A stretch of 64,000 nt of DNA, taken from assembly GCA_964565765.1 (NCBI GenBank), contig CAZMGF010000007.1, forward strand, positions 3,222 through 67,221, written 5' to 3'. Origin of the DNA: an uncultured Spirochaetia bacterium (GTDB lineage: Bacteria > Oederibacteriota > PGYV01 > Palsa-1178). How positions within the stretch are numbered: the first letter of the stretch is position 1; each line of letters starts with the position of its first letter. The notes below the pieces were generated by a model that saw only the letters and a program-made list of their open reading frames with translations, did no database searches and had not been told where the DNA came from. This document shows positions 1-64,000 of this stretch, piece by piece. The position numbers were made by a program, and so were the translations under genes.

Positions 1-2399
1 AGCTGGTCGTAAGTATTGGCGGCGGCAGTATCTGTTATTGTGGTAAGGCCGTAAGCGATGGTCGCCGGAGCCTGGATCGAACCGTGCAGCCAGAGGGTCT
101 TGTTTACAGAAGTATTAGCCGGGGTTAAGGTGTCTTCCTTTGCCGATGCCACAGCTCCGGTAACGCTGCCGGTTAAAGTTACAATAACTCCATTATCCTG
201 GGAGCCAATTGCGGTTGCAGGGACTATCTGCCTGAATGTTATTGGATATGACGCGCCGTTGTTCACGGTAATAGCAGGCTTTCCATTTACAAGGTATGCG
301 GGATTTATATAATCCCATACTGAATCGCCGTTAGTATCGGACGCAATCGTCACACCGTCGGCCGTATTAATTATGTATGTGGGCCAGCCGTAGTTTGTGG
401 AGCCGGCCGCAAGTGAAATATAAAAAATATCGCTTGTGCCGGTATTGGTGGCCGTCAGATTGATATTCCCCGTGGAATTTATATTTACCGTCTGACTCGT
501 CTGCGGGGCCAGCGTTATTCCGCCAATATTAACCGTTATGGTCTGCTGGTTATTAGCCGGATTCGAGTCTGTGACACCCATGTCGTTTGTAAGGTCCGTA
601 TAAACATTTATCGTATAGGTGCCGGCCGCGAGCGCGCCTATGTTCCACTGGCATCCCGTAACAACGCTTTCCGCGCCGGGAATTGATAAATTAACAGGGG
701 TCATTGTGGTGGTATAAGAATATGCGGCAGGCCCGGTTATTTTCACATGCACCGGAAGCGCGGTCCAGTCGCGCAGCCCGTAATCCACGGCTGTCGCGGT
801 TATCATTATATATCCCTGTGATGTCTGGAAAGTCGCGCCGTTGGCAGGCGCTGATATGGCGGATATGCCGACATCATGCAGCTGGGTGAGGCCGTAGTTT
901 ATTTCGCTTTGCATGTCCACCTGCCCCTGGGCGTTCTGCGTATTGCCGAATCCCCAGATCATTTCCTGAACCTTTTGCTGCCCCTGTGTCATCGCTCCCA
1001 GGTTGTACTCCAGCGCGCCGGAAGCGTCCCCGCTATATGTCGCCGCATTATTAAGGGCAGCGTTCTGTACATCAACCCACATCTGGTTCCATACATTTAC
1101 ATCATGGGCAATGCTTTGCGAAGGGCTTGCAAATCCCATGTAGGCTATCGGATTACCCGCCGGTTTATAACCGTAAAAAGTATCATTAACCGGATCATAT
1201 GAGCAGCTGTCCCCGTTCGGGTCGCCGTCAAAATCAAAATCCGAGCAGTTAAAAAAGTCAATGTTTGAAGCGGTGAGCCCCTGCGTCCCGGCGTTTGTTA
1301 TATAAAAAATTGTGGCGAACCATTTCATATTGCCGCGTATTATTGTCTTTTTGGTTATTGTAAAAGGTATTTCCGGGGTGGTCTGCGTCGTATCAAAAAC
1401 CGTTGTAATGGTCGCCTCTGTCTGGCCCCAGGGCGTGGTGTTCATGTGGTTGTAATTCTGGCTCACATGTGTAAATGCCCTGCCGCGCACGCCAGGGTAT
1501 GAGTTCTCTGTCGCCCCGGTATTTCCATATTGATAATTAAGCCCGTTTGATGAACTCGTGTACCTTAACGCCATTTTGTTGCCCGCGTCATTCGAAACGT
1601 TCCTTCCAATTCCGTTGTCGCCGCTCCTGCCAAGGTGGTCAATGGCCGTGTAATTCTCCAGATTTGTCTGCCCCATATAAGGATACATTATGCACGATAT
1701 CTGCCCGCAGCCGCCGCCCGCGGCGCTCGCCTCTTCAATGAGCATGGAAAAACTCGGCGATGCCGGGTATAAAACCACGGAATATCCGTTTATCGGGTCA
1801 TCATAAAAGTAAAGTGTGTCGCCGTCCCTGTAAAACCTGCTTTGCATAATATAATTTCCCGTGCCGTCCGGCAGCAGGTCGTTCGTAATTTCAACTCCGT
1901 CATCCCTTACAATTTTTTCAACTATTGATGTGTGCGGCACATCCAGCTTAAACCTGTACCACTGGCCGTCGGCCTTGTCGGAGAGTTCCAGCCTGTAAAC
2001 ATTTTCCTTTAATTTACGCGTGTTGAGCCTGGATTTTTTCAGGGCGGCCCTGTCTATATTCTTGTGGAGCTTCGCCGAGAGCGCGTCCACGTCGCCGTCG
2101 GAAAGTGAATACTCTGTCAAATCCGTCATCCCGTCTTTTGAAACGTGGATGCGTTTACTTTTAAAACGCGAAACATCAATGCCGGACTTTTTAATATTTC
2201 CGGACATGGCGGAATAAACGAATTTGCCTTCGGCAGGATCGTAGGCTATTATGTCCTCGCCTTTAATCCTCTCCGAAGGAATATCCGGGACTGCGCCCAG
2301 CTTTGACGGCAGAAATAACGCCGCGGTTAAAACGGCAAAAACCGCCCGCAAAACAACGCTTCTGGCTCCTTTTTTCAATCCGTAATTAAATATTCCCAT
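1..2399 (-). CDS. Large secreted beta-rich protein with a CARDB-like domain; 3'-truncated by the window edge (>799 aa)
   Basis: Absent from the ORF track. Manual translation from ATG at 2399 (SD GGGAG upstream) stays open to base 1. Signal peptide MGIFNYGLKKGARSVVLRAVFAVLTAALFLPSKLGA; CARDB-like segment HDVGISAISAP...DSNPANNQQTITVNI. Confidence 0.85.
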   Translation of the reverse strand, partial: MGIFNYGLKKGARSVVLRAVFAVLTAALFLPSKLGAVPDIPSERIKGEDIIAYDPAEGKFVYSAMSGNIKKSGIDVSRFKSKRIHVSKDGMTDLTEYSLSDGDVDALSAKLHKNIDRAALKKSRLNTRKLKENVYRLELSDKADGQWYRFKLDVPHTSIVEKIVRDDGVEITNDLLPDGTGNYIMQSRFYRDGDTLYFYDDPINGYSVVLYPASPSFSMLIEEASAAGGGCGQISCIMYPYMGQTNLENYTAIDHLGRSGDNGIGRNVSNDAGNKMALRYTSSSNGLNYQYGNTGATENSYPGVRGRAFTHVSQNYNHMNTTPWGQTEATITTVFDTTQTTPEIPFTITKKTIIRGNMKWFATIFYITNAGTQGLTASNIDFFNCSDFDFDGDPNGDSCSYDPVNDTFYGYKPAGNPIAYMGFASPSQSIAHDVNVWNQMWVDVQNAALNNAATYSGDASGALEYNLGAMTQGQQKVQEMIWGFGNTQNAQGQVDMQSEINYGLTQLHDVGISAISAPANGATFQTSQGYIMITATAVDYGLRDWTALPVHVKITGPAAYSYTTTMTPVNLSIPGAESVVTGCQWNIGALAAGTYTINVYTDLTNDMGVTDSNPANNQQTITVNIGGITLAPQTSQTVNINSTGNINLTATNTGTSDIFYISLAAGSTNYGWPTYIINTADGVTIASDTNGDSVWDYINPAYLVNGKPAITVNNGASYPITFRQIVPATAIGSQDNGVIVTLTGSVTGAVASAKEDTLTPANTSVNKTLWLHGSIQAPATIAYGLTTITDTAAANTYDQ

Positions 2400-2477
2400 G
2401 TTCTCCCTTTGGTTCAAAGCTCCCGTACAAATTATCCCGTAAACCGGCTTTTGCCGCCGTGTTATAAATCACAATAT

Positions 2478-2768
2478 TTAACCGTGCCTTTTGTGTGTGT
2501 TTATAAAATCAATTGCCTTTAAAACTTCCCTCGTTACATCCGCGTTGAACTGGTCCTCCATTTCCTTTAACTTCGTGAATATATGCCCCCTGTCGGAGAC
2601 AACATACTGCGGCGGAAGGTGGTTTATCGCAAGGGCGTAAACATCCAGCCTGCATAGCCCGCATTTGCATATATCCTGCCTTATTTCATACTGTTCATCC
2701 ATATTTCTTTTGACTATATCTTCCATATAATTTTTTACTATAATGTCTTTAACTTCCTTCGAATGCAT
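2478..2768 (-). CDS. comFB: Late competence development ComFB family protein (putative c-di-NMP receptor)
   Basis: Family motifs KNYMEDIV, CKCGLCRLDVYALAINHLPPQYVVS and a C-terminal helix ending HKRHG. Confidence 0.9.
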   Translation of the reverse strand: MHSKEVKDIIVKNYMEDIVKRNMDEQYEIRQDICKCGLCRLDVYALAINHLPPQYVVSDRGHIFTKLKEMEDQFNADVTREVLKAIDFINTHKRHG

Positions 2769-2798
2769 CAGTGCCTCCGCCTTATTTATTGTTATTTT

Positions 2799-3074
2799 TC
2801 ATATCCTGCCGATTATTTCCCTGATTCCCTTTAAAGGCACTCCCTTGCCTGAAAACTCCTTGATTTTCCTGCAAAGTTCAATGTGAGCAACGGTATAAAC
2901 GCGCCTGGATCCTACCCTTAGCGGGACAACCACCCTTTTCCTCTCCCAGTTCCTGAGCGTCTGCTGGTGGACGTCAAGCATCATGGCTACTTCATTGATG
3001 CCGAATAATGTTTTTCCGTCTGCGGGCGGTTTTACCCGTGTTTTTTCAAGCAAAGCCGATTCTTCTTTTGTCAT
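2799..3074 (-). CDS. Short MerR-family HTH transcriptional regulator
   Basis: GINEVAMMLDVHQQTLRNWERKRVVVPLRVGSRRVYT is a MerR HTH; no effector-binding domain. Confidence 0.88.
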   Translation of the reverse strand: MTKEESALLEKTRVKPPADGKTLFGINEVAMMLDVHQQTLRNWERKRVVVPLRVGSRRVYTVAHIELCRKIKEFSGKGVPLKGIREIIGRI

Positions 3075-3159
3075 AATAAACCTCCGTTAATAAAAAAAAT
3101 AAAATTTTAAGCATGCGTATATCACACACTCTTTAGTTATTCCCATAACAATTAATATA

Positions 3160-3189
3160 ATTATACCCAGTTGACAACAGTATTGTCAA
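3160..3189 (-). promoter_or_regulatory. Sigma70 promoter of merR with an overlapping palindromic operator
   Basis: Minus strand reads TTGACA-N18-TATAAT. Palindrome TTGACAA-N5-TTGTCAA at 3171-3189 covers the -35 and spacer. Confidence 0.75.
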
Positions 3190-3447
3190 GCACGTAAAAT
3201 AGTTTAATACATTTTTAACACAAAATCCTTTATTTTAAAGCAAAAAATCACTATATATTGTATTGCACGGGATTTATGTATACAAGAAATTGTGGTTTCA
3301 CATTACGGCAAAATACTTGTCTTATATTTCATTTTTCACTCCTTTTTACGCTCCTGCCTGCCCGATAAAACTCGATATTAATTCTATGAATACGCAAATT
3401 AATTTCCATCAGCTTATTTTTCAGGTTTTCTTAGGTTAACATCCCCC

Positions 3448-3476
3448 TTGACATTCATCATTTATTGGAATATGCT
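3448..3476 (+). promoter_or_regulatory. Sigma70 promoter for the 3604 gene
   Basis: TTGACA-N17-TATGCT, about 130 bp upstream of ATG 3604. Confidence 0.6.
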
Positions 3477-3603
3477 TTAAACACGATAAAATTTAATCTT
3501 TGTTTTATCAATACCGATAATAATATGAATAATAAAAACGATATCAGGCGGTTTTCGCTTTTAGATTATTCATTTGCGTCGCCCGCCGGATCAAGGAGTA
3601 TTC

Positions 3604-5952
3604 ATGAAAAATTTTAGAAATTTCTTCCTATTAATACTGCTTGTTATTTTTCCAATTAATATTTTTTCAGCCGTTACAGCCGTAACGGTTGCGCGCGTCG
3701 GAACTGACGGAGAATATCTCGAGGCAGGGACAACAAACAACCTTGTTTATCACATGTCCATCTCCACCGACGTGTCCGGTGATACGCTTTCAAATGTTTC
3801 CATCGCAAACATACTTGATTCATGGTTTGAAGGGCCTGCAACCGAACCTGCTTCAATACAGTCAGGAACGGTGAAATTATGGTATTCAGCCGATAATAAT
3901 TTTTCCGACGCGGCGCTTGAAGGCGTTTTTACCGTATCAGGCGGCAGCGTATGGAACAGCGCCCCCAATCTTTACGTTGGCAACAATTCCGGTGTCTTTG
4001 TGACCGTTGACATTTCATCCTCACCGACAGGCGGCACCATTGAAATGCAGTGCAACGGCCTTGTCTGGTCGTCGGGCCTCTCAACGCCGGCCGTGGATCC
4101 CGTCAACATGCCGTCACTGCCGGCAGTGCTTCAGATTGTCCAGAATCTGCCGGCCACTTCACTTCAGATTTCACACACAAACGGAACAATGCAGCCATAT
4201 TCATCCACCGGCCAGCAAAATCTTATTCCCATGCAGCTTTCATTTTTCAACAACTCCGGGGCCAATGCGGCGCCTATTCTGGTCACTGCCATTACACTTA
4301 CCGTCCAGACAAACTCACCTTACGGGACCATCCTTGACCCGGCTGATATAATTTCGAACATACGCGTGCAGGACTCTTCAAACGGAACAATTTACGGTTC
4401 CAACTCGGGTTCGGCCATACCGGATGCGGCCACGGCCGTAATAATACCCATATCGTCCCTTAATGTGCCTTCCGGGAGTTCGGTCACCACAACAGTTTAT
4501 ATCGCCATAACACCTTCGGCAATATCCGCCGGTGATAATTTTGTCCTTTCGCTCATTTCAGGGAATGCCGTCACGGCAATCGATTATTATACACAGGCTC
4601 CGGTAACCGTATCGGCATCACCGGCAGACGCGACGGGTTTTATAATGAACTCTAACTACACGACCATAGAACCCGCCGCTGTTTCCATAACTGCTGGCGC
4701 ATTAAGCGTAATCGCACCCAACATCAACAAGGGGCAGAAGAACGTCCCTCTCTTTGACGTCTGTTTTTCCAGCACGGTTGCGGCAAATTACGCGGCCGCC
4801 GAGGTCAACAGCATCAAGGTCACCCTGGCCGATATAAATATGAACCCGATTATTCCCTCCGGGCTCCTTTCAAAAATATATGTGACCAGCCAGGACGGCA
4901 CCATTATTTACGGTTCCAAAGATTCCACCACCCTGGAAACCTCCGGAGGCTTTACCACCATTCCGCTCATAAACACGGTCGTTGTTCCGGCCGGCTCATC
5001 CGTCACAGTTGTTGTAAGGGCCGACATAAGCCTTACAACCGTTTCAAATAATTTCAAGGCCGGAATAGCCTCTACCTCGGATATCCTGGCAAGGGACAAA
5101 AACTCCTTTTCAAGCGTTACTGTATTCTCGGCTGTTGCTTTTCCTTTCTACTCTAACACAGCGCTTTTATCCAGTTCATTTACCGTGGCGCATATACCTT
5201 ATATGCCAAAAAATCTTTATAAAGGGGATACGGGCGTAAAAATAATGGACATTAACCTTACGTCGCCGCTTTCCTTCGGATCCGGAAATATACTTGTAAC
5301 GGGCATTACCCTGACGGCATCCGACGGCAGTTCCGCGTCCGAGAATTTTTCTTCCGCCGTATCCGAGGTGCGCCTTACCGCGCCCGGCCAGGATATTACC
5401 ATAACAGCGCCGTCATCCGGAAAGCTTTACGCCGCGTTCCCGCTGACGGTTACCGTTCCTGCAACCATCTCAGTTTATATTTTCCCGCGGCCTGACGCGA
5501 CCGCGAAATCCATCCAGGTTTCTCTTGCCTCAGCTTCAGACATGGGGCTTTTACAGGACAGCGACCCGACAAGGCTCATTTCGGTCACGACCGCATCCGG
5601 AGATTCTTTCCCGATGTCGTCCGGTACGGGCTATATAACCGGCGACGCCTCGGCCCTGACGCTTACCAATTATCCAAATCCGTTTTACGCCGGCTCAACC
5701 ACAAAGTTCGCCTATTATCTGGGCGCGGCCTCAAACGTCACAATTAAAATATTTGACATAACCGGAAGGCTGATACGCTCCATCTGCGACAACTCTCCGA
5801 AATCGCAGGGATCCCATGAGGAAGATTTCTGGGACGGGACAGACACCGCGGGGCGCTGGTGCCTTGCGGGCACTTATATAGTAAGGTCGCAGTTCAAATC
5901 CGCGTCGGGCCAGACACAGGCCCTGACACGTAAAATAACTTTTGTAAAGTGA
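3604..5952 (+). CDS. Secreted repeat protein with a C-terminal FlgD-Ig/T9SS-like sorting domain
   Basis: Start preferred at MKNFRNFF (SD AAGGAG) followed by a signal peptide. Three imperfect beta-sandwich repeats. CTD: NYPNPF...IFDITGRLIR...WDGTDTAG...GTYIV...KITFVK. Confidence 0.85.
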   Translation: MKNFRNFFLLILLVIFPINIFSAVTAVTVARVGTDGEYLEAGTTNNLVYHMSISTDVSGDTLSNVSIANILDSWFEGPATEPASIQSGTVKLWYSADNNFSDAALEGVFTVSGGSVWNSAPNLYVGNNSGVFVTVDISSSPTGGTIEMQCNGLVWSSGLSTPAVDPVNMPSLPAVLQIVQNLPATSLQISHTNGTMQPYSSTGQQNLIPMQLSFFNNSGANAAPILVTAITLTVQTNSPYGTILDPADIISNIRVQDSSNGTIYGSNSGSAIPDAATAVIIPISSLNVPSGSSVTTTVYIAITPSAISAGDNFVLSLISGNAVTAIDYYTQAPVTVSASPADATGFIMNSNYTTIEPAAVSITAGALSVIAPNINKGQKNVPLFDVCFSSTVAANYAAAEVNSIKVTLADINMNPIIPSGLLSKIYVTSQDGTIIYGSKDSTTLETSGGFTTIPLINTVVVPAGSSVTVVVRADISLTTVSNNFKAGIASTSDILARDKNSFSSVTVFSAVAFPFYSNTALLSSSFTVAHIPYMPKNLYKGDTGVKIMDINLTSPLSFGSGNILVTGITLTASDGSSASENFSSAVSEVRLTAPGQDITITAPSSGKLYAAFPLTVTVPATISVYIFPRPDATAKSIQVSLASASDMGLLQDSDPTRLISVTTASGDSFPMSSGTGYITGDASALTLTNYPNPFYAGSTTKFAYYLGAASNVTIKIFDITGRLIRSICDNSPKSQGSHEEDFWDGTDTAGRWCLAGTYIVRSQFKSASGQTQALTRKITFVK

Positions 5953-5963
5953 CGGTGGCACAA

Positions 5964-7655
5964 ATGAAAAAAACACTATCAGCGCTCTCAATTGCCTTTG
6001 CCATATTATTTCCCGCCGCAGCCGCCGCCAATAACCTTTATTTCTTTTCGGACTGCGATATTAAAAACTCAGGCATGTCAGGCTCATACGCGCCTTTTAC
6101 TTCGGGCTCATTTTCACCTTTTACCAACCCCGCGGGGCTCGGCTCAGCCGAAACCCAGGAGCTGGGGCTGATGTATTACAACCTCTTTGAGGGAGCGGTT
6201 GTTGACTGCGTCACTTATGCATATCCTATTATAGACAAAGGCACTCTGTCAGTTTCGGGTATCATGCTGGATAACGGCTCTATTGAACAGCGCGACGCCA
6301 ACAATGTGCTCACCGGCACATTCACCGACACATACAAGGCCCTGTACCTTTCATACGGCATCAATATCCTGCAGCTTATGGATGTCGGCGTGAACGCCCG
6401 GTATATAAACCATGATTTTTACAACATATCAGTTTCCGGCTTCGGCATTGACGCCGGCACAATAGTCTTTCTTCCTTACGGCACAAAGCTTTCCCTGTAC
6501 GCAGGAGATCTTTTGCAGCCTGAATTCCGCTATTCTTCCACAGCCGACGCCCTCCCCCTTTATTATGACGCCACGCTCGGCTGGGAGCAGGAAGTGCTGT
6601 CACAAATTTCCGGAATATTGCGCGTCGCCGCGGGATTTTCAGGCGAAGAATATGACAGCACGGTTAACCTTCACTGCGGCGCTGAATTTTCAGCCTACAA
6701 ATTTGCTTCGGTGCGCCTGGGTGTGTCCGGCACCGGCTTTACCTGCGGCGCCTCGCTGAAATATTCCGGGGCCGAGTTCAATTACGCCCTCGTGCAGTCC
6801 AGCCTTGATCTGGTGCACAGGTTTTCAATCACATATGACTTTGGTGAAAATGTAAGATCCATAGAAAAACAGCTTTCCACAAAAGAAGCAAAGGCAAAGT
6901 TTGAACTTATAGAAAAGATAAAAACAGAAACTGTTTCCAAATACGAGGAAGAAGTTGAAGATTTTATAAAATCAGGGGATTACAGCAACGCCCTCATTTC
7001 CATACAGAAGGCCCTTGTGTGGGCTCCGGCCGACAAATGGTTCACGGAAAAAGAGGGTGAAGTACAGGCCCTGATGAATACGGAAAAAGTCAGGAATTAT
7101 ATCGATGATGCCGACAGCCTGGTCCGTCAGGACCTGTACATTGACGCGCTGGTAAGCTTAAAGAACGCCCTTGATATCGACCCGAAGAATGAAATAGCGT
7201 CCGCCAAAATGGCGCGGGCGCAGGAGCTTATAAAGACTCTCGGGGAAAAGAACCTTTCTGTGGAGGAAGGCAATAAGACCGCTATAAAAGAACACTTCGA
7301 GAGCGGCCTTAACGATTATACCGCCGGAAATTATGAAAAAGCCGTGGAAGAATGGGACAAGGTTATCAAAGCCTCGCCGCTGCAAAGACAGGTTTACAAT
7401 TATATACAGAGGGCGCAGGAAAAGATAAAGGTAAAAGAAGACGCGGCCGTGGCTAAAAAATCCGACGCCGAGAAAAAGCTTGCGTCGCTTTACAGCGACG
7501 CGGTCCTGCTTTATACAAAGGGTGAATTTGAGAAATCCATAGGCCTGTGGCGCGAATACTTAAAGCTCGACCCGGACAACAGGGACGCGAAAGAATATGT
7601 CGAGAAGATAACAAAGGAGTTCCTGGAGCTGCAGAAGCAGAAGCTGGAGTGGTAA
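5964..7655 (+). CDS. PorV/UPF0164-like outer-membrane beta-barrel with C-terminal TPRs
   Basis: Signal peptide MKKTLSALS; degenerate plug motif SGMSGSYAP...FTNPAGLG; barrel ends HRFSITYDFG; then coiled coil and several TPRs. Confidence 0.8.
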   Translation: MKKTLSALSIAFAILFPAAAAANNLYFFSDCDIKNSGMSGSYAPFTSGSFSPFTNPAGLGSAETQELGLMYYNLFEGAVVDCVTYAYPIIDKGTLSVSGIMLDNGSIEQRDANNVLTGTFTDTYKALYLSYGINILQLMDVGVNARYINHDFYNISVSGFGIDAGTIVFLPYGTKLSLYAGDLLQPEFRYSSTADALPLYYDATLGWEQEVLSQISGILRVAAGFSGEEYDSTVNLHCGAEFSAYKFASVRLGVSGTGFTCGASLKYSGAEFNYALVQSSLDLVHRFSITYDFGENVRSIEKQLSTKEAKAKFELIEKIKTETVSKYEEEVEDFIKSGDYSNALISIQKALVWAPADKWFTEKEGEVQALMNTEKVRNYIDDADSLVRQDLYIDALVSLKNALDIDPKNEIASAKMARAQELIKTLGEKNLSVEEGNKTAIKEHFESGLNDYTAGNYEKAVEEWDKVIKASPLQRQVYNYIQRAQEKIKVKEDAAVAKKSDAEKKLASLYSDAVLLYTKGEFEKSIGLWREYLKLDPDNRDAKEYVEKITKEFLELQKQKLEW

Positions 7656-8327
7656 TTACAGCTGCTTCTTTTTCCCGAAGAATTCGGCTCCCCATATATA
7701 TGCCTGCCTGACTATATGCCAGCACCCTGTGCCGGTGTCCTTCAGGAATTCCAGGTAATTAACTTTCTGTGAAACTATCGCCAGTATCAGGGCAATCACC
7801 ATTATATTCATAAAAAAAACAAAAAGCAGCGAAAAAAATATATTTGATTCCTCATACAAATCGCTCTGCTTGGTTGTTAGGGAAAAAAGCGTCAGCGCTA
7901 TATGGAAAGAAAGCGCAGCTCCCACAAAAAAAGCCACATATACACGGTATTCATCCCTGGCGATAAAATAAATAAAAGCTGCCGCGAAGGCGTAAAGCGG
8001 GAAAAAATAGGGGGCAAGCGATACCAGAAAATTTGACTTTGAAACCAGCACCTTGCCGCCGCCCGTGGTCACGTGCAGGGCCTTTGTTTTGCCGCCGAAG
8101 AGCGCGGACCAGAGCATATGGGTAAGTTCATGGGCCATTACATGCGCGAAAACCGGTTTATAAAACAGGAAATGGACGATTATATAAGCTATAAAGCCGC
8201 AGAGAAACGATATCTCCTCATGGGTTGTCACTGAAAGGCCCCGGACAAGCTGCACTATGGCAATCGCCGCGGATATGGAAAGCAGCCCGAGCACAAAAGT
8301 CAGTATAAAAAAAATTGTTTTTTTCAT
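7656..8327 (-). CDS. M50/M50B-like membrane zinc metallopeptidase
   Basis: Multi-TM protein with HELTH (HExxH) and a downstream SLAPYFFP motif. Confidence 0.7.
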   Translation of the reverse strand: MKKTIFFILTFVLGLLSISAAIAIVQLVRGLSVTTHEEISFLCGFIAYIIVHFLFYKPVFAHVMAHELTHMLWSALFGGKTKALHVTTGGGKVLVSKSNFLVSLAPYFFPLYAFAAAFIYFIARDEYRVYVAFFVGAALSFHIALTLFSLTTKQSDLYEESNIFFSLLFVFFMNIMVIALILAIVSQKVNYLEFLKDTGTGCWHIVRQAYIWGAEFFGKKKQL

Positions 8328-10598
8328 TTATCGCGCGGCCGAGAGCCTCTCGTTTACTTCCTCGAGCCTTTTGCGCGCGGTCAGGTGGTTGGGGTCCACT
8401 TTAAGCACCGCCAGGAGCTTTTCTTTTGATTCTTTGAGCCTGCTTTCTCCGAAAAGGTCCATCGCTTCCCTGTAAAGCCTGGAGGCCTCTTCGTCAAAAA
8501 GCGGCTTTAAGTCGCGCATGTATTTAAGGGCGAATTCGCTGGCAGGGTCGATCCGCAGGATTTTATTAAGATATTCCATAGTCTCCGCTGTTTTTTTGTT
8601 CCTGTAAGCTTCGTCAACTTTTTCCATAAGGCCTTCCATGCGGTTTTTCAGTATTTTCTTGACCTTTTCCATATAATCCCTCAGCTTTGTCTCCAGGGGC
8701 CTTTTCTCCACAACTTTCTTCCATTCCCTCAGGGCCGACATATAATCCTCTTCAAGCAATTTGTTTATCCCCTTTATAAAAGCCTCGGAAGCCAGCGCCG
8801 CGTCAACATCCTTTCCGAAATCCTCTTTTGCGAGTTTTCCGTAAGCTTCGTCCATGGCCGCTTTTATCTCCGGGGATTCCGGCTTCATATTCATGGCGTG
8901 GCTGAAGAGCAGGAGCGCCTCCAGGTCATTGCCGCGGGAGGCCTCTTCCTGCCCGGACCTGAACATCGCGTCTGTTTCCTTTTTTAATTTCAGCTCCCTT
9001 AATTTCTGCTCCGCCCCGTCAATGTATGACCTTGCCTGGGCGTTTGACTGGTCAAGCCTCAGGGCCTCGCGCCATTTTTCAATGGCTTCCTCGATTTTTC
9101 CAGTCTTATAAATGGCAACGCCTTCCGCGATTATGCCGGGCAGGTTTGCCGCTATGGCTATCTTTTCTTCCGCTGATTTTATATATGCCTTTATCTGGGC
9201 GTTGTTCGGGTCCAGGGAAAGCCCTTCCTGCCATTTCACAATCGCCCCTTTTATGTTCCCTTTTTTATAGATATTAAGCCCTTCCATTATCATGTTCCTG
9301 ACATCCTGAGAATTCTGATCCGCGCTGAGCCGCATCCTTAAGGCCTCAAGATTTTCCCCCACTTCGCGGTCGTCGGGGTATTTTTCACGCAGCTTTTCAA
9401 ATTCCGCGAATGATTCCTTTATCATTCCCTTTGCAGAGAGTTCCTTTGCCGCTTTTATTTCAACTGCAAGGTCTTTTCTGCCCTGTTCCTTGAGCATATT
9501 ATCCAGTATCGACTGCGCCGAAGCTTTGCTTGAAGTTATGCCTTTCATCATAAGGTCGATTTCCTGGGGCGATGTCGCGTTTTTCTTCGCGTCTTCTATG
9601 GTGATGAGCCCTTTCTTATAAAGGCTTATAAGCGACTGGTCAAAAGTCTGCATGCCGGACTGTGAGCCGTCCTTGATCAGGTCCTTGATGGAGCCCAGCT
9701 TGCCCTCTTCCATATAACCGCGCACCGTCGGAGTCACCACAAGCACTTCCACAGCGGGCACCCTGCCTCCCGCGCCGTCCACCCTGGCTATAAGCCTCAG
9801 TGATATTACGGCCCTTAAAGCGCCGGCAAGCTGCACCCTCACCTGGGCCTGCTGATCCTTGGGGAAAAAATCCAGTATCCTGCTTATCGTCTGGATGGTA
9901 TCTATCGTATGCAGCGTTGAAAACACCATATGGCCCGTTTCCGCGGCGGAAACGGCTATACCCACGGTTTCAGCGTCCCTCATTTCGCCGATAAGAATTA
10001 CATCGGGATCCTGCCTTAAGACAAATTTAAGGGCCGTCCTGAAATTTTCCGTATCCAGCCCGACTTCCCTCTGGGAAACGCTCGATAGCTTGTCGGAATG
10101 TACGAATTCGATGGGGTCCTCTATGGTCACAATATGATGGCGGAATGTTTCGTTTATTTTATTTATCATTGAGGCAAGGGTGGTTGATTTTCCGCTGCCC
10201 GTGGTCCCCGTGACAAGAACGAGCCCCCTGGGCAAAAGCGAAATTTCCGACAATATGGCCGGAAGGTTCATCTCCTCGATGGAAGGTATCTTTATGGGGA
10301 TTGCCCTTAAAACTATCTCGTATTTCCCCATCTGCTGGAAAGCATTAGCCCTGAAACGCGCCACGCCCTCAAGGTTGTACGCGAGATCCATTTCGTTTGT
10401 CTCTTCAAATTTCTTTCTCTGCTTTTCATCCATAAGGGCGAACATTGTTTCCTTCATATCCTCGCGCGACAATATTTCAAGATCCTCCACCGGCAGCATG
10501 CTGCCGTCAACCCTTAAAAGAGGCGGCCTGCCTTCCTTTAAATGCATGTCCGAGGCTTTTTTGTCAATCATCATATGAAGTAAATCGTTGATATTCAT
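8328..10598 (-). CDS. pilT: PilT/PilU-family retraction ATPase fused to about 400 aa of TPRs
   Basis: ASDMHL; Walker A GTTGSGKSTT; Asp box TIEDPIE; Walker B DPDVILIGEMRD; His box GHMVFSTLH; GMQTFDQSL; TPR array follows. Confidence 0.9.
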   Translation of the reverse strand: MNINDLLHMMIDKKASDMHLKEGRPPLLRVDGSMLPVEDLEILSREDMKETMFALMDEKQRKKFEETNEMDLAYNLEGVARFRANAFQQMGKYEIVLRAIPIKIPSIEEMNLPAILSEISLLPRGLVLVTGTTGSGKSTTLASMINKINETFRHHIVTIEDPIEFVHSDKLSSVSQREVGLDTENFRTALKFVLRQDPDVILIGEMRDAETVGIAVSAAETGHMVFSTLHTIDTIQTISRILDFFPKDQQAQVRVQLAGALRAVISLRLIARVDGAGGRVPAVEVLVVTPTVRGYMEEGKLGSIKDLIKDGSQSGMQTFDQSLISLYKKGLITIEDAKKNATSPQEIDLMMKGITSSKASAQSILDNMLKEQGRKDLAVEIKAAKELSAKGMIKESFAEFEKLREKYPDDREVGENLEALRMRLSADQNSQDVRNMIMEGLNIYKKGNIKGAIVKWQEGLSLDPNNAQIKAYIKSAEEKIAIAANLPGIIAEGVAIYKTGKIEEAIEKWREALRLDQSNAQARSYIDGAEQKLRELKLKKETDAMFRSGQEEASRGNDLEALLLFSHAMNMKPESPEIKAAMDEAYGKLAKEDFGKDVDAALASEAFIKGINKLLEEDYMSALREWKKVVEKRPLETKLRDYMEKVKKILKNRMEGLMEKVDEAYRNKKTAETMEYLNKILRIDPASEFALKYMRDLKPLFDEEASRLYREAMDLFGESRLKESKEKLLAVLKVDPNHLTARKRLEEVNERLSAAR

Positions 10599-10626
10599 CC
10601 CCTTGGACTCCTGTGTTTGAATTGGA

Positions 10627-11631
10627 TTAAAAGTATATTGTCAGCCCGAACCTGTTGTTGGACTGGTTTATCTGGCTCCCGAAATACTGCTGGTAGGCGT
10701 AATCAACCGAAAAAGTTTCCAGGGCAACGCTGGCGCCGCAGGTAAAACCGGCCGAAGAATCCGGCGGCAGGTATAAAAATCCCGCCCTGATGGCGATTGA
10801 CTGTATCTGCGATGTTTTCCCGAAGGCGAAATTATACTCGCCGCCGCCGCAAAAATCTGATACTGCCGGCGCGCCTGTGCTGTCCTCGATTGTCTTAAGG
10901 TCAAAGCTTACGAGAAAATCCGGAGTTATCCCGTAATAAAGCCCCGCGTTGAGTTCATAAGGCACTGATTCCTTTGTGCCGGTGTTCCATGTTACCTGGG
11001 AAAAAATGTCCTTGCATACAATCCCGATCCTGAAGTTATCCTTGAAGGCCGCCATGGCCGCCAGATCCGCGGAAAATCCCGAGGCGCTGATCTGCTGTGT
11101 GCCCAGCGTGAGGTCGGAGCTGGCCCCCAGGTATTTTAAATTGACTCCCACGGATATCTTCGGAAAATTATATTTGGACATCCCCAGGTATTTTTCAATC
11201 TGCATGCCCCATGAAAGCAGGGCCGTATACTCCGCCCATTTGTTCGTTGCGTCTCCGGCAAAATCCGGGTCAATCTGCGCGTTAGTATACCTTAGTGACC
11301 CTCCGATGGCGCCGAATCCGCCCGTGTCTCCCTGCGCGTATGATATTAGCATATCAGAGAGCCCCTTAAAATCATTGTAAACCTGGGGTATATATGTGCC
11401 GCTTACCGATTTTTCCTTTCCCAGGAAAGCCATCCCTGCCGGGTTCCACCAGGAAGCGTTTGCGTCATCAGCAACAGCAGTAAACGCGCCGCCCATTCCG
11501 GCGGCCCTTGCCGATATTACGCTGTCGGTAAAGGACCCGCCGAGCAGGTTTGAGCTGTCGGCGTTTGACGCCGGCACAAAAGCCGCGGCAATGATAAAAG
11601 CAAGGAGCGGAAGTTTTGTTGTTTTTTTCAT
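10627..11631 (-). CDS. PorV/UPF0164-like outer-membrane beta-barrel
   Basis: Signal peptide; SARAAGMGGAFTAVADDANASWWNPAG plug motif; ends in GLTIYF (terminal Phe). Confidence 0.85.
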   Translation of the reverse strand: MKKTTKLPLLAFIIAAAFVPASNADSSNLLGGSFTDSVISARAAGMGGAFTAVADDANASWWNPAGMAFLGKEKSVSGTYIPQVYNDFKGLSDMLISYAQGDTGGFGAIGGSLRYTNAQIDPDFAGDATNKWAEYTALLSWGMQIEKYLGMSKYNFPKISVGVNLKYLGASSDLTLGTQQISASGFSADLAAMAAFKDNFRIGIVCKDIFSQVTWNTGTKESVPYELNAGLYYGITPDFLVSFDLKTIEDSTGAPAVSDFCGGGEYNFAFGKTSQIQSIAIRAGFLYLPPDSSAGFTCGASVALETFSVDYAYQQYFGSQINQSNNRFGLTIYF

Positions 11632-11632
11632 A

Positions 11633-14600
11633 TTATTTCACCACCGCAATCATCCTGGAGGCCGAACTTGTTCCCCCGCCGGTATTGGTGGTTACAATCT
11701 TCATCAGGTAAAGGCCGTTGCGCACATAGGCTCCGGCGCCGTTCTTTCCGTCCCAGCTTACATAGTACATTACGTTTGCCGGACTTGTCGGGTTTGCGTC
11801 GCTGCCTGTAAAGAGCGGGTGGTCGGCCGCGTCGCTGAAAACCAGGGTCCTGACAACGCTTCCGGATATGTTGTAGATGTAAACTTTGACATCCTTGATT
11901 GTGGTAATATCCGATGTGTAATAATATTTTGCCGGGCCCGCTGTCGGGTTGAATGCCTTTGTGTTAAGGAAGTGGAAAGCCGCAAGCTGGACCGACGGCG
12001 GCGCATACATCAGGGCGAAAGCGTTGCTTAAGGGTATTGCCGCCATCTGAACCTCATAGTAATTATCCGTTCCGTTGCTGACCGGTGCTGAAAGCCCGGA
12101 AACCTGCGACCACGACGCCCCGTTCCACATCCACAGAGTAAGGCTTAAAGGCGTCAGCCCCAGGCTTGTAAGCGTGGCCACATTTGCGGCGGAATAATGC
12201 ATCCTCAATGTTGTTGAACACTGGTTGGCGTTAAAACTCAGCGGCAGGACAAAAGGAGCCGCTGTAAAAGAGACGCAATTGCCCAGTATAACGTATGTAC
12301 CCGGCGTTGCGGGCGGCGACGGAATCAGCGCAGCCTCAAGGTCGGCAGCCGGTACAGCGGCGTTGTTACTGTCTGTGATTCCGCTTGTTCCGGCGACGTA
12401 GCTTGACAGCCTCAGGTATGTTGTTGTGTTTTCACCCGTGCCGGTGATGTCGACATAAGTAACCCCGGCTGTCGAAATGTTGAACTGATAAGAATATGCC
12501 CCCTGGAAGCCGTTCACGGTCGCGGCCGTCACATAGGCGGTATATTGCCCGTCTGAAATTGTGCTCGACGGTATAAAGGATAAAATATTCGTGCCTGCCG
12601 TGTGCGTCAGGGATCCGGCAATAACGCCTGCCGTGCCCGATACCATTATCCCTGAATTTGCCCAGTCCACTGCCGCGGTGCTTGACTGCAGCAGGGTGGC
12701 GTTCACAGTCGTTACCAGGAACCCCACCTGCGTTGAGGCGGACTGCTGCAGCATCTGGGTTGAGCCGGAAATTGACCCAACATTTACATTGCTTACAGTG
12801 GGTATTGACTGGTCCACAATGGTGAATGTAAATGTGACTGTCGGCCCTATATTATCGGACGCGTCCACAGGCGTAACCTGATAAGTGTAAACTCCGCCCA
12901 CGGTTATCGGTTTGTCGGGTATGTAATATATCTCCCATGTTTTTGTTCCGGGCGTGCCGCCGTTCCATGCCACGTGGCCGCCGACAGGGTTGCCGTACGG
13001 GTCATAAAGCGCGATTGTGGAAAGATTTGTCGGCCCGGCTCCCACGCCGTTGTCCTGCAGTGTGACTTTGATATAATTTGTTGAATTTATTACACCGGGA
13101 TTAAGGACCTGGTTATTTGACGGATAAGCCGAGGATGCCACTATTACAGGCGGCAGGTTGTCGGGCAGCGGCACTGTCACGTCCTGCGGCACAACAAAAG
13201 AGACGGTGGTCTGGTTTGATGTCAGCCCGTATCCTCTGTTATCGCCGATAAAACTGTCATTAAAATAACTCGGCTGGGCATGCAGCATTGCCTGGGTATA
13301 ATTTATCGTGTTTGTACCGCAAACCTCTGAAGCCGTGGCAGGTGTTCCCACCACATCTATCATTCTTCCCACAAGTATGGACCTGAATGAAACTATATAT
13401 GTGCCCGCTGAAATGGAAGTTGAATAATAAGTGTAGGAAGGTTGGGCCGTAAAAGTGCCGTTATTATTGTCAACAAAATTATTAACCGGCGCAAAGACTA
13501 TGTCCCAGTCGTTTGTCAAGATGCCGTCCGGGATGGTATATATATCGGCCGGTATTATGGAGCATGGATCCGTAGGCACCGGATTGTACGTTATCACGCC
13601 GCCGCCGTCAAGGAATCCGGAAAACGGCTTGAGATCGGCAAATTTATTGCCGTAGTTCGGGTTTGTGTAATAGTAATCTGTATCCGTCGTCGGAAAGCTG
13701 TCCCTGGGGGCCACAAATATTTCCGTACCGACGGAATTATAAAGCCTTAAATCAATGTAAATATAAGGATAATTGTGAAAGTCATGGGTTGCCCCTGTTT
13801 CACCGGCCGTATAATTAAACCCGAGGTTCGCAAGGTTGGCTTTGGAGGCGTTTATCATATTTACCCCCATATTAATTGTAACCACAGTCTCAGCCTCCGG
13901 GGTATGCGCAAACTGCGTATTTACAGCGGCCAGGGTGGCGTCAAGCTCCACTGTTGTTACTATTAAATTTGCCGAATATGGGACCCCGGTATTTCCGGCC
14001 ATGTCCGTATAATTAAATGTAAATGTGTAATTTCCGTCAACAACCTCATTGGCGTTATTATCAAGGCCGTCCCATAATATCGGATTGTTATAGCCGAAAT
14101 TTCCCGTGGCCGTCAGTGATTTTATCGTAACGGCCCCCTGTGTAATCGTCAGCGTAACCGTTGAATTTTCGCTCATGTAATAAAAAAACTGCGCCAGCCC
14201 CTTATTGGGATTATAAGGGTTTGGATTTACGTTAACAAGCTGGATTGTCGGCCTTATTCCGTCGATATTAATAGTTGTCGGCGCGGTGAAAGGGGCATTG
14301 CTTGCCGACGCCGTGCCGTCTATAAAGTTTCCCGTTATCTGGCCGTTCTGTATGTTGAACTGGTAATTTTCCCTTATAAGAAAAGCTGTGTTATAAATGC
14401 CGTTGCCGCCGTCGGTGAGCGGTATGCCGGAAATGGCAGTGCCTATGCTTACTGTCGCAGTGCCGCCCGACCCGGGAGTGCCGACGGCGCCGGATAAAAG
14501 TTGTATTATGGAATAATTTGATACAGCCGGCCCCGCAATGAGCATCGTGTTGTCAATTGTCAGCTGCTGAGGCGCGGTATAGCCCGCAGTGTCGAGCCAT

Positions 14601-14905
14601 GTATGCGTGCCGTCATAAATATATATGCCGCCGGGAAACACCGCCGGAAAAGTCGGGCTGCTGAAGGTTATATTATTCGCCGTTGACGAGCTTATTGAAA
14701 TGTCGTTGTATGTAGCCGTCGCGTTTATCACGGACATATTAAAATTTAAGGTGTCCCCGATTTTTGAAACTGTGGCGGCTGGAGAAGGCTGAACATAAAG
14801 TGAAGATATTACATAAGCGGCTTTCAATCCTGATGAAAAAATAACTGCGAATAAAATTACAAAAAAGCTTAAAACAAGGCTGCTGCTTTTTGAGGTTGTT
14901 CTCAA
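11633..14905 (-). CDS. Large secreted protein with internal and C-terminal FlgD-Ig/T9SS-like domains and Ig-like (Big/CopC-like) modules
   Basis: TTG start with GGAGG SD; signal peptide; internal NPNPYNP...WDGLDN...DGNYTF; terminal IYNISGSVVRTL...WDGKN...NGLYLM...MIAVVK. Confidence 0.85.
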   Translation of the reverse strand: MRTTSKSSSLVLSFFVILFAVIFSSGLKAAYVISSLYVQPSPAATVSKIGDTLNFNMSVINATATYNDISISSSTANNITFSSPTFPAVFPGGIYIYDGTHTWLDTAGYTAPQQLTIDNTMLIAGPAVSNYSIIQLLSGAVGTPGSGGTATVSIGTAISGIPLTDGGNGIYNTAFLIRENYQFNIQNGQITGNFIDGTASASNAPFTAPTTINIDGIRPTIQLVNVNPNPYNPNKGLAQFFYYMSENSTVTLTITQGAVTIKSLTATGNFGYNNPILWDGLDNNANEVVDGNYTFTFNYTDMAGNTGVPYSANLIVTTVELDATLAAVNTQFAHTPEAETVVTINMGVNMINASKANLANLGFNYTAGETGATHDFHNYPYIYIDLRLYNSVGTEIFVAPRDSFPTTDTDYYYTNPNYGNKFADLKPFSGFLDGGGVITYNPVPTDPCSIIPADIYTIPDGILTNDWDIVFAPVNNFVDNNNGTFTAQPSYTYYSTSISAGTYIVSFRSILVGRMIDVVGTPATASEVCGTNTINYTQAMLHAQPSYFNDSFIGDNRGYGLTSNQTTVSFVVPQDVTVPLPDNLPPVIVASSAYPSNNQVLNPGVINSTNYIKVTLQDNGVGAGPTNLSTIALYDPYGNPVGGHVAWNGGTPGTKTWEIYYIPDKPITVGGVYTYQVTPVDASDNIGPTVTFTFTIVDQSIPTVSNVNVGSISGSTQMLQQSASTQVGFLVTTVNATLLQSSTAAVDWANSGIMVSGTAGVIAGSLTHTAGTNILSFIPSSTISDGQYTAYVTAATVNGFQGAYSYQFNISTAGVTYVDITGTGENTTTYLRLSSYVAGTSGITDSNNAAVPAADLEAALIPSPPATPGTYVILGNCVSFTAAPFVLPLSFNANQCSTTLRMHYSAANVATLTSLGLTPLSLTLWMWNGASWSQVSGLSAPVSNGTDNYYEVQMAAIPLSNAFALMYAPPSVQLAAFHFLNTKAFNPTAGPAKYYYTSDITTIKDVKVYIYNISGSVVRTLVFSDAADHPLFTGSDANPTSPANVMYYVSWDGKNGAGAYVRNGLYLMKIVTTNTGGGTSSASRMIAVVK

Positions 14906-14976
14906 TTTAGCCTCCCGGATAATAACAATATATATAATAGAATAATATCACAGATTAATGAAAAGTCAAGAATATA

Positions 14977-15004
14977 GGAAACCCCTTAAAAAAGGGGGTT
15001 TTCC
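14977..15004 (-). terminator. Possible intrinsic terminator after the pepA-barrel genes
   Basis: Imperfect hairpin GGAAACCCC...GGGGGTTTTCC in the intergenic region. Confidence 0.4.
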
Positions 15005-15059
15005 CGGTTTTTAATCCTTGCCTTTAAATATTCCCTTTTTATCCCTGTTTTAATGATTT

Positions 15060-15566
15060 TTAAAAATAATACCTTATAATTACCGGGCTTAACGCGAAAT
15101 CCTTTGCCGCGGCCACAAGCAGGTTTGTCTTGCTGTTTGACGTGCTTATTCCTATATATACACCCGCTTCGCTGCTCAAAGTAAGATTCTTGCTGATGCC
15201 GGATAGCACGAGCATAAACTCCGCGCCGACGCCTCCGTCAAGGGTCAACACGCTTGCCCCGGAGCCATAACTGAATTTCAACCCTGGTATAAGATTTATC
15301 GCAAAGTTGTCGCTCTCCATAAGCGGTGAAACCATGCCCGCCCCCAGGGTTGTGGTTGAATCATTCCCGTTCATAAGGAATCCGCCCGTAAGGTCCAGCC
15401 CCACTTTGTCATTTGCCCATACACGGTACACAATCGCGCTGTTTGTCAGGTCAAAACCAAGCGACTCTTTTTGTTTCAGGTCGCCGATGAGCGTGGATGC
15501 CTCCGCAGAAAACGCGGCCGCAGCCGAAGCCAGAACCAGTAACAATACCATAAGTGTCTTTTTCAT
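15060..15566 (-). CDS. Small outer-membrane beta-barrel protein
   Basis: Signal peptide ending AAFSA; alternating amphipathic strands; C-terminal IIRYYF; 4-bp overlap with pepA. Confidence 0.65.
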   Translation of the reverse strand: MKKTLMVLLLVLASAAAAFSAEASTLIGDLKQKESLGFDLTNSAIVYRVWANDKVGLDLTGGFLMNGNDSTTTLGAGMVSPLMESDNFAINLIPGLKFSYGSGASVLTLDGGVGAEFMLVLSGISKNLTLSSEAGVYIGISTSNSKTNLLVAAAKDFALSPVIIRYYF

Positions 15567-17050
15567 ATGACCCCCTCTTTTAAAGCGTTTTTTGTAAATT
15601 CATACATAAGCCTTATTCCGGTTGCGGCCACGCCGTCCGGAATATACGACTTGTTTTTCACTCCGTATGCAGTGCCGGCTATATCAAGGTGAACCCAGGG
15701 ATAACCCCCTGTAAATTCCTTCAGAAAAAGCCCCGCGCATGAAGTGCCCGCGCCGCCTTCCCCCGTGTTTTTAATGTCAGCGTATTTTGATTTCAGGGTC
15801 TCTGCGTACTCTTCCAGCATCGGCAGCTCCCATACAGTCTCGCCGCTTGTAACGCCCGCTTTTTTCATCAACGCCATTACTTCCGCGCCGTCCCCCATGA
15901 GCCCGGTCGCGTAATGGCCAAGCGCCATGACACACGCGCCGGTAAGGGTTGCAATGTCCACTATAAATGCCGGCTTGTATTTCTGGGCAAAATAAAGGGC
16001 GTCGCAGAGTATGAGCCTTCCCTCGGCGTCCGTTGATATAACCTCAATTGTTTTTCCCGACATGGATTTTAAAACATCGCCGGGTTTGTAGGATTTCCCC
16101 GAAGGCAGGTTCTCGGTTGCCGGGGCTATAAACACCGCGTTTATTTTCATCTTCATGGCCGATATTATTTTCATAAGGGCAATTACCGCGGCCGCGCCTG
16201 ACATGTCAAATTTCATGTCCTCTATGACCGACATGCCCGTGGCCTGCGGCTTAAGCGATATCCCGCCGGAATCAAAGGTTATCCCTTTTCCCACAAAAAC
16301 ACCTTTCTTTTTTGAAGCCGGCGCCCCGGTGTATTCCGCCACTATTAATTTCGCGGGCTCATCCGAGCCTTTGGCGACGGCGTAAAAACTTCCCATTCCC
16401 ATCTTTTTTGCCTCTTCAAGCGAATACACCCTGAGCTTTATCCTTTTGTCGCCGGAGGAAACTTTCTTTGCGGCATCAGCCAGCTTTGACGGAGTGGTGT
16501 AATTTCCAGGCCCGTTCATAAGGTCCTTTGCAAAAAATACCGCATCGGCCACCACGGCAGTTTCATCAATTATTTTTTTGAATCCCGCCGCCGCTTCCGG
16601 AAAAGCGACGGACATGATTTTATCCTTATCCTTCTTTTCTTTGAGCTCGTCATAGGCGTAATCGGCGAGCATGAATCCCTCAACCTGTGCCTTAAAATGT
16701 GCCGTTTCCTGTGAGAAGAGCCCGGACGCTATTCTTTTTGCGCCCAGGGACTTCGCTTCCTTTACCGCAAAACCGGAGGCTTCCCTTATTTTTTCCGGGG
16801 TTAATTTTTCTTTTTCTCCCAGCCCCAAAAAAAAGGCTTTTTTCACAGCACCGCCCTTTTCAAAGGTATAAAATGAGCGTTTTTTATATTCTTCCCTTAA
16901 GCCGCCGGCGGAAAAAAGCCTCTTTATTTCCGCCGAAAGCGGGCCGTATTCCGCGGCCGTAAAAACCCCGGCGCCGCCGGTAAAAACAGGGATAATATAA
17001 ATATCCGCCTCAATATCGAACAATTTCTTTCCCGGAATTTTCACTATCAT
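15563..17050 (-). CDS. pepA: Leucyl aminopeptidase (M17)
   Basis: GKGITFDSGGISLK, MKFDMSGAAAV, TDAEGRL, WVHLDIAG. Confidence 0.95.
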   Translation of the reverse strand: MIVKIPGKKLFDIEADIYIIPVFTGGAGVFTAAEYGPLSAEIKRLFSAGGLREEYKKRSFYTFEKGGAVKKAFFLGLGEKEKLTPEKIREASGFAVKEAKSLGAKRIASGLFSQETAHFKAQVEGFMLADYAYDELKEKKDKDKIMSVAFPEAAAGFKKIIDETAVVADAVFFAKDLMNGPGNYTTPSKLADAAKKVSSGDKRIKLRVYSLEEAKKMGMGSFYAVAKGSDEPAKLIVAEYTGAPASKKKGVFVGKGITFDSGGISLKPQATGMSVIEDMKFDMSGAAAVIALMKIISAMKMKINAVFIAPATENLPSGKSYKPGDVLKSMSGKTIEVISTDAEGRLILCDALYFAQKYKPAFIVDIATLTGACVMALGHYATGLMGDGAEVMALMKKAGVTSGETVWELPMLEEYAETLKSKYADIKNTGEGGAGTSCAGLFLKEFTGGYPWVHLDIAGTAYGVKNKSYIPDGVAATGIRLMYEFTKNALKEGVI

Positions 17051-17081
17051 CCGTGCACCCGCCTTATTTTGCAGGGAAAAT

Positions 17082-17762
17082 TTATTTTTCCCCGAAGTGT
17101 GTCAGAAAACCCGTTATATTTTTCGAGATAAAAAGATCGGTCCTGTCGACATCCGCGCTTAACGCGGCAATATCCTTCGCCGTATCCACGGGCGCCGAAT
17201 AAATCCCGGCGCATTCAATAAAAACCGACCTTGTATCCTCGCCCCATGATTCTATTTTTACATCATAAGCGGAAAGCTCATGATTGACCGGAGGAAAAAA
17301 CATCCTTGTGCCGATTATATGAAGGGGCCTCGCGAAAGGTTTCAGGTCCGAGTCGGTCATGGAAAATACTTTTTTCAGGAGATAGTCCCTTCCATCCTCA
17401 AACTGCCGCAGGTTGGCCAGCTTCCTGATGGAGACGCTGTGCATGATTATTAACGGAATGGACAGGGCCTTCGCGCATGTGTTAAAAAAATCAGAAGCCA
17501 GCGCGCTGTAATAATTTATGGAATTTGAGCAGAATTCGTAGGAAATAACAATCCTGTCCCTGAACACCCTGTAACGGGCAAGGTTGTTTTTTTCTTCCTT
17601 GGTGGACATCATCACAGAGCCGTCAGGCAGTGTGGAAAATGAGGTTATGGCATGCGACTCGGAGGCCGAATCAAAAACTCCGCGCAGTTTTTTATCATCC
17701 ATCTGCGCCGGCATAAATACAAATTCCATATTAACCGACATGAGCCTTGTTGAAATATCCAT
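17082..17762 (-). CDS. Hypothetical cytoplasmic alpha/beta protein
   Basis: About 226-aa ORF with normal composition that fills the gap; no family recognised with confidence. The ORF track starts 6 nt earlier, at a GTG. Confidence 0.7.
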   Translation of the reverse strand: MDISTRLMSVNMEFVFMPAQMDDKKLRGVFDSASESHAITSFSTLPDGSVMMSTKEEKNNLARYRVFRDRIVISYEFCSNSINYYSALASDFFNTCAKALSIPLIIMHSVSIRKLANLRQFEDGRDYLLKKVFSMTDSDLKPFARPLHIIGTRMFFPPVNHELSAYDVKIESWGEDTRSVFIECAGIYSAPVDTAKDIAALSADVDRTDLFISKNITGFLTHFGEK

Positions 17763-17838
17763 TTTCACCGCCTGTTATTTTATTCATAATAACAGAATCG
17801 GCGCTGATTTTCAACATGCTTGTGCGGCAAGGTTACAT

Positions 17839-19848
17839 TCAGTTTGACACGGTAAAAGTTACCACAACCCCCTTTGACTGCAGGTAGGGGATATCTGTAT
17901 TTAACGCCTGGCTTCCGAGCGGATTGTTGTTGAGTATTACCTGCGCCCCTCCGGCCAGTCCGCCGGAGTTCACATTGGTTACCAGCGGTGATACGTCTGT
18001 TATCTGGTTGGTATTGACGTCAAGATAATTCAGCGACAGGAGCCCGGCAAGCGGCGTCAGGGAAGTTATTGAATTATTGTACAGCGAAAGTATTGTAAGA
18101 GCGGGGCACTGGTCGAGCCCGCTCAAATCCGCTATTCCCGATGAAAAAGCGTTTAATGTGGTCAGGCCGTAAAGGTCGGTATTGTATATTGTCCCGGCGG
18201 GTTTACCTATGGCCGTTCTTACGGCGGCGTTCAGGTTGGCGTCCGGAAAATCAACTTCATGAGGGGTGAATGTTGGGGTTATTGTAAAAGTGGGGGTCAC
18301 GCTCGGAGTCGCCGTAAAAGTTTCGGTCCTTGTCGGCGTGACAGTCTTTGTATCCGTCATTGTCCTGGTTGACGTAAAAGTCGGTGATTCTGTGCACGTT
18401 CCGGTCACTGTCTTTGTAAGCGTCACCGTAAATGTCTGGGTTATTGTCCTGGTTATACTCGCCGTAGGCGATACCGTCCGTGTTGAAGTAACCGTAACAG
18501 TCGGGCTTATTGTGAAAGTGCATGTAACTGTCTTTGACATGGTGCGGGTCGGGGTAATGGTATTTGAAGCCACGGATGTTTTTGTAACCGTCGGGCTGAC
18601 CGTAAAGGTTTTGCTGATTGTGGAAGTAAGCGTGATTGTGGCGGTTGCCGTATATGTCGGAGTGAAGGTAAAAGTCCGCGTTACCGTGGAAGTTGCCTGG
18701 CTCACCTGAAAAACAGGGCTCACGGCTATAGGATGAACATTTGACCCGTTATTGTCGGATTCTACTGCAAATGTATAACTGCCTGCGGCTGACGGCGCGT
18801 TAAACCCCGGGCCGCCTCCGGACATTGCCCCGTATGTAACAATTATTCTTCCCGTATCGTTGGGCACCGCTGAAGCCGACACGATTATTTCCATTGATTG
18901 CGTCGAAACCTGAGTCAGGGACCCGCCGCTTACCGAAACTGTAAAATAACCCGGGTCGCCCGGATTCAGGGAAGGCTGTGAAAAACCGCCCGGAACTATT
19001 ATCTCCAGCGTACCGCTGCCCCATAATGTCTGTGGTGTATATGTTATCACGGCCGTATTTCCGCCGAAGCCTGTTGACGCTATCTGCGGAGAAATTGCTG
19101 CGGAGCCAAGCGGCGCCACTATGTCAAGCGCAGGGCTGCTCGCTATGGGCGAGGTTGTGTCCCCGCTTTCTGTCATGCCCACGGTAAAAGTAAAGATACC
19201 CGCGTTGGCCGCGGCGGCCGCGCCTGGCCCGCCTCCGCTTTTATCGCCGTAATTGACGGTTATTGTGCCTGTCGCGGCCGTAAGATTTCTTACCTGGATT
19301 ATTATCTGCATTGCATTTACGGTAACAGAATAAAGGGTGCCGTTCGTTACTGAAACCGTAAAATATCCGGGATCTGCCGCGCTCAAGCTTGGCGCTGAAA
19401 ATCCCGCCGGGATTGTAACCGAGAGCGTACCGTAAAGCGGCGCCGCCGCCCATGTTATACTGCCGGCGTTGTAAACCAGCTGCCACGTAATACCCGTCGA
19501 ATTCATCACGGCCCATGACGGCGAAAGCGATGCGACGCCTTTGGGCACTACCGGAGTATATGTGGAAGTACATGTCACCGTCGGTGATATTGTTGGAGAA
19601 ACAAAAGGCGTCAATGTCGGTGTAACCGATATTGTGGGGCTGGCCGTCGGGCTTTGCGGCGTTAAAACCGCGGAAGCCGTAGGGGTCTTTGTGCGCGTCA
19701 TTGTTGTGAGCTGCGTCAGCGCCGGTGTTTTAGGAATATCTATTATGGGGCCGGTGGGCAGCATTTTTTTCGGGTTGCATGACTGCGCGCAGGAAAGCAT
19801 CAACAATGCCGCGATTAGCAGCCTTACCCGCGCTGTTTTGCGGTTCAT
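17839..19848 (-). CDS. Putative lipoprotein: duplicated beta-domains, Thr-rich stalks and a C-terminal internalin-like LRR
   Basis: Lipobox-like LLMLS-C/AQS-C; two ~135-aa repeats sharing DPGYFTVSV and SGGGPG; TxT stalk; FPDANL...LDVNTNQITDVSPL...LNNNPL. Confidence 0.8.
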   Translation of the reverse strand: MNRKTARVRLLIAALLMLSCAQSCNPKKMLPTGPIIDIPKTPALTQLTTMTRTKTPTASAVLTPQSPTASPTISVTPTLTPFVSPTISPTVTCTSTYTPVVPKGVASLSPSWAVMNSTGITWQLVYNAGSITWAAAPLYGTLSVTIPAGFSAPSLSAADPGYFTVSVTNGTLYSVTVNAMQIIIQVRNLTAATGTITVNYGDKSGGGPGAAAAANAGIFTFTVGMTESGDTTSPIASSPALDIVAPLGSAAISPQIASTGFGGNTAVITYTPQTLWGSGTLEIIVPGGFSQPSLNPGDPGYFTVSVSGGSLTQVSTQSMEIIVSASAVPNDTGRIIVTYGAMSGGGPGFNAPSAAGSYTFAVESDNNGSNVHPIAVSPVFQVSQATSTVTRTFTFTPTYTATATITLTSTISKTFTVSPTVTKTSVASNTITPTRTMSKTVTCTFTISPTVTVTSTRTVSPTASITRTITQTFTVTLTKTVTGTCTESPTFTSTRTMTDTKTVTPTRTETFTATPSVTPTFTITPTFTPHEVDFPDANLNAAVRTAIGKPAGTIYNTDLYGLTTLNAFSSGIADLSGLDQCPALTILSLYNNSITSLTPLAGLLSLNYLDVNTNQITDVSPLVTNVNSGGLAGGAQVILNNNPLGSQALNTDIPYLQSKGVVVTFTVSN

Positions 19849-21101
19849 CTTAATGTATCCAGGAATTTTTTCAGTTCATCATCACCGGGGTTTAATTCCA
19901 GGGACTTGCTGTAATACTTCACGGCTTCCTCCGTGTTTTGCATATAATAAAAACAGTTGCCGAGTTTTTTAAATATAAGCGGTCCGGGGCTTAAAGCCGC
20001 AGCGTTTTTATACAGCGATGCCGCAGATGCGTAGTCGCCCTTTATAAACTCCGCATCTCCCTCCCCTGAAAAATCTTCTGCGGCAGCCGCCGTGGCGGTT
20101 ACAACCGGAGTTGCTTTAACAGCCGGTTTAACTTCCGGCGCTGCAACAGTTGTGGCAGTGTCCGTCGCAGTCGCAGTGGCTGCTGAAATAATTACCGCCG
20201 CTGCGGTTGCCGTGGCTATTTCAACCGTGGCTGCTGCTGTTACCGCAGTAAAAGTTGCGGTTGCATCGCTTGTAGCCGTCATTGCCGCGGTTGGCAAAGG
20301 TGTAACACCGCTTTCCTTAACAACCGCCGGGGCGTACTGCTGATTTGCTTTATTGCCGTCAAAGCTGTAATATCCCCCGAGCTGGGCATAAAACCCGGAG
20401 AAATCAGAATTAAAATTTGTCATTGTGCCGTTTATGTTTTCATCGGTTGACCTGAAAGAAGCCTGCCTTGAACCGGAAGCCGCCCTGAATCCAAAATTTA
20501 CAAATAGCCCAGTGTCCTTCTCAATAGAATATTCAAGCCCGGCTTCCGCGGACGCGCCTGGTATTACCCCGTCGATATCCTCAATGGTCGCCTTTTCAAG
20601 GTTCCCGGAGCTGTCATAGGTTTCTTCTTCGATGTAATTATTCACAGCGATAAACATCCCGCACCTTATCCCTCCGAAACATTTAAGTTCCCCTGATAGC
20701 GTAAAATATTTCCTGGCGCACAATTCAAGGCCGTAATAACTGAAAAAAACGTCCCTTTTTTCCATAGCGCTTCCGTCATGGTAATAAACCGCCCCGCCTG
20801 TTCCGGCGCGCATATATGAAACGCACAACCCGGCCCCTGCCGCGCCGTATGCCGGAGTGTCAAAAAGCGCAATCGCGCCCAGTGAAAAAATTGCTGAATA
20901 ATCCACGCCCGTAAGCGAAGCCTTGTACCCGGATGCCGTAAACGCTCCGCCCTGTCCCGGCAGAATATTGTTATATCCGGAAAATCCCCCGGTTCCAGCG
21001 CCTAAAGAAGGCTCAAAAACCAGCCCACAATAATTAATGTCAAAACCAAATGCCGCAACCCCCGAAGAGATAATTATCATAGTTAAAAAAAATCTCTTCA
21101 T
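19845..21101 (-). CDS. Outer-membrane beta-barrel with an Ala/Thr/Val linker and a C-terminal TPR
   Basis: Signal peptide; barrel ends YAQLGGYYSF; low-complexity linker; TPR KKLGNCFYYMQNTEEAVKYYSKSLELNP; 4-bp overlap with the lipoprotein gene. Confidence 0.75.
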   Translation of the reverse strand: MKRFFLTMIIISSGVAAFGFDINYCGLVFEPSLGAGTGGFSGYNNILPGQGGAFTASGYKASLTGVDYSAIFSLGAIALFDTPAYGAAGAGLCVSYMRAGTGGAVYYHDGSAMEKRDVFFSYYGLELCARKYFTLSGELKCFGGIRCGMFIAVNNYIEEETYDSSGNLEKATIEDIDGVIPGASAEAGLEYSIEKDTGLFVNFGFRAASGSRQASFRSTDENINGTMTNFNSDFSGFYAQLGGYYSFDGNKANQQYAPAVVKESGVTPLPTAAMTATSDATATFTAVTAAATVEIATATAAAVIISAATATATDTATTVAAPEVKPAVKATPVVTATAAAAEDFSGEGDAEFIKGDYASAASLYKNAAALSPGPLIFKKLGNCFYYMQNTEEAVKYYSKSLELNPGDDELKKFLDTLR

Positions 21102-21153
21102 TAAACTCCTCCATATTATATGGTCGGCAAATAGATAATTATATTAACAATAA

Positions 21154-21173
21154 ATAAAGCACAATCCGTGCCA
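21154..21173 (-). promoter_or_regulatory. Sigma54 (-24/-12) promoter upstream of the barrel-TPR/lipoprotein genes
   Basis: Minus strand TGGCACGGATTGTGCTTTAT (GG-N10-GC), nearly identical to three promoters inside the flagellar cluster. Confidence 0.75.
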
Positions 21174-21222
21174 ATATAATCCTTGTTTTTAAAGTGGATT
21201 GTCCGGGAATTTGAGAGGATAT

Positions 21223-21260
21223 TTGAAATGCATTGCACAAAATATGGAATGGGTTCCATA
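21223..21260. promoter_or_regulatory. Tandem enhancer-like palindromes (candidate bEBP UAS)
   Basis: TATGGAA-N4-TTCCATA at 21243-21260 and a degenerate copy TTGAAATGCATTGCAC at 21223-21238, 21 bp apart. Confidence 0.6.
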
Positions 21261-21305
21261 GTGTTTTCATGGTTTATCCGGAATAACCAATTATCGTCAG
21301 TAAAG

Positions 21306-21740
21306 TTATACGCCTTCCTTAGTTTCGGATTTTTTTTCCGCTTCTTCAGCCGCATTTTGCGCAGGTACGGCAGGGGCGTCAGTTACGGCGGCTTCAATAT
21401 TTTCCACCGGTTTATCCGGTTGGGGCTCCGGTTTACCAACGGTGCCGGCAAGCTCCTGCCTTATCAACGCTATAATTTCATCCTTGAGCTCCCGGGAAAG
21501 TTTGGGCGCCCCGGAATCCGTCTTATCGCTTTTATCTTCAGCAGCGCCGTTTTGGCCCGGCTGCTCAAGGCACGTTGATATTTTGTATACAAGGGTTGCA
21601 AGTTCCCTGTACTTGGTGTCACCGAGGATATCGATCAAATTGGCAATTACAACCGCATATGGCTCAACTATCGAGCCGCTGTAGCCGCTGTCATTGGCGA
21701 ATTTTTCGACTGCCTCTCGTATATCGGCTTTTAAGTCCAC
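21306..21740 (-). CDS. Orphan acidic protein, probably sigma28-dependent
   Basis: GTG at 21740 follows an SD (GGAGGG). The track's ATG at 21791 lies only 2 nt past the predicted -10 element. Helical N-terminus, Pro/Ala/Glu-rich disordered tail. Confidence 0.65.
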   Translation of the reverse strand: MDLKADIREAVEKFANDSGYSGSIVEPYAVVIANLIDILGDTKYRELATLVYKISTCLEQPGQNGAAEDKSDKTDSGAPKLSRELKDEIIALIRQELAGTVGKPEPQPDKPVENIEAAVTDAPAVPAQNAAEEAEKKSETKEGV

Positions 21741-21793
21741 AATACCCTCCCTCTTTATTTTCAATCGCATCAAAAAGAACTCTTCTTTCATTA

Positions 21794-21820
21794 TAATCGG
21801 TAATTACGGCCGGTAACTTA
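21794..21820 (-). promoter_or_regulatory. Sigma28 (FliA)-type promoter
   Basis: TAAG-N15-ACCGATTA on the minus strand. Confidence 0.65.
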
Positions 21821-21834
21821 AATTATTTTATATG

Positions 21835-22209
21835 CTAAATTTCACCCGTAATCTTTTTGATAAGAGCGGCATGGTCGGCGTCAATTAACATGAAATTTAC
21901 CCCTATCCTGAACACATCAATAACTTTCTCATCCTTTCTGCACCATTCAACACGTCCGAATGTGGTGAGCGGAACTTCCTCTTCCGGCAGATAAACATCC
22001 ATTTTTATCACCTGGCCGGGGCGCATCTCCTCATCGGCGACCATCTGGATCCCGGAAAGGCTTATATCAATGGACGCCCCGGATTTTTCAATCTTCAGTT
22101 TTTCCGGATCGCCGCCATAATCAAGTATCTCCGCGTATTTATACAATACTTTCGCGGAAATAGCCGCCCTTCTGTGTTTTCTGCCTTCTCTGCCGCCGTA
22201 GTTTTCCAT
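21835..22209 (-). CDS. Single-domain PilZ protein (putative c-di-GMP receptor)
   Basis: RKHRR (RxxxR) and DISLSG (DxSxxG) motifs; GRVEW...FRIGVNF. Confidence 0.9.
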   Translation of the reverse strand: MENYGGREGRKHRRAAISAKVLYKYAEILDYGGDPEKLKIEKSGASIDISLSGIQMVADEEMRPGQVIKMDVYLPEEEVPLTTFGRVEWCRKDEKVIDVFRIGVNFMLIDADHAALIKKITGEI

Positions 22210-22263
22210 TTTTTTTGCCGAAAAAAAAACGGCAAATGCTCCTTTATGTTTTTTAAATTCAAA

Positions 22264-22298
22264 AAAAAGACCCGGGCGCGAAGCGCCCGGGTCTTTTT
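22264..22298. terminator. Intrinsic terminator after fliS (symmetric A/T tails)
   Basis: AAAAAGACCCGGGCGC-GAA-GCGCCCGGGTCTTTTT perfect hairpin. Confidence 0.85.
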
Positions 22299-22311
22299 AA
22301 TTGAGAAATTT

Positions 22312-22737
22312 TCATACCCTGTTTTTAACAACACCCTCGCTCCACGTATCCCGCATCATCTGTATTATTTTCAGGGCGTCTTCGGCCTTCTGCCTGTCTT
22401 TTTTCATATTGCTCTGGGTTATCGACCGGTCTATAAAAACGTAAAGTTTCCTGAAATTAACCGCTATATCCCCGCCTTTTTCAAAATTAAGCGAGCCGTT
22501 AAGTTCATCCACAATGGCATCCGCCTTGTTAAGGTTGTTGTTTATTTTTTCGTATGACTCCTCGCTGAAGCCTTCCAGGGCCGCCCGCAGGAATTTAATG
22601 CATCCATCATACAGGTCAAGTATGAGCAGCTCCGGCGGCCGCGTTAAAAAACTGTTATTTACATACTTTTTTATCGAATCGTTCATGCTGTCAACCGCCC
22701 TTAATTCCTGTTTTTCCATTTTCGTCCCGCCTTTCAT
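22312..22737 (-). CDS. fliS: Flagellin export chaperone FliS (alternative start at 22719)
   Basis: PPELLILDLYDGCIKFL...ELNGSLNFEKGGDIAVNFRKLYVF...MRDTW. Confidence 0.92.
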   Translation of the reverse strand: MKGGTKMEKQELRAVDSMNDSIKKYVNNSFLTRPPELLILDLYDGCIKFLRAALEGFSEESYEKINNNLNKADAIVDELNGSLNFEKGGDIAVNFRKLYVFIDRSITQSNMKKDRQKAEDALKIIQMMRDTWSEGVVKNRV

Positions 22738-23366
22738 TAATGTAATGTACTGCCTTCCATCACGTCTTTATAAAGCGCAGGCATGGTATTTTCCCAGCCG
22801 TCTATCATAGGCAAAAGTTCGTATTCCACAATATCCGCGGTCATAATACTATCTTCCAGGCTTATCGCGTCAACTATCCTGGTAAGCATCCCGTTTATAA
22901 CGGATGACTTTTCAATAAATTCATTCACATAACTGCGCCCCTCAACAAAGTTCAGGAGCCCGGATGTTTTCATGCTTCCCATCATTGTAAAAACAGTCTG
23001 GATACTCGACACGCACTGCGAGAAACTTTTCATGGATTTCTCAAATTCCCCCGTCAGAAGAAGCTCCACAACTTTCTTAAGCGCGCCTTTCACCTTTTCA
23101 AGCACAAGAACCGAATCATATATTGTGGCCATCGCTATTTCTTTCTGGGTTGCGGTTACAAGATCCACATATTCGTCATGCACGCTCACAAGCCCGAAAA
23201 TATCCTGGCCGTAAAAATCATACTTGTCGCCCCGGGGGGTCTTTAAAAAAACTATAATCCTGTCCTTTTTTCCGGTGCCCCGCTCCACAAGTTCCACAAG
23301 CGTGTTTCTGCTCTGTTTTTCAAACTCTATTGCGCCGTATTCGATGCCGTCAATTAAAAGTTTCAT
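22737..23366 (-). CDS. Conserved-looking hypothetical helical protein between fliD and fliS
   Basis: 209-aa ORF coupled to fliS by a TAATG overlap; C-terminal TADIVEYELLP...W motif resembles hypotheticals in other flagellar loci. Confidence 0.7.
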   Translation of the reverse strand: MKLLIDGIEYGAIEFEKQSRNTLVELVERGTGKKDRIIVFLKTPRGDKYDFYGQDIFGLVSVHDEYVDLVTATQKEIAMATIYDSVLVLEKVKGALKKVVELLLTGEFEKSMKSFSQCVSSIQTVFTMMGSMKTSGLLNFVEGRSYVNEFIEKSSVINGMLTRIVDAISLEDSIMTADIVEYELLPMIDGWENTMPALYKDVMEGSTLH

Positions 23367-23395
23367 ATTTTCACCTCTGCCTTTTATTTTAAGCG

Positions 23396-25303
23396 CTAGC
23401 TTGAAGTCCCGGATGACGAATCTGAACTCGAAGAATCCGAACTTGAAGAATCCGACGAAGACGGAGAAGCTGTTGAAGAAGAAGAAGAAGAAGAAGTAGT
23501 AGTAGCGCCGCTCATTGCTGAAAAATAGTTCATCTGATTTTTCATCGTTGACATGGAAGCTTCCATGTTCGCAAATTCGGTCTGCAGCTGGTTCTGCTCC
23601 AGCGTCATCCTAGACTCAAATTCTGTAATCTGATCCGTCAACGAGGATACGCTGTTGTTAAGATTTGTGACTTCCGCGCTTATGGGCCCCAGCGGTGCGG
23701 TGTAATTATTGAGTGTATTAAAGGCATTCTGGGCGAATCCGGTGTTGGATGCGAAAAACTGCGACATGCCGTTTGGATTTGAACTCAGCATCTGCTGAAA
23801 TGTGGTGGTATTAAAGTTAAGCGTAAGTGTCTGGTAATTATCGTTTGATGTGAGTGAAAGTCCTGCCTCGGCAGCCATATTCACCCCTCCGCTCATGCCG
23901 GGTATCAGGTTGTCAACCATACCTTCAAGCTTTTCCTTTAATGTTTCAAGGGTGCTGTTGTTGCTCAGGCTTCCCTGGAACATCTGGTCGCCTGTAGTTG
24001 GAGTCTGTACCGAAGTCGCGTTAAGCTGGGTTTGAATATCAGACATGACCTGATTAAATGCGGTAGTAAAAGTCTGCACCGCCGACGTTATGCCCTGTGC
24101 ATCAGAGGCAACGCTGATTGTTGTCTGTCCGATTCCTGAAAGATCCACCGCCATACCCGGAATAGCTCCGGTGATTATATTGGAGGATGATGTCACCGTA
24201 TTCCCGCCATTAATTGAATATTGCGCGTCAGTCCCCGAATATGTGTCCGCCGCCCCGCCGGCCGGCGGATTGTTTGATGATAATTTTAACGCGTAAAGTA
24301 TATTTGAGGTGTCATCGCTGCTGCCAAGCACAATCTGGTTCGCCGAACCCGAATTGTTCGCAGCGAGGCTTATAGTGCCGCTGGCTGAATCATAAGTGGC
24401 CGTAACTCCCGCATTGGAAGCGTTTATTTCGGAAAGGACTGAATGAATTGAATCCTTGGTAGGGTCGACGCTGAATTTTACATTATTAATGGTAAACACT
24501 CCGGCTGTTACGGTATTGTCAAGATTTACCGTGCTTGAATCAAGCAGCTGCGTCTGATCCGTGGCTTTTGCATTCGTTCCGGTATAGGTTCCGGCAGTTA
24601 AATTAAGCGACTCCAGGAGATTTCCCGAAGTCTCGCCAAGCGCCACAGTGGCCGCCTGTCCGGTTGTCCCAGAGCTTATGTTGAAAGTCTGGTTCTGGGT
24701 GTTATAAGTGGCGGTTGCGCCTGTATTGGCTGCATTTATCCTCGCCGCAATATCATTAAGGCTGTCTGTTGAGCTCCAGTTTATGGCGACGCCGTTTACT
24801 GTAATTGTTCCGGAACCATCCGGAGCCGTATTAAAATTTGACCCCTGCGCTCCCAGCGTAACCGCTGACGATACTGTATTTCCCGATGAATTAATGGCGG
24901 CTGAACTTGTTTCAGATGCCGCCGCAGGATTAGCGTTGGATGCGGTATAAAGCACACCGCTTGTTTTAATGGCAAAAGAAGCCAGCGAAGTTACATTTAT
25001 ATTATAATTGCTCAACGGGGTATTATTGTCGCTCAGGGTTGCGCTCGCAACCGAAGGATCAGACACGGTCGGAGCTTTTGAATCAAATACATCGCCGCCT
25101 ATATTGCGCATGGCATCAGCCGCATTTTGAAGTGTATTAAGGTCCGTTGTAAGTCCGGACCAAAAATTCAGCCCGTCGTTATCGGAGGCTACCTGATTCT
25201 GCATTGTTGTTTCCGGTATACGGGCTGCGGTCATCATTTCATTTATTATCGACGTCCAGTCAATCCCCGACGACAACCCTGTAATGTACATGCTTGACGA
25301 CAT
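23396..25303 (-). CDS. fliD: Flagellar filament cap FliD with a Ser-rich C-terminal tail
   Basis: ITGLSSGIDWTSII N-terminus; SSSNIITGAIPG; LQTEFANMEASMSTM C-terminal helix. Confidence 0.92.
   Translation of the reverse strand: MSSSMYITGLSSGIDWTSIINEMMTAARIPETTMQNQVASDNDGLNFWSGLTTDLNTLQNAADAMRNIGGDVFDSKAPTVSDPSVASATLSDNNTPLSNYNINVTSLASFAIKTSGVLYTASNANPAAASETSSAAINSSGNTVSSAVTLGAQGSNFNTAPDGSGTITVNGVAINWSSTDSLNDIAARINAANTGATATYNTQNQTFNISSGTTGQAATVALGETSGNLLESLNLTAGTYTGTNAKATDQTQLLDSSTVNLDNTVTAGVFTINNVKFSVDPTKDSIHSVLSEINASNAGVTATYDSASGTISLAANNSGSANQIVLGSSDDTSNILYALKLSSNNPPAGGAADTYSGTDAQYSINGGNTVTSSSNIITGAIPGMAVDLSGIGQTTISVASDAQGITSAVQTFTTAFNQVMSDIQTQLNATSVQTPTTGDQMFQGSLSNNSTLETLKEKLEGMVDNLIPGMSGGVNMAAEAGLSLTSNDNYQTLTLNFNTTTFQQMLSSNPNGMSQFFASNTGFAQNAFNTLNNYTAPLGPISAEVTNLNNSVSSLTDQITEFESRMTLEQNQLQTEFANMEASMSTMKNQMNYFSAMSGATTTSSSSSSSTASPSSSDSSSSDSSSSDSSSGTSS
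23399..23505 (-). repeat. Ser/Asp low-complexity tail of FliD, including a (GAA)7 microsatellite on the + strand
   Basis: Encodes TTTSSSSSSSTASPSSSDSSSSDSSSSDSSSGTSS; (GAA)7 at 23475-23495. Confidence 0.85.
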
Positions 25304-25353
25304 TTTAGTTCTCCTTTCCCCTCGCTTAAATCCGGTATAAATCCCGGCTCATT

Positions 25354-25386
25354 AAAAGGCCGGCAGGGTTAGAGGCCCTGCCGGCC
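25354..25386 (-). terminator. Intrinsic terminator after flagellin
   Basis: GGCCGGCAGGG/CCCTGCCGGCC 11-bp stem followed by TTTT on the minus strand. Confidence 0.8.
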
Positions 25387-25400
25387 GGTTGATTGAAATT

Positions 25401-26222
25401 TTACTGCATCAGTTTAAGAACACTCTGCGGCAGTGAGTTAGCCTGCGCCAACATGGAAGTGCCCGACTGCTCAAGTACCTGCAGCCTTGTGAAGTTTGAC
25501 ATTTCCGACGCCATGTCAACATCCATTATGTTGGATTCGGATGCCGTCATGTTCGTGTTCTCGATGTCGATGTTGCTGCTCGTTTCCTGGAGCCTGTCCA
25601 TAACAGCGCCTATCTGGCCTCTGTTTGCCGATACAAGGTTGATGGCCGATGTTATTGAATCAATAGCGGCTTCGGATCCCGCAACCGTTGTGAAATTCAG
25701 CGCGTTAACACCGAGTGTTGTGGCACTGACGCCGGTTATGGATAAATCGATCTGATCCGATGAGGCGGATCCCGTTCCCACCTGAAGCTGCTCATTTGTA
25801 AAATTTCCATCGAGCAGATTTTTGGTGTTGAACTGGACCGTTGATGCCATCCTGGTAAGTTCCGATGTGAGCTGGTTGGCCTCGCTCTGAATCAGCCCTT
25901 TGTCCGCAGTTGTAAGGGTCGCGTCATTGGCCGACCTTACCGCCAGGGTGTTGAGCCTCTGCAGTATGTCGGTAGCCGTGTTTAAAGCGCCGTCCGCTGT
26001 CTGCATGAGAGAGAGTCCGTCCGAGGTGTTCTGTTTGGCCTGTGTCAGGGCGTTCATCTGGGCCAGCATTTTCTGCGCGATTGCCATGCCCGCCGGATCA
26101 TCCGCTGACGTGACGATTTTGTCGCCTGAAGAAAGCTTCGTGAGGGAAGACTGCATTGCACTGTCCGTGTTGTTCAGGTTCGTGAGAGCGATCATCGAGC
26201 TGATGTTGTGATTGATAACCAT
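25401..26222 (-). CDS. fliC: Minimal flagellin (D0/D1 only, 273 aa)
   Basis: MVINHNISSM; LSSGDKI..SADDPAGMAI; FNTKNLLDG; DVDMASEM; MLAQAN.LPQSVLKLM. Confidence 0.96.
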   Translation of the reverse strand: MVINHNISSMIALTNLNNTDSAMQSSLTKLSSGDKIVTSADDPAGMAIAQKMLAQMNALTQAKQNTSDGLSLMQTADGALNTATDILQRLNTLAVRSANDATLTTADKGLIQSEANQLTSELTRMASTVQFNTKNLLDGNFTNEQLQVGTGSASSDQIDLSITGVSATTLGVNALNFTTVAGSEAAIDSITSAINLVSANRGQIGAVMDRLQETSSNIDIENTNMTASESNIMDVDMASEMSNFTRLQVLEQSGTSMLAQANSLPQSVLKLMQ

Positions 26223-26228
26223 GATTCA

Positions 26229-26322
26229 TCCTCCGTGATGTTTTTTTCCCGGAATCCTTTCCGGGTGCTTCAGCGTCGCTTGCTCCGTGGCCATCGGAAC
26301 AGTTTGCGTTTTTCTTTTCCTT
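26229..26322 (-). promoter_or_regulatory. Flagellin leader with four ANGGA CsrA-type sites
   Basis: AAGGA (26318-26322); ACGGA (26284-26288); AAGGA in the loop of hairpin CCCGGA-AAGGAT-TCCGGG (26248-26265); ACGGAGGA overlapping the SD. Confidence 0.75.
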
Positions 26323-26330
26323 ACACTTAA

Positions 26331-26357
26331 GCTTCGTCAACTTTTCCGGAAAACTTA
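26331..26357 (-). promoter_or_regulatory. Sigma28-type promoter of fliC
   Basis: TAAG-N15-GACGAAGC. Confidence 0.6.
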
Positions 26358-26361
26358 AATT

Positions 26362-26595
26362 TTATTTTTTCTTTTTTCCTTTCAGTTCCACTTTCGTCAA
26401 ATCCGGCGTTTTTTCCACAAGCGCCCTTGCGTTTTCCTCCTGAACCTTCCTGTACACCTCCTCCCTGTAAATTGAGACGTTTTTCGGGGCAGAGATGCCT
26501 ATCCTTACTTCGCTGCCCCGGAGTTCAGCCACTGTTATTTCTATATTACCGTTTATTATTATCTTTTCTCCCGTTTTCCTTGACAGAATCAGCAT
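26362..26595 (-). CDS. csrA: Carbon storage regulator CsrA
   Basis: MLILSRKTGEKIII...VRIGISAPKNVSIYREEV...EEN, with the C-terminal extension typical of FliW-regulated CsrA. Confidence 0.95.
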   Translation of the reverse strand: MLILSRKTGEKIIINGNIEITVAELRGSEVRIGISAPKNVSIYREEVYRKVQEENARALVEKTPDLTKVELKGKKKK

Positions 26596-27019
26596 TTGCT
26601 TCTCCTCTTTTAACAAGCGGCTCTTTCAGGGAATATCCTTCCCGCATGTTTACGAACTGCCCGCCGGCCATTTTTTTGTAGTTAACAACAACAGGTGCCG
26701 CCATATTAACCGTCATATTGCTCGGGTCCTCCGGAATGGATACAAGGCCGAACAGAAGCGCGTTATCCCCGTTAAATCCAAGAAGCTCCCTGTCGTCATT
26801 GCTTAATTTTAAATCATAGCCGGGGAAAAAGTCAAACATATTAATGGTTATAAATTTTAACATCGGCTCCTCCGCCGCCGTCATCCATATAAACGGGCTG
26901 CCCGGTTTATATTCCTGAAATACAAACACCCTGTGTTCCTCAAATCCTAACACGGGTTTAATAAAGATTATTTCCCTGCTTTTTTCCATTGTTTCAAGTA
27001 CTGCGTTCGCCATAGTCAT
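26546..27019 (-). CDS. fliW: Flagellar assembly factor FliW
   Basis: IIFIKPVLGFEE...PFIWM...VSIPEDPSNMTVNMAAPVVVN...GGQFV. Confidence 0.92.
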   Translation of the reverse strand: MTMANAVLETMEKSREIIFIKPVLGFEEHRVFVFQEYKPGSPFIWMTAAEEPMLKFITINMFDFFPGYDLKLSNDDRELLGFNGDNALLFGLVSIPEDPSNMTVNMAAPVVVNYKKMAGGQFVNMREGYSLKEPLVKRGEANADSVKENGRKDNNKR

Positions 27020-27043
27020 TACCCCTTTTCTTTTTTGAATATT

Positions 27044-27946
27044 TTATCTCAATATGTCAGCCAGCGTGGTCTGCTGCATAAGCGTTGAGATTGAAGTCAG
27101 CGCGGACTGATATACGTTCTGTTGGAGCTGAAAGTTTGTCATTGCCGTGGGCATGTCGACATCCTCAAGCGAGGACTGTATGCCGGTCAGCGTTGTGTTT
27201 GTATTTGTAAGCGTCGAGCTTACCGCAGTGGTCCTCTGCAATTTTCCGCCTATGTCGGTGTTAATATTTGTCAGGCTGTTGTACGCGTTTTGCAGAGTGC
27301 CCGCGTCGTTCGTGATTGCAGCTGTATCGTTATTGTTCAGGTCGTTCCTGAAATTTATAAGGGCGTTATAAACATCTGTCCCGGCCGCTATGAGGCTTGA
27401 GCCCGGCACATTCTTGTTTATTATATCTCCCTGGTTTATCTCCTCCGGCATAAGGCCGCTGTCGCCGTTGTAAGTCACCCCGGTCACCGAAGTCCCGGTC
27501 ATTGTGGCCGTAAAAGGCTGCGCCGTTGTCTGGTAACCTCCGAAAATATACTGTCCGTTCACCTGGGTATTGCCGAGCGAGAGCATTTCCTGAATCTGGT
27601 TGTCCACCTGTGTCGCCATTGTGGCCCTGTCCGAAGCGCTGTTAGTGTCATTGGCGCCCTGGACGGCCAGTGTCTGCGCGGTGCTCAACAGATTGGTCAT
27701 GGAAGTCAGTGCTGTGGAAGTGGAGTTCAGGTAATCGTTGGTTGACCCGACATTCGACTGGTATTGTGTGATGTTGTTTATTGAATCCCGCAGTGATATT
27801 ATGCTTCCTATTTTATCAGGCGCGTCGGAAGGCTTGTTCACGGCAAGCCCGGTTGATATTTGCTGGTTGATTTTGTCAAGCTGCTGCATGTTGTTTTGTA
27901 AATCGGAAATAAAGCTGTCATACATGTAGGAATTTGTAACTCTCAT
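27044..27946 (-). CDS. flgL: Hook-associated protein 3 FlgL
   Basis: MRVTNSYM; QISTGLAVNKPSDAP; NGQYIFGGYQT; LEDVDMPTAM. Confidence 0.93.
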   Translation of the reverse strand: MRVTNSYMYDSFISDLQNNMQQLDKINQQISTGLAVNKPSDAPDKIGSIISLRDSINNITQYQSNVGSTNDYLNSTSTALTSMTNLLSTAQTLAVQGANDTNSASDRATMATQVDNQIQEMLSLGNTQVNGQYIFGGYQTTAQPFTATMTGTSVTGVTYNGDSGLMPEEINQGDIINKNVPGSSLIAAGTDVYNALINFRNDLNNNDTAAITNDAGTLQNAYNSLTNINTDIGGKLQRTTAVSSTLTNTNTTLTGIQSSLEDVDMPTAMTNFQLQQNVYQSALTSISTLMQQTTLADILR

Positions 27947-27972
27947 AATCTCCACCTCGTTTATTTATAAAA

Positions 27973-29382
27973 TTAAGACGGATTTATCATATTTATCAGC
28001 GTCTGCAGCATCTGGTCCTGCACCACCATAACCTTTGAATTGGCCTCAAAAGCGTGCTGGTACTGGACAAGGTTCGTCATTTCCTCGTCAAGAGAGACTC
28101 CCGATTCGGACTGCCACTGCTGCTGCAGGTTGGTGCTTACGCTGGTATATATCTGGTCATTATTCTGCGCGCTCTGGGAATCGCTGCCCACCTGGCTGAC
28201 AAGTGAAGCGTAATTTTCTCCAATGGTCTGCGTCCCTCCGGCCATTAACAGCGAATTCTGTGTGTCCGCCATGGCCAGCGCGTTGGAACCGTCACCGGGC
28301 GAAGACGGGCTTGCCGCCGCCGCTATCAGCGTCGGGTCCGCTGTTATCGCGGGGTTGATTGTTATATCCGCGGAATCGGTTCCATTAAAGAAATTTATGC
28401 CCGTCGGTGCGGCGTCGTTGAGGCCGTAACCGGAAGACTGGAGCGAGTTTACGCTTGTCATCAAAGACTGCGCCATGGAATCCAGGGAGCTCCTGTAACC
28501 CGCAATATTTGTGTCGCGCAGCGTGATAAGGCCGTTAATATCACCGCCGGTGGTTACCAGCGGCGCGCCGTCGTCGGAAAAGACAGGGTTCACCGCGTTG
28601 TTGTTAGCCGGGTCGGTCACGGTAGTAAGAGGTACCGTGTAATTCTGTCCCACAAGCGTGTGCCCATTTATTTCAATTTTCATGTAGCCGTTGCCCATAT
28701 CGGTGGCCTGAAAATTTGTCAGCTTCGAAAGGCTGTTCATAAGATTCTGCCTTGTGTCAAGCAGGTCGTTGGTCGTATATCCCATATTTTGCGCTTTGTA
28801 AATCTGGTAGTTTACGCCATTTATCTGGCTGGCAAGACTGTTAATAGAATTCACGTCGGTTTTGATATTTCCGTTTATCTGCGTGTCCATATTGTCAAGG
28901 TTGGTGTTCATTGTGGAGAACTGATCCGTCAGCGCCTGCGTAGTGTCAATAAGGTTCTGCCTGACTCCTATATCCCCGGGGTCGCTTGAGACGCTGCTTA
29001 ACGCGCTGTAGAAATTATTAAGGGCGTCACCGATTGAAGGCGAGGTTGGTTCGTTAAAAAAGGACTCCACCTGGGAGAGCCCTGTCATTACGGCGGAATT
29101 TGATGACTGCTGGGAATTCCCCTGCGTTATCTGGTTGTTGAGCATTTGATCCCTGGCGCTGTCTATCTGCGACACCACAACGCCCGTGCCAAGCTGCCCG
29201 GCTATCATTGCCGCGTTCGCAGAAGGGTCGGGATATGGAAGCGTCGTGGTCATCTGAGCGACCTGCTTTGTGTATCCGGGAGTATTTGCGTTCGCTATAT
29301 TATTGGAAACGACATCCTGCGCCGCGCTCTGCGCCGTTAACCCTCTTAGCGCTATTTCCAGGCCGAAAAATGTGGACGGCAT
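27973..29382 (-). CDS. flgK: Hook-associated protein 1 FlgK
   Basis: FFGLEIALRGL..Q; NNIANANTPGYTKQ; ESGVSLDEEMTNLVQYQHAFEANSKV. Confidence 0.95.
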   Translation of the reverse strand: MPSTFFGLEIALRGLTAQSAAQDVVSNNIANANTPGYTKQVAQMTTTLPYPDPSANAAMIAGQLGTGVVVSQIDSARDQMLNNQITQGNSQQSSNSAVMTGLSQVESFFNEPTSPSIGDALNNFYSALSSVSSDPGDIGVRQNLIDTTQALTDQFSTMNTNLDNMDTQINGNIKTDVNSINSLASQINGVNYQIYKAQNMGYTTNDLLDTRQNLMNSLSKLTNFQATDMGNGYMKIEINGHTLVGQNYTVPLTTVTDPANNNAVNPVFSDDGAPLVTTGGDINGLITLRDTNIAGYRSSLDSMAQSLMTSVNSLQSSGYGLNDAAPTGINFFNGTDSADITINPAITADPTLIAAAASPSSPGDGSNALAMADTQNSLLMAGGTQTIGENYASLVSQVGSDSQSAQNNDQIYTSVSTNLQQQWQSESGVSLDEEMTNLVQYQHAFEANSKVMVVQDQMLQTLINMINPS

Positions 29383-29391
29383 TTTTACCTC

Positions 29392-29913
29392 CTAAAGCTG
29401 AACATCTAAAAAATTGAGTTCGTTTGATTTTTTTAAAGCATAGCCTTTATCCGAGTAAACTGTCATTTCCCCGTCGCCTTTTTTCATGAAATTAACAACA
29501 TAATTTATAAACTTTACCGTGTCGGCTATGAGCCTTTTGTTTACCATGGCAACCGTCCTTATGCTGGAAGTATATTCCCTGAGCCTGGAAAAAACCTTTT
29601 CAAATTTCATGGTCCAATCTCCCGGAAAAAGTTTTATAAGCCTCATAACCGGCACCTGCTCGCCGGCTTCATACCCGTAGCCGGCCTTCACGGCTTCCAT
29701 GTGTTCCTTAACCTCGTCTTTTTGCACGCTTATGGCGTTCATAAGCTCTTCCTTTTCAATAATGGACGCTGCCAGGCTTTTAAGGTCCTCATAAATTATC
29801 ATGTCTTTTTCCTTCATTGAAAGATCCAGGAGTTTTTTATATAAATTCGCTATTTCATCAAAACACCTGTAAGAATCCTCCATGCATTGTTCCGGTGCCG
29901 GGCCATGGTCCAT
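29392..29913 (-). CDS. flgN: FlgK/FlgL export chaperone FlgN
   Basis: Helical protein between flgM and flgK; YKKLLDLSMKEKDMI; VNKRLI; ends FLDVQL. Confidence 0.8.
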   Translation of the reverse strand: MDHGPAPEQCMEDSYRCFDEIANLYKKLLDLSMKEKDMIIYEDLKSLAASIIEKEELMNAISVQKDEVKEHMEAVKAGYGYEAGEQVPVMRLIKLFPGDWTMKFEKVFSRLREYTSSIRTVAMVNKRLIADTVKFINYVVNFMKKGDGEMTVYSDKGYALKKSNELNFLDVQL

Positions 29914-29931
29914 TTTATCTCCTTTTTCAGC

Positions 29932-30393
29932 CTAATCCAGGCTGTCCACTATGTCGCTTCCGCTTACTTTATATTTGCCTTCGGCGTACTGTTGCTTTAT
30001 CTCAAGCACCTTTCTTGTCCTCTCGGCGTCTGCTTCGGCTATCTCTTCCTTTAATCCGTTCATTTCCATTATTTTTCCGTTAACCTGCGATGGATCCGCC
30101 GTCTCGTCCTTTTCTATTTCTTTTTTTAGTTCGTCAATTTCGCTCTGGTACTGAAAGCTCTGGCTCTCAATGCCCCGCAGTTCATCATTGAGCTTCTCAA
30201 TATCCGCATTTAGGCCCGGCGCAGTTTTATAGTCATAAGCCGCGGTATATCTTTTCGCTGGCTGCCAGGAATCCTGCGGCGCTGTTTTTTTCGCGTCCGG
30301 CGCGGCAGGCGTATCGCTGTTTTTTTTCACACCGGCACCGGCTGAAGGCGCGCTCTGCCTGTCATTTACTTCACTGGCTTTTTTTATTTCCAT
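29932..30393 (-). CDS. flgM: Anti-sigma28 factor FlgM with an internal coiled-coil insertion
   Basis: Position upstream of flgN; C-terminal RTRKVLEIKQQYAEGKYKVSGSDIVDSL matches the FlgM sigma28-binding region. Confidence 0.75.
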   Translation of the reverse strand: MEIKKASEVNDRQSAPSAGAGVKKNSDTPAAPDAKKTAPQDSWQPAKRYTAAYDYKTAPGLNADIEKLNDELRGIESQSFQYQSEIDELKKEIEKDETADPSQVNGKIMEMNGLKEEIAEADAERTRKVLEIKQQYAEGKYKVSGSDIVDSLD

Positions 30394-30447
30394 TTTGCCA
30401 CACTCCTTTATGGCCGGCAGATTCTAAAGATACTCCGGCTCATAAAA

Positions 30448-30474
30448 GTATCGGCCTGAATTCCCGGAATGTTA
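30448..30474 (-). promoter_or_regulatory. Sigma28-type promoter of flgMN-flgKL-fliW-csrA
   Basis: TAAC-N15-GCCGATAC. Confidence 0.75.
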
Positions 30475-30527
30475 AGCAACAATGGCACCAGCTTCTCTGA
30501 ATATTTCACACCTGCCTGAAAAGAGCC

Positions 30528-31673
30528 TTATTTTACAATCACTTTTCCCTTTATTGCCCCTGCGACTTTCATGTCTGTAATAATTGAAATAATATCATCA
30601 GCCGATACCCCCATGGTATTAAGGTTCTTTACAACATCCGCAAGGGTGGCGCCTTTTTTTAGTTCCGCAAAATTGGCCCTGTCCTGGTCCACTGTCATAC
30701 TTGAATTTATTGCCTGAATTGTCGAGCCCGGCGAAAACGGGTTAGGCTGCGAAATTACATTCTTTGATGAAATCGCCACGTGCAGGTTTCCATGGGAAAT
30801 GGCCACTTCGTCCACCGGAATCTGGGCCCCCATTATTACGGTGCCGGTCCTTTCATCAAGCACTACCGAAGGTTCCCCCGGATCCTCTATCTGCATGGAC
30901 GAAACTTCCGCTATGAACGACGCTTTTTTGTTCATATAATCCCCGGGGATATTTACCATTATTTTCTTTCCGTCAGTTGTGCTCGCTGTGCCGCCGCCGA
31001 ATTTCGCGTTTATCCCTTTTATAATGGCCTCGGAAAGTTCAAAATCATTCCTGGCCGTAAATAACGCCACCGAACTGTCTGCGGTAAAATCCGCGTCTAT
31101 TTTTTTCTGGACAGTGGCGCCGCCCGCTATAAAACCCGATGTCGGCGCGTTCTTGCTCACGCTGTTGTTGTTGACCTCAAAATTATGCCCGCCGACCGCC
31201 ACCGAACCCTGGGCGACCGCGCACACATCGTTATTGCCGGCTTTTAACGGGGCCATAAGGAGCGTCCCTCCGTAAAGGCTCTTCGCGTTGCCTATTGAAG
31301 ATATGTGGATGTCTATTTTTTCGCCCTGCTCGCATGTGGGCGGCAGAACTGCCGTCACGATTACGGCCGCGCAATTAAGCGTCTCAATCTGGTCAAGCGG
31401 AACCCTTACCCCCAGCTTATCAAGCATATTAACGACTGATTCCACGGTGACAAGATCCTTACCCGTATCGCCCGTGCCGCTTAAGCCGACCACTATTCCG
31501 TATCCGATGAGGTCGTTGCTCCTCATGCCTGTCATTGATGTAAGGTCCTTAATTTTAGCCGGGGTCGCGGAAATAAAGGACGGCACAACGGCTATAATCA
31601 TAATTATGGCCGCAACAACCGCGCCGTAATGAAGCCTTCCGTCCGGATGTTTTTTCATATGAGCTCCCGCCAT
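30528..31673 (-). CDS. flgI: P-ring protein FlgI (start 31673 or 31658)
   Basis: KIKDL..GMRSNDLIGYGIVVGLSGTGD; AKSLYGGTLLMAPL; VVLDERTGTV. Confidence 0.95.
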   Translation of the reverse strand: MAGAHMKKHPDGRLHYGAVVAAIIMIIAVVPSFISATPAKIKDLTSMTGMRSNDLIGYGIVVGLSGTGDTGKDLVTVESVVNMLDKLGVRVPLDQIETLNCAAVIVTAVLPPTCEQGEKIDIHISSIGNAKSLYGGTLLMAPLKAGNNDVCAVAQGSVAVGGHNFEVNNNSVSKNAPTSGFIAGGATVQKKIDADFTADSSVALFTARNDFELSEAIIKGINAKFGGGTASTTDGKKIMVNIPGDYMNKKASFIAEVSSMQIEDPGEPSVVLDERTGTVIMGAQIPVDEVAISHGNLHVAISSKNVISQPNPFSPGSTIQAINSSMTVDQDRANFAELKKGATLADVVKNLNTMGVSADDIISIITDMKVAGAIKGKVIVK

Positions 31674-32254
31674 TAGAATATTCCCAGCCAGTCAAAAACC
31701 TGGCTCAAGAAACCCATTTTTGATTTGTTGCCCAGTACACCGTCGCCGGTATAATCGATTTTTGCGTTAACTATCTTTGTCGAAAGTATCGTGTTGTCGG
31801 CCTCGATATCCTTCGGATTAACCTCTCCCTCGACAGAAATCTTCTGCGTGTTTCCGTTCATCTGGAGGTTTTTCTGCCCCTTTAACACCAGGTATCCGTT
31901 CTGTTTTACCTCAACAACCTCCACGGTTATTTCTGTCTGAAGCACACCGCTCTGGGTTGCCGTGCCTTTGCCGGTGTTCTGGTTGTTATAGGTGAACTGT
32001 CCGCCGTACGCGGTTGTGTTACTGGCCGGCCCGGCCCCGGCTGTGAGCCCGAAATCCCTTGAAACCCCGGTCTCATTCGACTGCGCGGCAGTCGCGTTTT
32101 CATTTATCAGAATCCTTACGGTATCTCCGGCTTTGTAGGTTTTTGAATTGGTATACAGTGAATTGAGGTCTCCCGAAAGGTCTTCGGCGTAAATAAAAAA
32201 CGCGGCAAAAAGCAGGGCAATAACCGTAGCCAGAATTTTTTTCATTTTACTCAC
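31673..32254 (-). CDS. flgH: L-ring protein FlgH, non-lipoprotein type (no Cys)
   Basis: KAGDTVRILINE; VVEVKQNGYLVLKGQK; NPKDIEADNTILSTKIVNAKIDYTG. Confidence 0.92.
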   Translation of the reverse strand: MSKMKKILATVIALLFAAFFIYAEDLSGDLNSLYTNSKTYKAGDTVRILINENATAAQSNETGVSRDFGLTAGAGPASNTTAYGGQFTYNNQNTGKGTATQSGVLQTEITVEVVEVKQNGYLVLKGQKNLQMNGNTQKISVEGEVNPKDIEADNTILSTKIVNAKIDYTGDGVLGNKSKMGFLSQVFDWLGIF

Positions 32255-32942
32255 CCGTCCTGACCGTGGATGAAGAGACCACCCTGGCCATTATAAGTTT
32301 TTTTGACGATGTGTTTCTCACTTTAATCGAGTCCCCTACCGCCCCCTGCTCTTCAGCGCGGCCCTGCGATTCCATCCTCATATTTTCATCCGCGCATATT
32401 ATTGTCACAAGCGCGCCCGGAGATATCACCGGCGCCTTTTCAATGTCGTACGGGGCTATAACCCTGGCTTTCTGAAGGGCATTTGCCGTGCGCTCGCCGA
32501 TTATCCCTCTTCCGTCGTCCATAAACGGGACAAAGTTCATCGCCGCAATATTGGCGTTCACAAACGCAAGGTCTGTTTTTGTTATGACGCTTCTTGGCGG
32601 CAGCGTCCGTGACGCCGCCAGGACCGGGCAGATTACTTCCACAAGAAATTGCATATCCGCTTCTATTTTTTTGTCATCCCTGTAACCCGTTATATGATAG
32701 CGCATCTTTCTGGAAAGATTGTCGGCGGTTGCCGCTGTTATTGAAACTGCCCCTGCCATGGCAGGCGCCACAGGGCCGGCCGGGCACACATTTACCGCCG
32801 CGTTTTTGGGAGCCCCTTTTTTTATATCATCCGCTACCGCGGATTTTATATCATCTATTACGGCTCCTTTTACCGCCAATGGCAGGAAAAGGCAAGTCAT
32901 GACTGCCGCCGCCCGCAAAATGCCATTTTTCAATTTTATCAT
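32247..32942 (-). CDS. flgA: P-ring assembly chaperone FlgA
   Basis: SAF-like LAASRTLPPRSVIT; GRAEEQGAVGDSIKVRNTSSKK. Confidence 0.9.
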   Translation of the reverse strand: MIKLKNGILRAAAVMTCLFLPLAVKGAVIDDIKSAVADDIKKGAPKNAAVNVCPAGPVAPAMAGAVSITAATADNLSRKMRYHITGYRDDKKIEADMQFLVEVICPVLAASRTLPPRSVITKTDLAFVNANIAAMNFVPFMDDGRGIIGERTANALQKARVIAPYDIEKAPVISPGALVTIICADENMRMESQGRAEEQGAVGDSIKVRNTSSKKLIMARVVSSSTVRTGE

Positions 32943-32944
32943 TT

Positions 32945-33694
32945 TTACCTCTTTATCCCGTTTGCCAGGCTCATCATCTGGTCAGTTGTCTGGAGTACTT
33001 TGGTGTTCATTTCATAGGACCTCTGCGTAAGCATCATTTTAAGCATTTCACTGGCAAGGTCAACGTTGGAGCCTTCCGTATAACCCTGCTGGAGGGTTCC
33101 CAGCCCCTGTTTTCCCGGAGAGTCCACAACCGGATCCCCTGAATTGGCGCTCGGCTTGAATACGCCCTGGCCGTCATCCGTCAATCCCCCCGGGTTTATA
33201 AATTTAGCCAGTTCGAGCGAGCCTATTACCTGTGTAGTGCCGTCATTTTTTGTGGCCGTTATCTGTCCGTTGGCGTTTATAGCGACCGATGATGTATCTG
33301 ATGACACTGTCACTTCCGGATACACCTTGTTGCCGTTTGCAGTCACAAGCGTTCCGTTAGCGTCAAGTGAAAATTGTCCTGACCTGGTGTATCCCGTCGT
33401 CTCGTCTGGCATTGTCACTTCAAAAAAACCGTCGCCGTTTATGGCCACATCAAGGCTGTTTCCAGTGGATTGTATATTGCCCTGGGTGAAATTTCTGGTA
33501 ATTGAAGATACTGTAGTACCTGCCGGATTGACCTGCACGTTTCTGCCGTCGTCGTCCACCTGGGACATTTCCTGGACATACGCGTCCTGAAACTTAAATC
33601 CCACCGTGTTCAGATTTGCCATATTATTGGCGATAAGGTCCAATTTCTGCTCTTCCGCCGCCATCCCGGAACCGGATATCCAGAGTGCCCTCAT
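32945..33694 (-). CDS. flgG: Distal rod protein FlgG
   Basis: MRALWISGSGM; ANNMANLNTVGFK; LDVAINGDGFF; EGSNVDLASEM. Confidence 0.93.
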   Translation of the reverse strand: MRALWISGSGMAAEEQKLDLIANNMANLNTVGFKFQDAYVQEMSQVDDDGRNVQVNPAGTTVSSITRNFTQGNIQSTGNSLDVAINGDGFFEVTMPDETTGYTRSGQFSLDANGTLVTANGNKVYPEVTVSSDTSSVAINANGQITATKNDGTTQVIGSLELAKFINPGGLTDDGQGVFKPSANSGDPVVDSPGKQGLGTLQQGYTEGSNVDLASEMLKMMLTQRSYEMNTKVLQTTDQMMSLANGIKR

Positions 33695-33713
33695 TTTTTA
33701 TACCTCATTTTTA

Positions 33714-34406
33714 TCAGAATTTTCCAAACTCGGTTATCGCCTTGCTCACCGCGTCATCGTTGGCCTGAATAAGTTTCTGGTTTGATTCGTAAGAATTAAG
33801 GGTGTTTACCATTTTAATCATTTCATTGACCCTGTTAACATTCGAACCTTCCCTCATCCCCTGTGTTATAAGGGCGTATCCCGAAGGCGCCTCAACCCCG
33901 GCGTCGTTGATTGTAAAGGTGCCGTCGGCCCGGGGCGTGACTTTTGCCTGGCTGCCGGCCTGCACTATATCAATCTTGTCAACGACAGCGTTGTTTTCCA
34001 TGCATTCGCCCGTCTGTGTTATTTTAAAATCGGAAAGGGACTGTACTTTTATGGACGTGCCGCTAGTATTCAGTATTTTCATCCCGTTAAATGTAAGCTC
34101 GCCGGACGAATTAAGGCTGAGCCTTCCGTCCTTGATATAATAAATATTGCCTTCATCATCGGCGGCTTTCATGAAGTATTTTTTTCCAAGAACCACATCA
34201 AGGGGGTTGGAGGTGGTGCGCAGCGCGCCGCCGGACAAATCCGTGGTAGACGCGGCCTCCGGGGTGTCGTCTTCGGTGTTTACATAAAACAATTCATTGC
34301 TCTTATAATAATCCGTGTCAATATTTGATGAATTCTGGGCCGTCATTTCGTGCTGCTGCTCCCTTACCATCATTGCCGCAGCTGAAATCCTTACCGCGTT
34401 ATCCAT
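33714..34406 (-). CDS. flgF: Proximal rod protein FlgF (FlgG paralogue)
   Basis: Start MDNAVRIS; REGSNVNRVNEMIKM...YESNQK; lies directly upstream of flgG. Confidence 0.8.
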   Translation of the reverse strand: MDNAVRISAAAMMVREQQHEMTAQNSSNIDTDYYKSNELFYVNTEDDTPEAASTTDLSGGALRTTSNPLDVVLGKKYFMKAADDEGNIYYIKDGRLSLNSSGELTFNGMKILNTSGTSIKVQSLSDFKITQTGECMENNAVVDKIDIVQAGSQAKVTPRADGTFTINDAGVEAPSGYALITQGMREGSNVNRVNEMIKMVNTLNSYESNQKLIQANDDAVSKAITEFGKF

Positions 34407-34442
34407 CGCAACCTCACGTTTGTATTTTTTTATCATATTAAT

Positions 34443-34462
34443 ATAAAGCACAAAGCGTGCCG
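34443..34462 (-). promoter_or_regulatory. Sigma54 promoter of flgFGAHI
   Basis: CGGCACGCTTTGTGCTTTAT (GG-N10-GC). Confidence 0.78.
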
Positions 34463-34513
34463 GGGCGCCGGCTTACGGAAAATAAGGGTTTTTTCTTTCT
34501 CAGGAGTGATAAA

Positions 34514-34550
34514 ACCTACACGCTTCCATAAAGTATGGAAATTTTCTTTT
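34514..34550. promoter_or_regulatory. Degenerate tandem enhancer (half-sites CTTCCAT and ATGGAAA)
   Basis: The half-sites fall at the same offsets (about 61 and 82 bp from -24) as the full sites at the flgB-operon promoter. Confidence 0.45.
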
Positions 34551-34554
34551 AAAT

Positions 34555-36981
34555 TCAGGCGCAGCTTGGCAGGTGTATCGTAAATATGGTGCCTTTGCCG
34601 GATGTAACAAAATCTATCTTGCCGCCCTGTAGTTCAATGGCCTTTTTCACATTGTACAACCCGAGTCCCGTTCCGGTTTTTTTGGAGGTGTTAAAAGGCT
34701 CGAATATTTTGTTCATTATTTCTTCCGGTATGCCGTGGCCCGTGTCTCCGATTTTTATAACAAGGTCCCCGGCTTCCTCTGATGCCGCGACCGTCATTTC
34801 CCCGCCGCCCTTCATTTCATCCATGGCGTTCATATAAAGGTTCAAAAGCACCCGTTCAAACCACATTTTATCAGCTTTTACCATGCCGGTTATTTTCAGG
34901 TCCTTTACTATCCTGACATTCTCGGATTTGGCCTTGTGCGCGATAAATTTAAGGGTGGCGCCTATCGACGCTTCCGGGTCAAATTCTTCAATGGTTATCT
35001 TCATCTGTTTGGCGAATTCCATCATTTGCTTCAATATGTGGTCTATATCTATTATCTTTCCCTCCAGATTTTCAAGTATATCGTCTTTTTCCTGAACGGT
35101 GGCGTTCCTTGAATTCTGCACCGCCCCGAGCATTATGGTAAGAGGATTTCTTATCTCATGCGCGACGGCCGCCGCGAATTTTCCCATTCCCGCCAGCTGT
35201 TCACTTATAATGAGCCGCTGCTCGGTCTTGCGCAGAGTCTCGGTGGTTTCTATAAGCTGCTCGTTTTGCTTCAATATCTGGTCAAAAAGGTATGAATTCT
35301 CTATTGATTTCGCCACATGTTCCATCAGCAGTGCAAGCATTTCCACATGAAGCGGATCCATATCCTGTTTTTCAACGCATACGTAACCTATAAGCTTATA
35401 ACGGAGTTTCAGCTGGAAAACCCGGGTGACGCCCGGAATGTTGAAAACCGCGAATTTTTCATTGTTAAGAAGGGCATCCGTTGAATCCTTTCCATAATTT
35501 TCAATTTCTTCCCTGTTGATGGTATTTTTCGAGTACCGCTCAATGCGTTCTTTTTCATATCCGGTGCAGTGTATCAGCTCGAGATTCTGGGATTTTTTAT
35601 TGAAAAGCAGGAGCCCGACTTTCTCCGAGCCCACAAACTGCGAGACTATTTCCACAAAAATGCCTATAAGCTTGGTGTATTCCATGGTTGAATTTATTAT
35701 CTGGGAAATATTGATAAGGCTCCTGATGAGTATGTTTTCCTTGTTGAGCCTGCCGACAAGCATCATGTTTTTATAAATAACGCTCACTATATTTACCACA
35801 AAATCAATTATTTCCATCTTGTTTTCAAAAGTGGCCTCAATACCCCTGGCGTTATAGAGCACAAGCACGCCCAGTTTTATTTCGGCTCCCTTCAGGGGGA
35901 TTATCAGCACATTGGAAACAAGGCCTTCCGGATCATCCATATATTTTTTAACGTCATCGCCGGTAAGAAATAAAGGCTGCTGGTGCATGGCTTTTTTGAC
36001 CTGCTGTATGTGTGTTTTCAATCCGGCATCTGAAAATTTTTCAGCCCCTTCCTGTTCCTCCATGCCGCTCCTGTAAATATTGCCGCCGTCAAAAATATAG
36101 ACGGCCCCGGCCTGGGCGTAAAAATAATTCCCCACCTCCAGAAGAAGCTTTTTAAAAAAATCCCTGCTCCCGGACGGCTCGTTAAGGGTGTGCTGAAAAA
36201 GTTTCTGGATATTGGCCAGCAGCCTTTCGCGCGTCCTGTCATTAACGACAAGTATGCGCCTCTGGTGCCCGTCTACTTCCATGCTGTTTATTTCAAGGTA
36301 CAGTTTTCCTTTGACCGGCGAAACAAACTGTGCGTTCACAGGAGAATCTGAATTTTTTATGTCGGTTTTAAAGACAGCCTCTGCATTCGCCCCTATTATC
36401 ATTTCCTGGCCCACAGAGAGCATATCGTATAGGTTGGAATTCGCCTCAATAATATTGAGCCCGCTGTCTGTAAGTATTACGGCGTTAGGCATCCCCTTCA
36501 AGACCTCGTCAAGCATAACTTTGCGGACATCCGCGGTGTCATGCGCCCGTGAGTAGCTTTCTTTAAGGGCCAAATTTGCCGTTTCCAGCTCGTCGGTAAG
36601 CATTTTTACCCTCAGCATGGCCTTTATCCTGGCGCGCAACTCTTCGGGTTCAAAAGGCTTGGTTATATAATCATCAACTTTTGAGTTTATAAAACTGTCA
36701 ATCTTGTCTTTCTGGAGATGCCTTGCAGTAACCATTATAATGGGTATTTTCCTGAGCCCGGGGTCTTCTTTGATCATCCTGGCAACTTCGCCCCCCCTTA
36801 AAAGAGGCAGCATTTCGTCAAGAAGTATAAGGTCGGGTTTAAAACTGTTTATTTTTGAAAGGGCTTCTTTGCCGTCATTGGCGGTTTCAACTTCATACTG
36901 CCCGGGCTCCATGCCCAGTATTATCTGGATAATCTTGACTATATCGGGCTCGTCGTCAACGACAAGTATTCTTTTTTGCAT
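34555..36981 (-). CDS. Soluble hybrid histidine kinase REC-PAS-GAF-GAF-HisKA-HATPase
   Basis: REC ILVVDDE..LLDEMLP..TKPF; H-box AHEIRNPL; N box LLNLYMNA; DTGHGI; GTGLGL; no TM segment. Confidence 0.9.
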   Translation of the reverse strand: MQKRILVVDDEPDIVKIIQIILGMEPGQYEVETANDGKEALSKINSFKPDLILLDEMLPLLRGGEVARMIKEDPGLRKIPIIMVTARHLQKDKIDSFINSKVDDYITKPFEPEELRARIKAMLRVKMLTDELETANLALKESYSRAHDTADVRKVMLDEVLKGMPNAVILTDSGLNIIEANSNLYDMLSVGQEMIIGANAEAVFKTDIKNSDSPVNAQFVSPVKGKLYLEINSMEVDGHQRRILVVNDRTRERLLANIQKLFQHTLNEPSGSRDFFKKLLLEVGNYFYAQAGAVYIFDGGNIYRSGMEEQEGAEKFSDAGLKTHIQQVKKAMHQQPLFLTGDDVKKYMDDPEGLVSNVLIIPLKGAEIKLGVLVLYNARGIEATFENKMEIIDFVVNIVSVIYKNMMLVGRLNKENILIRSLINISQIINSTMEYTKLIGIFVEIVSQFVGSEKVGLLLFNKKSQNLELIHCTGYEKERIERYSKNTINREEIENYGKDSTDALLNNEKFAVFNIPGVTRVFQLKLRYKLIGYVCVEKQDMDPLHVEMLALLMEHVAKSIENSYLFDQILKQNEQLIETTETLRKTEQRLIISEQLAGMGKFAAAVAHEIRNPLTIMLGAVQNSRNATVQEKDDILENLEGKIIDIDHILKQMMEFAKQMKITIEEFDPEASIGATLKFIAHKAKSENVRIVKDLKITGMVKADKMWFERVLLNLYMNAMDEMKGGGEMTVAASEEAGDLVIKIGDTGHGIPEEIMNKIFEPFNTSKKTGTGLGLYNVKKAIELQGGKIDFVTSGKGTIFTIHLPSCA

Positions 36982-37020
36982 CTTTTTTTATTTCCCTCTT
37001 TACATGGATTTTTCATATGG

Positions 37021-37047
37021 ATACCGGCAGGGTAAAAAAGCCCCTGA
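37021..37047 (-). promoter_or_regulatory. Possible sigma28-type promoter of the hybrid kinase
   Basis: TCAG-N15-GCCGGTAT; both elements are imperfect. Confidence 0.3.
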
Positions 37048-37054
37048 AGTAATT

Positions 37055-37792
37055 CTAGAATATATTAAGGACTTTTTCAACGGAGAGTTTTGCCTTTATT
37101 TTTGAAATGGCCTGGCCGTGTATCTGGGATATCCTGGCCTCTGTCAGATCCATCGCCCTTGATATCTCCTTGAGGGTGAATCCTTCATAATAATACATTG
37201 ACAGCACCGACCTTTCACGGATATCAAGAGCCGTGTCAATTATCCTGGCCAGCAGCTCCCTGCGTTCCATGGATTCCGCATTATCATCGGCGTAAACCGG
37301 GCCGCCTCCGGAATTTGACGAAAAAAATTCGTCTATGGAATAAACCTTATTTACGTGCAGGCCGTCTATGAGCTTGTAATATGCCGTCATATCCAGTCCC
37401 ATTTCCTGAGCAACCTGCTCGTCCGTGGGGTTCGAACACCCGCGCTCCATCAGCGCTCTGTAGGCTTTTTCAAGCCTTGAAGTTTTTTCTTTTACCGATC
37501 TCGGGGCCCAGTCGGCGTTTCTTAAGTAGTCCATTATACTTCCGTATATCCTGAAATAGGCGTAAGTGACGAATTTTATATCGCGCCCCGGGTCGTACTT
37601 TTCAACGGCCTCCAGGAGCCCCATTGCCCCTATATTAAAAAGGTCGTCTTTACTGGCAAGCGTGGAGGCAAAATAAACCCTTTCCACCACGAACCTGACC
37701 AGGTTTATATATTTTTTCGCTATTTCATTCCGTGCCGCTGTGCTTTTGTTTTTTTCGTACTCTTCCCAGACGCCCTTTTCTTCTTCATTCAT
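37055..37792 (-). CDS. fliA: Flagellar sigma factor sigma28 (FliA/WhiG)
   Basis: GAMGLLEAVEKYDP..KFVTYAYFRIYGSIMDYLR..DWAPRS; YYYEGFTLKEI...TEARISQIH. Confidence 0.95.
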   Translation of the reverse strand: MNEEEKGVWEEYEKNKSTAARNEIAKKYINLVRFVVERVYFASTLASKDDLFNIGAMGLLEAVEKYDPGRDIKFVTYAYFRIYGSIMDYLRNADWAPRSVKEKTSRLEKAYRALMERGCSNPTDEQVAQEMGLDMTAYYKLIDGLHVNKVYSIDEFFSSNSGGGPVYADDNAESMERRELLARIIDTALDIRERSVLSMYYYEGFTLKEISRAMDLTEARISQIHGQAISKIKAKLSVEKVLNIF

Positions 37793-37801
37793 TTTGGCAC
37801 C

Positions 37802-37981
37802 TCAGTTGCTGTTTTGTTTTCGTTCCAGTATTTTTCCAAGCACCGCCATAACCGCGAAAGTCGCGGCGTAAAAAACCGCGGACGCAGCCAGTGTGCCGGC
37901 CCAGTTTTTGTGAAAAATCACGCCCAGGAGCACGCAGGAGAAAAAAGCCGCTGGAGGCGCGAAGAAAAATATTATTTTCAT
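37802..37981 (-). CDS. 59-aa two-TM membrane protein (below the ORF-track cutoff)
   Basis: MKIIFFFAPPAAFFSCVLLGVIFHKNWAGTLAASAVFYAATFAVMAVLGKILERKQNSN; GGAG SD; fills the gap between the activator and fliA; its stop overlaps the fliA SD. Confidence 0.7.
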   Translation of the reverse strand: MKIIFFFAPPAAFFSCVLLGVIFHKNWAGTLAASAVFYAATFAVMAVLGKILERKQNSN

Positions 37982-37991
37982 CCGGCTTCTC

Positions 37992-39404
37992 CTAAAGCCC
38001 GTATTCTTTCATCTTGTTATAAAGCGTCTTATAATCCACTTTCAGCGCCTCCGAAACCTTTGTCTTGTTCCATTTAAATTTGTTAAGGGCCCTGACTATC
38101 ATTTCACGCTCTATCTGCTCCCTTGCCCTGCCGCAGGCGTCCTTTAGCGGCAGTATCTCCCCGGAGTCACTCCCGCCCGCCCCGCCTTCCATGCCCGGCT
38201 GGCCGTAATGTTCGCCGCCCGCCACCCTGTCAGTAAGGCTCTTTGGCAGGTTTGCTTTTGTAATATAAGTGTCGGCCATTATTATGGCGTGCTTTATTGT
38301 GTTTTCGAGTTCCCTCACGTTGCCCGGCCATGAATAATCCATAAAAATCTGTTTTACTTCATCATCAATTTCTTTCACATTTTTTTCAAATTTAAGGTTA
38401 TATTTCATTATGAACCTGCCAGCCAGGAGAAGCACATCGTCCCCCCTGCCCCGCAGCGGCGGCAGTTCAAGGTAATATTCATTTATCCTGTGGAAAAGGT
38501 CGTCCCTGAATTCCCCTTTTTTCACAGCTTCATTAAGGTCCACATTTGTCGCGGTAATAACGCGAATATCCAGGTCTATGGTCTTGCGCCCCCCGATTCT
38601 GACTATCTTGCGTTCCTGAAGGACCCTTAATAATTTTTTCTGCACATTAAGCGAAAGATTGCCTATTTCATCAAGAAACAGCGAGCCGCCGTTGGCAAGC
38701 TCGAACCTGCCTGTTTTCGCCTCTGTGGCTCCGGTAAACGACCCTTTTTCATGGCCGAAAAGTTCCGATTCGACGAGATTATCCGGCAGTGTGGCGCAGT
38801 CTATCGAAACAAAAAGCCCCTCTTTTCTCTGGCTGTTCCTGTGTATGGTCTTGGCGACCAGTTCCTTGCCGGTTCCGGATTCACCCAGCAAAAGCACGGA
38901 AACCTCATAACCGGCTATTTTCCTCGCAGTTTCCACAACTTTGGAAAAGCCCGGATGCCCGGTTATTATTTCTTCCTCGGAGTCTTCGCCTTTTATTTTT
39001 TTACGGAGAAGTTTAATTTCCGTTTCCAGTTCCCTTGTCTTAAGGGCATTCTGCACCGTTACCCTGAATTTTTCCTCATCAACGGGTTTTACAAGATAAT
39101 CATAGGCCCCGAGTTTTGTCGTTTCCACCGCAAAACTTACATTTTCATAGGCTGAAAGTATTATTACAGGTGCCTTGAACCCCCTCTCGTTCATCTGTTT
39201 CATAACATCCACACCCGACATACCCGGCATTGTAATATCAAGTATCACCATGTCAAAGGCTGTTTTTTCTATTTTAGAAAGGCAGGCTTCGCCGTTTGAC
39301 GCGCTTTCAAAATCGTAGCCGAATTTTTTTACCAGGCTGCTTATATACCAGACTATCTCAGGGTCGTCATCCACTATAAGTATCTTATGCGTTTTTGGAT
39401 CCAT
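37992..39404 (-). CDS. NtrC-family sigma54 enhancer-binding protein (REC-AAA+-Fis HTH), likely the flagellar activator
   Basis: REC with ILDITMP; GESGTGKE; ESELFGHEKGSFTGA; WPGNVREL; C-terminal HTH WNKTKVSEALKVDYKTLYNKM. Confidence 0.92.
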   Translation of the reverse strand: MDPKTHKILIVDDDPEIVWYISSLVKKFGYDFESASNGEACLSKIEKTAFDMVILDITMPGMSGVDVMKQMNERGFKAPVIILSAYENVSFAVETTKLGAYDYLVKPVDEEKFRVTVQNALKTRELETEIKLLRKKIKGEDSEEEIITGHPGFSKVVETARKIAGYEVSVLLLGESGTGKELVAKTIHRNSQRKEGLFVSIDCATLPDNLVESELFGHEKGSFTGATEAKTGRFELANGGSLFLDEIGNLSLNVQKKLLRVLQERKIVRIGGRKTIDLDIRVITATNVDLNEAVKKGEFRDDLFHRINEYYLELPPLRGRGDDVLLLAGRFIMKYNLKFEKNVKEIDDEVKQIFMDYSWPGNVRELENTIKHAIIMADTYITKANLPKSLTDRVAGGEHYGQPGMEGGAGGSDSGEILPLKDACGRAREQIEREMIVRALNKFKWNKTKVSEALKVDYKTLYNKMKEYGL

Positions 39405-39472
39405 TTTTCCTCCATGTATTTCCGTTTTTTTTGGATTCACGGGGCGCATTAATAATAATCATTTTCCCGCCA

Positions 39473-41557
39473 TTAATCCATAACATTTTTGTCACCCGCG
39501 GACCCTTCCGGCAGCCCTATTATGGCCACTGATTCAACATTATAAAGCGGGTCTATTTCATTGTAGGAAATTATATTTAAATGGGGGATTATCCGCTCCG
39601 TCAGCTTTTTCAGGTGCATCCTCACATTGGGCGAGCACACCACCAGCGGCATCGGGCTCACCGAAAGAAGTTTTTCAACCGCCGTGCCTATTGATTTCAC
39701 GATTTTCTGCATAAGCGTCGGTTCTATGGAGTAAATCACGTCGTTATCAACCTGCCTTACGTTGTCCGTTATTATCTTTTCAAGATTGGGGTCCACCGCC
39801 ACAACTGTAAGATGGTTCTTGCCGTTGTTAAACTGGCTGCAAATGGAGCGTGAAATTGCCTCCCTTATTATCTCCGTCAGCACATCGGTGTCCTTGATTT
39901 TCTTTCCGTTATTTGCCAGTGTTTCCAGAATGGTCTCGATATCCCGCACCGGTATCCTCTCCTTGAGCACATTTTTTATCACCGCTTCCACGTCGCCGGC
40001 GTTCAATGTGTTTGGTATCAGGTCCTCGACAAGCGACGGGTTGTCCGCTTTAATAATATCTATCATCTGGGTAAGTTCCTTCCTGGTAAATACCTCGTGG
40101 GCGTATGACTTTATGACTTCTGTCAGGTGTGTGGCAAGCACAGATACCGAATCCACGACGGTGTACCCTGATGTCTCCGCTTTTATCCTCTCTTTTTCTA
40201 TTATCCATATTGCCGGCAGGCCGAAAGTCGGCTCCTGTGTCGGAATCCCGTTTATTTTCGTTTTTATATCCTTATTTGAGGTCATGGCGAGAAAGTGGCC
40301 TATAAGTATCTCCCCCTGGGCCACTTCATTGCCTTTTATCTTTATGGAATACTGGTTTGTCGAGAGTTCGCTGTTGTCTTTCACCCTTATAAGCGGAAGA
40401 AGAAAGCCGAGCTCCTTTGAAACGTTTTCTCTCACCATCTTGAGCCGGTCCAGAAGGTTGCCCTTTTTATTTTCATCAATGAGCGACAGCAGCCCGTAAC
40501 CTATGTTCAATTCTATGGGATAGACCTTGATTATATTGTAAAGCGGGGGAATGCCGTCCTTCTTTTTTTCCTCCTTCGGATCCTTGCGCTTTGCCGTTTC
40601 AGACGCCGCCTTTACCCTCATTGAAGCCATTGTCATCAGGACCGCCATGACAAGAAACGGAAGCACGGGTAATTTTGTAAAAAAACCGAGAGCGGCAAAA
40701 ACATAGAGAAATCCGGCCACTATTTTTATTGCCTTTGGCTGCATGGATATCTGGGCGGTAAAATCTGATCCGAGGTCCGATTTTGACGCGGCTCTTGTTA
40801 CTATAACACCCATGGCTATTGAAACCACAAGCGCGGGAATTTGCGCCACAAGCCCCTCGCCGATTGTCAGTATCGTGTATATCCTGGTTATTTCCAGCAG
40901 CGTCATACCTCCCCTTAAATAGCCCATCACCATGCCGCCTAGTATATTTATAAAAATTATTATTATTGCCGCAATTACGTTCCCCTTGACGAATTTTGAG
41001 GCTCCGTCCATGGCCCCGTAAAAATCCGCCTCATCCTCAACTTCCTTCCTCCTGCGCCTGGCTTCTTCGTTTGTTATCAGGCCGGCTGAGAGGTCCGCGT
41101 CAATGGACATCTGTTTTCCCGGCATGGCATCCAGAGTGAACCTGGCCGCGACCTCGGCTATCCTTTCCGCGCCCTTTGTTATAACGACAAACTGCACTAT
41201 TGTTATTATAATAAACACCACGAGCCCGACTATAACGTTGCCGCCGACTACGAATTCGCCGAAGGCGGACACGACTGATCCGGCGTTTCCGCTGAGCAAT
41301 ATCATCCTGGTGATTGATATATTCAGCGTCAGGTCAAGCAGCGTCATCACAAGCAGCACGCTGGGGAAGACCGAAAATTCAAGTGGGTTGCCGATATAGA
41401 GCGTTATCATCAGTATAAGCAGCGAAAGAGTGAAATTAATTACTATCAGGAAGCTTATCAGCGCGGGAGGCAGCGGGATTATCATTATCAGAATCAGGCT
41501 GACAATCATTACCGCGACAGCTACGTCCCCCTGTTTAACGGCCTTTTTATCTTCCAT
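39473..41557 (-). CDS. flhA: Export gate protein FlhA
   Basis: AERIAEVAARFTLDAMPGKQMSIDADL; FYGAMDGASKFVKG. Confidence 0.97.
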   Translation of the reverse strand: MEDKKAVKQGDVAVAVMIVSLILIMIIPLPPALISFLIVINFTLSLLILMITLYIGNPLEFSVFPSVLLVMTLLDLTLNISITRMILLSGNAGSVVSAFGEFVVGGNVIVGLVVFIIITIVQFVVITKGAERIAEVAARFTLDAMPGKQMSIDADLSAGLITNEEARRRRKEVEDEADFYGAMDGASKFVKGNVIAAIIIIFINILGGMVMGYLRGGMTLLEITRIYTILTIGEGLVAQIPALVVSIAMGVIVTRAASKSDLGSDFTAQISMQPKAIKIVAGFLYVFAALGFFTKLPVLPFLVMAVLMTMASMRVKAASETAKRKDPKEEKKKDGIPPLYNIIKVYPIELNIGYGLLSLIDENKKGNLLDRLKMVRENVSKELGFLLPLIRVKDNSELSTNQYSIKIKGNEVAQGEILIGHFLAMTSNKDIKTKINGIPTQEPTFGLPAIWIIEKERIKAETSGYTVVDSVSVLATHLTEVIKSYAHEVFTRKELTQMIDIIKADNPSLVEDLIPNTLNAGDVEAVIKNVLKERIPVRDIETILETLANNGKKIKDTDVLTEIIREAISRSICSQFNNGKNHLTVVAVDPNLEKIITDNVRQVDNDVIYSIEPTLMQKIVKSIGTAVEKLLSVSPMPLVVCSPNVRMHLKKLTERIIPHLNIISYNEIDPLYNVESVAIIGLPEGSAGDKNVMD

Positions 41558-42614
41558 TTTTTTTCTCCCTTTCCATTTTATAGATAAATACCAGCACTTT
41601 GGCCAGCGCCTTAAAAAGTTTAGGCGGAATGAACCGCCCTACATCGGTTGAAAAGTATATTGAACGGGTAAGCTCCGGGTTCTTTATCACCGGAACCCTG
41701 AATTCTTTGGCAATTTCCCTTATCCTGAGGGCCATAAGATCGGCGCCTTTTGCAAGCAGCCTCGGCGCCTTCATTCCCCGCTCATATTTTACAGCCACAG
41801 CGAAATGTGTCGGGTTAACCGTCACAAAAGTGGCTTTTTTAACCGATTCCATCATCGCGTGCCTGAGCTTGCGTTTGTGCCAGTTCCTGATCATACCTTT
41901 TGTCCTTAAGTCCCCTTCGGTCTGTTTGACCTCTTCCTTTATCTCTTCCCTGCTCATTTTAAGGTTGGACATATAGTCGTGCCTTTGCCATATATAATCG
42001 ACTATGGCAAGCGCTATAAGAAAAACCACAATCTTTTTTATAATTTCCGTAAAAAGGTACGCGGCGAATTTAAGAACCGTATAAACATCGGCCCCGGAGA
42101 GGAGCATTATTTTTTCCTTTTCCGTCATGAATATATTCTGAAGTATGATAAAAACAATCGCTATCTTAAAAATTGCCTTGAGCAGTTCCACCCAGGAACG
42201 CATTGAAAACATCCTTGAAAAACCGTTTATGGGATTTATCTTTCCAAAATTTACCGACAGCGCCTTTTCCGCAAAAGAGAAGCCTGACTGCGCTATGCCG
42301 GAAAGAAACGCCAGCGCCAGCAGGGTTAAAAGGGCCGGCGTCACAGCGGTAAGGACATCCATGGCCCCGCCCGTTAGAAGCGAGTGCGCCCTGTCAAAAT
42401 CAAGGGGTCTTCCGCTGCCGGCCGCGTCAATGCACCTGTAAAAGCTTTTTACCATAACCGACAGCATGGTTTTCGACGAAATAAAGACAACTGAAAGAAA
42501 ACCAATCATCTGTATCACAGACGAAACTTCCGGGCTCCTGGCGGCCTCTCCCTTTTCCCTGGAATCCCGTATTTTCTTTGGTGTGGGCTTTTCTGTCTTG
42601 CTTGCATCGGCCAT
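41547..42614 (-). CDS. flhB: Export switch protein FlhB
   Basis: KTEKPTPKK; KMSREEIKEEVKQTEGD; NPTH autocleavage motif. Confidence 0.96.
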   Translation of the reverse strand: MADASKTEKPTPKKIRDSREKGEAARSPEVSSVIQMIGFLSVVFISSKTMLSVMVKSFYRCIDAAGSGRPLDFDRAHSLLTGGAMDVLTAVTPALLTLLALAFLSGIAQSGFSFAEKALSVNFGKINPINGFSRMFSMRSWVELLKAIFKIAIVFIILQNIFMTEKEKIMLLSGADVYTVLKFAAYLFTEIIKKIVVFLIALAIVDYIWQRHDYMSNLKMSREEIKEEVKQTEGDLRTKGMIRNWHKRKLRHAMMESVKKATFVTVNPTHFAVAVKYERGMKAPRLLAKGADLMALRIREIAKEFRVPVIKNPELTRSIYFSTDVGRFIPPKLFKALAKVLVFIYKMEREKKNGR

Positions 42615-42616
42615 TA

Positions 42617-43393
42617 TTACCTCGCAAAGACGGCCAGAAGGCCGTTGATCTGTGTAAACATCCTGGCTATGATGTTCCTTATAATCTCGATGTCCATAGG
42701 CACCATTATAATGATAAGCATGAACGCCAGCATTATCTGCAGCGGTATTCCGACCATAAATACATTGAATTGCGGCATGGTCCTTGAAACTATTCCCATG
42801 CTGATATTTGACATAAAAAGGGTGACGGCCACAGGCGCCGCTATCAATACACCCGCCATAAAAATGGACCCTGAAGCTGTGGTAACTTTTTCAAGGACAG
42901 CCTGATTAAAAACAATCGGCTCCAAAACCGATATTTTCGCGAAGGAATAAACAATCCCTTTCAGTATGATAAGGTGCCCGTTTATGGCAAAGAACATTAA
43001 CATTGCCATTATGTTGTAAAATTCCCCCCATACAGTAACCTGCTGTTCCATTGTCGGGTCGATAACATTGGCCATAGAAAACATGGTATTAAAACTTATC
43101 ATGTCTCCCGCGGCCCTTACCGCCATGAAAGGCACCTGCGAAAAAAATCCAATAAAGAATCCTATAAATGCTTCTTTAATTATATAGACGGCAAACATTA
43201 TATTATCGGACAGGACAGGGGCCGCAATTGCCGGCGTTCCCATTATAACCACAAGCGATATCGCTCCGATTATAAATATTTTGGCTATTCCGGGAAACCC
43301 CGTTGACCCGAACCCCGGAAATAATATTATTATGGCGCTGATCCTTACGGCCATAAGCGCATAAAATTTTAGTACAAGTATTAATTCCTCCAC
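42617..43393 (-). CDS. fliR: Export gate protein FliR
   Basis: Multi-TM; GIVSRTMPQFNVFMVGIP. Confidence 0.93.
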   Translation of the reverse strand: MEELILVLKFYALMAVRISAIIILFPGFGSTGFPGIAKIFIIGAISLVVIMGTPAIAAPVLSDNIMFAVYIIKEAFIGFFIGFFSQVPFMAVRAAGDMISFNTMFSMANVIDPTMEQQVTVWGEFYNIMAMLMFFAINGHLIILKGIVYSFAKISVLEPIVFNQAVLEKVTTASGSIFMAGVLIAAPVAVTLFMSNISMGIVSRTMPQFNVFMVGIPLQIMLAFMLIIIMVPMDIEIIRNIIARMFTQINGLLAVFAR

Positions 43394-43400
43394 ATGACCC

Positions 43401-43670
43401 TCACTTTACAAGGTCCGGAATGGACCTTATCAGATTTGTGGAAAAAGAAACCACCATCTGTATCATCCACGGCCCGAAAAATATTATACAGAGCAAAGAT
43501 ATAAGGATTTTCGGTACATAAGTAAGCGTCATTTCCTGAATTGATGTTACGGCCTGAAATATTGATATGGAAAGCCCCAGGATAAGTCCAATTACCATAA
43601 TAGGAGAAATTGTTATAAATGTGACAATTGCGGCTGTTTTCAGTATCATAAGCACCTGCGAAGAGCCCAT
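43401..43670 (-). CDS. fliQ: Export gate protein FliQ
   Basis: ISIFQAVTSIQEMTLTYVPKI...FGPWM. Confidence 0.95.
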   Translation of the reverse strand: MGSSQVLMILKTAAIVTFITISPIMVIGLILGLSISIFQAVTSIQEMTLTYVPKILISLLCIIFFGPWMIQMVVSFSTNLIRSIPDLVK

Positions 43671-43715
43671 TTTTCCTCCTTATAATAAATATATTAAAAT
43701 TATTGCATTTATACC

Positions 43716-43735
43716 ATATTGCACAAAGTATGCCG
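43716..43735 (-). promoter_or_regulatory. Internal sigma54 promoter of fliQR-flhBA-activator-fliA
   Basis: CGGCATACTTTGTGCAATAT (GG-N10-GC) in a 255-bp AT-rich gap between fliP and fliQ. Confidence 0.7.
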
Positions 43736-43773
43736 GAGAATGTTGTATAAAAATAAGGGGTAATATTATTATA

Positions 43774-43814
43774 ATGGAAACTTTTCCATGCTCAAATATG
43801 GAAACAATTCCATA
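43774..43814. promoter_or_regulatory. Tandem palindromic enhancer (candidate UAS)
   Basis: ATGGAAA-CT-TTTCCAT (43774-43789) and ATGGAAA-CA-ATTCCAT (43798-43813). Confidence 0.7.
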
Positions 43815-43925
43815 GTTTTTTATTTAATTTTGTATGCAGAAATTGGCGTTGATTATTAAGAAACTATATTATTGCATGTAATAATTCAGCTGCAGTCAGA
43901 CCTTAATAACCCGCATTTGGTTTCG

Positions 43926-44723
43926 TCAATGAAAACTTTTCAGAAGGGCCTCTGTAACAAGCCTCCATCCGTCGATAAGTACAAAAAGAAGTATTTTAAA
44001 AGGCAGAGATATCATAATAGGCGGCAGCATCATCATTCCCATGGACATTAATATTGACGCGACTATCATGTCAACAACAAGGAAGGGTATATATAATATA
44101 AAGCCGATTTCGAATCCCACCTTCAGTTCGCTCAAAACAAAGGCCGGAGTCGCCACAAAAAATGATATGTCTTTGCGTGTTTTTGGTTTTTCCTTAACCA
44201 TAGAAAGAAAAACCGAGAGGTCCTCGTCGCGGGTCTGGGAGAGCATGAATTTCTTCAGAGGCTGTGTTCCGCTGTCCAGGGCCTGCTCCCATGTTATCTG
44301 TTTTGCGTAATAAGGCTTAACCGCGTTCTCGTTTATCTGCTGTATCACAGGGAGCATGTTAAATATGGTGAGAAATACGGCGAAACCGACCAGCACCTGG
44401 CTGGGAGGCAGCGTCTGCAGCCCTATGCCCTGCCTTAATATGGTAAGGACTATTATTATCCTTATAAAAGATGTGCAAAGCACGAATATTGCCGGTGCCA
44501 GTGAAAGCACTGTAAGCACCACCAGCGCTTTTACGGCGCCGGATAATTCTTTTTCGCTTGACGGCTCGGCTATATTAATGGCGACTGAATTTCCCCGGGA
44601 ATTTACCATTCCGGAGCCGTTTGACGCCCCTACGCCCACGTTAAGATTCAACGAATCCGCGGCAAATGCCGGGGTAAAAAGCGCCATAATCGCCGCTGCA
44701 GCCAGCAATATCCTGGGGTTCAT
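43926..44723 (-). CDS. fliP: Export gate protein FliP
   Basis: Start MNPRILL overlaps the fliO stop; TSFIRIIIVL; LPPSQVL; MGMMMLPPIMISLPFKILLFVLIDGW. Confidence 0.96.
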   Translation of the reverse strand: MNPRILLAAAAIMALFTPAFAADSLNLNVGVGASNGSGMVNSRGNSVAINIAEPSSEKELSGAVKALVVLTVLSLAPAIFVLCTSFIRIIIVLTILRQGIGLQTLPPSQVLVGFAVFLTIFNMLPVIQQINENAVKPYYAKQITWEQALDSGTQPLKKFMLSQTRDEDLSVFLSMVKEKPKTRKDISFFVATPAFVLSELKVGFEIGFILYIPFLVVDMIVASILMSMGMMMLPPIMISLPFKILLFVLIDGWRLVTEALLKSFH

Positions 44724-45109
44724 CGCGTGCCGCCTTTTTTTGCCTTCTTCGCCTCTCCGAGCGTGTCGAGCAGTGTAATTGAATCCCGGCAAATGGCAAC
44801 AACATATTCCCTGCCTCTTGCCTCTATTATTGCGGCTTTCTTGTCCCCGAGTATGGTTTTTACCGACTTTAATTTTATCTCATCATTGAATGCCGCGGGG
44901 TTCAAATTGTACTTTTTCATTATTTTTACCGCGGCGTAAGCAAGCCCCGTCATCACGGCAAGCGCTACCAGTATTTTTACCGCGTACACCGCGGTCAGGT
45001 AGCCTGTGCCTTTATATTCATAACCTGCGTCCTTTGCGGCGGGTACGGCTCCCAAACAAAATCCCGCCATAAGGGCCGTTATTAACAGGACCGCCGCTGT
45101 TTTTTTCAC
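44720..45109 (-). CDS. fliO: FliO export-gate chaperone
   Basis: One TM followed by LGDKKAAIIEARGREYVVAI...ITLL; lies between fliN and fliP. Confidence 0.8.
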   Translation of the reverse strand: MKKTAAVLLITALMAGFCLGAVPAAKDAGYEYKGTGYLTAVYAVKILVALAVMTGLAYAAVKIMKKYNLNPAAFNDEIKLKSVKTILGDKKAAIIEARGREYVVAICRDSITLLDTLGEAKKAKKGGTR

Positions 45110-45447
45110 AGTTTTCCCGCCTTTATCGGGGCCCCTGCCGCAAGCTCGGTGATGCGTACGCCGTACTTCTCCCCTATCACAACCACTTCACCCCGCGCGA
45201 ACAGGTTTTCATTGATGTAAAAATCGACCGGTTCTCCGGCCACCTTGTCAAGTTCTATAACGGTCCCCACGTCAACGTTAAGCGCCTTTTCAAGGGTCAT
45301 TTTTGTGTTGCCCAGCTCCACAGTCGCTCCCAGGGTTACATCAAGGATTTTTTCTATCTTTTCCCTTGTAATTGAATCCTTCGCCTGAGCCTGCTCCGGA
45401 GAGCTGTTTTCTATCTGCGCAAATTCAGCCTTTTTCACATCATCCAT
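45106..45447 (-). CDS. fliN: C-ring protein FliN
   Basis: ILDVTLGATVELG...GEPVDFYINENLFARGEVVVIGEKYGVRIT. Confidence 0.93.
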   Translation of the reverse strand: MDDVKKAEFAQIENSSPEQAQAKDSITREKIEKILDVTLGATVELGNTKMTLEKALNVDVGTVIELDKVAGEPVDFYINENLFARGEVVVIGEKYGVRITELAAGAPIKAGKL

Positions 45448-46357
45448 TTTCTTTTCCTCCTTTTATGCAGGCGATAACCTTGACCGCCATTTTTTTTCCG
45501 CGTAATCCGGGCATCGCGAGAAATTTTGCCTTGCCTCCTATTGCAACGGTAAGGGGCTTGTATATGTCATGTTCGAGCGTCACGCAGTCCCCGGGCTGTA
45601 TGTCAACCAGGTCCTTAAGCTTTATATTTATGCCGCTTAATACCACCTTGCATTCAACCGGCATATTTTTGAGCCTTCCCGCCTTTACTTCCATGGTTTC
45701 CTGACTGGAATTCTTTTTTTCCTGCTGGGGCGGTTTTTTTATCCCTTTTTTAAGGACTGGTTCAAGCAGGAACGAAGGGAACCCCATCACAAAACCACCC
45801 TGATTCTCCGCAAAATTTACATCAAAGTGTATTGTGGTGACAAGGTCGTCAACCATATGAATCTCAAAATTTTCCGCTTTTTTTATCACTTCCTTGATTT
45901 CAAAAGAGTACCTGAGGTTTTTTGGAAGGGCCCTTTCAAAATGTTTCAGTATCCTTTCACATGTCCTGAAAAGGATCCTCTCTTCCATGCCCGTAATCTC
46001 CTGGCGTTCCTCGCTTTTTTTTGAGTCGCCGCCCAGAAATCCGTCCGTCATAAGGTAGCTTAAATTCCTGTCTATCTGGATGAATATTTCCCCTTCCATG
46101 CCCTCAATGCCAACCCTGGCTATTACGACCGGCATCTTTAGTTTCTTGGCCGCCTGGCCGAATTTATTGACGACAGTTTCCCTGTACTTTACGGCAAACG
46201 GCCTCTTAAAATGGCTTGAAAAAGCGAATGACAGCATTTCTGTAAAGCTCTCCGAAAGAAATTTTATAGACTTCAGTTCATCCGGCTGCAGGAGTATGTT
46301 TGACTTAAAATCGTACAGCTTGACACCCGTGTCTTTTTTTTCCGCAAGCGCCATCAT
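45440..46357 (-). CDS. fliM: C-ring protein FliM lacking the N-terminal CheY-binding peptide
   Basis: VKLYDFK, FliM middle domain and C-terminal SpoA domain present; no LSQxEIDxLL. Confidence 0.88.
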   Translation of the reverse strand: MMALAEKKDTGVKLYDFKSNILLQPDELKSIKFLSESFTEMLSFAFSSHFKRPFAVKYRETVVNKFGQAAKKLKMPVVIARVGIEGMEGEIFIQIDRNLSYLMTDGFLGGDSKKSEERQEITGMEERILFRTCERILKHFERALPKNLRYSFEIKEVIKKAENFEIHMVDDLVTTIHFDVNFAENQGGFVMGFPSFLLEPVLKKGIKKPPQQEKKNSSQETMEVKAGRLKNMPVECKVVLSGINIKLKDLVDIQPGDCVTLEHDIYKPLTVAIGGKAKFLAMPGLRGKKMAVKVIACIKGGKENG

Positions 46358-46373
46358 TTTTGCCCTCCTTTTT

Positions 46374-46910
46374 TTACTGCATCATCAGGGCGTTGAAATA
46401 TATGTTCACTACCTTAATATCAGGATCCAGGTCGGCAATTGAGGCTATTATCTCCTGTTTCATGTTCTTTTTCCCGTCCGGCATGCTAAGCTGCTGTGTG
46501 GTATAGCTGCTAAGTTTCTCCAGTATTGTGTCCCTGTACATGGACTCTTTTTCCTTTATAGCCTTTTCGACTTCTTTTGCGTCCTTGACTTCCATTGTTA
46601 TGTCGGTCTTAAGATACCTTGTGGCTTCCTTGTTTGCAAGGTTGACAATAAATTCACCCAGCTTGTAATACATTGTTTTTTCCTTTTCTTTCGCTTTTTC
46701 CTTAACCGGAAGGCTTCCGGGATCCTTTCCCGCCTCTTTTGCCGCAGCGGCACCGCCCTGATTCTGCGGCGCCATAAACTTCACCGTCAGAAAAGACGAC
46801 AGGAAAGCTCCGGCGACCATAATTCCAGCCAGTACCGCTATTCCCGGAAGTCCGCCCTTATTTTCCACCGGGACAATTTTTTCTTTTGGTTTCTGCGCCT
46901 CATCAGCCAT
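46374..46910 (-). CDS. fliL: Basal-body associated FliL
   Basis: One TM; EFIVNLAN...YLKTDITME...YRDTIL..LS...VVNIYFN. Confidence 0.9.
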   Translation of the reverse strand: MADEAQKPKEKIVPVENKGGLPGIAVLAGIMVAGAFLSSFLTVKFMAPQNQGGAAAAKEAGKDPGSLPVKEKAKEKEKTMYYKLGEFIVNLANKEATRYLKTDITMEVKDAKEVEKAIKEKESMYRDTILEKLSSYTTQQLSMPDGKKNMKQEIIASIADLDPDIKVVNIYFNALMMQ

Positions 46911-46911
46911 T

Positions 46912-47721
46912 TCATTTACCTCCCCTGAATGTTTTTTTCATTACAGCAATCAATACCCTGTCGTTTTTTTCGTCGCCGCCTTTGCCGCCGAAAAGCGGCC
47001 GCCACTGCCCGTAACCGGTAAGCGAGAGCCTCTCCGGCTCAAGCATGCTTGTGTTCTGAAAAAAACTTATTACAGATACCGCCCTTGCCGCCGACAGTTC
47101 CCAGTTATTTTTAAAAAGGCTCTCTGCGGGAGGCGTAGTGGAAGTATATCCTTCGACGGATATTTCATTTTTAAGCGGTTTCAGCATGCCCCCGATATCA
47201 GTAAGTATTGCCTTCGCGTCTTCCGTCAGCACGGCTTCACCCTGCCTGAAGAATATCTTGTCCGTTATGATTACGATATAAATGTTCCCCTCTTTTTCCT
47301 TTATATCTATTATACCCTGCAGTTTTTTGTTCATTTTAAGGTCTATAAGCTGCTGCTTTAACTCGGAAAAAATCGCGTCATTCGGGGATGTCCCGCTGGA
47401 TTCACTGGTCATTTTGAATCCTCCGGTTTCTCCTTCCTTTTTACTTACAACAAAAGGCTGCACCGACATGTTTTTTTCCTCTGAAATCACGGTCTGCCCT
47501 TTTTTTCCCTCCATTTCTCCCATAAATCCGCTCTTGATGGAAAGGGCTATTTCCTTGAATTTCGCCAGATTAAGCACGGACATTGAATACATCATTATAA
47601 AAAACGCAACAAGCAGCGTCATCATATCCGCGTATGTCAGGAGCCAGCGTTCTTCATTGTCATGATCATGGCTCTCTTCATTGAGTCCGGATCCTCCGCC
47701 TGGCGGCGTTTGCGATGCCAT
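46912..47721 (-). CDS. motB: Stator B subunit MotB
   Basis: WLLTYADMMTLL (conserved Asp32); OmpA-like domain NWELSAARAVSV. Confidence 0.95.
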   Translation of the reverse strand: MASQTPPGGGSGLNEESHDHDNEERWLLTYADMMTLLVAFFIMMYSMSVLNLAKFKEIALSIKSGFMGEMEGKKGQTVISEEKNMSVQPFVVSKKEGETGGFKMTSESSGTSPNDAIFSELKQQLIDLKMNKKLQGIIDIKEKEGNIYIVIITDKIFFRQGEAVLTEDAKAILTDIGGMLKPLKNEISVEGYTSTTPPAESLFKNNWELSAARAVSVISFFQNTSMLEPERLSLTGYGQWRPLFGGKGGDEKNDRVLIAVMKKTFRGGK

Positions 47722-47746
47722 ATTTTCTCCTTGTTATATTTTTATA

Positions 47747-48559
47747 TTATTTTGTATCTTTTGCCGGACTTTTCTTGCTTCTGCCCTCGTCCCTCTGCTT
47801 GGGCGCGATAAAGGACAAAAGCCGCTCCTCTATTATCCTGGGATTGTCCCCTGCCTGTATCGAAAGCAGGCCTTCAAGCATGATCCTTCTTTCCGTAACT
47901 TCCTTGGCGCTTATCTTTTTCAGCTTATTGGCAAGTGGCAGATAAACAAGGTTTGCCATTGAAACGCCGTAAAGCGTCGCTATAAAAGCAGAAGCAATTG
48001 CCGGCCCCATTGTGGACGGATCCGACAGGCTGGAGAGCATATTCACCAGCCCCATGACGGTTCCTATTATTCCAAGGGTGGGCGAGAACCCTCCGAGCTT
48101 TGAGAAGAAATCCTGCGATTCCGCGTGCCTCTGCTTCAAAAACACTATGTCGGTCTCCATAATCAGCCTGATATGATTCATATCAACACCGTCCACAAGC
48201 AGCTGGACCCCCTTGCGCATGAACTCATTTGTTATATTCTTTGTCTGTTTTTCAAGCACAAGCAATCCGTCACGCCTTACCTGCCTTGAGAAATTCACCA
48301 GCGTTTTTATTATTTCCGGGTAATTTGCCTCGGTGTTAAAAAACGCCTTCTTGATATATGAAGGTATCGCCATGACCTCTTCTTTTGTCAGGCCTATCAT
48401 GGCGGCCCCGAAGGTGCCGCCGAAGACAAGCAGGATCGGCCCCATTTTTACGAACATGGAGACATTTACGCCGGATCCGCCCTCCATCCCTTCAATAATC
48501 ACCGAACCAATGAGGGAAGCCCATGCAAGGACAAGCCCCAGTGATGTGATGATGTCCAT
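47747..48559 (-). CDS. motA: Stator A subunit MotA
   Basis: RRDGLLVLE; SPTLGIIGTVMGL; AFIATLYGV. Confidence 0.95.
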   Translation of the reverse strand: MDIITSLGLVLAWASLIGSVIIEGMEGGSGVNVSMFVKMGPILLVFGGTFGAAMIGLTKEEVMAIPSYIKKAFFNTEANYPEIIKTLVNFSRQVRRDGLLVLEKQTKNITNEFMRKGVQLLVDGVDMNHIRLIMETDIVFLKQRHAESQDFFSKLGGFSPTLGIIGTVMGLVNMLSSLSDPSTMGPAIASAFIATLYGVSMANLVYLPLANKLKKISAKEVTERRIMLEGLLSIQAGDNPRIIEERLLSFIAPKQRDEGRSKKSPAKDTK

Positions 48560-48565
48560 TATTTT

Positions 48566-48754
48566 TTACCTGCCCGCCCTGTTTTTTTTGTTCCATTTCT
48601 CGATCATTTCCAGTATCTTTTCCGGGGTTTCCTTGACGACGAAAGTAGTGCCGTTGTGCAGTGTAATAGCCGAGTCGGGGGACGCGTCCAGCACCTCGAT
48701 ATAATCCTCATTTATATAGACCGCCGTCCCGTCAAGCCTGGTTAATTTTATCAT
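48566..48754 (-). CDS. flbD: Flagellar protein FlbD (SwrD)
   Basis: MIKLTRLDG...INEDYIE...PDSAITLHNG..FVVKET. Confidence 0.92.
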   Translation of the reverse strand: MIKLTRLDGTAVYINEDYIEVLDASPDSAITLHNGTTFVVKETPEKILEMIEKWNKKNRAGR

Positions 48755-48763
48755 TGTGCGCCT

Positions 48764-50005
48764 CTACCTTTTAAGCCCGATAAGGGTCTGCAGCATTTCA
48801 TCGCCTGTCTGGATTATTTTGGAATTTGCCTGGTAGGCCCTTTCGTCCACTATCATATTTGTAAATTCCTGTGAAAGGTCCACATTTGACATTTCAAGGC
48901 TTCCTGAAATAATACTGCCCCTTGAGCCCGTGCCGGCCGCGCCTATGTCGGCGATTCCCGAGTTTGGACTCGACTGATAATTTGAGGAACCTGTCTTTAC
49001 GAGCCCTCCGGAATTCCTGAACGTCGCCATTGCAATCTGGCCTATTCCCTTGGTCGAACCGTTGGAGTACACGCCTGTAATTGTTCCGTCCTGGCCTATT
49101 GTGAAAGACTGAAGCACCCCCGGCGCGTAGCCGTCCTGGCTTCCTACAGTAACCGTCGATGCGGTGCCGAGCTGCGTGACTCCGGTGAAATCGGGATTAA
49201 TATCAAGCGGTGACATCGCGCCATTGGCTGTTACATCAAGCTCCAGCGTCCCGGTCTGGTCGACAAAATTTCCGTTTGTGTCAAAATCTATAACGCCTGT
49301 ATTGTCTGGGCCGACTGTTACGCCCGTGCCTGACGCGGTCCACTGCCATTCATTTGTTACAGCTGTTTTCTCAAATGTCACTGTGACCAGATGACTGTTG
49401 CCCAGCGAATCATAAACCTGGAGAGTGTTCTGAAAATCCGATGTCGGCCCCGCAGCCTGTGTGGAATCAAGATTTCCCACATAAGTGGCGGAATCCGACG
49501 GCTTTGACGTCATTAATTCGCCCATGGGTATCGTGAGATTTTGCAGTGGCGCGCTTGTATTGATATTGCCGTTGGCATCCGCCATCCAGCCCTGCACTTC
49601 CATTCCGTTGCTGGGGTTTACAAGATTATTATTGGCGTCAACATTAAACGAACCGTCCCTTGTATAGAACTGCTGCTGGCTGCCTCCCTGGGTCAGTATA
49701 AAAAATCCGTTCCCCTGTATGGCCAGATCCGTCGGCGATGAGCTTGTCTGGAGGTTCCCCTGGGTAAAAATAGTGCTGATGGTCCCGCTTGTCACGCCTA
49801 GTCCCACCTGTCTGGGGTCCGTTCCTCCGGAATCATCGGTTGGAGCCGACGCCCCGGCCTCTGTTTGTGATATCATGTCTTCAAGGGTGACTTCATTTGC
49901 CTTGTACCCCACAGTGTTGACATTTGCTATATTGTTTCCCACAACGTCCATCATTTCCTGGTACTGCTGCAATCCCGAAACTCCCGCGTTCAGCGACCTC
50001 ATCAT
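48764..50005 (-). CDS. flgE: Hook protein FlgE
   Basis: MMRSLNAGVSGL; GNNIANVNTVGYK; LEMSNVDLSQEFTNMI...YQANSK. Confidence 0.96.
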   Translation of the reverse strand: MMRSLNAGVSGLQQYQEMMDVVGNNIANVNTVGYKANEVTLEDMISQTEAGASAPTDDSGGTDPRQVGLGVTSGTISTIFTQGNLQTSSSPTDLAIQGNGFFILTQGGSQQQFYTRDGSFNVDANNNLVNPSNGMEVQGWMADANGNINTSAPLQNLTIPMGELMTSKPSDSATYVGNLDSTQAAGPTSDFQNTLQVYDSLGNSHLVTVTFEKTAVTNEWQWTASGTGVTVGPDNTGVIDFDTNGNFVDQTGTLELDVTANGAMSPLDINPDFTGVTQLGTASTVTVGSQDGYAPGVLQSFTIGQDGTITGVYSNGSTKGIGQIAMATFRNSGGLVKTGSSNYQSSPNSGIADIGAAGTGSRGSIISGSLEMSNVDLSQEFTNMIVDERAYQANSKIIQTGDEMLQTLIGLKR

Positions 50006-50038
50006 AAATTGTTGCCTCCTTGATTTATTTTTTTAATT

Positions 50039-50476
50039 TCAATATATCTGTATTATATTTGACAGCGGAATACTGGTGTTGTTAACCATCACGCTGGTAT
50101 TGCCCGCGCTGTAATCAATATTCGACACCATCCCGGTAACCTGGTTTCCGTTGGCGTCCGTGGCCACTATATTATGGCTCACAAGGTTTACGGCAAAATT
50201 TAGCTGGCAGAGGCTTTGCTGTGTGAGCAGGCTCTGGAAATTTGTATTCATAGTTGTCATCTGCTCCAGGCTTGAGAACTGCGCCATGTCAGCGATAAAA
50301 TCCTTGTTGTCAACAGGGTCAAGCGGATCCTGATTCTGCAGTTCAGTAACAAGCAGTTGAAGAAAATCCGCCTGTCCCAGCGTCTGTGTGGCGTTGGTTA
50401 CGGCAGTTGCGGTTGATGTGCCTGCTGTGGTCCCCGTCGAAGAGGTAACTCCCGACACCGGATTGGTTGTGGTCAT
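50039..50476 (-). CDS. flgD: Hook cap FlgD (short form)
   Basis: LGQADFLQLLVTELQNQDPLDPVDNKDFI...QFSSLEQM. Confidence 0.93.
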   Translation of the reverse strand: MTTTNPVSGVTSSTGTTAGTSTATAVTNATQTLGQADFLQLLVTELQNQDPLDPVDNKDFIADMAQFSSLEQMTTMNTNFQSLLTQQSLCQLNFAVNLVSHNIVATDANGNQVTGMVSNIDYSAGNTSVMVNNTSIPLSNIIQIY

Positions 50477-50490
50477 TACTTCGCCTCCTT

Positions 50491-51651
50491 CTATACCATG
50501 TATGAGTTTTTTTCAGCATTCGCCGCAGGCTGCCCTGCGGACATGTGGACGGCATGGTTGTAAACGCCGTCCTGATATATTATTTCTTCACCGCCGTTGT
50601 TTTGTTCCGCGCCGGTGTTGCTGTAATTTTGTCCCGACATATCCTGCGCCCCGACATTAACATCAAGCTGCCCCGCGCTTCCCTGGAAAACACCCGAGAG
50701 TTCGTGTTTTAAAGAATCTGCGTTGGAGGTGAGCATTGATATCGTATCCGCTCTCGAGGCTGTAATTTTTACGCTTATTGATTTATCCGCCTTCATAACC
50801 GTCTTTATCTCCATTGATCCCAGCGACGGCGGGGATAGCTTGACTACCGCCGTGTATTCAACCCCTTTTACCGGCGGTTTTTCAAATGATGCCCTGAGTT
50901 GTTTTCCCATTGTTTTAATTATTTCCTGCGCGCCGGCTGAGGCTCCCTGCGGCCCGGCCTGCGGCAATGATGCCTGTTTTACCCCGGATTGCTGCGCCGG
51001 TTCCTGCGTCTTGAATATATTTTCCCTGCTGTTCTGGCCCGGAGCGTCGTCTGATTTATTATCGCTGTTTTTTTGTTTTGAACTGGTTACCAGTATTGAA
51101 GTCACGGGCGCGGCGGTTTTCGTTTCAGGTATTTCGCCTTTTACCGGATCCTGTTGCCTGGAGTTATATAATGAGTCCTGAGCCTGCCTGTGCTGGGCCG
51201 GGGAGGCCTGCTGCTGTTTTACCGCGGTTACATACCCGGAGCCTTCTGAAGCCGTGTTTTTTGCAGCGGCGCTGTTTGCTTCCGCGGACGGCTTTGCCTG
51301 AGTACGGGCTTCGTTTATCGCACCGGAAATAACCGGGGAATAAAAAGACGCCGTGATTTTATTTCCAGCCAAGGGGGCGCCTCCGCCTTCATCTTCTATT
51401 TCCTGTTTTTTGGACTTTATGCTGCTTTTTGACTGTTTGCCGTTGTCCGGCGTTTCGTTTTCCGTACTTTCTTCATCACCACTTTTTTGTACGATAACAT
51501 TTTTTGCGGCCGGCAGCTCTTCCGCCGCAGCCGACATCAAAACCGTTTTAAAAGCCGATGGGAAATTTTTTTCCGCGCCTGAGAGCGGCTTTTCGGGGCT
51601 TTCCTTCACATCTTTAAGGCTGGTAAACGTATGCATTGTGTGTAATTTCAT
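50491..51651 (-). CDS. fliK: Hook-length control protein FliK
   Basis: Disordered N-terminal part followed by the FliK-C motif VKLSPPSLGSMEIK...LKHEL. Confidence 0.85.
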   Translation of the reverse strand: MKLHTMHTFTSLKDVKESPEKPLSGAEKNFPSAFKTVLMSAAAEELPAAKNVIVQKSGDEESTENETPDNGKQSKSSIKSKKQEIEDEGGGAPLAGNKITASFYSPVISGAINEARTQAKPSAEANSAAAKNTASEGSGYVTAVKQQQASPAQHRQAQDSLYNSRQQDPVKGEIPETKTAAPVTSILVTSSKQKNSDNKSDDAPGQNSRENIFKTQEPAQQSGVKQASLPQAGPQGASAGAQEIIKTMGKQLRASFEKPPVKGVEYTAVVKLSPPSLGSMEIKTVMKADKSISVKITASRADTISMLTSNADSLKHELSGVFQGSAGQLDVNVGAQDMSGQNYSNTGAEQNNGGEEIIYQDGVYNHAVHMSAGQPAANAEKNSYMV

Positions 51652-51659
51652 TGTTCCAC

Positions 51660-52127
51660 CTAGTTTAATCCCGCGCCCTGCGCCCTGAATTTAAAAACCG
51701 CGTACTCGTCCGATGCCTTTTGTTCATTCAGATTCTCAGCGTCTTCATGTACCTTTTCATCCCGTTCCCTTATTTTTTCATATGTAAGTGTTTCTTTTCC
51801 GGCTTCTGTCAGGTCCCTGTGCAATTCCTCGAGCTTTGCCTCAAGGGATCTTATCTCCTCTTTTTTTCTTTTTATAAATTCACCGATGCATACAAGATAT
51901 GTGTGGTAGGATTTTATTTCATTAAGATTCTGCGGCGTACGCCTTCCTTCGGAAACGGTTTTAAGCATCGTGTGCCGCATCAGCATCTCTTTTTCAACAG
52001 CTATGTTAAGTTTTATCTTTTCCACGCCGATCTGTGTATTCAGGGTGTCACACTGCTTTTTTATTTCCTTCTCCGTGAGTTCCTTATTTTTCAGAATCTT
52101 TTCAAACCTGTATTTAAAGCTGCTCAT
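51660..52127 (-). CDS. fliJ: Export ATPase stalk FliJ
   Basis: FKYRFEKILKNKELTE; coiled coil; EQKASDE; follows fliI. Confidence 0.85.
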   Translation of the reverse strand: MSSFKYRFEKILKNKELTEKEIKKQCDTLNTQIGVEKIKLNIAVEKEMLMRHTMLKTVSEGRRTPQNLNEIKSYHTYLVCIGEFIKRKKEEIRSLEAKLEELHRDLTEAGKETLTYEKIRERDEKVHEDAENLNEQKASDEYAVFKFRAQGAGLN

Positions 52128-54049
52128 TTTTTAGCCTCCTGTCTCATAATATTTTCAAGTTCTGCCAGGCTTCCGGCCGGCTCGCTCTTTTCGTCGATTC
52201 CCTGCCTTAAAAACGAATTCAATTTTTCAATTATATGACGCGCGTGGTCCACTTTTGGATTTGCACCTTTTTTATACGCGCCAATATTAATAAGATCCTC
52301 CATCTCCTGCATTATTGAGACTGTTTCCCTGGCTTTTCCCGCCGTTTTAATCTGGGCGTCGTCCGTAATGTCGGCCATCAGCCTGCTAATTGATGAAGTC
52401 ACATCAATTGCCGGATAATGATTCCGCGTGGCAAGCTTCCTTGATAGAACTATGTGTCCGTCCAGAATAGATCTCACAGAATCCGCCACCGGCTCGTTCA
52501 TGTCATCGCCTTCAACAAGCACGGTGTAAAACGCCGTTATTGATCCGCCTTTTACAAAATTCCCGGAACGCTCAAGTAATTTTGGAAGCTTGGTAAAAAC
52601 AGAAGGCGTGTATCCTTTTGTGGAAGGCGGTTCTCCGGTGGCAAGCCCTATTTCCCTTAGAGCGGTCGCGTAACGTGTGACAGAATCCATCATTAAAAGC
52701 ACATTGAGCCCCATGTCCTTAAAAAACTCGGCTATCGTGGTCGCCGCCATGGCGCCGTGAACGCGTTCAAGGGCGCTCCTGTCAGATGTGGCCGCTATGA
52801 CCACCGCTCTTTTTAAACCCTCTTCCTGCAGGTCCTTTTCAATAAAATCCTTTACTTCCCTGCCCCTCTCGCCGATGAGCCCTATTACAATGACATCAGC
52901 CGATGTGTTGCGCGCCATCATTCCCATAAGAGATGATTTCCCTACCCCGCTGCCGGAAAATATACCCATTCTCTGCCCTTTTCCGCATGTAAATAAGGAG
53001 TCTATGGCGCGTATCCCCGTGGTTAGTTTATCCTTGATTCTGTCCCTTTCAAAAGGCGTTGTCTGTATCCCGTAAATGGAGCGCTTTTCCGTAAATTTTA
53101 TTGCCGGCCCGCCGTCAATCGGGTTTCCAAGCCCGTCCATAACACGGCCAAGCATATCTTTTCCAATCCCGAGTTCAAACTGCTGCTTTAAATCAATAAC
53201 CCGGCTGTTGGGGCCCACGCCCTGCATTTCATCAAGCGGCATCAGCAGGTTCTTGCCCTCCCTGTAACCTACAGCTTCAGACTTTATCCTTTTCTTGTTG
53301 TCTTTGGTGAATATGTCGCACATGTCTCCTATAGAGCACTCAAGCCCCTCGACCTCAATAACGCTGCCGACTATTTCCTTAACAACTCCTTCGACAGTGA
53401 CAAGGCTTGTTTCAGGAGTTATTTCATTTCCCGTCAGTATCTTTTCCCCGGCATTTTTAATCTTTTCATTTATGGTCGCGTCAACGGCCCTGCTTCCGGA
53501 TTCTACTATGCAGCCGCCTTTTGAAAGCGTCCTGTCCTTTTTAAGTGTTATTCCCTTGCGTGATTTTTCAAGCTCAACCGCAAGGCCGCTTGCCGCAAGG
53601 GCGTCAAAGTCAGTTTCGTTCAGATAAACCTCGATTTCCTCGTGCGCGGCAAAATTGGCCATCGCATCTTCAACTGTTTTTTTTATCTGTCCCTCGTCGC
53701 TTTTACCTCCGGCAAGAATGTTTCTGAGTATATCCATCATATCTTGTACATTCGCCCGTCTGCGCTTTGCCTCAAGGGCGTCATATTTTTTCAGTACGCC
53801 CGAGAGCAGTGTCTTAAAACCCTTCCTGGCGTTTTTTTCCGCAAGAATCCTGGCCTCATTTGTCTGCGCAAGAAGCATTTTTTCAAATTCAAGCGCGGCT
53901 TCTTCATAACCGCGCGTGTATTCCGCCGACTTTGTCCTTAAAGCGGCCGGCAAAATTTCGTCTATTACCGCCCCCATTCCGGCCGCTGCCGAAATCATGG
54001 CGCTGGATGACGGCTTTTTTGTGTTCTTTATTATCCTATACAACGACAT
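52124..54049 (-). CDS. fliI: In-frame FliH-FliI fusion (export ATPase with its regulator)
   Basis: aa 1-205 are FliH-like (VYLNETD...DRTLSKGGCIVESGSRAVDATI). From about aa 217 the sequence is FliI (VEGVVKEIVGSVIE; FSGSGVGKS; LLMMDSVTR). No stop codon at the junction. Confidence 0.9.
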   Translation of the reverse strand: MSLYRIIKNTKKPSSSAMISAAAGMGAVIDEILPAALRTKSAEYTRGYEEAALEFEKMLLAQTNEARILAEKNARKGFKTLLSGVLKKYDALEAKRRRANVQDMMDILRNILAGGKSDEGQIKKTVEDAMANFAAHEEIEVYLNETDFDALAASGLAVELEKSRKGITLKKDRTLSKGGCIVESGSRAVDATINEKIKNAGEKILTGNEITPETSLVTVEGVVKEIVGSVIEVEGLECSIGDMCDIFTKDNKKRIKSEAVGYREGKNLLMPLDEMQGVGPNSRVIDLKQQFELGIGKDMLGRVMDGLGNPIDGGPAIKFTEKRSIYGIQTTPFERDRIKDKLTTGIRAIDSLFTCGKGQRMGIFSGSGVGKSSLMGMMARNTSADVIVIGLIGERGREVKDFIEKDLQEEGLKRAVVIAATSDRSALERVHGAMAATTIAEFFKDMGLNVLLMMDSVTRYATALREIGLATGEPPSTKGYTPSVFTKLPKLLERSGNFVKGGSITAFYTVLVEGDDMNEPVADSVRSILDGHIVLSRKLATRNHYPAIDVTSSISRLMADITDDAQIKTAGKARETVSIMQEMEDLINIGAYKKGANPKVDHARHIIEKLNSFLRQGIDEKSEPAGSLAELENIMRQEAKK

Positions 54050-55037
54050 CAGGGTTGCCCCCTTCCAGGACTATTTCTCCGCTGGCTTCGAGTTTCCTTA
54101 CAGCCGCGAGCACCTTCTGCTGGGACTCCTCGACTATCTGCCTTTTCAGCGGCCCGGTTGCTTCCATATCGTCCTTTATCATTTCCGCCCCGCGCTCGGA
54201 CATATTTGTGAATATTTTTGTCTTTAATTCCTCCGATACGCCTTTAAGAGCTATGACAAGCTCTTTTCCCTCAACTTCACGGAGGATCCGCTGCATGTAC
54301 CTGTCTTCAATGGCCTTTAAATCCTCAAACCTGAATAGTTCTTTTTTGATAAATGAGGCCATTTCAGGTGCGTCTTTTTCAAGGATGTCAATTATCTCCT
54401 TGAGCTGTTTTTTATCGACTTCGTGCAGTATTTTAATAAGTTTTTCAAGGCCGTTAATCTTTATCTCCTTCTTTTTTACAAGCTTGTCCCTTAAGATGGA
54501 AATTATTTCATTTATCATTTCCGTATCGGGCTCGGTTTTTTCAATAACCCCTATGCGCCTTGCTATGTCGGCCCTGGCGTCTTTGGGCAGGAAGCTTAAA
54601 ATATCGGCCCCTTTTTCAGGCGACGTAAAGGCCACTATCACAGCTATTATCTGCGCAGGCTCATTTTTTATCGCCTCAAAAATTTTTTCGGTTTCCAGTT
54701 CCTCGATAAACTTGAACGGCCCCTCGTCGGGCCTTAAAAAAGATATCATTTCATCAGCTTTTTTGGAGTCGTAAAGGTTTGAAAGTATTTCCCTGGCAGC
54801 CGGATAGCCGCCGGTGCTTTTTTCGTCCGCTTCCACCATTGACAGTGTAAAATCCCTTATTATTCCAAGACGCTCTTCCATTGATATCTCTCCGAGGTTC
54901 ATCACCTCGGCCACAACATGGTTGACCTCGTTCTCATTTAAGTGTTTGAGGATGTCCTTTGAGAATTCCGGCCCAAGCGCGACTATGAGTTTTGCAACCT
55001 TTGCGAAATCTTTTCCTTTTTCAATTGTTGCGGGCAT
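54036..55037 (-). CDS. fliG: Rotor/switch protein FliG
   Basis: KVAKLIVALG; LFRFED (MFxF motif); torque helix NMSERGAEMIKDDM. Confidence 0.94.
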   Translation of the reverse strand: MPATIEKGKDFAKVAKLIVALGPEFSKDILKHLNENEVNHVVAEVMNLGEISMEERLGIIRDFTLSMVEADEKSTGGYPAAREILSNLYDSKKADEMISFLRPDEGPFKFIEELETEKIFEAIKNEPAQIIAVIVAFTSPEKGADILSFLPKDARADIARRIGVIEKTEPDTEMINEIISILRDKLVKKKEIKINGLEKLIKILHEVDKKQLKEIIDILEKDAPEMASFIKKELFRFEDLKAIEDRYMQRILREVEGKELVIALKGVSEELKTKIFTNMSERGAEMIKDDMEATGPLKRQIVEESQQKVLAAVRKLEASGEIVLEGGNPDVVV

Positions 55038-55049
55038 ATTTATTCTCCA

Positions 55050-56555
55050 TTATGATATCCATGATTTTATGACCTTGGCGGCTTCTTTGGGGTTTTCCCT
55101 TGCCATTTTAAGTATTTCCTCGGGTTTTAAATTTTTCCCGTGGCCGTTTCCATTTCCATTGCCGTTTCCATTGCCGTTCCCGTTGTCATGCCCAGAAGAT
55201 ATATAAACACCCTTGGAAAAAAGCTGGATGCCTTTTCCCATATTCACGGCAAAAACAACACCAAGAATTATCAGAACCAGGGCCGGTAAATAATCTTTCA
55301 GCAGGTTTACATAAAAATCGCGCTGCGCAAGAGAATCTATTTTAGCGGTTTCTTCCTCGGATATTGACGCCTTGAATTCCATGGCTTTTATGTCAATAAC
55401 GTCCCCGCTTTTTACGTTTATTCCCGCGGCGGCCGCGATGGATTGTTTTAAATTGTCCATATATTTGTCGTCGTATTTTCCGTTGAGCACAACGGCAACT
55501 GTCACGTTCTTTACATCGCCGGGCGTCACAACTGTTTTTTCAGATTCCCTGTTTAATTCATAATTTACGGATTTTTTCTGCCTGACTACCGGCGGTGGTG
55601 CCGGAAGGGACGAGTTTGTGGTCACAGTTGCGCCGTTGGAAGGCGCCACTCCTTCGGAAGTGGAGTCTTCCGATTTTACCGCGGCCTGCTGCGGCTGCGG
55701 CGGAGGTGTATATGATTCCTTCGCTTTTTCCACCTTATTAAACTGAAGCGCAGCGCTGACACGAACCGTTGAATTTCCGGCTCCTACTATATTGTCCAGG
55801 AATGACTGTATTTTGTTCCTGTAATAATCCTCAACCCTGCTGGTAAGTTCAAGTTTTTTATCGGATATGTCGGAATCCGCGCCCCTTGAAAATTCCGTCA
55901 GTATTTTTCCGTCGGTTGAAATTACGGCCACACCCTCGGGCCCGAGCCTTTCAACGCTGCTTGCGACAAGATTCTGTATGCCCAAAATCTGCTCTTTTTT
56001 CAGGTCAACGCCCGGCTTTAATTTAAGGTAAACCGAGGCTTTTGACTGTGACTGTTCATCATCGAATAATTTCTGGTCCGGAATTGAAAGGTGCACCCTG
56101 CACTTTTCGATTCCCGGTATATTGTCAATGGTCCTTTCGAGTTCCGTCTGCAGCGCCCTCTGATAGTTTATTTTCCTTTCTTCATCGCTCATTCCAAAAT
56201 TAGCCTTGTCAAAAAGCTCAAAACCGACTCCGCCGCCTATGGACATCCCGCTTCCGGCAACTTTTATCCTCTCCTGCATCAGCATATTTTCCGCGACAAG
56301 CACGGCTCCCGTCGCCTTGTCAAATTTATAAGGCACCTTGTCATCGTCAAGCTTTTTTACTATTTTGGCCGAATCTGCGTCGGTCAAATTCGAAAATAAC
56401 GGCTTATAATCAGGCGTAGTGGCCCATACAAATATGCCGCTTCCAAGCAGCGCCACAATCAAGCCGGTTACTATCAGCCCTGTCTTCTGCCCGGGCTGTA
56501 GCGAGTTCCACCAGTTTTTGGCGGAAGCTAAAAGATTATTAAGTTCAGTAGGCAT
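55050..56555 (-). CDS. fliF: MS-ring protein FliF
   Basis: Two TMs; GFELFDK..FGMSD; YQRALQTELERTI; C-terminal ENPKEAAKVIKSWI. Confidence 0.95.
   Translation of the reverse strand: MPTELNNLLASAKNWWNSLQPGQKTGLIVTGLIVALLGSGIFVWATTPDYKPLFSNLTDADSAKIVKKLDDDKVPYKFDKATGAVLVAENMLMQERIKVAGSGMSIGGGVGFELFDKANFGMSDEERKINYQRALQTELERTIDNIPGIEKCRVHLSIPDQKLFDDEQSQSKASVYLKLKPGVDLKKEQILGIQNLVASSVERLGPEGVAVISTDGKILTEFSRGADSDISDKKLELTSRVEDYYRNKIQSFLDNIVGAGNSTVRVSAALQFNKVEKAKESYTPPPQPQQAAVKSEDSTSEGVAPSNGATVTTNSSLPAPPPVVRQKKSVNYELNRESEKTVVTPGDVKNVTVAVVLNGKYDDKYMDNLKQSIAAAAGINVKSGDVIDIKAMEFKASISEEETAKIDSLAQRDFYVNLLKDYLPALVLIILGVVFAVNMGKGIQLFSKGVYISSGHDNGNGNGNGNGNGNGHGKNLKPEEILKMARENPKEAAKVIKSWIS
55143..55184 (-). 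repeat. (Asn-Gly)7 dipeptide repeat in the FliF cytoplasmic tail
   Basis: Encoded by mixed synonymous codons (AAC/AAT, GGG/GGC/GGA). Confidence 0.85.
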
Positions 56556-56565
56556 TCATTCCTCC

Positions 56566-56922
56566 TTAAACCTGCATCTTCATGACGGTATTGTAAGCGT
56601 CAATTATTTTGTCCCTTACTTTGACAGTAAAATTAATTGAAAACCTCGCCTGTTCAGCCGCTATCATGACATTATGAAGTTCCTCTTTACCCTGGAGAAA
56701 ATTATTTATTTTCCCTGTGAGTTCCTGCTGCGGCGCGTCCACGGCTTTCACAGCGTCTTTTATGAGCCCTTCCATATCAATATCAGGGGCGTTAAAAGAA
56801 CCTGACGCGACCGACATTCCCGGGCTTAGGTCCAGCCCGGACGCCTGGTCCAATCCATCCATTGGCAGGTCAAGCTTGCTGATATCCATACCCATGCCCG
56901 CGTTAATTCCGTCAATTTTCAT
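56566..56922 (-). CDS. fliE: Hook-basal body protein FliE
   Basis: LHNVMIAAEQARFSINFTVKVRDKIIDAYNTVMKMQV. Confidence 0.92.
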   Translation of the reverse strand: MKIDGINAGMGMDISKLDLPMDGLDQASGLDLSPGMSVASGSFNAPDIDMEGLIKDAVKAVDAPQQELTGKINNFLQGKEELHNVMIAAEQARFSINFTVKVRDKIIDAYNTVMKMQV

Positions 56923-56933
56923 AATGATTCACC

Positions 56934-57335
56934 TCATATGTCAAGGGTTTTTGATAACATGTTCTTTACTGAAGATGCCACTGCGATATTTGCCTCATAC
57001 GCGCGCTGGGCGGAAATCAGGTCCGTCATTTCCCTGACAGTGTTGATTTCCGGGTATTTTACGAACCCCTTCTGGTCCGCGTAGGGATTATTGGGTTCAT
57101 ATTTAAGGACGCCGTTGCTTGCCTCCTGCATAATTTCCTTAACCTGAACCCCTGAATTTTTTCCCTCATCGTCAACTATCGACTCAAAAACCGGCGTCTG
57201 TCTTTTATAAAAACTGCCCTCTTTTGTCATTACCGTGTCGGAATTCGCCACATTGGCCGCTATAATTTCCATCTTTTCTTTCTGGGCCTGCATGCCGCTT
57301 ACCGAAATTTCCATCGGCTTTAAGAATCCACTCAT
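56934..57335 (-). CDS. flgC: Rod protein FlgC
   Basis: ISVSGMQAQ..IIAANVANS; YEPNNPYAD..GFVKYPEIN...AQRAYEAN. Confidence 0.95.
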   Translation of the reverse strand: MSGFLKPMEISVSGMQAQKEKMEIIAANVANSDTVMTKEGSFYKRQTPVFESIVDDEGKNSGVQVKEIMQEASNGVLKYEPNNPYADQKGFVKYPEINTVREMTDLISAQRAYEANIAVASSVKNMLSKTLDI

Positions 57336-57661
57336 GAGCCTGTACCCAGTGATGTATTGAGTATCTGCATTCTTAACGCCGTGATTTTAGCCACCGAATC
57401 ATAGAGAACGGTATTCTCGGAAAGCTCGGCAGTCTCATTTTCGAGTTTTATAGGCACCCCCGGCTGCTGCTGTATTTCCGGCCCTGTCCAGTTTTGAATA
57501 TCTCCGTCATTTTTAAGCAGGTCGTCTATCTGCCCCTGAAAATCAACATCCTGCCTGACATACCCCTGTGTATCGGAATTCGCTATATTTCCGGCAATGG
57601 CCTCATGTTTTGCCCAGATAGTGTCAAGCGCCTTTGAGAGTATTTTATCGACTGCTTCCAT
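57332..57661 (-). CDS. flgB: Rod protein FlgB
   Basis: KHEAIAGNIANSDTQGYVRQDVDF. Confidence 0.88.
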   Translation of the reverse strand: MEAVDKILSKALDTIWAKHEAIAGNIANSDTQGYVRQDVDFQGQIDDLLKNDGDIQNWTGPEIQQQPGVPIKLENETAELSENTVLYDSVAKITALRMQILNTSLGTGS

Positions 57662-58117
57662 TTATCTGTCCTCCTGCAGAAAAAGTCCTTCACTTCTTGT
57701 GTTTTTATAGGCATTTACCAGCATTACGCGTTTCTTTACGTTATTTATTTTTATCCTTGTGCTGTCCATGTTTTTCTGGAGCATTTCCGCGTTGCGTGTC
57801 TGAATTTTGATGAGCTCTTCAAGCAGAAAAGAAAGTTTTACCAGGAGCCTGTCCAGGTCCTTTGAAGAAAATCCGGTCTTTTCTTTCACCGTCATATATT
57901 CATTTTTAAGGGGTTTTATCTGTTTTTCAATCGCGTCAAGATCGGCTATTATGGCTGATTTCTCGGAAAGCACTTTCATGGTCTTTCCGATTTCCCCGCC
58001 TTCCTTTATAAGCTTCATTTCTTCGTCAAGTTTTAACAGCAAAGATTCATAACAGCGTATCTCAATGGCATACTTTGCTATTATTGTATTTATTTTTTCC
58101 TCGGTCATTCTTTCCAT
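57662..58117 (-). CDS. Helical FlgN/FliT-like protein, first gene of the basal-body operon
   Basis: Coiled-coil protein coupled to flgB; ends LFLQEDR, like FlgN-type chaperones. Confidence 0.6.
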   Translation of the reverse strand: MERMTEEKINTIIAKYAIEIRCYESLLLKLDEEMKLIKEGGEIGKTMKVLSEKSAIIADLDAIEKQIKPLKNEYMTVKEKTGFSSKDLDRLLVKLSFLLEELIKIQTRNAEMLQKNMDSTRIKINNVKKRVMLVNAYKNTRSEGLFLQEDR

Positions 58118-58149
58118 ATTTCACCTCCTGCTTTTATCAACGTATACTT

Positions 58150-58169
58150 ATAAAGCACATACCGTGCCG
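58150..58169 (-). promoter_or_regulatory. Sigma54 promoter of the basal-body operon
   Basis: CGGCACGGTATGTGCTTTAT (GG-N10-GC). Confidence 0.78.
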
Positions 58170-58220
58170 TGGCAAAAGGCCGTTAATTTAAAGGCTCTTC
58201 TTTGGTTTTCCGTAACTTAT

Positions 58221-58257
58221 TTGGAAATGAATGCAACCTATATGCAAAAGTTTCCAA
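58221..58257. promoter_or_regulatory. Tandem enhancer-like sites (candidate UAS)
   Basis: TTGGAAA-TG-AATGCAA (58221-58236) and ATGCAAA-AG-TTTCCAA (58242-58257), 21 bp apart. Confidence 0.6.
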
Positions 58258-58450
58258 TTGCCTGGTTCCATATGACGGTATAATGATTTTTGGACAAATA
58301 ATATTTTTTCTATAGTCTTTCGAGCCGAAAAAATCTATCTGGCCCGGCCGCCGTTGCAAGCCGCACTTGAATTTTTTGTTATTTTAGTTTATAATAATGA
58401 TGTTAATATTCAAATAGGCTGCATCTATTTTCAAAATAAAGGAGTATATT

Positions 58451-59125
58451 ATGGATGGCCAATTTTCCGTTAACAAACCGCGCCTTTTTGCGTTTATCGC
58501 GCTTATTTCCCTGATATTTACCATGGCTATATACGCCGGCTGGGGTTATCATAACGGCGGCTACCGGAACGACGGTTACAGATATGGCGGCGGGTCCCGC
58601 GGCGAATCCGCTCAGGGCACAAATTACCGGGCGGAATCGGAACAAAAGCAGGATTATAGCGGCCAGGGGTATCATAATGGCCGGGTGCGCGGTTATGGTT
58701 TCAGGTATGGGGGCTGGCGCGGCTGGTATGGCTGGTACGGTTTATACGACCCGTTCTGGCTGGTCGATATGCCCTATTTATATTTTCCATATTATCATCC
58801 TTACACGATAACATACAATTACAGCGATTTTTCCGACAGCTATTATTACAGCCCTCTTCTTGACAGGTACGAACCTGTATCGCCCCTTGCAAGTTCAACG
58901 CCTCTGGTTGATACGGCGGCCGCAGCTGCCGCGGCGCAGGTTGATACGGTGGCAAAGAAAACTGAATCAGCTGATAATACAATAACAATAAATATCCCGA
59001 ATTCCAAAGGAGGGTTCACTCCTGTAACGCTTAAGAAAACGGATGGCGGATATACCGGCCCCAACAATGAATTTTACAAGGGGAATCCGACCGTCGAGGA
59101 ACTAAAGGCGTTATACGGGAATTGA
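58451..59125 (+). CDS. Exported Gly/Tyr/Arg-rich protein with a small C-terminal domain
   Basis: SD AAGGAG; signal/TM segment; GYHNG twice; GWYGWYG; C-terminal TITINIPNSKGGFTPVTLKK...PTVEELKALYG. Confidence 0.75.
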   Translation: MDGQFSVNKPRLFAFIALISLIFTMAIYAGWGYHNGGYRNDGYRYGGGSRGESAQGTNYRAESEQKQDYSGQGYHNGRVRGYGFRYGGWRGWYGWYGLYDPFWLVDMPYLYFPYYHPYTITYNYSDFSDSYYYSPLLDRYEPVSPLASSTPLVDTAAAAAAAQVDTVAKKTESADNTITINIPNSKGGFTPVTLKKTDGGYTGPNNEFYKGNPTVEELKALYGN

Positions 59126-59185
59126 TTCCATTTTGTTTAGCAGGCTGTTATATAATAAATGTTTTATCGCCTGCGGTTTTCAAAA

Positions 59186-60853
59186 CTAAAAATTATATCC
59201 GGCAAAAGCCGATATTATAAATCCCCTGTAATCCATTGTGGTTTCCCCGGTGGTTCCCACGCCATAAACAGCGCCTTTATTAATTGTAATTGTCGATCCG
59301 TTGGATGTTGTAACCGAATAATCTTTATCAGCCGTTAATTTATCCACAATGCAATACCTGTATCCAAGGTCAAAGCCGTATGAAAGCCCTTTATGCCCTT
59401 TATCAGGATATTTAATCTTTAAATCAAGATCGCATAATCCCGAGCCGCCATAATAATTGGAATTGATGTCATAATTGCCGTATGCCGGATCGCCTGTTAC
59501 CTTAGCATTCCTGGATACTTCCGCGAAACCGTAACCCAGTCCCGCCGATACATCCACCACAAAAGGCAGGTCATATCCTTTGATTACATCGCCGGGTTTA
59601 ATTTCATATCCCGCCTCGGCTTCAAGCGGGATTAAGCCGGCGTATATATCTATGTTGTGCGGACTGCCGTTCAGGTCGAATTTTCTATTTGCGTCAATAC
59701 AAAATAAATATCCCGCCTCAGGGCCGAAATAAAAACCGTTGGCCTTCACGTCCGCGCCGGCCATTATTGATATGCCGCTGTTCATCTGCGAATAGCTTAC
59801 ATTACTGTAACTTGGATTGGCCTTGAATATTTTATTCATTGTGTACATGCCGTTGTTCAGGTTTGACATCAGGACATACTGGTAACCAGCCTCCAGGTTA
59901 ATAATCAATTTATCCGTGCCAAATGTCCATGAGGATGGAGCCGCCGCGTCAGCGCCGCCGGAATCCATGCTATTCTCTCCAGCTCCGGTTTTTATACCAT
60001 TTGAATTTTCAGCGGGCTTTTCAACCTCTTCAGTTTTCACAGCGGCCTGCGAAAAAGGATATTCATACCCGATCCCGAATATCCATGACGGCCCGGTTAT
60101 TCCGGCCTCGACCAGGATCCTGGAATCGCTTTTTGGCGGCGTTAATTCAGCGCTCAGGGAAAAATCAAGGCCGAGCCCGAGCCCCGGCAGATATTTCTGA
60201 AGAAAGGCTGAATGCCAGACGTATGTGGAATTTGATATAGGTGTGGAATAACCCGACCATGGGTCGTCAATGTTCATACCCATATAGCCGTACATGCTAA
60301 AACCCAGGGACGCGCCAAACTTTATATATTCATTCATTGCCATATGGGCCGTAAATTCCGGAGAAAGAGCCCACCAGAAACCAGATATATCTATCATATC
60401 ACCGCTGTGTATATAAACCTGGCTGCCGAAACCGTTATCAGCAAAATAATTTCCAGGCTCTCCGCCGCCCTGCTGCGTCTGCCAGTATGTATATGCCAGC
60501 GCGAGCTTTCCTTTTAAACCCCAGTCAATTGGCGTGTCATTTAGATGGAGCCTGCCCATTATCTTTTCTGCGCCGCCCTGCAGCACCAGGTCAAATGATC
60601 CGATTGTATAAGCCGAATTGGCATTGTCGTTCTGGTCAATAAAGGCCGGTACAGGCAGCCCCGAGACAGATGTGCCCATGTCAACCGAGGCTGATAAAAG
60701 TATATCGTCAACCGTGGCCGTCACATGCGGCGCGGAAATGGCTGAGATTGCCGGCGTTCCATCCGCTCCGATTTTCATCCCATCCATCGCGGAAAGACTG
60801 GTGGAAATAAGCAAAATTAACGCGAGTCCCGCAAGAACCCTGCGGTGTCCCAT
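59186..60853 (-). CDS. Outer-membrane protein with two tandem beta-barrel-like domains
   Basis: Signal peptide; domain 1 ends WIFGIGYEYPF; ~40-aa linker; domain 2 ends FIISAFAGYNF. Confidence 0.65.
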   Translation of the reverse strand: MGHRRVLAGLALILLISTSLSAMDGMKIGADGTPAISAISAPHVTATVDDILLSASVDMGTSVSGLPVPAFIDQNDNANSAYTIGSFDLVLQGGAEKIMGRLHLNDTPIDWGLKGKLALAYTYWQTQQGGGEPGNYFADNGFGSQVYIHSGDMIDISGFWWALSPEFTAHMAMNEYIKFGASLGFSMYGYMGMNIDDPWSGYSTPISNSTYVWHSAFLQKYLPGLGLGLDFSLSAELTPPKSDSRILVEAGITGPSWIFGIGYEYPFSQAAVKTEEVEKPAENSNGIKTGAGENSMDSGGADAAAPSSWTFGTDKLIINLEAGYQYVLMSNLNNGMYTMNKIFKANPSYSNVSYSQMNSGISIMAGADVKANGFYFGPEAGYLFCIDANRKFDLNGSPHNIDIYAGLIPLEAEAGYEIKPGDVIKGYDLPFVVDVSAGLGYGFAEVSRNAKVTGDPAYGNYDINSNYYGGSGLCDLDLKIKYPDKGHKGLSYGFDLGYRYCIVDKLTADKDYSVTTSNGSTITINKGAVYGVGTTGETTMDYRGFIISAFAGYNF

Positions 60854-60908
60854 ACAATGCCTCCTATTTTTAATAAAAACACAAAATAATTTTTACGCAA
60901 GAGGCGGG

Positions 60909-62681
60909 CTAATTGGCTGTCTTTTTAAATCCCTGTAAAGCTTTTTGCTTTGACCTTGCGTCCATTATATATCTTCTGACTTTTACCGCGTAATCACAAT
61001 CAGGATCAAGTTCGTCAATATTTTTCCAGTAAATAACTGCCGCGTCAAGATTGCCGTCGGTGTACTTTTCAATGCCCTTATAATAATAATCCTTTGTTTT
61101 TAATGCTATGAGTTCTTTCAGGGTGGCCAGAATATCTGTCGCTTCCTTATTTGCCGGGCATATGCCTGAAATTGTCCGAAGCCTTTTTACTCCTTCAATA
61201 ACGGAAGCGTCGTTGGCAACCTCGGCTTTTGCCTTGTTTATATCATCCCAGATTTCACTTTGTTTATACTTTGTCCTGGCTATATACTGTTTTATCTTTG
61301 TATTCTTCGGATCCTTTTCAAGCCCCTGCTCCCAGGAGGCAAGCGCTTTGACATAGTCGCAGTTGTTATAATACTTGAGCCCTTCCTTGAAATATTTTTC
61401 GCCCAGTTTTGTCATGCCTTTGTTTGCCTTTAATTCCTTCGCGTCGCCTATCCATGTATCAATATCCTTATACGCCGGCGCAATGTTTTTTACTTCGTTC
61501 CATTTATTAAGGGCGCATTCAAAGTCAAACGCCTCATAGCATTGCATTCCTTCGTTATATAAATCATCCGCTTTTTTAACCCCGCCGCCTGTTGATATGA
61601 GCTTTTTTACCCTGACCAGCATAAGATCAATGTCTTTATAATTTGGCGCCATTGATTTAACATCCGACCAGTCAGCCAGGGCCTGGTTGTAATTTCCGGC
61701 ATTAAAAGCCTCTTCCCCGTTTCTGTAATTCTGATAAGCCAGAAACTCCGTTAATTTCTGATAGTTCTTTTTCTCGACTTCGTCCTGGGCTTCGTATAGC
61801 AGCTTTATGCTGACAAGATTTGTTATGCCCAGGTCTCCCTTTGAAGCAAAAGCGTAATCAAAAGAAAGTTTTTCTAAAGTAATCCCCAGGCCTGCCGAAA
61901 GCCCGGATAACGCGCCAAGCGCCTGAAACGAATTATTAATCGCGTAGCCGCACCTCACGGAGAGAATCTTAAAAATGGTTAATTCCGCGCCAACGGCGCC
62001 TGAGGTGCCGTAAATGCCCGAATATATTAAATCCAGATCCGCCAGCATTTTATAATCTTTAATATTAAAAAGATTTATTCCAACCCCGGCCCTTAAATTA
62101 TACCCGCCGCTTAAAGATGTATCAAGATTTTGTAAAGCGGCCCCTGCGGAAAACATATCGTTGATTTTCAATAAAAGCCCCAGGTCGAAGCTCAGCATAT
62201 AATCGTTGTAACCGGCCATGGAATAGTTTGAAAAGTTTATCCCCAGGCCTGCCGACAAAGCTTCCCTTACCGGCATGCCGTAAGCAATCGTCGCCGAAAG
62301 ATTATATGGATTAAGGTCATTAAACAAATTCGCCCCGCCGGCGTCGCGCTGGACAAAGGTTCCAAAATTAGTATAGGTGAACATCGCGCCAGCCGAGCCC
62401 GGCCCGGCCGGAATGACCAGATTGCCGTACTGAAAAGATGAATCCATGAGCCATTTATCATAAGCAATATCAATTTCAACCATTTTTATATTTGAGAGCC
62501 CGGCCGGATTGTAATAAATGGCAGAGGCGTCGTCCGCAATGCCGGTAAAGGCGCCTGCAAGGGCGGCCGCACGGGCTCCTGTGTTTATATCAAGTGTAGA
62601 GAGCGCGGCTGATTGAGCGGGTGCAGCGTTAAGATACGGGCATACAAACACCGTAAGCAATATGATTATAGTTTTTTTCAT
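60909..62681 (-). CDS. PorV/UPF0164-like beta-barrel with C-terminal TPRs
   Basis: GARAAALAGAFTGIADDASAIYYNPAGL; FDYAFASKGDLG; repeated TPRs. Confidence 0.85.
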   Translation of the reverse strand: MKKTIIILLTVFVCPYLNAAPAQSAALSTLDINTGARAAALAGAFTGIADDASAIYYNPAGLSNIKMVEIDIAYDKWLMDSSFQYGNLVIPAGPGSAGAMFTYTNFGTFVQRDAGGANLFNDLNPYNLSATIAYGMPVREALSAGLGINFSNYSMAGYNDYMLSFDLGLLLKINDMFSAGAALQNLDTSLSGGYNLRAGVGINLFNIKDYKMLADLDLIYSGIYGTSGAVGAELTIFKILSVRCGYAINNSFQALGALSGLSAGLGITLEKLSFDYAFASKGDLGITNLVSIKLLYEAQDEVEKKNYQKLTEFLAYQNYRNGEEAFNAGNYNQALADWSDVKSMAPNYKDIDLMLVRVKKLISTGGGVKKADDLYNEGMQCYEAFDFECALNKWNEVKNIAPAYKDIDTWIGDAKELKANKGMTKLGEKYFKEGLKYYNNCDYVKALASWEQGLEKDPKNTKIKQYIARTKYKQSEIWDDINKAKAEVANDASVIEGVKRLRTISGICPANKEATDILATLKELIALKTKDYYYKGIEKYTDGNLDAAVIYWKNIDELDPDCDYAVKVRRYIMDARSKQKALQGFKKTAN

Positions 62682-62694
62682 TATTTATCCACCG

Positions 62695-64000
62695 CTACTT
62701 CTGCACTATAAACTTGTTTATTTTATATTTAATTTCTTTTCCGGATGCCGTCACGGCTTTTATCAGGTAATAATAAACGCCCCTGCTAAACCGTGAAATA
62801 TTGACCCCTGTAATTTCCGCAATATTTGACGCCGCCACATTACTCCCCGAAACTGTCTTGACTAAATTTCCGGCGAAATCAAATATATTTATTGTTACAC
62901 TGGCGGTTTCGTTGAGCGAAAAAACAAACGAAATGCTTGATGAAGCGGGCATCGGATAAACATAAGAATCGTCATTGGCCGGGATATCCAGTGAAGCCAC
63001 AGGCGTGGGTGTCGTAGTATATGTAGGAGTAGGCGATTCAATAGGGGTCACTGTGTACGTTGGAGAAACCGTCCATGTCTGTGTAATTGTCGGCGTAATT
63101 GTAGCGGTTATTAAATATCCGGAATTGGGGCAAAAATTGGCGTAAATTGACCATTCCCGTGATTGCTGTGAATAACCGCTGCCGAACGGATCCGGAAGGG
63201 TCCCGAATGTATTGGCAATAACCGCACCCTCTCCCGGCAATGAATCCGTGTAATAAACTCCGATACCTGTCTGCGCTTCGACGGCAAGCCAATAAAAACC
63301 CGCTGAAAGCGGCATAACAGGGATGCTTACCACATTCCATCCCGGCGAACACGTAATCGGAGCGGACGGAACAATAAGCGAATCCGGAGCGTCGGAATTA
63401 TCAGAATAAATTGCCGCCATTATCATGCCGCTGCCGGAGCTCACATAAACATTAAGTTGCAATATTGTTGAATCCTGAAGCAGTTGGAACCTGCTTGCAT
63501 AAAGGCTTGATCCGCCGCTTATCATAACACTGGAACCGGAGTTGTTTCCGAATGTGCCAGCGGCGCAGACTGTAAGGGTCAGTGTTGGCGTTGCTGTAGG
63601 TATGCTTGTAAAAGTATTGGTTACCGTAAATGTCTGGCTTGGTGTTTGCGTTAAAGAATCCGTCCCGGTAGCCGTTTGCGTAACCGTCCAGGTATAAGTA
63701 GAAGTATATGTCGGAGTAATTGTTTTAGTATGAGAATATGTTTCAGTTGGAGTATATGTATAAGCATCCGTTCCGGTCAGCGTAAAAGTAAATGTGGGTG
63801 TTCCGGTAAAAGTCGGCGATATGCTCGATGTGGGTGTAATTGTAGCTGATATTAAAATAGTTGTCGCCGTCTGTGTTATTGACCATGTGGGCGTGATTGA
63901 AGGTGTTTTTGAAGGGCTCGCAGTCAGAGTGGCTGATAATGTGCATGTAAGGGTTGGTGTGTTTGTCGCGGTAATGGTAACAGTGGGAGTATATGTCTGC
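62695..64000 (-). CDS. Secreted protein with Thr-rich stalks, a small beta-domain and a T9SS type-A-like CTD; 5'-truncated by the window edge
   Basis: The frame is open from 64000 (..QTYTPTVTITATN..) through the track ORF 62695-63525. CTD: YVYPMPA...IFDFAGNLVK...GVYYYLIK...KFIVQK. Confidence 0.85.
   Translation of the reverse strand, partial: QTYTPTVTITATNTPTLTCTLSATLTASPSKTPSITPTWSITQTATTILISATITPTSSISPTFTGTPTFTFTLTGTDAYTYTPTETYSHTKTITPTYTSTYTWTVTQTATGTDSLTQTPSQTFTVTNTFTSIPTATPTLTLTVCAAGTFGNNSGSSVMISGGSSLYASRFQLLQDSTILQLNVYVSSGSGMIMAAIYSDNSDAPDSLIVPSAPITCSPGWNVVSIPVMPLSAGFYWLAVEAQTGIGVYYTDSLPGEGAVIANTFGTLPDPFGSGYSQQSREWSIYANFCPNSGYLITATITPTITQTWTVSPTYTVTPIESPTPTYTTTPTPVASLDIPANDDSYVYPMPASSSISFVFSLNETASVTINIFDFAGNLVKTVSGSNVAASNIAEITGVNISRFSRGVYYYLIKAVTASGKEIKYKINKFIVQK

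Follow-up and report, generated by a model that had tools for sequence, protein, structure and literature searches.

A 64,000-nucleotide stretch of DNA, here called the window, encodes three proteins with Sec signals and C-terminal Ig-like sorting domains (CTDs), and each of these genes is followed by a gene for a barrel of the PorV/PorQ family. The question raised by this locus is whether each secreted protein, referred to below as cargo, is served by a barrel of its own. The existence of the cargo-barrel pairs is confirmed; their arrangement is that of an operon, and they have been conserved in evolution. We consider it probable that each pair combines a large protein displayed at the cell surface with an outer-membrane carrier or anchor dedicated to the CTD of that protein. 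What would be new here is the dedication of PorV/PorQ-family barrels to type A or FlgD-Ig-like CTDs, combined with gene adjacency, outside Bacteroidota.

Three cargo-barrel pairs in the window

The six genes are arranged as follows:

3604-5952, plus strand: cargo 1, secreted protein of 782 aa, ending in KITFVK (KKITFVK)
5964-7655, plus strand: barrel 1, 563 aa, PorV/PorQ-like barrel with a TPR tail
10627-11631, minus strand: barrel 2, 334 aa, PorV/PorQ-family barrel, tail-less
11633-14905, minus strand: cargo 2, secreted protein of 1090 aa, ending in MIAVVK
60909-62681, minus strand: barrel 3, 590 aa, PorV/PorQ-family barrel with a TPR tail
62695-64000, minus strand, crossing the window end: cargo 3, C-terminal 434 aa in the window, ending in KFIVQK (NKFIVQK)

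Cargo and barrel are separated by 11, 1 and 13 bp in pairs 1, 2 and 3, respectively; these gaps, the coordinates and the three C-terminal endings had been given in the original prediction and were all reproduced. On the source contig (L001, 4939-8559), cargo 3 has a full length of 1206 aa. Signs of translational coupling are found in all three pairs. The three barrel proteins begin with MKKT, and the Shine-Dalgarno-like hexanucleotide CGGTGG stands 8-13 nt before the ATG of each barrel gene, which fits coupled translation of these genes. A terminator-like hairpin is located at the end of barrel 1 (7646-7668), and a promoter-like site (14969-14942, minus strand) and another hairpin (14977-15003) lie upstream of cargo 2.

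Sorting domains of the cargo proteins

Judging from profile matches, the cargos end in CTDs of the T9SS or FlgD-Ig type, in agreement with the FlgD-Ig/T9SS-like tails that had been proposed. Cargo 1 begins with a Sec signal peptide, continues as a beta-rich passenger without a Pfam family match and closes with a predicted sorting domain at approximately residues 690-782 (window 5671-5949) that scores 27.0 bits with TIGR04183 (cut-off 23) and 25 bits with FlgD_ig. The in-window part of cargo 3 comprises Thr/Pro-rich linkers, a beta-sandwich-like module and what appears to be a canonical T9SS type A CTD, scoring 30.4 bits with TIGR04183 (25.2 bits for the full-length protein) and 37 bits with PF18962 (cut-off 27). 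Both domains are recognized by the type A sorting domain model TIGR04183, that of cargo 3 also by PF18962, and reach the last residues of their proteins, and at the level of sequence profiles the family membership of these two CTDs is established.

Within cargo 2, residues 248-300 form an FlgD_ig domain, and the C-terminus (approximately residues 985-1090, window 11636-11950) is FlgD-Ig-like. At E ≤ 0.01 this protein gave no match to TIGR04183 or PF18962 and is not assigned to type A; its C-terminus matches FlgD-type models only (residues 1006-1080). Profile alignment shows the domain to be homologous to the CTD of cargo 1 (hhalign probability 96.7%); similarity to the CTD of cargo 3 is weak (23%). 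The type B CTD models TIGR04131 and CHU_C (PF13585) found no match in the window cargos at E ≤ 0.01. The passengers of the three pairs are mutually unrelated.

Barrels of the PorV/PorQ family

With the PorV/PorQ family model NF033709 (cut-off 90 bits), barrel 3 passes at 100.1 bits, barrel 2 passes marginally at 90.4 bits and barrel 1, at 75.8 bits, stays under the cut-off. The equivalog cut-offs of PorV (NF033710, 250 bits), PorQ (NF033711, 220 bits) and PorV2 (NF052325, 325 bits) are reached by no window barrel, the best scores being 43.3, 64.6 and 40.6 bits, and nine paired barrels from other phyla also fall under all three. In barrel 1, which scores 58 bits with the PorQ model, the barrel part spans approximately residues 1-300 and the TPR tail, with TPR_2 and TPR_11 matches, approximately residues 300-563. 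Barrel 2 matches Pfam PorV at 26 bits. Its AlphaFold2 model has 14 strands (pLDDT 84.5, pTM 0.80), and its best PDB match in Foldseek is the PorV chain 8gl6_F (E 3.5e-12, TM 0.66 normalised to query), with FadL structures close behind (TM 0.56-0.64, likewise normalised). Barrel 3 is modelled as a 14-strand barrel at approximately residues 30-297 (pLDDT 82-93) followed by an all-helical TPR tail (299-589), and its best PDB matches are again PorV chains, 8gl6_F (E 2.9e-11) and 6h3i_F. Both chains come from solved SprA complexes and rank above FadL/TodX by most measures, and the models of barrels 2 and 3 share an N-terminal segment with an NPAG motif. A PorV-like fold is thus predicted for barrels 2 and 3; the earlier description of the barrels as PorV/UPF0164-like, two of them with TPR tails, is borne out by the family profile, by this predicted fold and by the presence of such tails in barrels 1 and 3.

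Conservation and distribution of the pairs

The pairs are co-inherited as units. A CTD3-type cargo gene is found directly upstream in all nine distinct barrel-3 orthologues having upstream sequence, and the other neighbours differ. Pairs 1 and 2 are part of a gene block that relatives share at about 50% identity, and their genes are still partnered in contigs whose barrels are 47-54% identical; in the related loci L090 and L091, orthologues of barrel 1 remain paired with a cargo1-type gene, and the cargo 1 orthologues share its ending. One contig has two cargo-barrel pairs in tandem. Unpaired CTD proteins, including CTD enzymes, are present in the same lineage, so the CTD is not used solely with adjacent barrels, and only a subset of CTD cargo is barrel-paired in this lineage.

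Many other genomes carry the module as well. In 80 GTDB loci from other phyla, a CTD protein is encoded immediately upstream of 30 of the 86 PorV-like barrels, compared with 22 among the 658 remaining genes of these loci (odds ratio 15.5, p = 2e-17), an estimate that is partly circular, since the CTD profile was built iteratively from the same loci. Pfam provides an independent view of 27 upstream C-termini, FlgD_ig matching 14 of them, CHU_C 12 and Por_Secre_tail 6. The position downstream of the barrels is occupied by a CTD protein in 5/85 cases. The pairing is not due to chance, the explanation against which the original prediction had proposed to weigh it. Cargo-then-barrel order is conserved across at least eight phyla, and among the matches listed the module is widespread, occurring in Elusimicrobia, WOR-3, Stahlbacteria, Zixibacteria, Ignavibacteria, Calditrichota and others; Goldbacteria do not figure among the matches listed from the genome collection. 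An upstream CTD gene is present in 1/5 of the Spirochaetota loci sampled and in 0/2 of those from Leptospira/Leptospirales. Tails occur commonly on these barrels, as TPRs or, in other phyla, as OmpA or HEAT regions. Of the paired barrels outside this lineage, the majority are tail-less. This distribution suggests a "one carrier per cargo" mode of surface-protein display not described previously.

CTD and barrel also diverge together. In 26/43 pairs the nearest neighbour of the CTD belongs to the same pair as the nearest neighbour of its barrel, and the Mantel correlation (rho 0.27) was reached in 0/2000 permutations. This parallel divergence bears on the co-phylogeny that had been put forward as a check; it is a pattern that plain vertical inheritance of the operon would also yield and that does not by itself prove specificity.

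A proposed dedicated carrier or anchor for each cargo

In the reading that we favour, cargo would reach the periplasm via Sec, consistent with the signal peptides visible in the sequence. We infer that CTD and barrel bind physically and specifically: the Ig-like beta-sandwich of the cargo would be recognized by extracellular loops of its cognate 14-strand PorV/PorQ-family barrel, on the model of PorV, which in the translocon structure of the T9SS binds CTDs of type A; substrates there contact the loops of their carrier protein (PMC10994853). Cargo would then be localized at the cell surface, kept non-covalently on its barrel as in PorU/PorV, PorZ/PorQ and SprB/SprF. In barrels 1 and 3, the TPR tail on the periplasmic side may connect the carrier with a partner there or receive the incoming cargo, and the outer membrane would be crossed either via an SprA-type translocon encoded elsewhere or via the barrel itself. 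No ORF large enough for SprA is found in the 64-kb window, and PorU and PorK-N have no match among the window proteins scanned (a subset of the ORFs), in line with the earlier remark that sprA, porK-N and porU are lacking there. PorU is the sortase that cuts off the CTD in type A sorting, after which the protein becomes attached to anionic LPS. None of the T9SS core components (SprA/Sov, PorL/M, PorK/N, PorU, PorZ, PorT, PorG) was seen in a non-exhaustive scan of the window and ~150 kb of related contigs; a 64-kb window is uninformative on the whole genome.

The original prediction presented cognate barrels as a different logic from that of Bacteroidota. This was overstated, given that type B cargo has dedicated, genetically linked carriers (PMC12618676, PMC12635249) and that cognate PorV-like barrels have already been proposed for PorZ/PorQ and PorU/PorV (PMC10202324); the part that stands is the use of dedicated PorV/PorQ-family barrels for type A or FlgD-Ig-like CTDs. 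One of the closest likenesses is to type B systems such as SprB-SprF of Flavobacterium johnsoniae, in which every cargo has a carrier barrel to itself whose gene is genetically linked to that of the cargo, the cargo remains carrier-bound at the surface, as proposed here, and the PorP/SprF carrier has a functional periplasmic C-tail (PMC12618676, PMC12635249, PMC9143113). However, the window barrels belong to the PorV/PorQ family and leave the PorP/SprF model TIGR03519 unmatched at E ≤ 0.01, their tails consist of 260-290 aa of TPR array and not of a short Cys-X-Cys stretch, the CTDs belong to type A or resemble FlgD-Ig and do not match CHU_C/TIGR04131, and the host is very probably outside Bacteroidota. 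PorV itself resembles the window barrels in its 14-strand FadL-like architecture, and its loops bind the beta-sandwich CTD, as we propose for the window barrels; but it handles the whole range of type A cargo and has no gene copy for each one, whereas the window barrels come one per cargo and score far under the PorV, PorQ and PorV2 equivalog cut-offs.

Alternative explanations

That the pairs represent a self-contained export module, in which barrel plus TPR tail would form a translocon for the neighbouring gene product independently of SprA/PorKLMN, appears unlikely to us, if by analogy conceivable. Two-partner secretion is a similar case of a barrel exporting its neighbour. The compact two-gene unit is inherited across changing genomic contexts, and TPR tails (elsewhere OmpA or HEAT tails) are common on its barrels. 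A parallel may be seen in Slam, in which, as reportedly described by Hooda et al. in 2016, a TPR domain and a 14-strand barrel bring adjacent surface lipoproteins to the surface; its gene is said to adjoin often that of its substrate, which is recognized via a C-terminal beta domain. In Slam, however, the TPR domain is reportedly N-terminal, the barrel is of the DUF560 type and the substrates are lipoproteins, whereas in the window barrels the domain order is reversed with the TPR at the C-terminus, DUF560 is unmatched and the weak TPR_Slam (PF24575) match, seen in barrel 1 only, gives 17 bits against a cut-off of 35.2; the likeness would be one of mechanism and not of membership. A plugged 14-strand FadL-type barrel would also be narrow for cargos of 800-1800 aa, and barrel 2, like most paired barrels in other phyla, has no tail to contribute. 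The unpaired CTD enzymes of the lineage imply a general CTD route. According to reviews, the T9SS is limited to Bacteroidota or to FCB bacteria (PMC10202324, PMC12398890), and the occurrence of the module in lineages without a reported T9SS (e.g., Elusimicrobia, Spirochaetia MAGs and Goldbacteria) speaks for autonomous export; but it also occurs in FCB phyla, the superphylum for which a T9SS has been reported.

Two further explanations would deprive the pairs of a cargo-carrier relationship. The barrels could be ordinary FadL/TodX-type (UPF0164) channels for hydrophobic nutrients whose adjacency to CTD genes is mechanistically meaningless, which we hold to be very unlikely. They have the FadL-superfamily fold and retain the hatch NPA(G) motif, and barrel 3 passes the UPF0164 threshold (PF03687, 26.7 bits with a cut-off of 21.4; barrel 2 fails at 19.4 bits and barrel 1 has no match). 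The Toluene_X model PF03349 (FadL/TodX) gives 18.0 bits for barrel 2, 23.6 bits for barrel 3 and no match for barrel 1, all under its cut-off of 29.7. Treponema pallidum TP0548, TP0859 and TP0865 combine the same N-terminal 14-strand FadL-superfamily barrel and NPA hatch motif with a C-terminal periplasmic TPR-helical extension (PMC8407342). The treponemal proteins are taken to be importers of nutrients and, unlike the window barrels, have no described pairing with CTD proteins, and spirochaete or Leptospira-type loci in our sample are mostly without an upstream CTD gene. Neither the 15-fold enrichment of cargo-then-barrel order in at least eight phyla (9/9 in the barrel-3 family), nor the tight coupling over gaps of 1-13 bp, nor the parallel divergence of CTD and barrel would be expected of unrelated neighbours, and the top structural match of both models is PorV and not FadL. 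Still less credible, in our estimate scarcely so, is that the pairs are the PorU-PorV and PorZ-PorQ attachment complexes of this lineage, machine parts rather than cargo and carrier. The porU and porV genes of P. gingivalis lie side by side. The sizes of cargos 1 and 2 (782 and 1090 aa) are similar to those of such components, and the CTD of cargo 1 locally matches the C-terminus of the PorU model; yet this model, NF033707, covers the last ~100 residues only, at 34.6 bits for a cut-off of 420, and the PorZ model has no match; the window passengers are neither PorU nor PorZ. PorU or PorZ was found in 0/8 upstream proteins tested from other phyla, and three pairs plus tandem duplicates with mutually unrelated passengers also speak against this reading. 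PorU and PorZ do retain their CTDs, by which they are anchored to PorV and PorQ (PMC10202324), a precedent for this alternative.

Neighbouring genes and host lineage

Two further genes belong to the operon of cargo 2 and barrel 2:

8328-10598, minus strand: fusion of a PilT-like T2SSE ATPase (PF00437, 157 bits) with a TPR region (TPR matches)
7656-8327, minus strand: polytopic membrane protein of 223 aa with an HExxH motif

The ATPase gene begins 28 bp past barrel 2. Its T2SSE part extends from residue 1 to ~350 and is followed by a TPR region of ~400 aa similar to those at the ends of barrels 1 and 3. The order cargo 2-barrel 2-ATPase is kept in L090 and L091; beside the cargo-barrel pairs in other phyla the ATPase gene was not found. 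The 223-aa membrane protein is encoded by the last gene of the operon, whose start codon immediately adjoins the stop codon of the ATPase gene. Pfam gives no match for the window copy and PF13398 (Peptidase_M50B) for its orthologue in L091.

The host organism is very probably not a member of Bacteroidota. Two of the orthologues are labelled Candidatus Goldbacteria/Goldiibacteriota, and two others Spirochaetia and Firmicutes. Note also that the window contains a full flagellar cluster; such a cluster has been reported for Goldbacteria and not for its sister phyla (PMC7031533), and Goldbacteria is the probable affiliation of the host genome.

The Three Cargo-Barrel Pairs and Their Host

Three times in the window, a gene for a large secreted protein with a C-terminal sorting domain (CTD), referred to here as the cargo, is directly followed by a gene for an outer-membrane barrel of the PorV/PorQ family. 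The coordinates, C-terminal endings and intergenic gaps of the three pairs all agree with the original prediction, as do the TPR tails that it assigned to two of the barrels and that are present on barrels 1 and 3.

The three cargo-barrel pairs of the window
3604-5952, + strand, cargo 1, 782 aa, ends KITFVK
5964-7655, + strand, barrel 1, 563 aa, 11 bp past cargo 1
14905-11633, - strand, cargo 2, 1090 aa, ends MIAVVK
11631-10627, - strand, barrel 2, 334 aa, 1 bp past cargo 2
Beyond the window end to 62695, - strand, cargo 3, 1206 aa at full length, ends KFIVQK
62681-60909, - strand, barrel 3, 590 aa, 13 bp past cargo 3

All three barrels begin with MKKT, and each start is preceded at a distance of 8-13 nt by CGGTGG, which resembles a Shine-Dalgarno site, an arrangement that would fit translational coupling. 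Cargo 2 has a promoter-like site and a hairpin upstream, and barrel 1 is followed by a terminator-like hairpin. The cargo C-termini had been described as FlgD-Ig/T9SS-like. Cargos 1 and 3 clear the curated threshold of the type A sorting-domain model, and cargo 3 that of Pfam Por_Secre_tail as well, whereas cargo 2 fails the type A model. At its C-terminus cargo 2 has a FlgD-Ig-like domain whose homology to the CTD of cargo 1 is clear (hhalign 96.7%), and a word-indexed homologue search with this CTD alone recovered a single fragment. The endings follow the pair type: cargos of pair 1 close with KKITF[VI]K, those of pair 2 with AVVK, and those of pair 3 with NKF[IL]V and a final basic residue. 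Against the PorV/PorQ family model NF033709 (cut-off 90), barrels 1, 2 and 3 score 75.8, 90.4 and 100.1 bits, respectively, and all three remain far below the equivalog cut-offs of PorV, PorQ and PorV2. Since the barrels are only 22-25% identical pairwise and the three CTDs have diverged similarly, the members of the pairs are, as their sequences indicate, old paralogues and not recent duplicates.

The window has a GC content of ~47%, most of it (~21-58 kb) is filled by a cluster of flagellar genes, flgH and flgI among them, and scans for Rfam families and tRNAs returned no matches. Four names occur among the labelled orthologues of two of the barrels: Candidatus Goldbacteria, Candidatus Goldiibacteriota, Spirochaetia and Firmicutes. 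Goldbacteria have been placed beside Firestonebacteria and Elusimicrobia, from which they are set apart by their flagella (PMC7031533). Because two of the labelled orthologues (against two otherwise labelled) point to this lineage, and given the flagella and the cellulase/CBM, GH94 and GH30 genes on related contigs, the organism is probably a member of the Goldbacteria (Goldiibacteriota), and thus outside Bacteroidota.

Conservation of the Pairs in Related Contigs

Orthologues of barrel 3 are 40-65% identical and occur in varying contexts, whether among ribosomal proteins or near OsmC or an aminotransferase, and all nine distinct genes with upstream sequence are directly preceded by a protein whose C-terminal domain is like that of cargo 3 (9/9); one contig carries two tandem pairs. 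As the cargo-3 passengers are themselves homologous to one another, pair 3 is, judged by sequence, better described as a conserved operon than as a generic cassette. The whole block of pairs 1 and 2 is kept in the related contigs L090 and L091, though barrel 2 is only 47-54% identical there. The first half of this block consists of an M17 peptidase, a small OMP, cargo 2, barrel 2, a PilT-like ATPase with TPR and an M50B-like membrane protein, and its second half of the convergent barrel 1 and cargo 1, MerR and ComFB, followed in L090 by a giant protein.

The proposal of one barrel per cargo has its limits, as the CTD proteins of the lineage are paired only in part. Related contigs encode CTD proteins of 787 aa, 1282 aa and at least 707 aa that lack an adjacent barrel (including contig L004, 260-2623, and contig L092, 3-2126), as well as a barrel-less 969-aa CTD protein (contig L096, 8509-11418) with a HENGH (HExxH) motif and a possible CBM3-like carbohydrate-binding module, which we judge to be an M6-like metalloprotease. 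Since only part of the cargo is paired, a general route for CTD proteins probably exists besides the paired one.

Pairing and Co-Diversification in Other Phyla

One genome per GTDB species was scanned with the pattern [AS][IL]YYNPAG[LI], giving a convenience sample of at least 80 loci, with no Goldbacteria among the motif-scan matches listed; a metagenome scan gave at least 6 loci. The ORFs called in the 80 listed loci include 86 PorV-like barrels preceded by another gene, and a CTD profile was built iteratively from the same loci. Among the matches listed, a CTD protein is encoded immediately upstream and on the same strand for 30/86 barrels (35%), immediately downstream for 5/85, and by 22 of the 658 other genes of the same loci (3.3%), so that the upstream position is strongly enriched over all other genes (odds ratio 15.5, p = 2e-17). 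Cargo-barrel adjacency thus exceeds chance both in these loci and for pair 3. The paired loci among the matches listed belong to Elusimicrobia (7/11), Stahlbacteria (2/2), WOR-3 (2/4), Zixibacteria (5/20) and Ignavibacteria (3/12), and are also found in Calditrichota, one Bacteroidales MAG and one Spirochaetia MAG. Independent Pfam matches for 27 paired C-termini were to FlgD_ig (14), CHU_C, which is type B (12), and Por_Secre_tail (6). Nine paired barrels were scored: each comes close to the PorV/PorQ family threshold or exceeds it, the figure for one of them being 89.9 bits, and none attains any of the equivalog cut-offs. A second, PorQ-like class of barrels of ~315 aa, flanked on either side by a small conserved ORF in Zixibacteria and Ignavibacteria, is without a CTD neighbour, as are the loci of Leptospira and most spirochaetes.

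The nearest relatives of CTD and barrel fall in the same other pair for 26/43 pairs, with a chance expectation of ~1, and the CTD-barrel Mantel rho of 0.27 (43 pairs) was equalled in 0/2000 permutations. Where a genome carries two or three pairs, each one matches an orthologous pair elsewhere and not the other pairs of that genome. This pattern shows, at the level of sequence comparison, cargo-barrel pairs inherited and diverging as units. Cognate specificity is compatible with this parallel divergence of CTDs and barrels, without being proven by it.

Some loci depart from the simple pair: tandem cargo-barrel pairs occur at L005 (6202-17988) and L008 (1905-7394), and a cargo followed by two consecutive barrels at L017, L058, L059 and L062. 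Note also that a WOR-3 MAG (L071, 4810-9062) and a Bacteroidales MAG (L074, 4783-9062) have highly similar cargo CTDs and barrels, with normalised bit scores of 0.85 and 0.78, and that the same cross-phylum likeness, at ~0.6, links L033 (Zixibacteria), L034 (FCB group) and L039 (Ignavibacteriales). Such similar pairs would reflect either horizontal transfer of whole pairs or binning errors.

Predicted Barrel Structures

Structure models were obtained from alignments of 23 sequences (barrel 3) and 43 sequences (barrel 2), and PDB matching was by Foldseek. The barrel 3 model (barrel pLDDT 82-93) consists of an N-terminal helical segment with NPAG, 14 long strands and an all-helical tail (299-589). 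Its top PDB matches are PorV in SprA complexes (8gl6_F, E 2.9e-11, and 6h3i_F; target-normalised TM 0.63-0.64), followed by FadL/TodX (target-normalised TM 0.39-0.51). The barrel 2 model (pLDDT 84.5, pTM 0.80) has exactly 14 strands and no tail; PorV is again the top match (8gl6_F, E 3.5e-12, query-normalised TM 0.66), with FadL close at 0.56-0.64. The predicted fold is that of the FadL superfamily, of which PorV is the closest solved member. Whether the barrels model as FadL-type transporters had been raised beforehand, and the comparison has no clean outcome either way, the fold being that of the superfamily and yet PorV the closest match; genomic context must therefore decide. In the tail of barrel 3 (window 60909-62681, -), C441 and C508 (contexts YYNNCDY and CPAY) are invariant in 23/23 aligned orthologues. 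In Flavobacterium, cysteines of the periplasmic SprF tail engage in functional disulfides with GldK (PMC12635249).

Probable Dedicated Carriers and Alternative Explanations

Type A cargo is served by the general carrier PorV, whereas type B cargo has its own, usually adjacent, PorP/SprF carrier and stays anchored on it; the periplasmic C-tail of PorP/SprF links the carrier to the periplasmic machinery (PMC12635249, PMC12618676). The window pairs share this logic but are built from PorV/PorQ-family barrels and type-A or FlgD-Ig-like CTDs, and in place of the short tail of SprF two of the barrels have a TPR tail of 260-290 aa. By analogy, each barrel would be a dedicated carrier or anchor that shows the neighbour-encoded cargo on the cell surface, a reading that we consider reasonably probable. 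The interpretation originally offered is to this extent supported in part.

The main rival is that the pair exports itself, the barrel acting as a Slam-like translocon; we regard this as rather unlikely at present, and it would gain weight if SprA and PorKLMN are missing from the pair-bearing lineages. That the barrels are plain FadL-type uptake channels accords with their superfamily fold, but genomic context, with CTD genes recurring directly upstream, makes this improbable. PorU and PorZ retain CTDs and sit on PorV and PorQ, respectively (PMC10202324), and the pairs might accordingly be orthologues of attachment-complex components; this is very improbable, and the specific candidate that the upstream genes of FCB loci are porU, forming porU-porV pairs, was rejected as 0/8 tested reach PorU or PorZ models. 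Beyond the dedicated carrier or anchor, a CTD protein and a PorV-like barrel could constitute an autonomous two-gene display or export module, older and wider than the Bacteroidota T9SS and independent of SprA/PorKLMN in phyla such as Goldbacteria and Elusimicrobia. This is a speculative extension that we think unlikely; if true, T9SS recruited a pre-existing carrier-CTD recognition system.

Relation to Current T9SS Models

Current models of T9SS, seen as a Bacteroidota/FCB trait, assume one general PorV for all type A cargo and dedicated carriers for type B only. In the window and for about one third of the sampled PorV-like genes of other phyla, the barrel directly follows a single CTD protein with which it is co-inherited, and the pairing extends to lineages without a described T9SS. 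"Cognate PorV-like barrels" were already suggested in a review (PMC10202324), and the database name "PorV/PorQ family protein" is already found on such barrels in Goldbacteria, Elusimicrobia, WOR-3 and Omnitrophota. The accession of the NCBIfam "putative PorV2" model, NF052325, is near NF052323 (T9SS-dependent M6-like protein), which gives the strongest local matches to the CTDs of cargo 3 and its orthologues; this hints, as no more than a lead, that curators may already have noticed a cargo-PorV2 pair. Our literature search found no paper on gene pairs of a cargo and a PorV-family barrel, on type A cargo with paired PorV paralogues, or on T9SS-like components of Goldbacteria or Elusimicrobia. 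What would be new here is the extension of dedicated carriers to PorV-family barrels, type-A/FlgD-like CTDs and phyla other than Bacteroidota. For three FadL-like proteins of Treponema pallidum, a barrel with added TPR was reported as an architecture unique to them (PMC8407342), whereas TPR-tailed barrels are common and widespread in this analysis. Should the barrels prove to be cognate carriers or anchors, CTD-carrier recognition would gain in repertoire and phylogenetic range, a simple genomic rule would predict surface-displayed proteins in uncultured phyla, and the origin of T9SS, carrier/CTD module first or machine first, would become directly testable.

Other Genes Near the Pairs

The PilT-like T2SSE ATPase and the M50B-like HExxH membrane protein (window 7656-10598(-)) are co-operonic with pair 2, with gaps of 28 and 0 bp, and their order is kept at ~50% identity in L090 (11032-13962) and L091 (11049-13954). 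A ~400-aa TPR region fused to the ATPase, presumably cytoplasmic, is similar, at 28% identity and E 5e-13, to the periplasmic TPR tails that barrels 1 and 3 carry. The ATPase was rejected as a general part of the module, since it adjoins pair 2 only in the Goldbacteria-like lineage. A putative OMP of 555 aa (window 59186-60853(-)), with no family match and the OMP-typical ending ...GYNF, lies 55 bp 3' of barrel 3; it occurs only on near-identical contigs and is absent at orthologous pair-3 loci, and is thus probably not part of the module. The ORF leaving the left end of the window, 3-2399(-), encodes the N-terminal part of a giant secreted protein (no Pfam match in the first 799 aa), whose L090 counterpart (20011-20999; 3993 aa) follows MerR and ComFB and adjoins pair 1.

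Long Thr/Pro-rich linkers (TxTxT, PT) are common among the secreted proteins of the lineage (window 62695-64000(-) and 17839-19848(-); L004, 2759-5299) and lead to spurious long ORFs on the opposite strand, e.g., window 18266-18709(+) and 19541-19972(+). Finally, at window 17839-21101(-), a 418-aa protein has a beta-rich domain at its N-terminus and a TPR at its C-terminus, joined by an Ala/Thr-rich linker. The end of its gene shares 4 bp with the start of the gene for a 669-aa LRR protein, which is Thr/Pro-rich, carries an apparent lipoprotein signal and lacks a CTD; these two genes may represent another pairing of an OMP-with-TPR and a surface protein, in reversed gene order.

Follow-up and report, generated by a model that had tools for sequence, protein, structure and literature searches.

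Two genes for a barrel-TPR protein and a stalked LRR lipoprotein share a predicted sigma-54 promoter arrangement with flagellar basal-body operons

Why would two genes that encode no known part of the flagellum lie behind a promoter resembling those of flagellar operons? This question is raised by a pair of minus-strand genes in a 64-kb stretch of DNA (hereafter, the window) from an uncultured bog bacterium of the candidate phylum FCPU426; this stretch also carries a flagellar gene cluster. The first gene (gene 1, 19845..21101, 418 aa) codes for a barrel protein with TPRs and the second (gene 2, 17839..19848, 669 aa) for a stalked lipoprotein with an LRR tip. The original prediction wired this pair into the flagellar sigma-54 regulon and took its products for possible envelope components built with the basal body, such as an outer-membrane collar, a sheath or an adhesin. 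In the reading that we prefer, and to which we give a probability of roughly 0.55, the pair is a motility-coupled surface adhesin and its outer-membrane partner, under sigma-54 control together with the flagellar basal-body operons.

The promoter and its enhancer sites

A sigma-54 (-24/-12) promoter, TGGCACGGATTGTGCTTTAT, is predicted on the minus strand at 21154..21173. It is intergenic and correctly oriented, and its end is separated by 52 nt from the ATG of gene 1 (21101). A ribosome-binding site, GGAGG, stands in front of this ATG. The promoter has the GG-N10-GC spacing. Indeed, within TGGCACGGATTGTGCT (21173-21158) the GG and GC elements are exactly 10 nt apart, in a TGGCAC-N5-TTGC-like arrangement. 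Three other sigma-54 promoters of the minus strand were used for comparison. They precede the operon of a FlgN-like gene, flgB (57332-57661), flgC, fliE, fliF and further genes (promoter 58150..58169), the flgF-flgG-flgA-flgH-flgI operon (34443..34462) and the fliQ-fliR-flhB-flhA-activator operon (43716..43735). The pair promoter had been described as nearly identical to the flagellar ones. This holds for the promoters at 58169 (flgB operon) and 34462 (flgF), each identical to it at 17 of 20 positions and sharing its GTGC at the -12 element, whereas the fliQ promoter (43735) agrees at only 13 of 20. In the window, the 19-mer GGCACGNNTTGTGCTTTAT occurs three times with up to three mismatches (0.11 expected, for a pattern derived from these sites themselves). 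The motif YGGCAY-N5-KTGCH occurs five times in the 64 kb, and four of these five occurrences are on the minus strand, intergenic and before operons. rpoN is absent among the genes of the window. A sigma-28-like promoter is seen at flgM.

Farther upstream lies a strong enhancer site, TATGGAACCCATTCCATA (21243..21260, minus strand). It is an exact palindrome with the core TGGAA-N4-TTCCA (21245-21258), has no mismatch and starts 85 nt upstream of the promoter (-85). A weak second site with two mismatches, TGCAATGCATTTCA (21224..21237, minus strand), is found 21 bp downstream of the strong one, at -64. The same tandem enhancer at the same spacing had been claimed for the flgB, flgF and fliQ operons. 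The flgB-operon promoter does carry the same 21-bp tandem layout, with sites at -87 (58243-58256, one mismatch) and -66 (58222-58235, two mismatches). The flgF promoter is devoid of the full TGGAA-N4-TTCCA palindrome and has perfect inner half-sites, TTCCA at -78 (34536-34540) and TGGAA at -66 (34524-34528), in the flgB register. For fliQ the correspondence is approximate only: its two sites, both without mismatch, stand at -77 (43799-43812) and -53 (43775-43788). The flgF half-site arrangement and both fliQ sites are kept in a relative (L012). Between the enhancer and the pair promoter, an A/T-rich block, CTTTAAAAAC (21185..21194, minus strand), is kept in L003 and L004, two close orthologues, and is matched by a similar CCTTTAAATTAAC at the equivalent place of the flgB-operon promoter. 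It is possibly a DNA-bending site.

The exact TGGAA-N4-TTCCA sequence has three copies in the window, each upstream of the sigma-54 promoter of either the pair or fliQ. When one mismatch is allowed, there are nine matches against 2.5 expected, a number reached in none of 100 shuffles. In six orthologous upstream regions, the promoter and the palindrome are the sole invariant blocks, spaced 84-87 nt apart. GGCA and TGCT are invariant across these loci and the spacers have otherwise diverged; in the weak site, the left half alone is loosely kept. The invariant blocks also persist at loci with no flagellar genes nearby, as in L003, where the upstream neighbors are efflux genes, and in L007, where they are arsenic/thioredoxin genes. 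Finally, a metagenome-wide scan for the palindrome with the promoter returned, for relatives and among the matches listed, only this gene pair (L029, L045, L050, L077, L111, and L120) and fliQ (L012). The scan demanded a perfect palindrome, so that other members of the regulon may have escaped it.

The activator and the flagellar regulon

An NtrC-type response-regulator activator (37992..39449, minus strand), with receiver, sigma-54 AAA+ and HTH_8 domains in Pfam, is encoded inside the fliQ-flhA operon. From its sequence, we propose it as the binder of the TGGAA-N4-TTCCA sites. Its HTH, WNKTKVSEALKVDYKTLYNKMKEY, bears a signature, NK[ST][KR]..L.[VI]DYKTL, common to 15 further activators. One of the 15 is the orthologue in L012. 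The other 14 come from other lineages, and each is encoded directly upstream (from overlapping to about 270 nt away) of the same palindrome and promoter; one control activator, not adjacent to such a site, is without the DYKTL signature. No earlier description of the TGGAA-N4-TTCCA recognition sequence or of the DYKTL helix was found in the literature. A hybrid histidine kinase of the flagellar cluster (34555..36981, minus strand; receiver, HisKA and HATPase in Pfam) is likely the partner of this activator.

The regulatory wiring of the pair to the flagellar operons thus stands as originally predicted, on the footprint of promoter and palindrome across six orthologous loci and on the DNA-binding helix that links the flagellar-cluster activator to this palindrome. 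The sequence evidence gives good support to placing the pair in the flagellar sigma-54 regulon. In the mechanism that we envisage, transcription would start at the sigma-54 promoter in dependence on the NtrC-type response regulator, which would bind the strong and the weak site at -85/-64. The same arrangement would also drive the rod, MS-ring, export-apparatus, hook, and L/P-ring operons. Such a shared promoter and enhancer arrangement implies that the pair would be produced within the regulatory window of the basal body.

The promoter could also be real and obey another activator or signal, for instance of an envelope, biofilm or exopolysaccharide programme. The pair would then be a general surface protein unrelated to motility, and its likeness to flagellar promoters would reflect a shared activator family. 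In line with this, the same palindrome and promoter stand in other phyla before non-flagellar operons (STAS-CheY-CheA, MCP, response regulator with kinase), and sigma-54 has been linked broadly to the control of the cell's exterior (PMC3162934). The activator itself is not specifically FlgR or FlbD: it scores below the cut-offs of both NCBIfam models, and its best scores, to AtoC, PrsR, and NtrC types, are all below cut-off as well. Outside the window, the genome could encode additional activators that carry this HTH. However, within the 64 kb the palindrome is restricted to this pair and the flagellar operons, the one activator observed to carry the matching (DYKTL) HTH is encoded inside the flagellar cluster, and the -85/-64 layout is almost identical to the -87/-66 layout of the flgB operon. 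Moreover, chemotaxis genes recur beside the pair in other lineages, with a chemotaxis cluster upstream in L005 and a cheX stop overlapping the gene 1 start in L008. We therefore regard control by another activator as unlikely. Beyond regulation, these neighbors link the pair to motility, as do CheY-like regulators downstream of it in L007 and a PilZ gene upstream of it in the window.

Anatomy of the two proteins

The two genes overlap, as had been noted; they share an ATGA. In the gene 1 product, a signal peptide (aa 1-19) precedes a predicted beta-barrel of the outer membrane (nt 20358-21044, aa 20-248). A linker rich in Ala and Thr (aa 249-340) then leads to two TPRs at the C-terminus (aa ~341-418, nt 19848-20081). 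The AF2 model of the barrel (pLDDT 89.8, pTM 0.79) is closed and antiparallel, with short periplasmic turns and eight strands (23-37, 68-82, 86-106, 112-136, 139-162, 168-192, 197-218, and 227-248). Its best Foldseek matches are OmpW (1.5e-6), the OmpA transmembrane domain (2.4e-6), OprG, OmpT, NspA, Ail, and OmpX. A PDB profile search gave a marginal match to NspA (E = 0.02), and no barrel family of Pfam or NCBIfam was matched, Pfam OmpA and OMP_b-brl included. The barrel called from the DNA is confirmed by the structure prediction with Foldseek, which makes it an OmpA/OmpW-class small barrel, and the TPR by Pfam (TPR_1/TPR_2 at aa 377-407). With eight strands, such a barrel is expected to be an anchor, not a pore or a collar. 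The family is small (about 20 representatives among 1.84 billion at 50% clustering), and the linker varies among its members from about 30 to about 200 residues.

The gene 2 product carries a signal peptide with a putative lipobox Cys (aa 1-24). CNPKKMLPT, a conserved motif at this Cys, is followed by a first Thr-rich stalk, two putative Ig domains resembling BslA (aa 98-386, nt 18691-19557), a second Thr-rich stalk (aa 387-529) and an internalin-type cap with LRRs (aa 530-669, nt 17842-18261). In the window the lipobox is non-canonical (LMLSC/AQSC). Position 24 is an invariant Cys, and the boxes of orthologues read LTLAAC, VIGAC, and AFSSC, the first two being canonical. The BslA-like domains score 18.3 bits, below the Pfam PF17735 cut-off of 38.7, which is exceeded by a homologue (P0026; 44.5 bits) that is 34% identical across 98% of the query. 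The internalin-like LRR tip is confirmed as predicted, since the C-terminal 140 residues match InlA among PDB sequences with E = 8e-36. Residues 5-102 of this query (protein aa ~534-631) align to InlA 13-112, the cap first and then 22-residue LRRs. Pfam finds LRR_4 (5e-13) and NCBIfam an internalin-like NEAT match. The LRR is C-terminal, the protein ending in VTFTVSN, and the anchor is the N-terminal lipobox. About 210 residues of Thr-rich stalk and the internalin-type tip are conserved in all orthologues. This combination of Thr-rich stalks, BslA-like Ig domains and an internalin-type tip is that of fibrillar adhesins on cell surfaces and not of subunits of rings or disks. From its composition, the lipoprotein is probably exposed at the cell surface.

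In the window, and likewise in L003, L004, L005, L007, L008, L009, L010, and L129, the gene for the barrel-TPR protein stands immediately before that for the LRR protein. This pairing is conserved in at least eight loci and down to 26% barrel identity. Such proximity recalls Slam, whose TPR is N-terminal and whose DUF560 barrel has 14 strands. As in the neisserial system, a gene for a TPR and a barrel adjoins a lipoprotein gene, the product of which is probably on the cell surface. Gene 1 might hence encode a dedicated export or assembly factor with the LRR lipoprotein as its substrate, flagellar co-regulation being incidental. Translational coupling, the order of the genes at all these loci and the conserved motif after the putatively lipidated Cys would suit such a factor. 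In contrast to Slam, the gene 1 barrel has eight strands instead of 14, its TPR is C-terminal, and no DUF560 match is found in Pfam. Eight strands and the match to OmpA, OmpW, and OmpX leave no usable lumen, and a barrel so modeled cannot by itself export its lipoprotein partner. We consider a Slam-like role very unlikely.

Role of the pair and comparison with known systems

In our preferred reading, the two translationally coupled genes would constitute a single conserved module of the envelope, which motile cells would display as an adhesin or contact device on their surface. Product 1 would sit in the outer membrane as an OmpA/OmpW-class eight-stranded barrel with its C-terminus facing the periplasm. 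There, some 90 residues of flexible linker would bear a highly conserved two-repeat TPR, a putative peptide-binding module. Product 2 would be a lipid-anchored fibrillar protein of the cell surface, with its two Thr-rich stalks, its two BslA-like Ig domains and, at the distal tip, the InlA-type LRR, and would act as a stalked adhesin or ligand binder. The barrel-TPR protein may be the outer-membrane docking partner of the lipoprotein, its TPR perhaps gripping the CNPKKMLPT segment beside the lipid anchor.

The pair could instead be a structural accessory of the flagellar motor or of its outer-membrane passage, a counterpart, specific to this lineage, of the H-ring of Vibrio (FlgO/FlgP/FlgT) or of the Campylobacter disk/scaffold. 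Its TPR would dock on the L/P ring or the stator and might offset the missing lipid anchor of FlgH. FlgH, noted earlier to lack its usual lipid anchor, indeed has no Cys in its N-terminus, MKKILATVIALLFAAFFIYAEDLSG. Promoter and enhancer are common to basal-body operons and not to late sigma-28 genes, and the pair stands at the end of a flagellar cluster in the window, L004, L009, and L010. [quoted passage not shown] However, as originally stated, neither protein is a known flagellar part, with no match to a flagellar family in Pfam or NCBIfam: searches with E up to 0.01 and up to 0.001, respectively, give only TPR and LRR, and no kinship to FlgO, FlgP, FlgT, FlgQ, PflA/B or MotX/Y is detected. 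The long conserved stalk with its internalin-type tip is unlike any known ring or disk subunit, and a linker of such variable length is a poor fit to a fixed spacer. The pair is also parted from flagellar genes in L003, L007, and L129. The first two keep the promoter, and the distant pair of L129 follows an rRNA operon and has no sigma-54 site at its locus, which shows that flagellar co-regulation of the module is not universal. Hence, of the envelope components first envisaged, the adhesin fits best, and a basal-body part such as a collar or sheath is disfavored by the fibrillar lipoprotein, by the eight-stranded barrel and by these neighborhoods. We judge a structural accessory rather unlikely, and a motility-coupled adhesin is the better reading. 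It is likewise unlikely that the pair belongs to a previously unseen flagellum-coupled outer-membrane organelle, its TPR docking on the non-lipidated L ring, the P ring or the stator and its LRR lipoprotein projecting beside the flagellar exit. If it did, FCPU426 bacteria would build, along with the basal body and under a single activator, an adhesin or contact sensor associated with the flagellum.

Several known systems share features with this locus. Like FlrC, FleR, FlgR, and FlbD, the NtrC-family flagellar activators, the activator of the window combines a receiver, an AAA+ domain and an HTH_8 and is encoded in a flagellar cluster, within one of its own putative target operons; tandem dyad sites lie about 60-90 nt upstream of the -24/-12 promoters of early and middle flagellar genes. 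Unlike them, its type adjoins Che-like operons in other phyla. As for Vibrio FlgO/FlgP/FlgT, an outer-membrane-associated protein and a lipoprotein, both outside the flagellar core, appear to be expressed alongside the genes for rod, ring, and hook, from sigma-54 promoters under a response-regulator activator (PMC6504787). In contrast, the pair has no sequence or domain similarity to them, and the H-ring proteins are compact ring subunits, whereas here a long-stalked LRR lipoprotein accompanies an eight-stranded barrel with a tethered TPR. Gene 1 follows the plan of OmpA, with a signal peptide, an eight-stranded barrel having short periplasmic turns and ending in an aromatic C-terminus (YYSF), a flexible linker and a globular module that would be periplasmic; this module is a two-repeat TPR instead of the peptidoglycan-binding OmpA_C. 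Finally, the C-terminal 140 residues of gene 2 have the same cap and 22-residue LRRs as the Listeria internalins InlA, InlB, and InlH. The inter-repeat Ig domain of the internalin type and LPXTG or GW anchoring are absent from gene 2, and the LRR, which in Listeria forms the N-terminal part of a Gram-positive protein anchored through LPXTG or GW, is here at the C-terminal tip of a diderm lipoprotein.

Flagellar supercluster and the conserved gene pair

On the minus strand of the window, an almost complete flagellar supercluster starts at about 58.1 kb and extends down to 22.3 kb. It encodes, in order, an FlgN-like protein, FlgB, FlgC, FliE, FliF, FliG, a FliH-FliI fusion, FliJ, FliK, FlgD, FlgE, MotA, MotB, FliL, FliM, FliN, FliO, and FliP, then FliQ, FliR, FlhB, FlhA, an NtrC-type activator, FliA, and a hybrid kinase, then FlgF, FlgG, FlgA, FlgH, and FlgI, and finally FlgM, FlgN, FlgK, FlgL, FliW, CsrA, flagellin, FliD, DUF8042, and FliS. 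The closest genome records are a bog MAG named "candidate division FCPU426" and a MAG labelled uncultured Spirochaetia. FliH and FliI form a single 641-aa ORF (52124-54049, minus strand), in which aa 78-199 make up the FliH domain and aa 224-632 the ATPase. The hybrid kinase (34555-36981, minus strand) has its receiver domain at the N-terminus, and Pfam finds no transmembrane or sensor domain in it. FlgH (31673-32254, minus strand) has the signal peptide MKKILATVIALLFAAFFIYA/EDL and no cysteine at all; hence, the L ring is probably not lipidated in this organism.

A strong terminator (22298-22264) follows fliS and separates it from a PilZ gene, after which come a 161-aa gene of unassigned function, the barrel-TPR gene (gene 1, 19845-21101), the LRR lipoprotein gene (gene 2, 17839-19848), a 228-aa gene of unassigned function, and pepA. 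Between the terminator and the sigma-54 promoter of the pair, two genes (21306-21791 and 21835-22209, both minus strand) encode the 161-aa protein and a stand-alone PilZ protein. The window also encodes a second protein that joins a barrel to a TPR, the barrel here being of the PorV/PorQ family (NCBIfam PorV_fam, 100 bits). With it come a protein whose C-terminal sorting domain is of the type IX secretion kind, a further PorV-like protein, and large proteins with FlgD_ig domains (the whole set at 60909-62681, 62695-63525, 10627-11631, and 11633-14905, all minus strand, and 3574-5952, plus strand). This set points to a T9SS-like system in the lineage.

Genes 1 and 2 form a module. The LRR gene comes immediately after the barrel-TPR gene in the window and on eight other contigs (L003, L004, L005, L007, L008, L009, L010, and L129), with either an overlap or a gap of 7-32 nt. 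Two distant members of the barrel family, P0010 and P0013, show no LRR neighbour in their contexts; P0004 lies on a contig of 1.6 kb, and that of P0024 is uninformative. A TTGAAA-17-TATTAT promoter of its own precedes the downstream 228-aa gene, which is absent from L007 and L129 and is therefore not counted in the module. Motility-related genes adjoin the pair in several independent arrangements, in the window lineage (fliD-fliS-PilZ), in L005 (a full chemotaxis cluster), in L008 (cheX), and in L007 (two CheY-like regulators); the neighbours in L003 and L129 are not motility-related. The 161-aa gene accompanies the pair in L003 too, where there are no flagellar genes; its product is about 300 aa long in L003 and L004, so that the window copy is without the C-terminal half.

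Promoter and enhancer of the pair

The putative promoter of the pair, TGGCACGGATTGTGCTTTAT (21173-21154, minus strand), has the GG-N10-GC geometry of sigma-54 promoters and ends 52 nt before the gene 1 ATG (21101), which is preceded by GGAGG. It is identical at 17 of 20 positions to the promoter of the FlgN-like/flgB operon, at 17 of 20 to that of flgF, and at 13 of 20 to that of fliQ. The loose string TGGCAC-N6-TGCT with one mismatch occurs six times in the window for 3.25 expected, a count that alone is not above chance. With YGGCAY-N5-KTGCH, four of the five matches are on the minus strand, intergenic, and ahead of operons, and an extended 19-mer, derived from these same sites, occurs three times for 0.11 expected. 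What makes the promoter significant is its position, orientation, extended identity, and conservation, along with the palindrome described next, not the loose string count.

The palindrome TGGAA-N4-TTCCA is found exactly three times in the 64 kb, each time 53-85 nt ahead of one of these promoters; with one mismatch, there are nine occurrences for 2.5 expected. Counted from the first base of each promoter, the sites are at -85 (perfect) and -64 (two mismatches) for the pair, at -87 (one mismatch) and -66 (two mismatches) for the flgB operon, and at -77 and -53 (both perfect) for fliQ. In front of flgF, the full palindrome is absent and perfect inner half-sites remain (TTCCA at -78, TGGAA at -66); they reproduce the flgB register with degenerate outer halves, an arrangement kept in a relative. 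The original prediction of the same tandem enhancer at the same spacing holds for flgB and, in register, for flgF, and is only approximate for fliQ. A possible sigma-28 promoter between the sigma-54 promoter and the ATG (TTAA-N15-GCCGACCA, resembling that of flgM) was dropped, being kept neither in L003 nor in L004. In a sigma-70 and terminator scan, neither the stretch from the upstream 161-aa gene to the promoter nor the region after the LRR gene showed a strong terminator, and Rfam gave no matches over 14-24 kb of the window.

Six upstream regions were compared (window, L003, L004/L009, L010, L005, and L007), from loci across which barrel protein identity falls to 32-35%. The sole invariant blocks are ATGGAA...TCCAT and GGCA...TGCT, spaced by 84-87 nt. 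They persist while the upstream neighbours differ, with RND efflux genes in L003, a chemotaxis cluster in L005, and arsenic/thioredoxin genes in L007, which argues that the element moves with the pair and is kept by selection. In L008, gene 1 is without its own promoter, its start overlapping the cheX stop. In L129 (genome GCA_964417645.1), the most distant orthologous locus (1-1270), a 23S rRNA 3' end, a 5S rRNA, and a strong terminator directly precede the pair, and the A/T-rich 150 nt ahead of the gene show no visible sigma-54 site. L003 also carries, at 1690-1830, two more sigma-54-like motifs, CGGCACGTTTATTGCA (plus) and CGGCACGAAAAATGCT (minus), near TTCCATA direct repeats and ahead of a methyltransferase gene.

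That the pair belongs to the sigma-54 regulon of the basal-body operons is well supported, and we put the probability at roughly 75-80%.

A candidate activator and its putative recognition helix

A metagenome collection was scanned for ATGGAA-N4-TTCCAT followed, after a gap of 60-78 nt, by GGCAY-N6-TGC. Among the matches listed from relatives, the pattern precedes only the gene pair (at least six contigs) and fliQ (at least one contig). A further large class of matches comes from other lineages of differing G+C, in which TATGGAA-N4-TTCCATA stands 74-77 nt upstream of a canonical TGGCAC-N5-TTGCT. Such units come directly after an NtrC-type activator gene, at distances from its stop codon that range from a slight overlap to about 270 nt. 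Among the matches listed, 15 activators share the helix NK[ST][KR].[AS]..L.[VI]DYKTL.[TN]K[IVM][KR][ED]Y, namely 14 from other lineages, each adjoining such a unit, and the orthologue of the cluster activator on L012, a relative's contig that carries fliQ. The version of the cluster activator itself is WNKTKVSEALKVDYKTLYNKMKEY. One activator of the set has no adjoining palindrome, and it has an ordinary GITRQTL instead of the DYKTL-type helix.

This association is comparative evidence, not proof, that the DYKTL type of helix reads TGGAA-N4-TTCCA. By extension, the cluster activator (37992-39449, minus strand) would act at 21224-21260 and, being encoded within the fliQ operon, would promote its own synthesis as well. 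A less likely reading has a different activator of this family in control of the pair. A plus-strand sigma-54-like motif of good match, TGGCACCTCAGTTGCT (37795-37810), lies antisense over the ribosome-binding site and start of fliA; it is kept in L012 as CGGCACCTCAATTGCT, and the overlap with the ribosome-binding site may alone explain this conservation.

In other phyla, such units directly follow activator genes of the DYKTL type (L015, L023, L024, L030, L031, L033, L039, L041, L060, L073, L082, L083, L091, L101, L112, L121, and L127), and the operons behind the units encode STAS-CheY-CheA, MCP, CheB, or CheY-like proteins. The arrangement appears to be an undescribed pairing of activator and operator, with a link to chemosensory systems. 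The DYKTL helix and its palindrome would give a recognition rule, open to test, for a widespread group of sigma-54 activators.

Architecture and possible role of the two proteins

With Pfam, gene 1 shows two C-terminal TPRs only. Word-indexed homology searches gave only three to seven matches each. The barrel family emerged from an exhaustive profile search, queried with the N-terminal 250 residues, which found just 20 representatives among 1.84 billion. A scan of a genome collection with a 6-sequence alignment matched two genomes. The family is tiny and unannotated; some members are bare barrels of 207-272 aa, and others carry a barrel, a low-complexity linker of about 30 to about 200 residues, and a TPR, the best-conserved part (GDxEF...KKxGNCYYY...EA..YY.KSL.LNP.D..LK.FL). 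The public call of the homologue P0006 (L007, 6895) has no signal peptide, the true start being about 50 nt upstream. A full-length AlphaFold2 model from a 3-sequence alignment was unusable (pLDDT 42) and was superseded by a barrel-only model from 19 sequences (mean pLDDT 89.8, pTM 0.79). The latter contains a signal helix and eight long antiparallel strands, with turns of 2-4 residues (83-85, 137-138, and 193-196) and a loop of about 30 residues (38-67) with short helices. Its Foldseek neighbours are OmpW, the OmpA transmembrane domain, OprG, OmpT/Pla, NspA, Ail, and OmpX, and the sequence profile gives a marginal NspA match. Gene 1 thus encodes an 8-stranded barrel with a tethered TPR. In outer-membrane barrels, short turns are usually periplasmic; by this rule, the TPR would lie in the periplasm, together with the C-terminus and the Ala/Thr-rich linker of about 90 residues. 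The plan is that of OmpA, except that a peptide-binding TPR replaces the peptidoglycan-binding domain.

The ATG of gene 2 overlaps the gene 1 stop (ATGA). The contig comes from a JGI metagenome, whose annotation places the start 114 codons too far downstream (555 aa vs. 669 aa); the long form is preferred because its N-terminus is conserved. This N-terminus comprises a putative signal peptide and an invariant Cys, in a box that is non-canonical in the window and canonical in L129 (LTLAAC) and L008 (VIGAC), followed by a conserved basic motif (CNPKKMLPTxP). Two Thr-rich stalks, the first of about 70 and the second of about 140 residues, flank two similar domains of about 140 residues each; Pfam BslA scores above threshold in the homologue P0026 and below it in the window copy. 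The C-terminal 140 residues align with the internalin cap and LRRs (InlA E = 8e-36). The L129 orthologue, at 43% identity, keeps every part, stalks included. The protein is built like a fibrillar surface protein that ends in a binding tip. Both domain descriptions in the original prediction, the barrel with a TPR and the internalin-like LRR tip of the putative stalked lipoprotein, hold, as does its remark that FlgH lacks the usual lipid anchor. Neither protein falls in a curated flagellar family of Pfam or NCBIfam, in agreement with the view that neither is a known flagellar part.

As to function, an outer-membrane collar, a sheath, or an adhesin made alongside the basal body had been proposed. 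The reading we prefer is a surface adhesin or contact device that is produced along with the flagellum, since the stalked LRR lipoprotein is adhesin-like and its conserved stalks are hard to fit to a ring or disk subunit. The barrel-TPR protein may then be a periplasmic-side dock for the lipoprotein, possibly on the conserved segment beside the lipid anchor. Eight strands make the barrel an anchor rather than a channel, which speaks against a collar-forming pore; a Slam-like translocon was likewise rejected on strand number, from AlphaFold2 and Foldseek. That the pair is instead a structural flagellar accessory appears unlikely, the stalks of gene 2 being poorly compatible with such a subunit, even if the missing lipidation Cys of FlgH and co-regulation with early and middle genes, not late ones, are in its favour. 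So is the precedent of Vibrio, where the outer-membrane-associated FlgO and the lipoprotein FlgP are placed among the FlrC/sigma-54 class III genes (PMC6504787).

The adhesin reading, if correct, would mean that coupling of motility to attachment is hard-wired at the promoter level; a structural role would make the pair a new kind of motor accessory. In either case, it is a candidate accessory module for a candidate phylum that has no cultured member and essentially no functional literature, a search on FCPU426 returning surveys only and nothing on motility. For metagenomic sequence, the regulatory evidence is unusually clean: the sigma-54 promoter and its enhancer are footprinted, and there is a plausible candidate for the cognate activator. 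Flagellar regulons of well-studied bacteria include envelope accessories particular to a lineage, among them the Vibrio H-ring and the Campylobacter disk, and these account for differences in how motors perform and in surface behaviour. The module and its barrel-linker-TPR architecture are new, whereas accessory envelope genes in a flagellar sigma-54 regulon are of an already known kind.

Follow-up and report, generated by a model that had tools for sequence, protein, structure and literature searches.

A flagellar gene cluster of an uncultured bacterium with four σ54-type promoters and paired upstream dyads as candidate NtrC-type enhancers

How are flagellar operons controlled in a lineage that has no cultured member, and does the -12 element in front of four of them point to a σ54 factor with an unusual preference? 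In the window, i.e., the stretch of 64,000 nucleotides of DNA analysed here, a common 20-nt motif with a GG-N10-GC core, YGGCAYRNWWTGTGCWWTAT, is present in four exact copies, all on the minus strand. When up to two mismatches were allowed, no fifth copy was found in the window, where 0.09 would be expected. The four sites are termed P1 to P4 in the following:

21154-21173, minus strand: P1, σ54-type promoter TGGCACGGATTGTGCTTTAT, -24 G at 21171, predicted +1 at about 21147
34443-34462, minus strand: P2, σ54-type promoter CGGCACGCTTTGTGCTTTAT, -24 G at 34460, predicted +1 at about 34436
43716-43735, minus strand: P3, σ54-type promoter CGGCATACTTTGTGCAATAT, -24 G at 43733, predicted +1 at about 43709
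58150-58169, minus strand: P4, σ54-type promoter CGGCACGGTATGTGCTTTAT, -24 G at 58167, -12 C at 58155, predicted +1 at about 58143

The operons behind them comprise the following genes:

P1 operon: genes for a TPR protein (19845-21101) and an LRR protein (17839-19848)
P2 operon: flgF (ATG at 34406), flgG, flgA, flgH, flgI
P3 operon: fliQ, fliR, flhB, flhA, a gene for an NtrC-family bacterial enhancer-binding protein (bEBP), a 59-aa ORF, fliA, a hybrid kinase gene
P4 operon: flgN-like, flgB-like, flgC, fliE, fliF, fliG, a fliH-fliI fusion, fliJ, fliK, flgD, flgE, flbD, motAB, fliLMN(O)P

As the 20-nt pattern was taken from these same four sites, a weight matrix derived from other sites, namely 29 experimentally defined intergenic σ54 sites of Salmonella (PMC3844500 Table 3, Samuels et al. 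2013), served as an independent test. Among all window positions on both strands, the four sites occupied ranks one to four with scores of 20.2, 14.3, 13.7 and 12.5. Together with the exact matches, this confirms a promoter motif shared by the four loci, as had been proposed in an earlier description of the window, the sequence-only reading. P1 falls inside the range of the Salmonella training sites (15.9-21.7), while P2 to P4 (12.5-14.3) stay below the minimum of this enterobacterial matrix because they carry C at -26 and G at -15. The matrix scores of P2 to P4 are not decisive alone, since shuffled sequence yields 0 to 5 sites per window with a score of at least 13. Support for these three sites comes mainly from their position. 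The intergenic gaps of the window add up to about 2.2 kb, and all four sites lie inside them, on the coding strand and before operon starts, where they fill four of the nine gaps of at least 60 bp, the three largest included. The distance to the first gene is 35-55 nt, and the ATGs are preceded by ribosome-binding sites. The GG and GC dinucleotides are exactly 10 bp apart in all four sites and in all orthologues. P1 to P4 are thus supported as the σ54-type -24/-12 promoters of the flagellar cluster.

For comparison, eight related metagenome contig sets and two outgroups (L100 and L101), one labelled FCPU426, were available. The nearest named relative of the clade is candidate division FCPU426. 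Among the matches listed in a search of genome contigs with FlhA, only distant genomes appeared (at most 48% identity), and these did not share synteny. In the eight related contig sets, promoters and dyads are found at unchanged distances and the flanks have diverged. The P1 orthologue CGGCACGGAATATGC precedes the orthologous TPR/LRR pair in L099; orthologues of P2 are present in L088, L089, L090, L095 and L099, those of P3 in L088, L094, L096, L097 and L098, and those of P4 in L094, L096, L097 and L098. In every related locus with any matrix score of at least 12, the best matches are the orthologous flagellar promoters, and those from L096, L097 and L098 score 17.6-19.2, which is within the training range. 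Both outgroups have fully canonical TGGCAY-N5-TTGC promoters with scores of 18.9-20.0.

The sequence-only reading had regarded TGTGC as a σ54 promoter variant in which G replaces the canonical T at -15. This idea was not supported in that form. TGTGC is not conserved as a unit, as the orthologues have T, C or A at -16 and G or A at -15, giving variants such as CATGC, AATGC and CGTGC. Nor does G at -15 depart from the σ54 norm: 10 of the 29 intergenic Salmonella sites lack T there and five have a purine; the glmZ promoter TGGCACGTTATGTGCAAT with its GTGC is almost the window motif, and ATGC occurs at the hycA, zraP and fdhF promoters (PMC3844500). The larger deviation from the enterobacterial consensus is the C in place of T before GG, which is seen at three of the four window sites and, at -26, in most of the window's subclade.

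A lineage-specific RpoN preference, also raised earlier, is hinted at by the purine at -15 in the clade versus T in all three outgroup flagellar promoters. It could be argued that the promoters are σ54-dependent, but that RpoN of the clade has shifted towards a purine at -15 and a pyrimidine at -26, so that sigma factor and promoters co-evolved rather than drifted. Across the eight contig sets, the 18 clade promoters of the four classes indeed all carry G or A at -15 with -16 free, and at the purine frequency in Salmonella (5/29) four independent promoters would all have a purine with a probability of about 0.1%. The four promoter classes may, however, share one duplicated module and would then not be independent; the G-to-A changes are transitions, the fliQ promoter is missing in FCPU426, and L096, a clade member, offers a candidate TTGC site ahead of a non-flagellar gene (at 18128), albeit with a chance-level score. 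Moreover, canonical σ54 itself uses GTGC or ATGC (glmZ, hydN, hycA, zraP, fdhF) and binds CGGCA sites, e.g., proA CGGCACAGTTTATGCAAG (PMC3844500). All in all, we consider a shifted RpoN unlikely. Purine at -15 and C at -26 are best read as clade-level sequence habits within canonical σ54 binding: the likeness to the enterobacterial promoters without T at -15 is close, although every flagellar promoter of the clade carries the purine, which in Salmonella is found in a minority of the σ54 sites. The -12 base lies within known σ54 variation and knowledge of σ54 stays unchanged. The purine would matter only if RpoN of the clade were altered, and this would then be a natural case of co-evolution between σ54 and its promoters, in which the flagellar promoters followed and the outgroups kept TTGC.

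Upstream of the promoters reside dyads of 14-16 bp with the sequence (A)TGGAA-N4-TTCCA(T). In the window, TGGAA-N4-TTCCA occurs in three exact copies (0.025 expected) and the relaxed form TGSAA-N4-TTSCA in five (0.38 expected); all but one of the latter, which falls within the kinase gene, are located upstream of P1, P3 and P4. The upstream regions contain the following elements, with centres given as distance upstream of the -24 G:

21224-21258: P1 dyads TGCAATGCATTTCA (21224-21237) and TGGAACCCATTCCA (21245-21258), centres at 59.5 and 80.5 bp
34515-34549: P2 enhancer with two half-dyads, the inner halves of which make up TTCCATACTTTATGGAA (34524-34540), nominal centres at 61.5 and 82.5 bp
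43775-43812: P3 tandem perfect dyads ATGGAAAAGTTTCCAT and ATGGAATTGTTTCCAT, centres at 48.5 and 72.5 bp
58222-58256: P4 tandem dyads TGCATTCATTTCCA (58222-58235) and TGGAAACTTTTGCA (58243-58256), centres at 61.5 and 82.5 bp
58257-58270: additional TGGAA half-site, located upstream of both P4 dyads
43750-43759, minus strand: CCCTTATTTT element between the P3 enhancer and promoter, conserved in orthologues
34479-34488, minus strand: second CCCTTATTTT element, at P2
34499-34512: conserved TTATCAY block near P2

The measured centres agree with the distances in the earlier description, which had two palindromic or half-palindromic sites per promoter. Paired sites are spaced 21 bp apart, centre to centre, at P1, P2 and P4 and 24 bp apart at P3. 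The proximal sites of P1 and P4 have one mismatch or read TGCAA, and both sites of P2 are half-sites only, the inner ones, in the arrangement TTCCAT-N5-ATGGAA. This geometry is retained in the relatives. The distal P1 dyad is still centred at 80.5 in L099; the everted half-site pair of P2 is invariant in five contigs, and TTTCCATAATTTATGGAAG in four related ones, with diverging bases around. At the fliQ promoter the dyads are found at 48.5 and 72.5 (± 2) in six genomes, and their spacing in five related genomes is 23-24 bp (24 bp in four of the five). At the flgN-like promoter they are found at about 61 and 82 in five genomes, with unchanged positions in L094, L096, L097 and L098. Dyad-symmetric sites thus lie upstream and are kept in relatives, as in NtrC-type upstream activating sequences, which usually comprise two or more such sites. 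The same half-sites occur upstream of the canonical promoters of both outgroups. Within 1.81 Mb of loci, ATGGAA-N4-TTCCAT, TTCCAT-N5-ATGGAA and TTCCAT-N18-ATGGAA are confined to the clade and the outgroups, and every examined occurrence is upstream of a σ54-type promoter; the dyad was not found in about 1.6 Mb of unrelated flagellar loci. The CCCTTATTTT elements may be DNA-bending or IHF/HU-type sites.

Which protein could bind the dyads? The P3 operon encodes three relevant proteins:

37992-39449, minus strand: NtrC-family response-regulator bEBP, 485 aa, REC domain with acceptor Asp, AAA+ domain with Walker A and B, GSFTGA loop, C-terminal HTH_8
37055-37792, minus strand: fliA (σ28)
34555-36981, minus strand: hybrid histidine kinase (REC, HisKA, HATPase_c), closing gene of the operon

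The Sigma54_activat domain of the bEBP is recognised with E = 1.5e-67, and its GAFTGA-type loop is intact with the sequence GSFTGA. Enhancer-binding proteins with GSFTGA are also known from D. vulgaris, where most enhancer sites are located at most 100 nt from the promoter (PMC4641369). Against the NCBIfam equivalogs, the bEBP scores 320 for FlgR (cutoff 750), 317 for FlbD (750) and, as the best, 430 for AtoC (714); none of the FlgR, FlbD, NtrC and AtoC cutoffs (558-750) is reached by its scores of 317-430. Besides the bEBP and FliA, the flagellar cluster encodes no DNA-binding regulators. The proposal that the dyads are the activator's binding motif stands with regard to the cluster-encoded bEBP and the dyads conserved in register, while the pairing of the two is drawn from co-location only. 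As an operator for this protein, the dyads in front of the promoters are the best candidate.

FlgR of H. pylori and of C. jejuni is able to act without binding to DNA. By analogy, the dyads might be bound by another factor, e.g., a repressor or master regulator whose gene lies elsewhere, and the bEBP of the cluster would work independently of them. Both the assignment by co-location and the scores below every named equivalog cutoff leave room for such a factor. On the other hand, the bEBP keeps a full HTH_8 domain, NtrC-type enhancers classically have this layout of a 16-bp dyad in tandem at -70 to -110, the half-site accompanies σ54 promoters into the outgroups, and FliA is the sole further DNA-binding regulator in the cluster. 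We regard a second factor as quite improbable, more so than a shifted RpoN. That the shared 20-mer is no promoter at all, but arose by chance or serves a different sigma factor or regulator, is hardly credible: the scores of P2 to P4 are each within the chance range, but all four sites are correctly placed and oriented, a GG-N10-GC spacing is compatible with σ54 only, orthologues are conserved with canonical versions in the outgroups, and a bEBP is present.

We thus favour, with a probability of roughly 80%, a circuit in which four σ54-dependent flagellar promoters would be activated through paired dyads bound by the NtrC-type regulator of the cluster, which would control its own synthesis and feed a σ28 tier. 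The flagellar operons of this uncultured diderm, which comes from peat or wetland, would be headed by RpoN promoters. Dimers of the regulator encoded at 37992-39449 would occupy the two upstream sites of each promoter (16-bp dyad ATGGAA-N4-TTCCAT, centred at about -72 to -107). Upon phosphorylation by a kinase of the cluster, the regulator would oligomerise and remodel the closed σ54 complex; the hybrid histidine kinase is the candidate partner. The genes for regulator, FliA and kinase all reside behind the fliQ promoter, which would imply positive autoregulation of the circuit and a supply of the σ28 tier. A basal promoter for the regulator was not identified, and its synthesis depends on its own promoter. 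Also speaking against the circuit, rpoN was found neither in the window nor on the remainder of the 71-kb contig.

This is a regulon of known type with a new member, well supported yet ordinary in kind. As in the FlrC, FleR, FlgR and FlbD regulons of Vibrio, Pseudomonas, Campylobacter/Helicobacter and Caulobacter, the flagellar cluster contains the gene for an NtrC-family regulator with a σ54 interaction domain and REC-AAA+-HTH_8 architecture, the operons for rod, hook and export start with -24/-12 promoters, and a σ28 tier lies downstream. Unlike in those regulons, the regulator falls short of the FlgR, FlbD, NtrC and AtoC cutoffs, a FleQ/FlrA-type master regulator is lacking in the cluster, and a single regulator seems to head early operons (fliE/F/G, fliQ/R, flhB/A) along with rod and ring operons, its own included. 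FlrC of V. cholerae often binds downstream. The dyadic enhancers described here are located upstream and also differ in this respect from DVU1063 of D. vulgaris, which often binds downstream (PMC4641369). Also close in layout is glnAp2, where two NtrC dyads are likewise about two helical turns apart and bound by HTH_8 (Fis-type) dimers, as predicted here; the window dyads are 21 bp (24 bp at P3) apart and 50-85 bp upstream of -24. The half-sites differ, however, with ATGGAA in the window versus TGCACC for NtrC. The lineage thereby gains a testable regulon model comprising promoter, operator, activator, autoregulatory loop and σ28 tier. It names the operator half-site ATGGAA, which persists into candidate division FCPU426, and would extend the flagellar regulon by a TPR/LRR gene pair.

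The location of fliA in the P3 operon ties the σ54 tier to the late genes. A matching element precedes flgM:

30448-30474, minus strand: σ28-type promoter TAAC-N15-GCCGATAC before flgM, kept in L095 and L099

Before the flagellin gene, no σ28 consensus like that of E. coli was found, the consensus used being that of E. coli. A σ54-like TGGTGCC-N4-TTGCTT at 30474-30490 is not kept in the relatives and was rejected as chance. The plus-strand GGCACCTCAGTTGC at 37796 was also rejected as a promoter; read as its reverse complement, it is the ribosome-binding region of fliA, which explains its conservation. In metatranscriptome contigs, fragments of flgF and flgG together with a strong flagellin signal were detected; coverage is sparse and no contig extends to the 5' end. 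The cluster is therefore expressed in situ.

The window sequence matches a 71-kb JGI metagenome contig (3300041809, Ga0455670_0003396), offset by about 130 bases at the low end. Near-identical contigs are also present in ENA and Logan, and the DNA and RNA runs containing the sequence are peat and wetland metagenomes. The nearest named relative is candidate division FCPU426, and since identity to it is only 52% for FlgE and 44% for FlgK, the lineage must be considered uncultured and poorly placed. A complete diderm flagellar cluster extends from about 17.8 to 58.1 kb, entirely on the minus strand.

Promoters and gene units of the flagellar cluster (dyad centres in bp upstream of the -24 G)
58150-58169, minus: sigma-54-type promoter P4, CGGCACGGTATGTGC (relatives CGGCATGGTATGTGC, TGGCACAGATAATGC, TGGCACAAATCGTGC, CGGCACGGAAAATGC); dyad centres 61.5 and 82.5; unit 1: flgN-like, flgB-like, flgC, fliE, fliF, fliG, fliH-fliI fusion, fliJ, fliK, flgD, flgE, flbD, motAB, fliLMN(O)P
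43716-43735, minus: sigma-54-type promoter P3, CGGCATACTTTGTGC (relatives CGGCATGGTTCGTGC, CGGCATACTTCATGC, TGGCACGCATAGTGC twice, TGGCACACTTCGTGC); dyad centres 48.5 and 72.5; unit 2: fliQ, fliR, flhB, flhA, NtrC-family activator gene, 59-aa ORF, fliA, hybrid histidine kinase
34443-34462, minus: sigma-54-type promoter P2, CGGCACGCTTTGTGC (relatives CGGCACGCTTCATGC, CGGCACGTTTTGTGC); dyad centres 61.5 and 82.5; unit 3: flgF, flgG, flgA, flgH, flgI
30448-30474, minus: sigma-28-type promoter TAAC-N15-GCCGATAC preceding flgM, conserved in related loci L095 and L099; unit 4: flgM, flgN, flgK, flgL, fliW, csrA, flagellin, fliD, DUF8042, fliS, PilZ protein, 161-aa ORF
21154-21173, minus: sigma-54-type promoter P1, TGGCACGGATTGTGC (relative CGGCACGGAATATGC, preceding the orthologous TPR/LRR pair); dyad centres 59.5 and 80.5; unit 5: TPR protein, LRR protein

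The sequence-only reading had proposed four shared promoter sites. Indeed, the 20-nt pattern matches exactly at all four, and the window holds no other match with up to two mismatches (0.09 expected). Because this pattern was itself derived from the four sites, an independent weight matrix was built from 29 intergenic Salmonella sigma-54 sites (Table 3, Samuels et al. 2013, PMC3844500). On both window strands, the four sites obtained the top four scores (20.2, 14.3, 13.7 and 12.5). P1 alone lies in the training range (15.9-21.7), with P2-P4 outside, and shuffled windows each yielded 0-5 scores of at least 13, so the matrix by itself is insufficient for P2-P4. These are credible as promoters because of their position. 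Of the nine intergenic gaps of 60 bp or more, which together span about 2.2 kb, four hold the promoters, the three largest among them. All four are on the coding strand, with an ATG 35-55 nt downstream that has a GGAGG-type ribosome-binding site.

The candidate enhancer is a 14-16-bp dyad, (A)TGGAA-N4-TTCCA(T). TGGAA-N4-TTCCA occurs exactly three times in the window (0.025 expected) and TGSAA-N4-TTSCA five times (0.38 expected), four of the five being upstream of P1, P3 and P4. The measured centres agree at P1-P4 with the enhancer-to-promoter distances given earlier. P1, P3 and P4 each have paired dyads; P2 has two inner half-sites only (TTCCAT-ACTTT-ATGGAA). P4 carries one further half-site beyond its dyads. 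Between enhancer and promoter, a 10-mer, CCCTTATTTT, is present at 34479-34488 (P2) and 43750-43759 (P3), minus strand, and is kept in orthologues; P1 and P4 have blocks of the related sequence CCTTTAAA. The 10-mer may be a bending-protein site.

Scanning metagenomes with the hybrid kinase and looking up FlgE and FlgK homologues yielded eight related contig sets. Their FlgE is 93% down to 66% identical to that of the window, gene order is the same, and orthologous intergenic regions carry the promoter in each set. The dyads keep register across relatives while dyad centres, spacers and flanks vary: upstream of -24, the dyads of fliQ lie at 47.5-49.5 and 70.5-73.5 bp in six genomes, those of the flgN-like gene at about 61 bp in five (the distal one, at about 82, is recognisable in three), and that of the TPR gene at 80.5 bp in two. 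Upstream of flgF, TTTCCATAATTTATGGAAG is invariant among relatives. The fetched loci amounted to 1.81 Mb, some 1.6 Mb of it from unrelated flagellar clusters; across them the 16-bp dyad and everted half-site pairs were confined to the clade and its outgroups, and all examined occurrences lay upstream of a sigma-54-type promoter. In the outgroup loci L100 and L101, of which L101 is labelled FCPU426, the flgN-like gene and fliL are preceded by fully canonical promoters (TGGCACATCTGTTGC, TGGCATGTTCCTTGC, TGGCATGGGGTTTGC), each with TTCCAT-N18-ATGGAA about 150-170 bp upstream (locus coordinates), and the operator half-site thus predates the clade. Judged by sequence conservation, the promoters are of the sigma-54 type without reasonable doubt, and phylogenetic footprinting gives good support to the proposed flagellar regulon of sigma-54 and an NtrC-type activator with its defined operator. 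It is a system of known type, found in an uncultured lineage.

In the putative activator (485 aa, 37992-39449), the receiver domain has the acceptor Asp, the AAA+ domain for sigma-54 interaction (E = 1.5e-67) contains Walker A/B motifs and a loop reading GSFTGA, and the third domain is HTH_8. The enhancer-binding proteins of D. vulgaris include one with GSFTGA, and most enhancer sites there are located less than 100 nt from the promoter (PMC4641369). The nearest solved structures are Aquifex NtrC1/NtrC4-type regulators. By analogy, the protein probably works like FlrC, FleR, FlgR and FlbD, but it falls outside all named orthologue groups, staying under every NCBIfam equivalog cutoff, FlgR, FlbD, NtrC and AtoC included. 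It and FliA are the only DNA-binding regulators in the cluster; it would bind the dyads and pair with the cluster's hybrid kinase. The genes for activator, FliA and kinase share the operon behind P3, which implies positive autoregulation and hand-over to sigma-28.

TGTGC had been regarded as a de novo variant at -12. It does not persist as a unit in clade orthologues, where -16 varies freely (T, C or A) and -15 does not (of 18 clade promoters, 11 have G, 7 have A and none has T or C). Nor do the data support a de novo variant: canonical Salmonella RpoN uses a base other than T at -15 in 10 of 29 sites (T 19, C 5, A 3, G 2); the glmZ site reads TGGCACGTTATGTGCAAT, ATGC occurs at hycA, zraP and fdhF, and CGGCACAGTTTATGCAAG is among the ChIP-bound sites (PMC3844500). 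The -15 purine and the -26 C are therefore within the known binding range, and a new promoter type is rejected. Note that -15 is a purine in all clade flagellar promoters versus T in all three outgroup promoters. The four promoters could have descended from one duplicated module; FCPU426 lacks the fliQ promoter, its fliP and fliQ adjoining without a gap, and a sigma-54 promoter precedes fliL there instead. Regulon-specific tuning could also account for the purine, as could a changed RpoN; no rpoN gene is present on the contig. The evidence to hand does not support the suggested RpoN preference particular to the lineage, which is unlikely rather than refuted.

The fliP/fliQ junction (window 43671-43925) is an insertion hot spot in relatives (L094 16395-18137, L096 16279-19176, L097 16143-16871, L098 16160-18636), the inserts encoding a PAS histidine kinase, an SDR protein, a methyltransferase, or three metabolic genes. 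As a predicted promoter, P3 would restart transcription downstream of the insertion point. In L096, a canonical-looking CGGCACAGGTATTGC with TTGC (18128-18149) lies 74 nt past a kinase gene and some 300 nt ahead of an SDR gene. No other candidate for a non-flagellar sigma-54 site was seen in the clade, and the score of this one falls in the range expected by chance.

Beside the flgM promoter, a sigma-54-like TGGTGCC-N4-TTGCTT (30474-30490) is not conserved and probably due to chance. Clear intrinsic terminators after fliS (22261-22293) and the flagellin gene (25354-25386), both minus strand, split the late-gene region into separate units. The flagellin 5' leader (26223-26330, minus strand) is strongly conserved among relatives, has GGA motifs around the ribosome-binding site and adjoins fliW-csrA, which suggests CsrA/FliW translational control. 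In public metatranscriptomes, whose contigs are sparse and stop short of 5' ends, flagellin is the best-covered cluster gene, at good depth, and flgF and flgG appear as fragments; the cluster is therefore expressed in situ.

The TPR (418 aa) and LRR (669 aa) proteins (17839-21101, minus strand), encoded downstream of a flagellar-type sigma-54 promoter and dyad here and in one relative (L099 18662-21407), are candidates for new flagellum-associated components; L095, the 328-kb relative, lacks them at the corresponding position. A single 641-aa ORF (52124-54049, minus strand) combines FliH with the FliI ATPase, a fusion common to all relatives including the FCPU426 outgroup (640-658 aa). Type-9-secretion markers, PorV and Por_Secre_tail cargo, border the flagellar cluster (10627-11631, 62695-63525), and a third such gene (1206 aa) runs past the window's right end and is seen in L102 (4939-8559). 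To our knowledge, type-9 secretion and flagella seldom co-occur.
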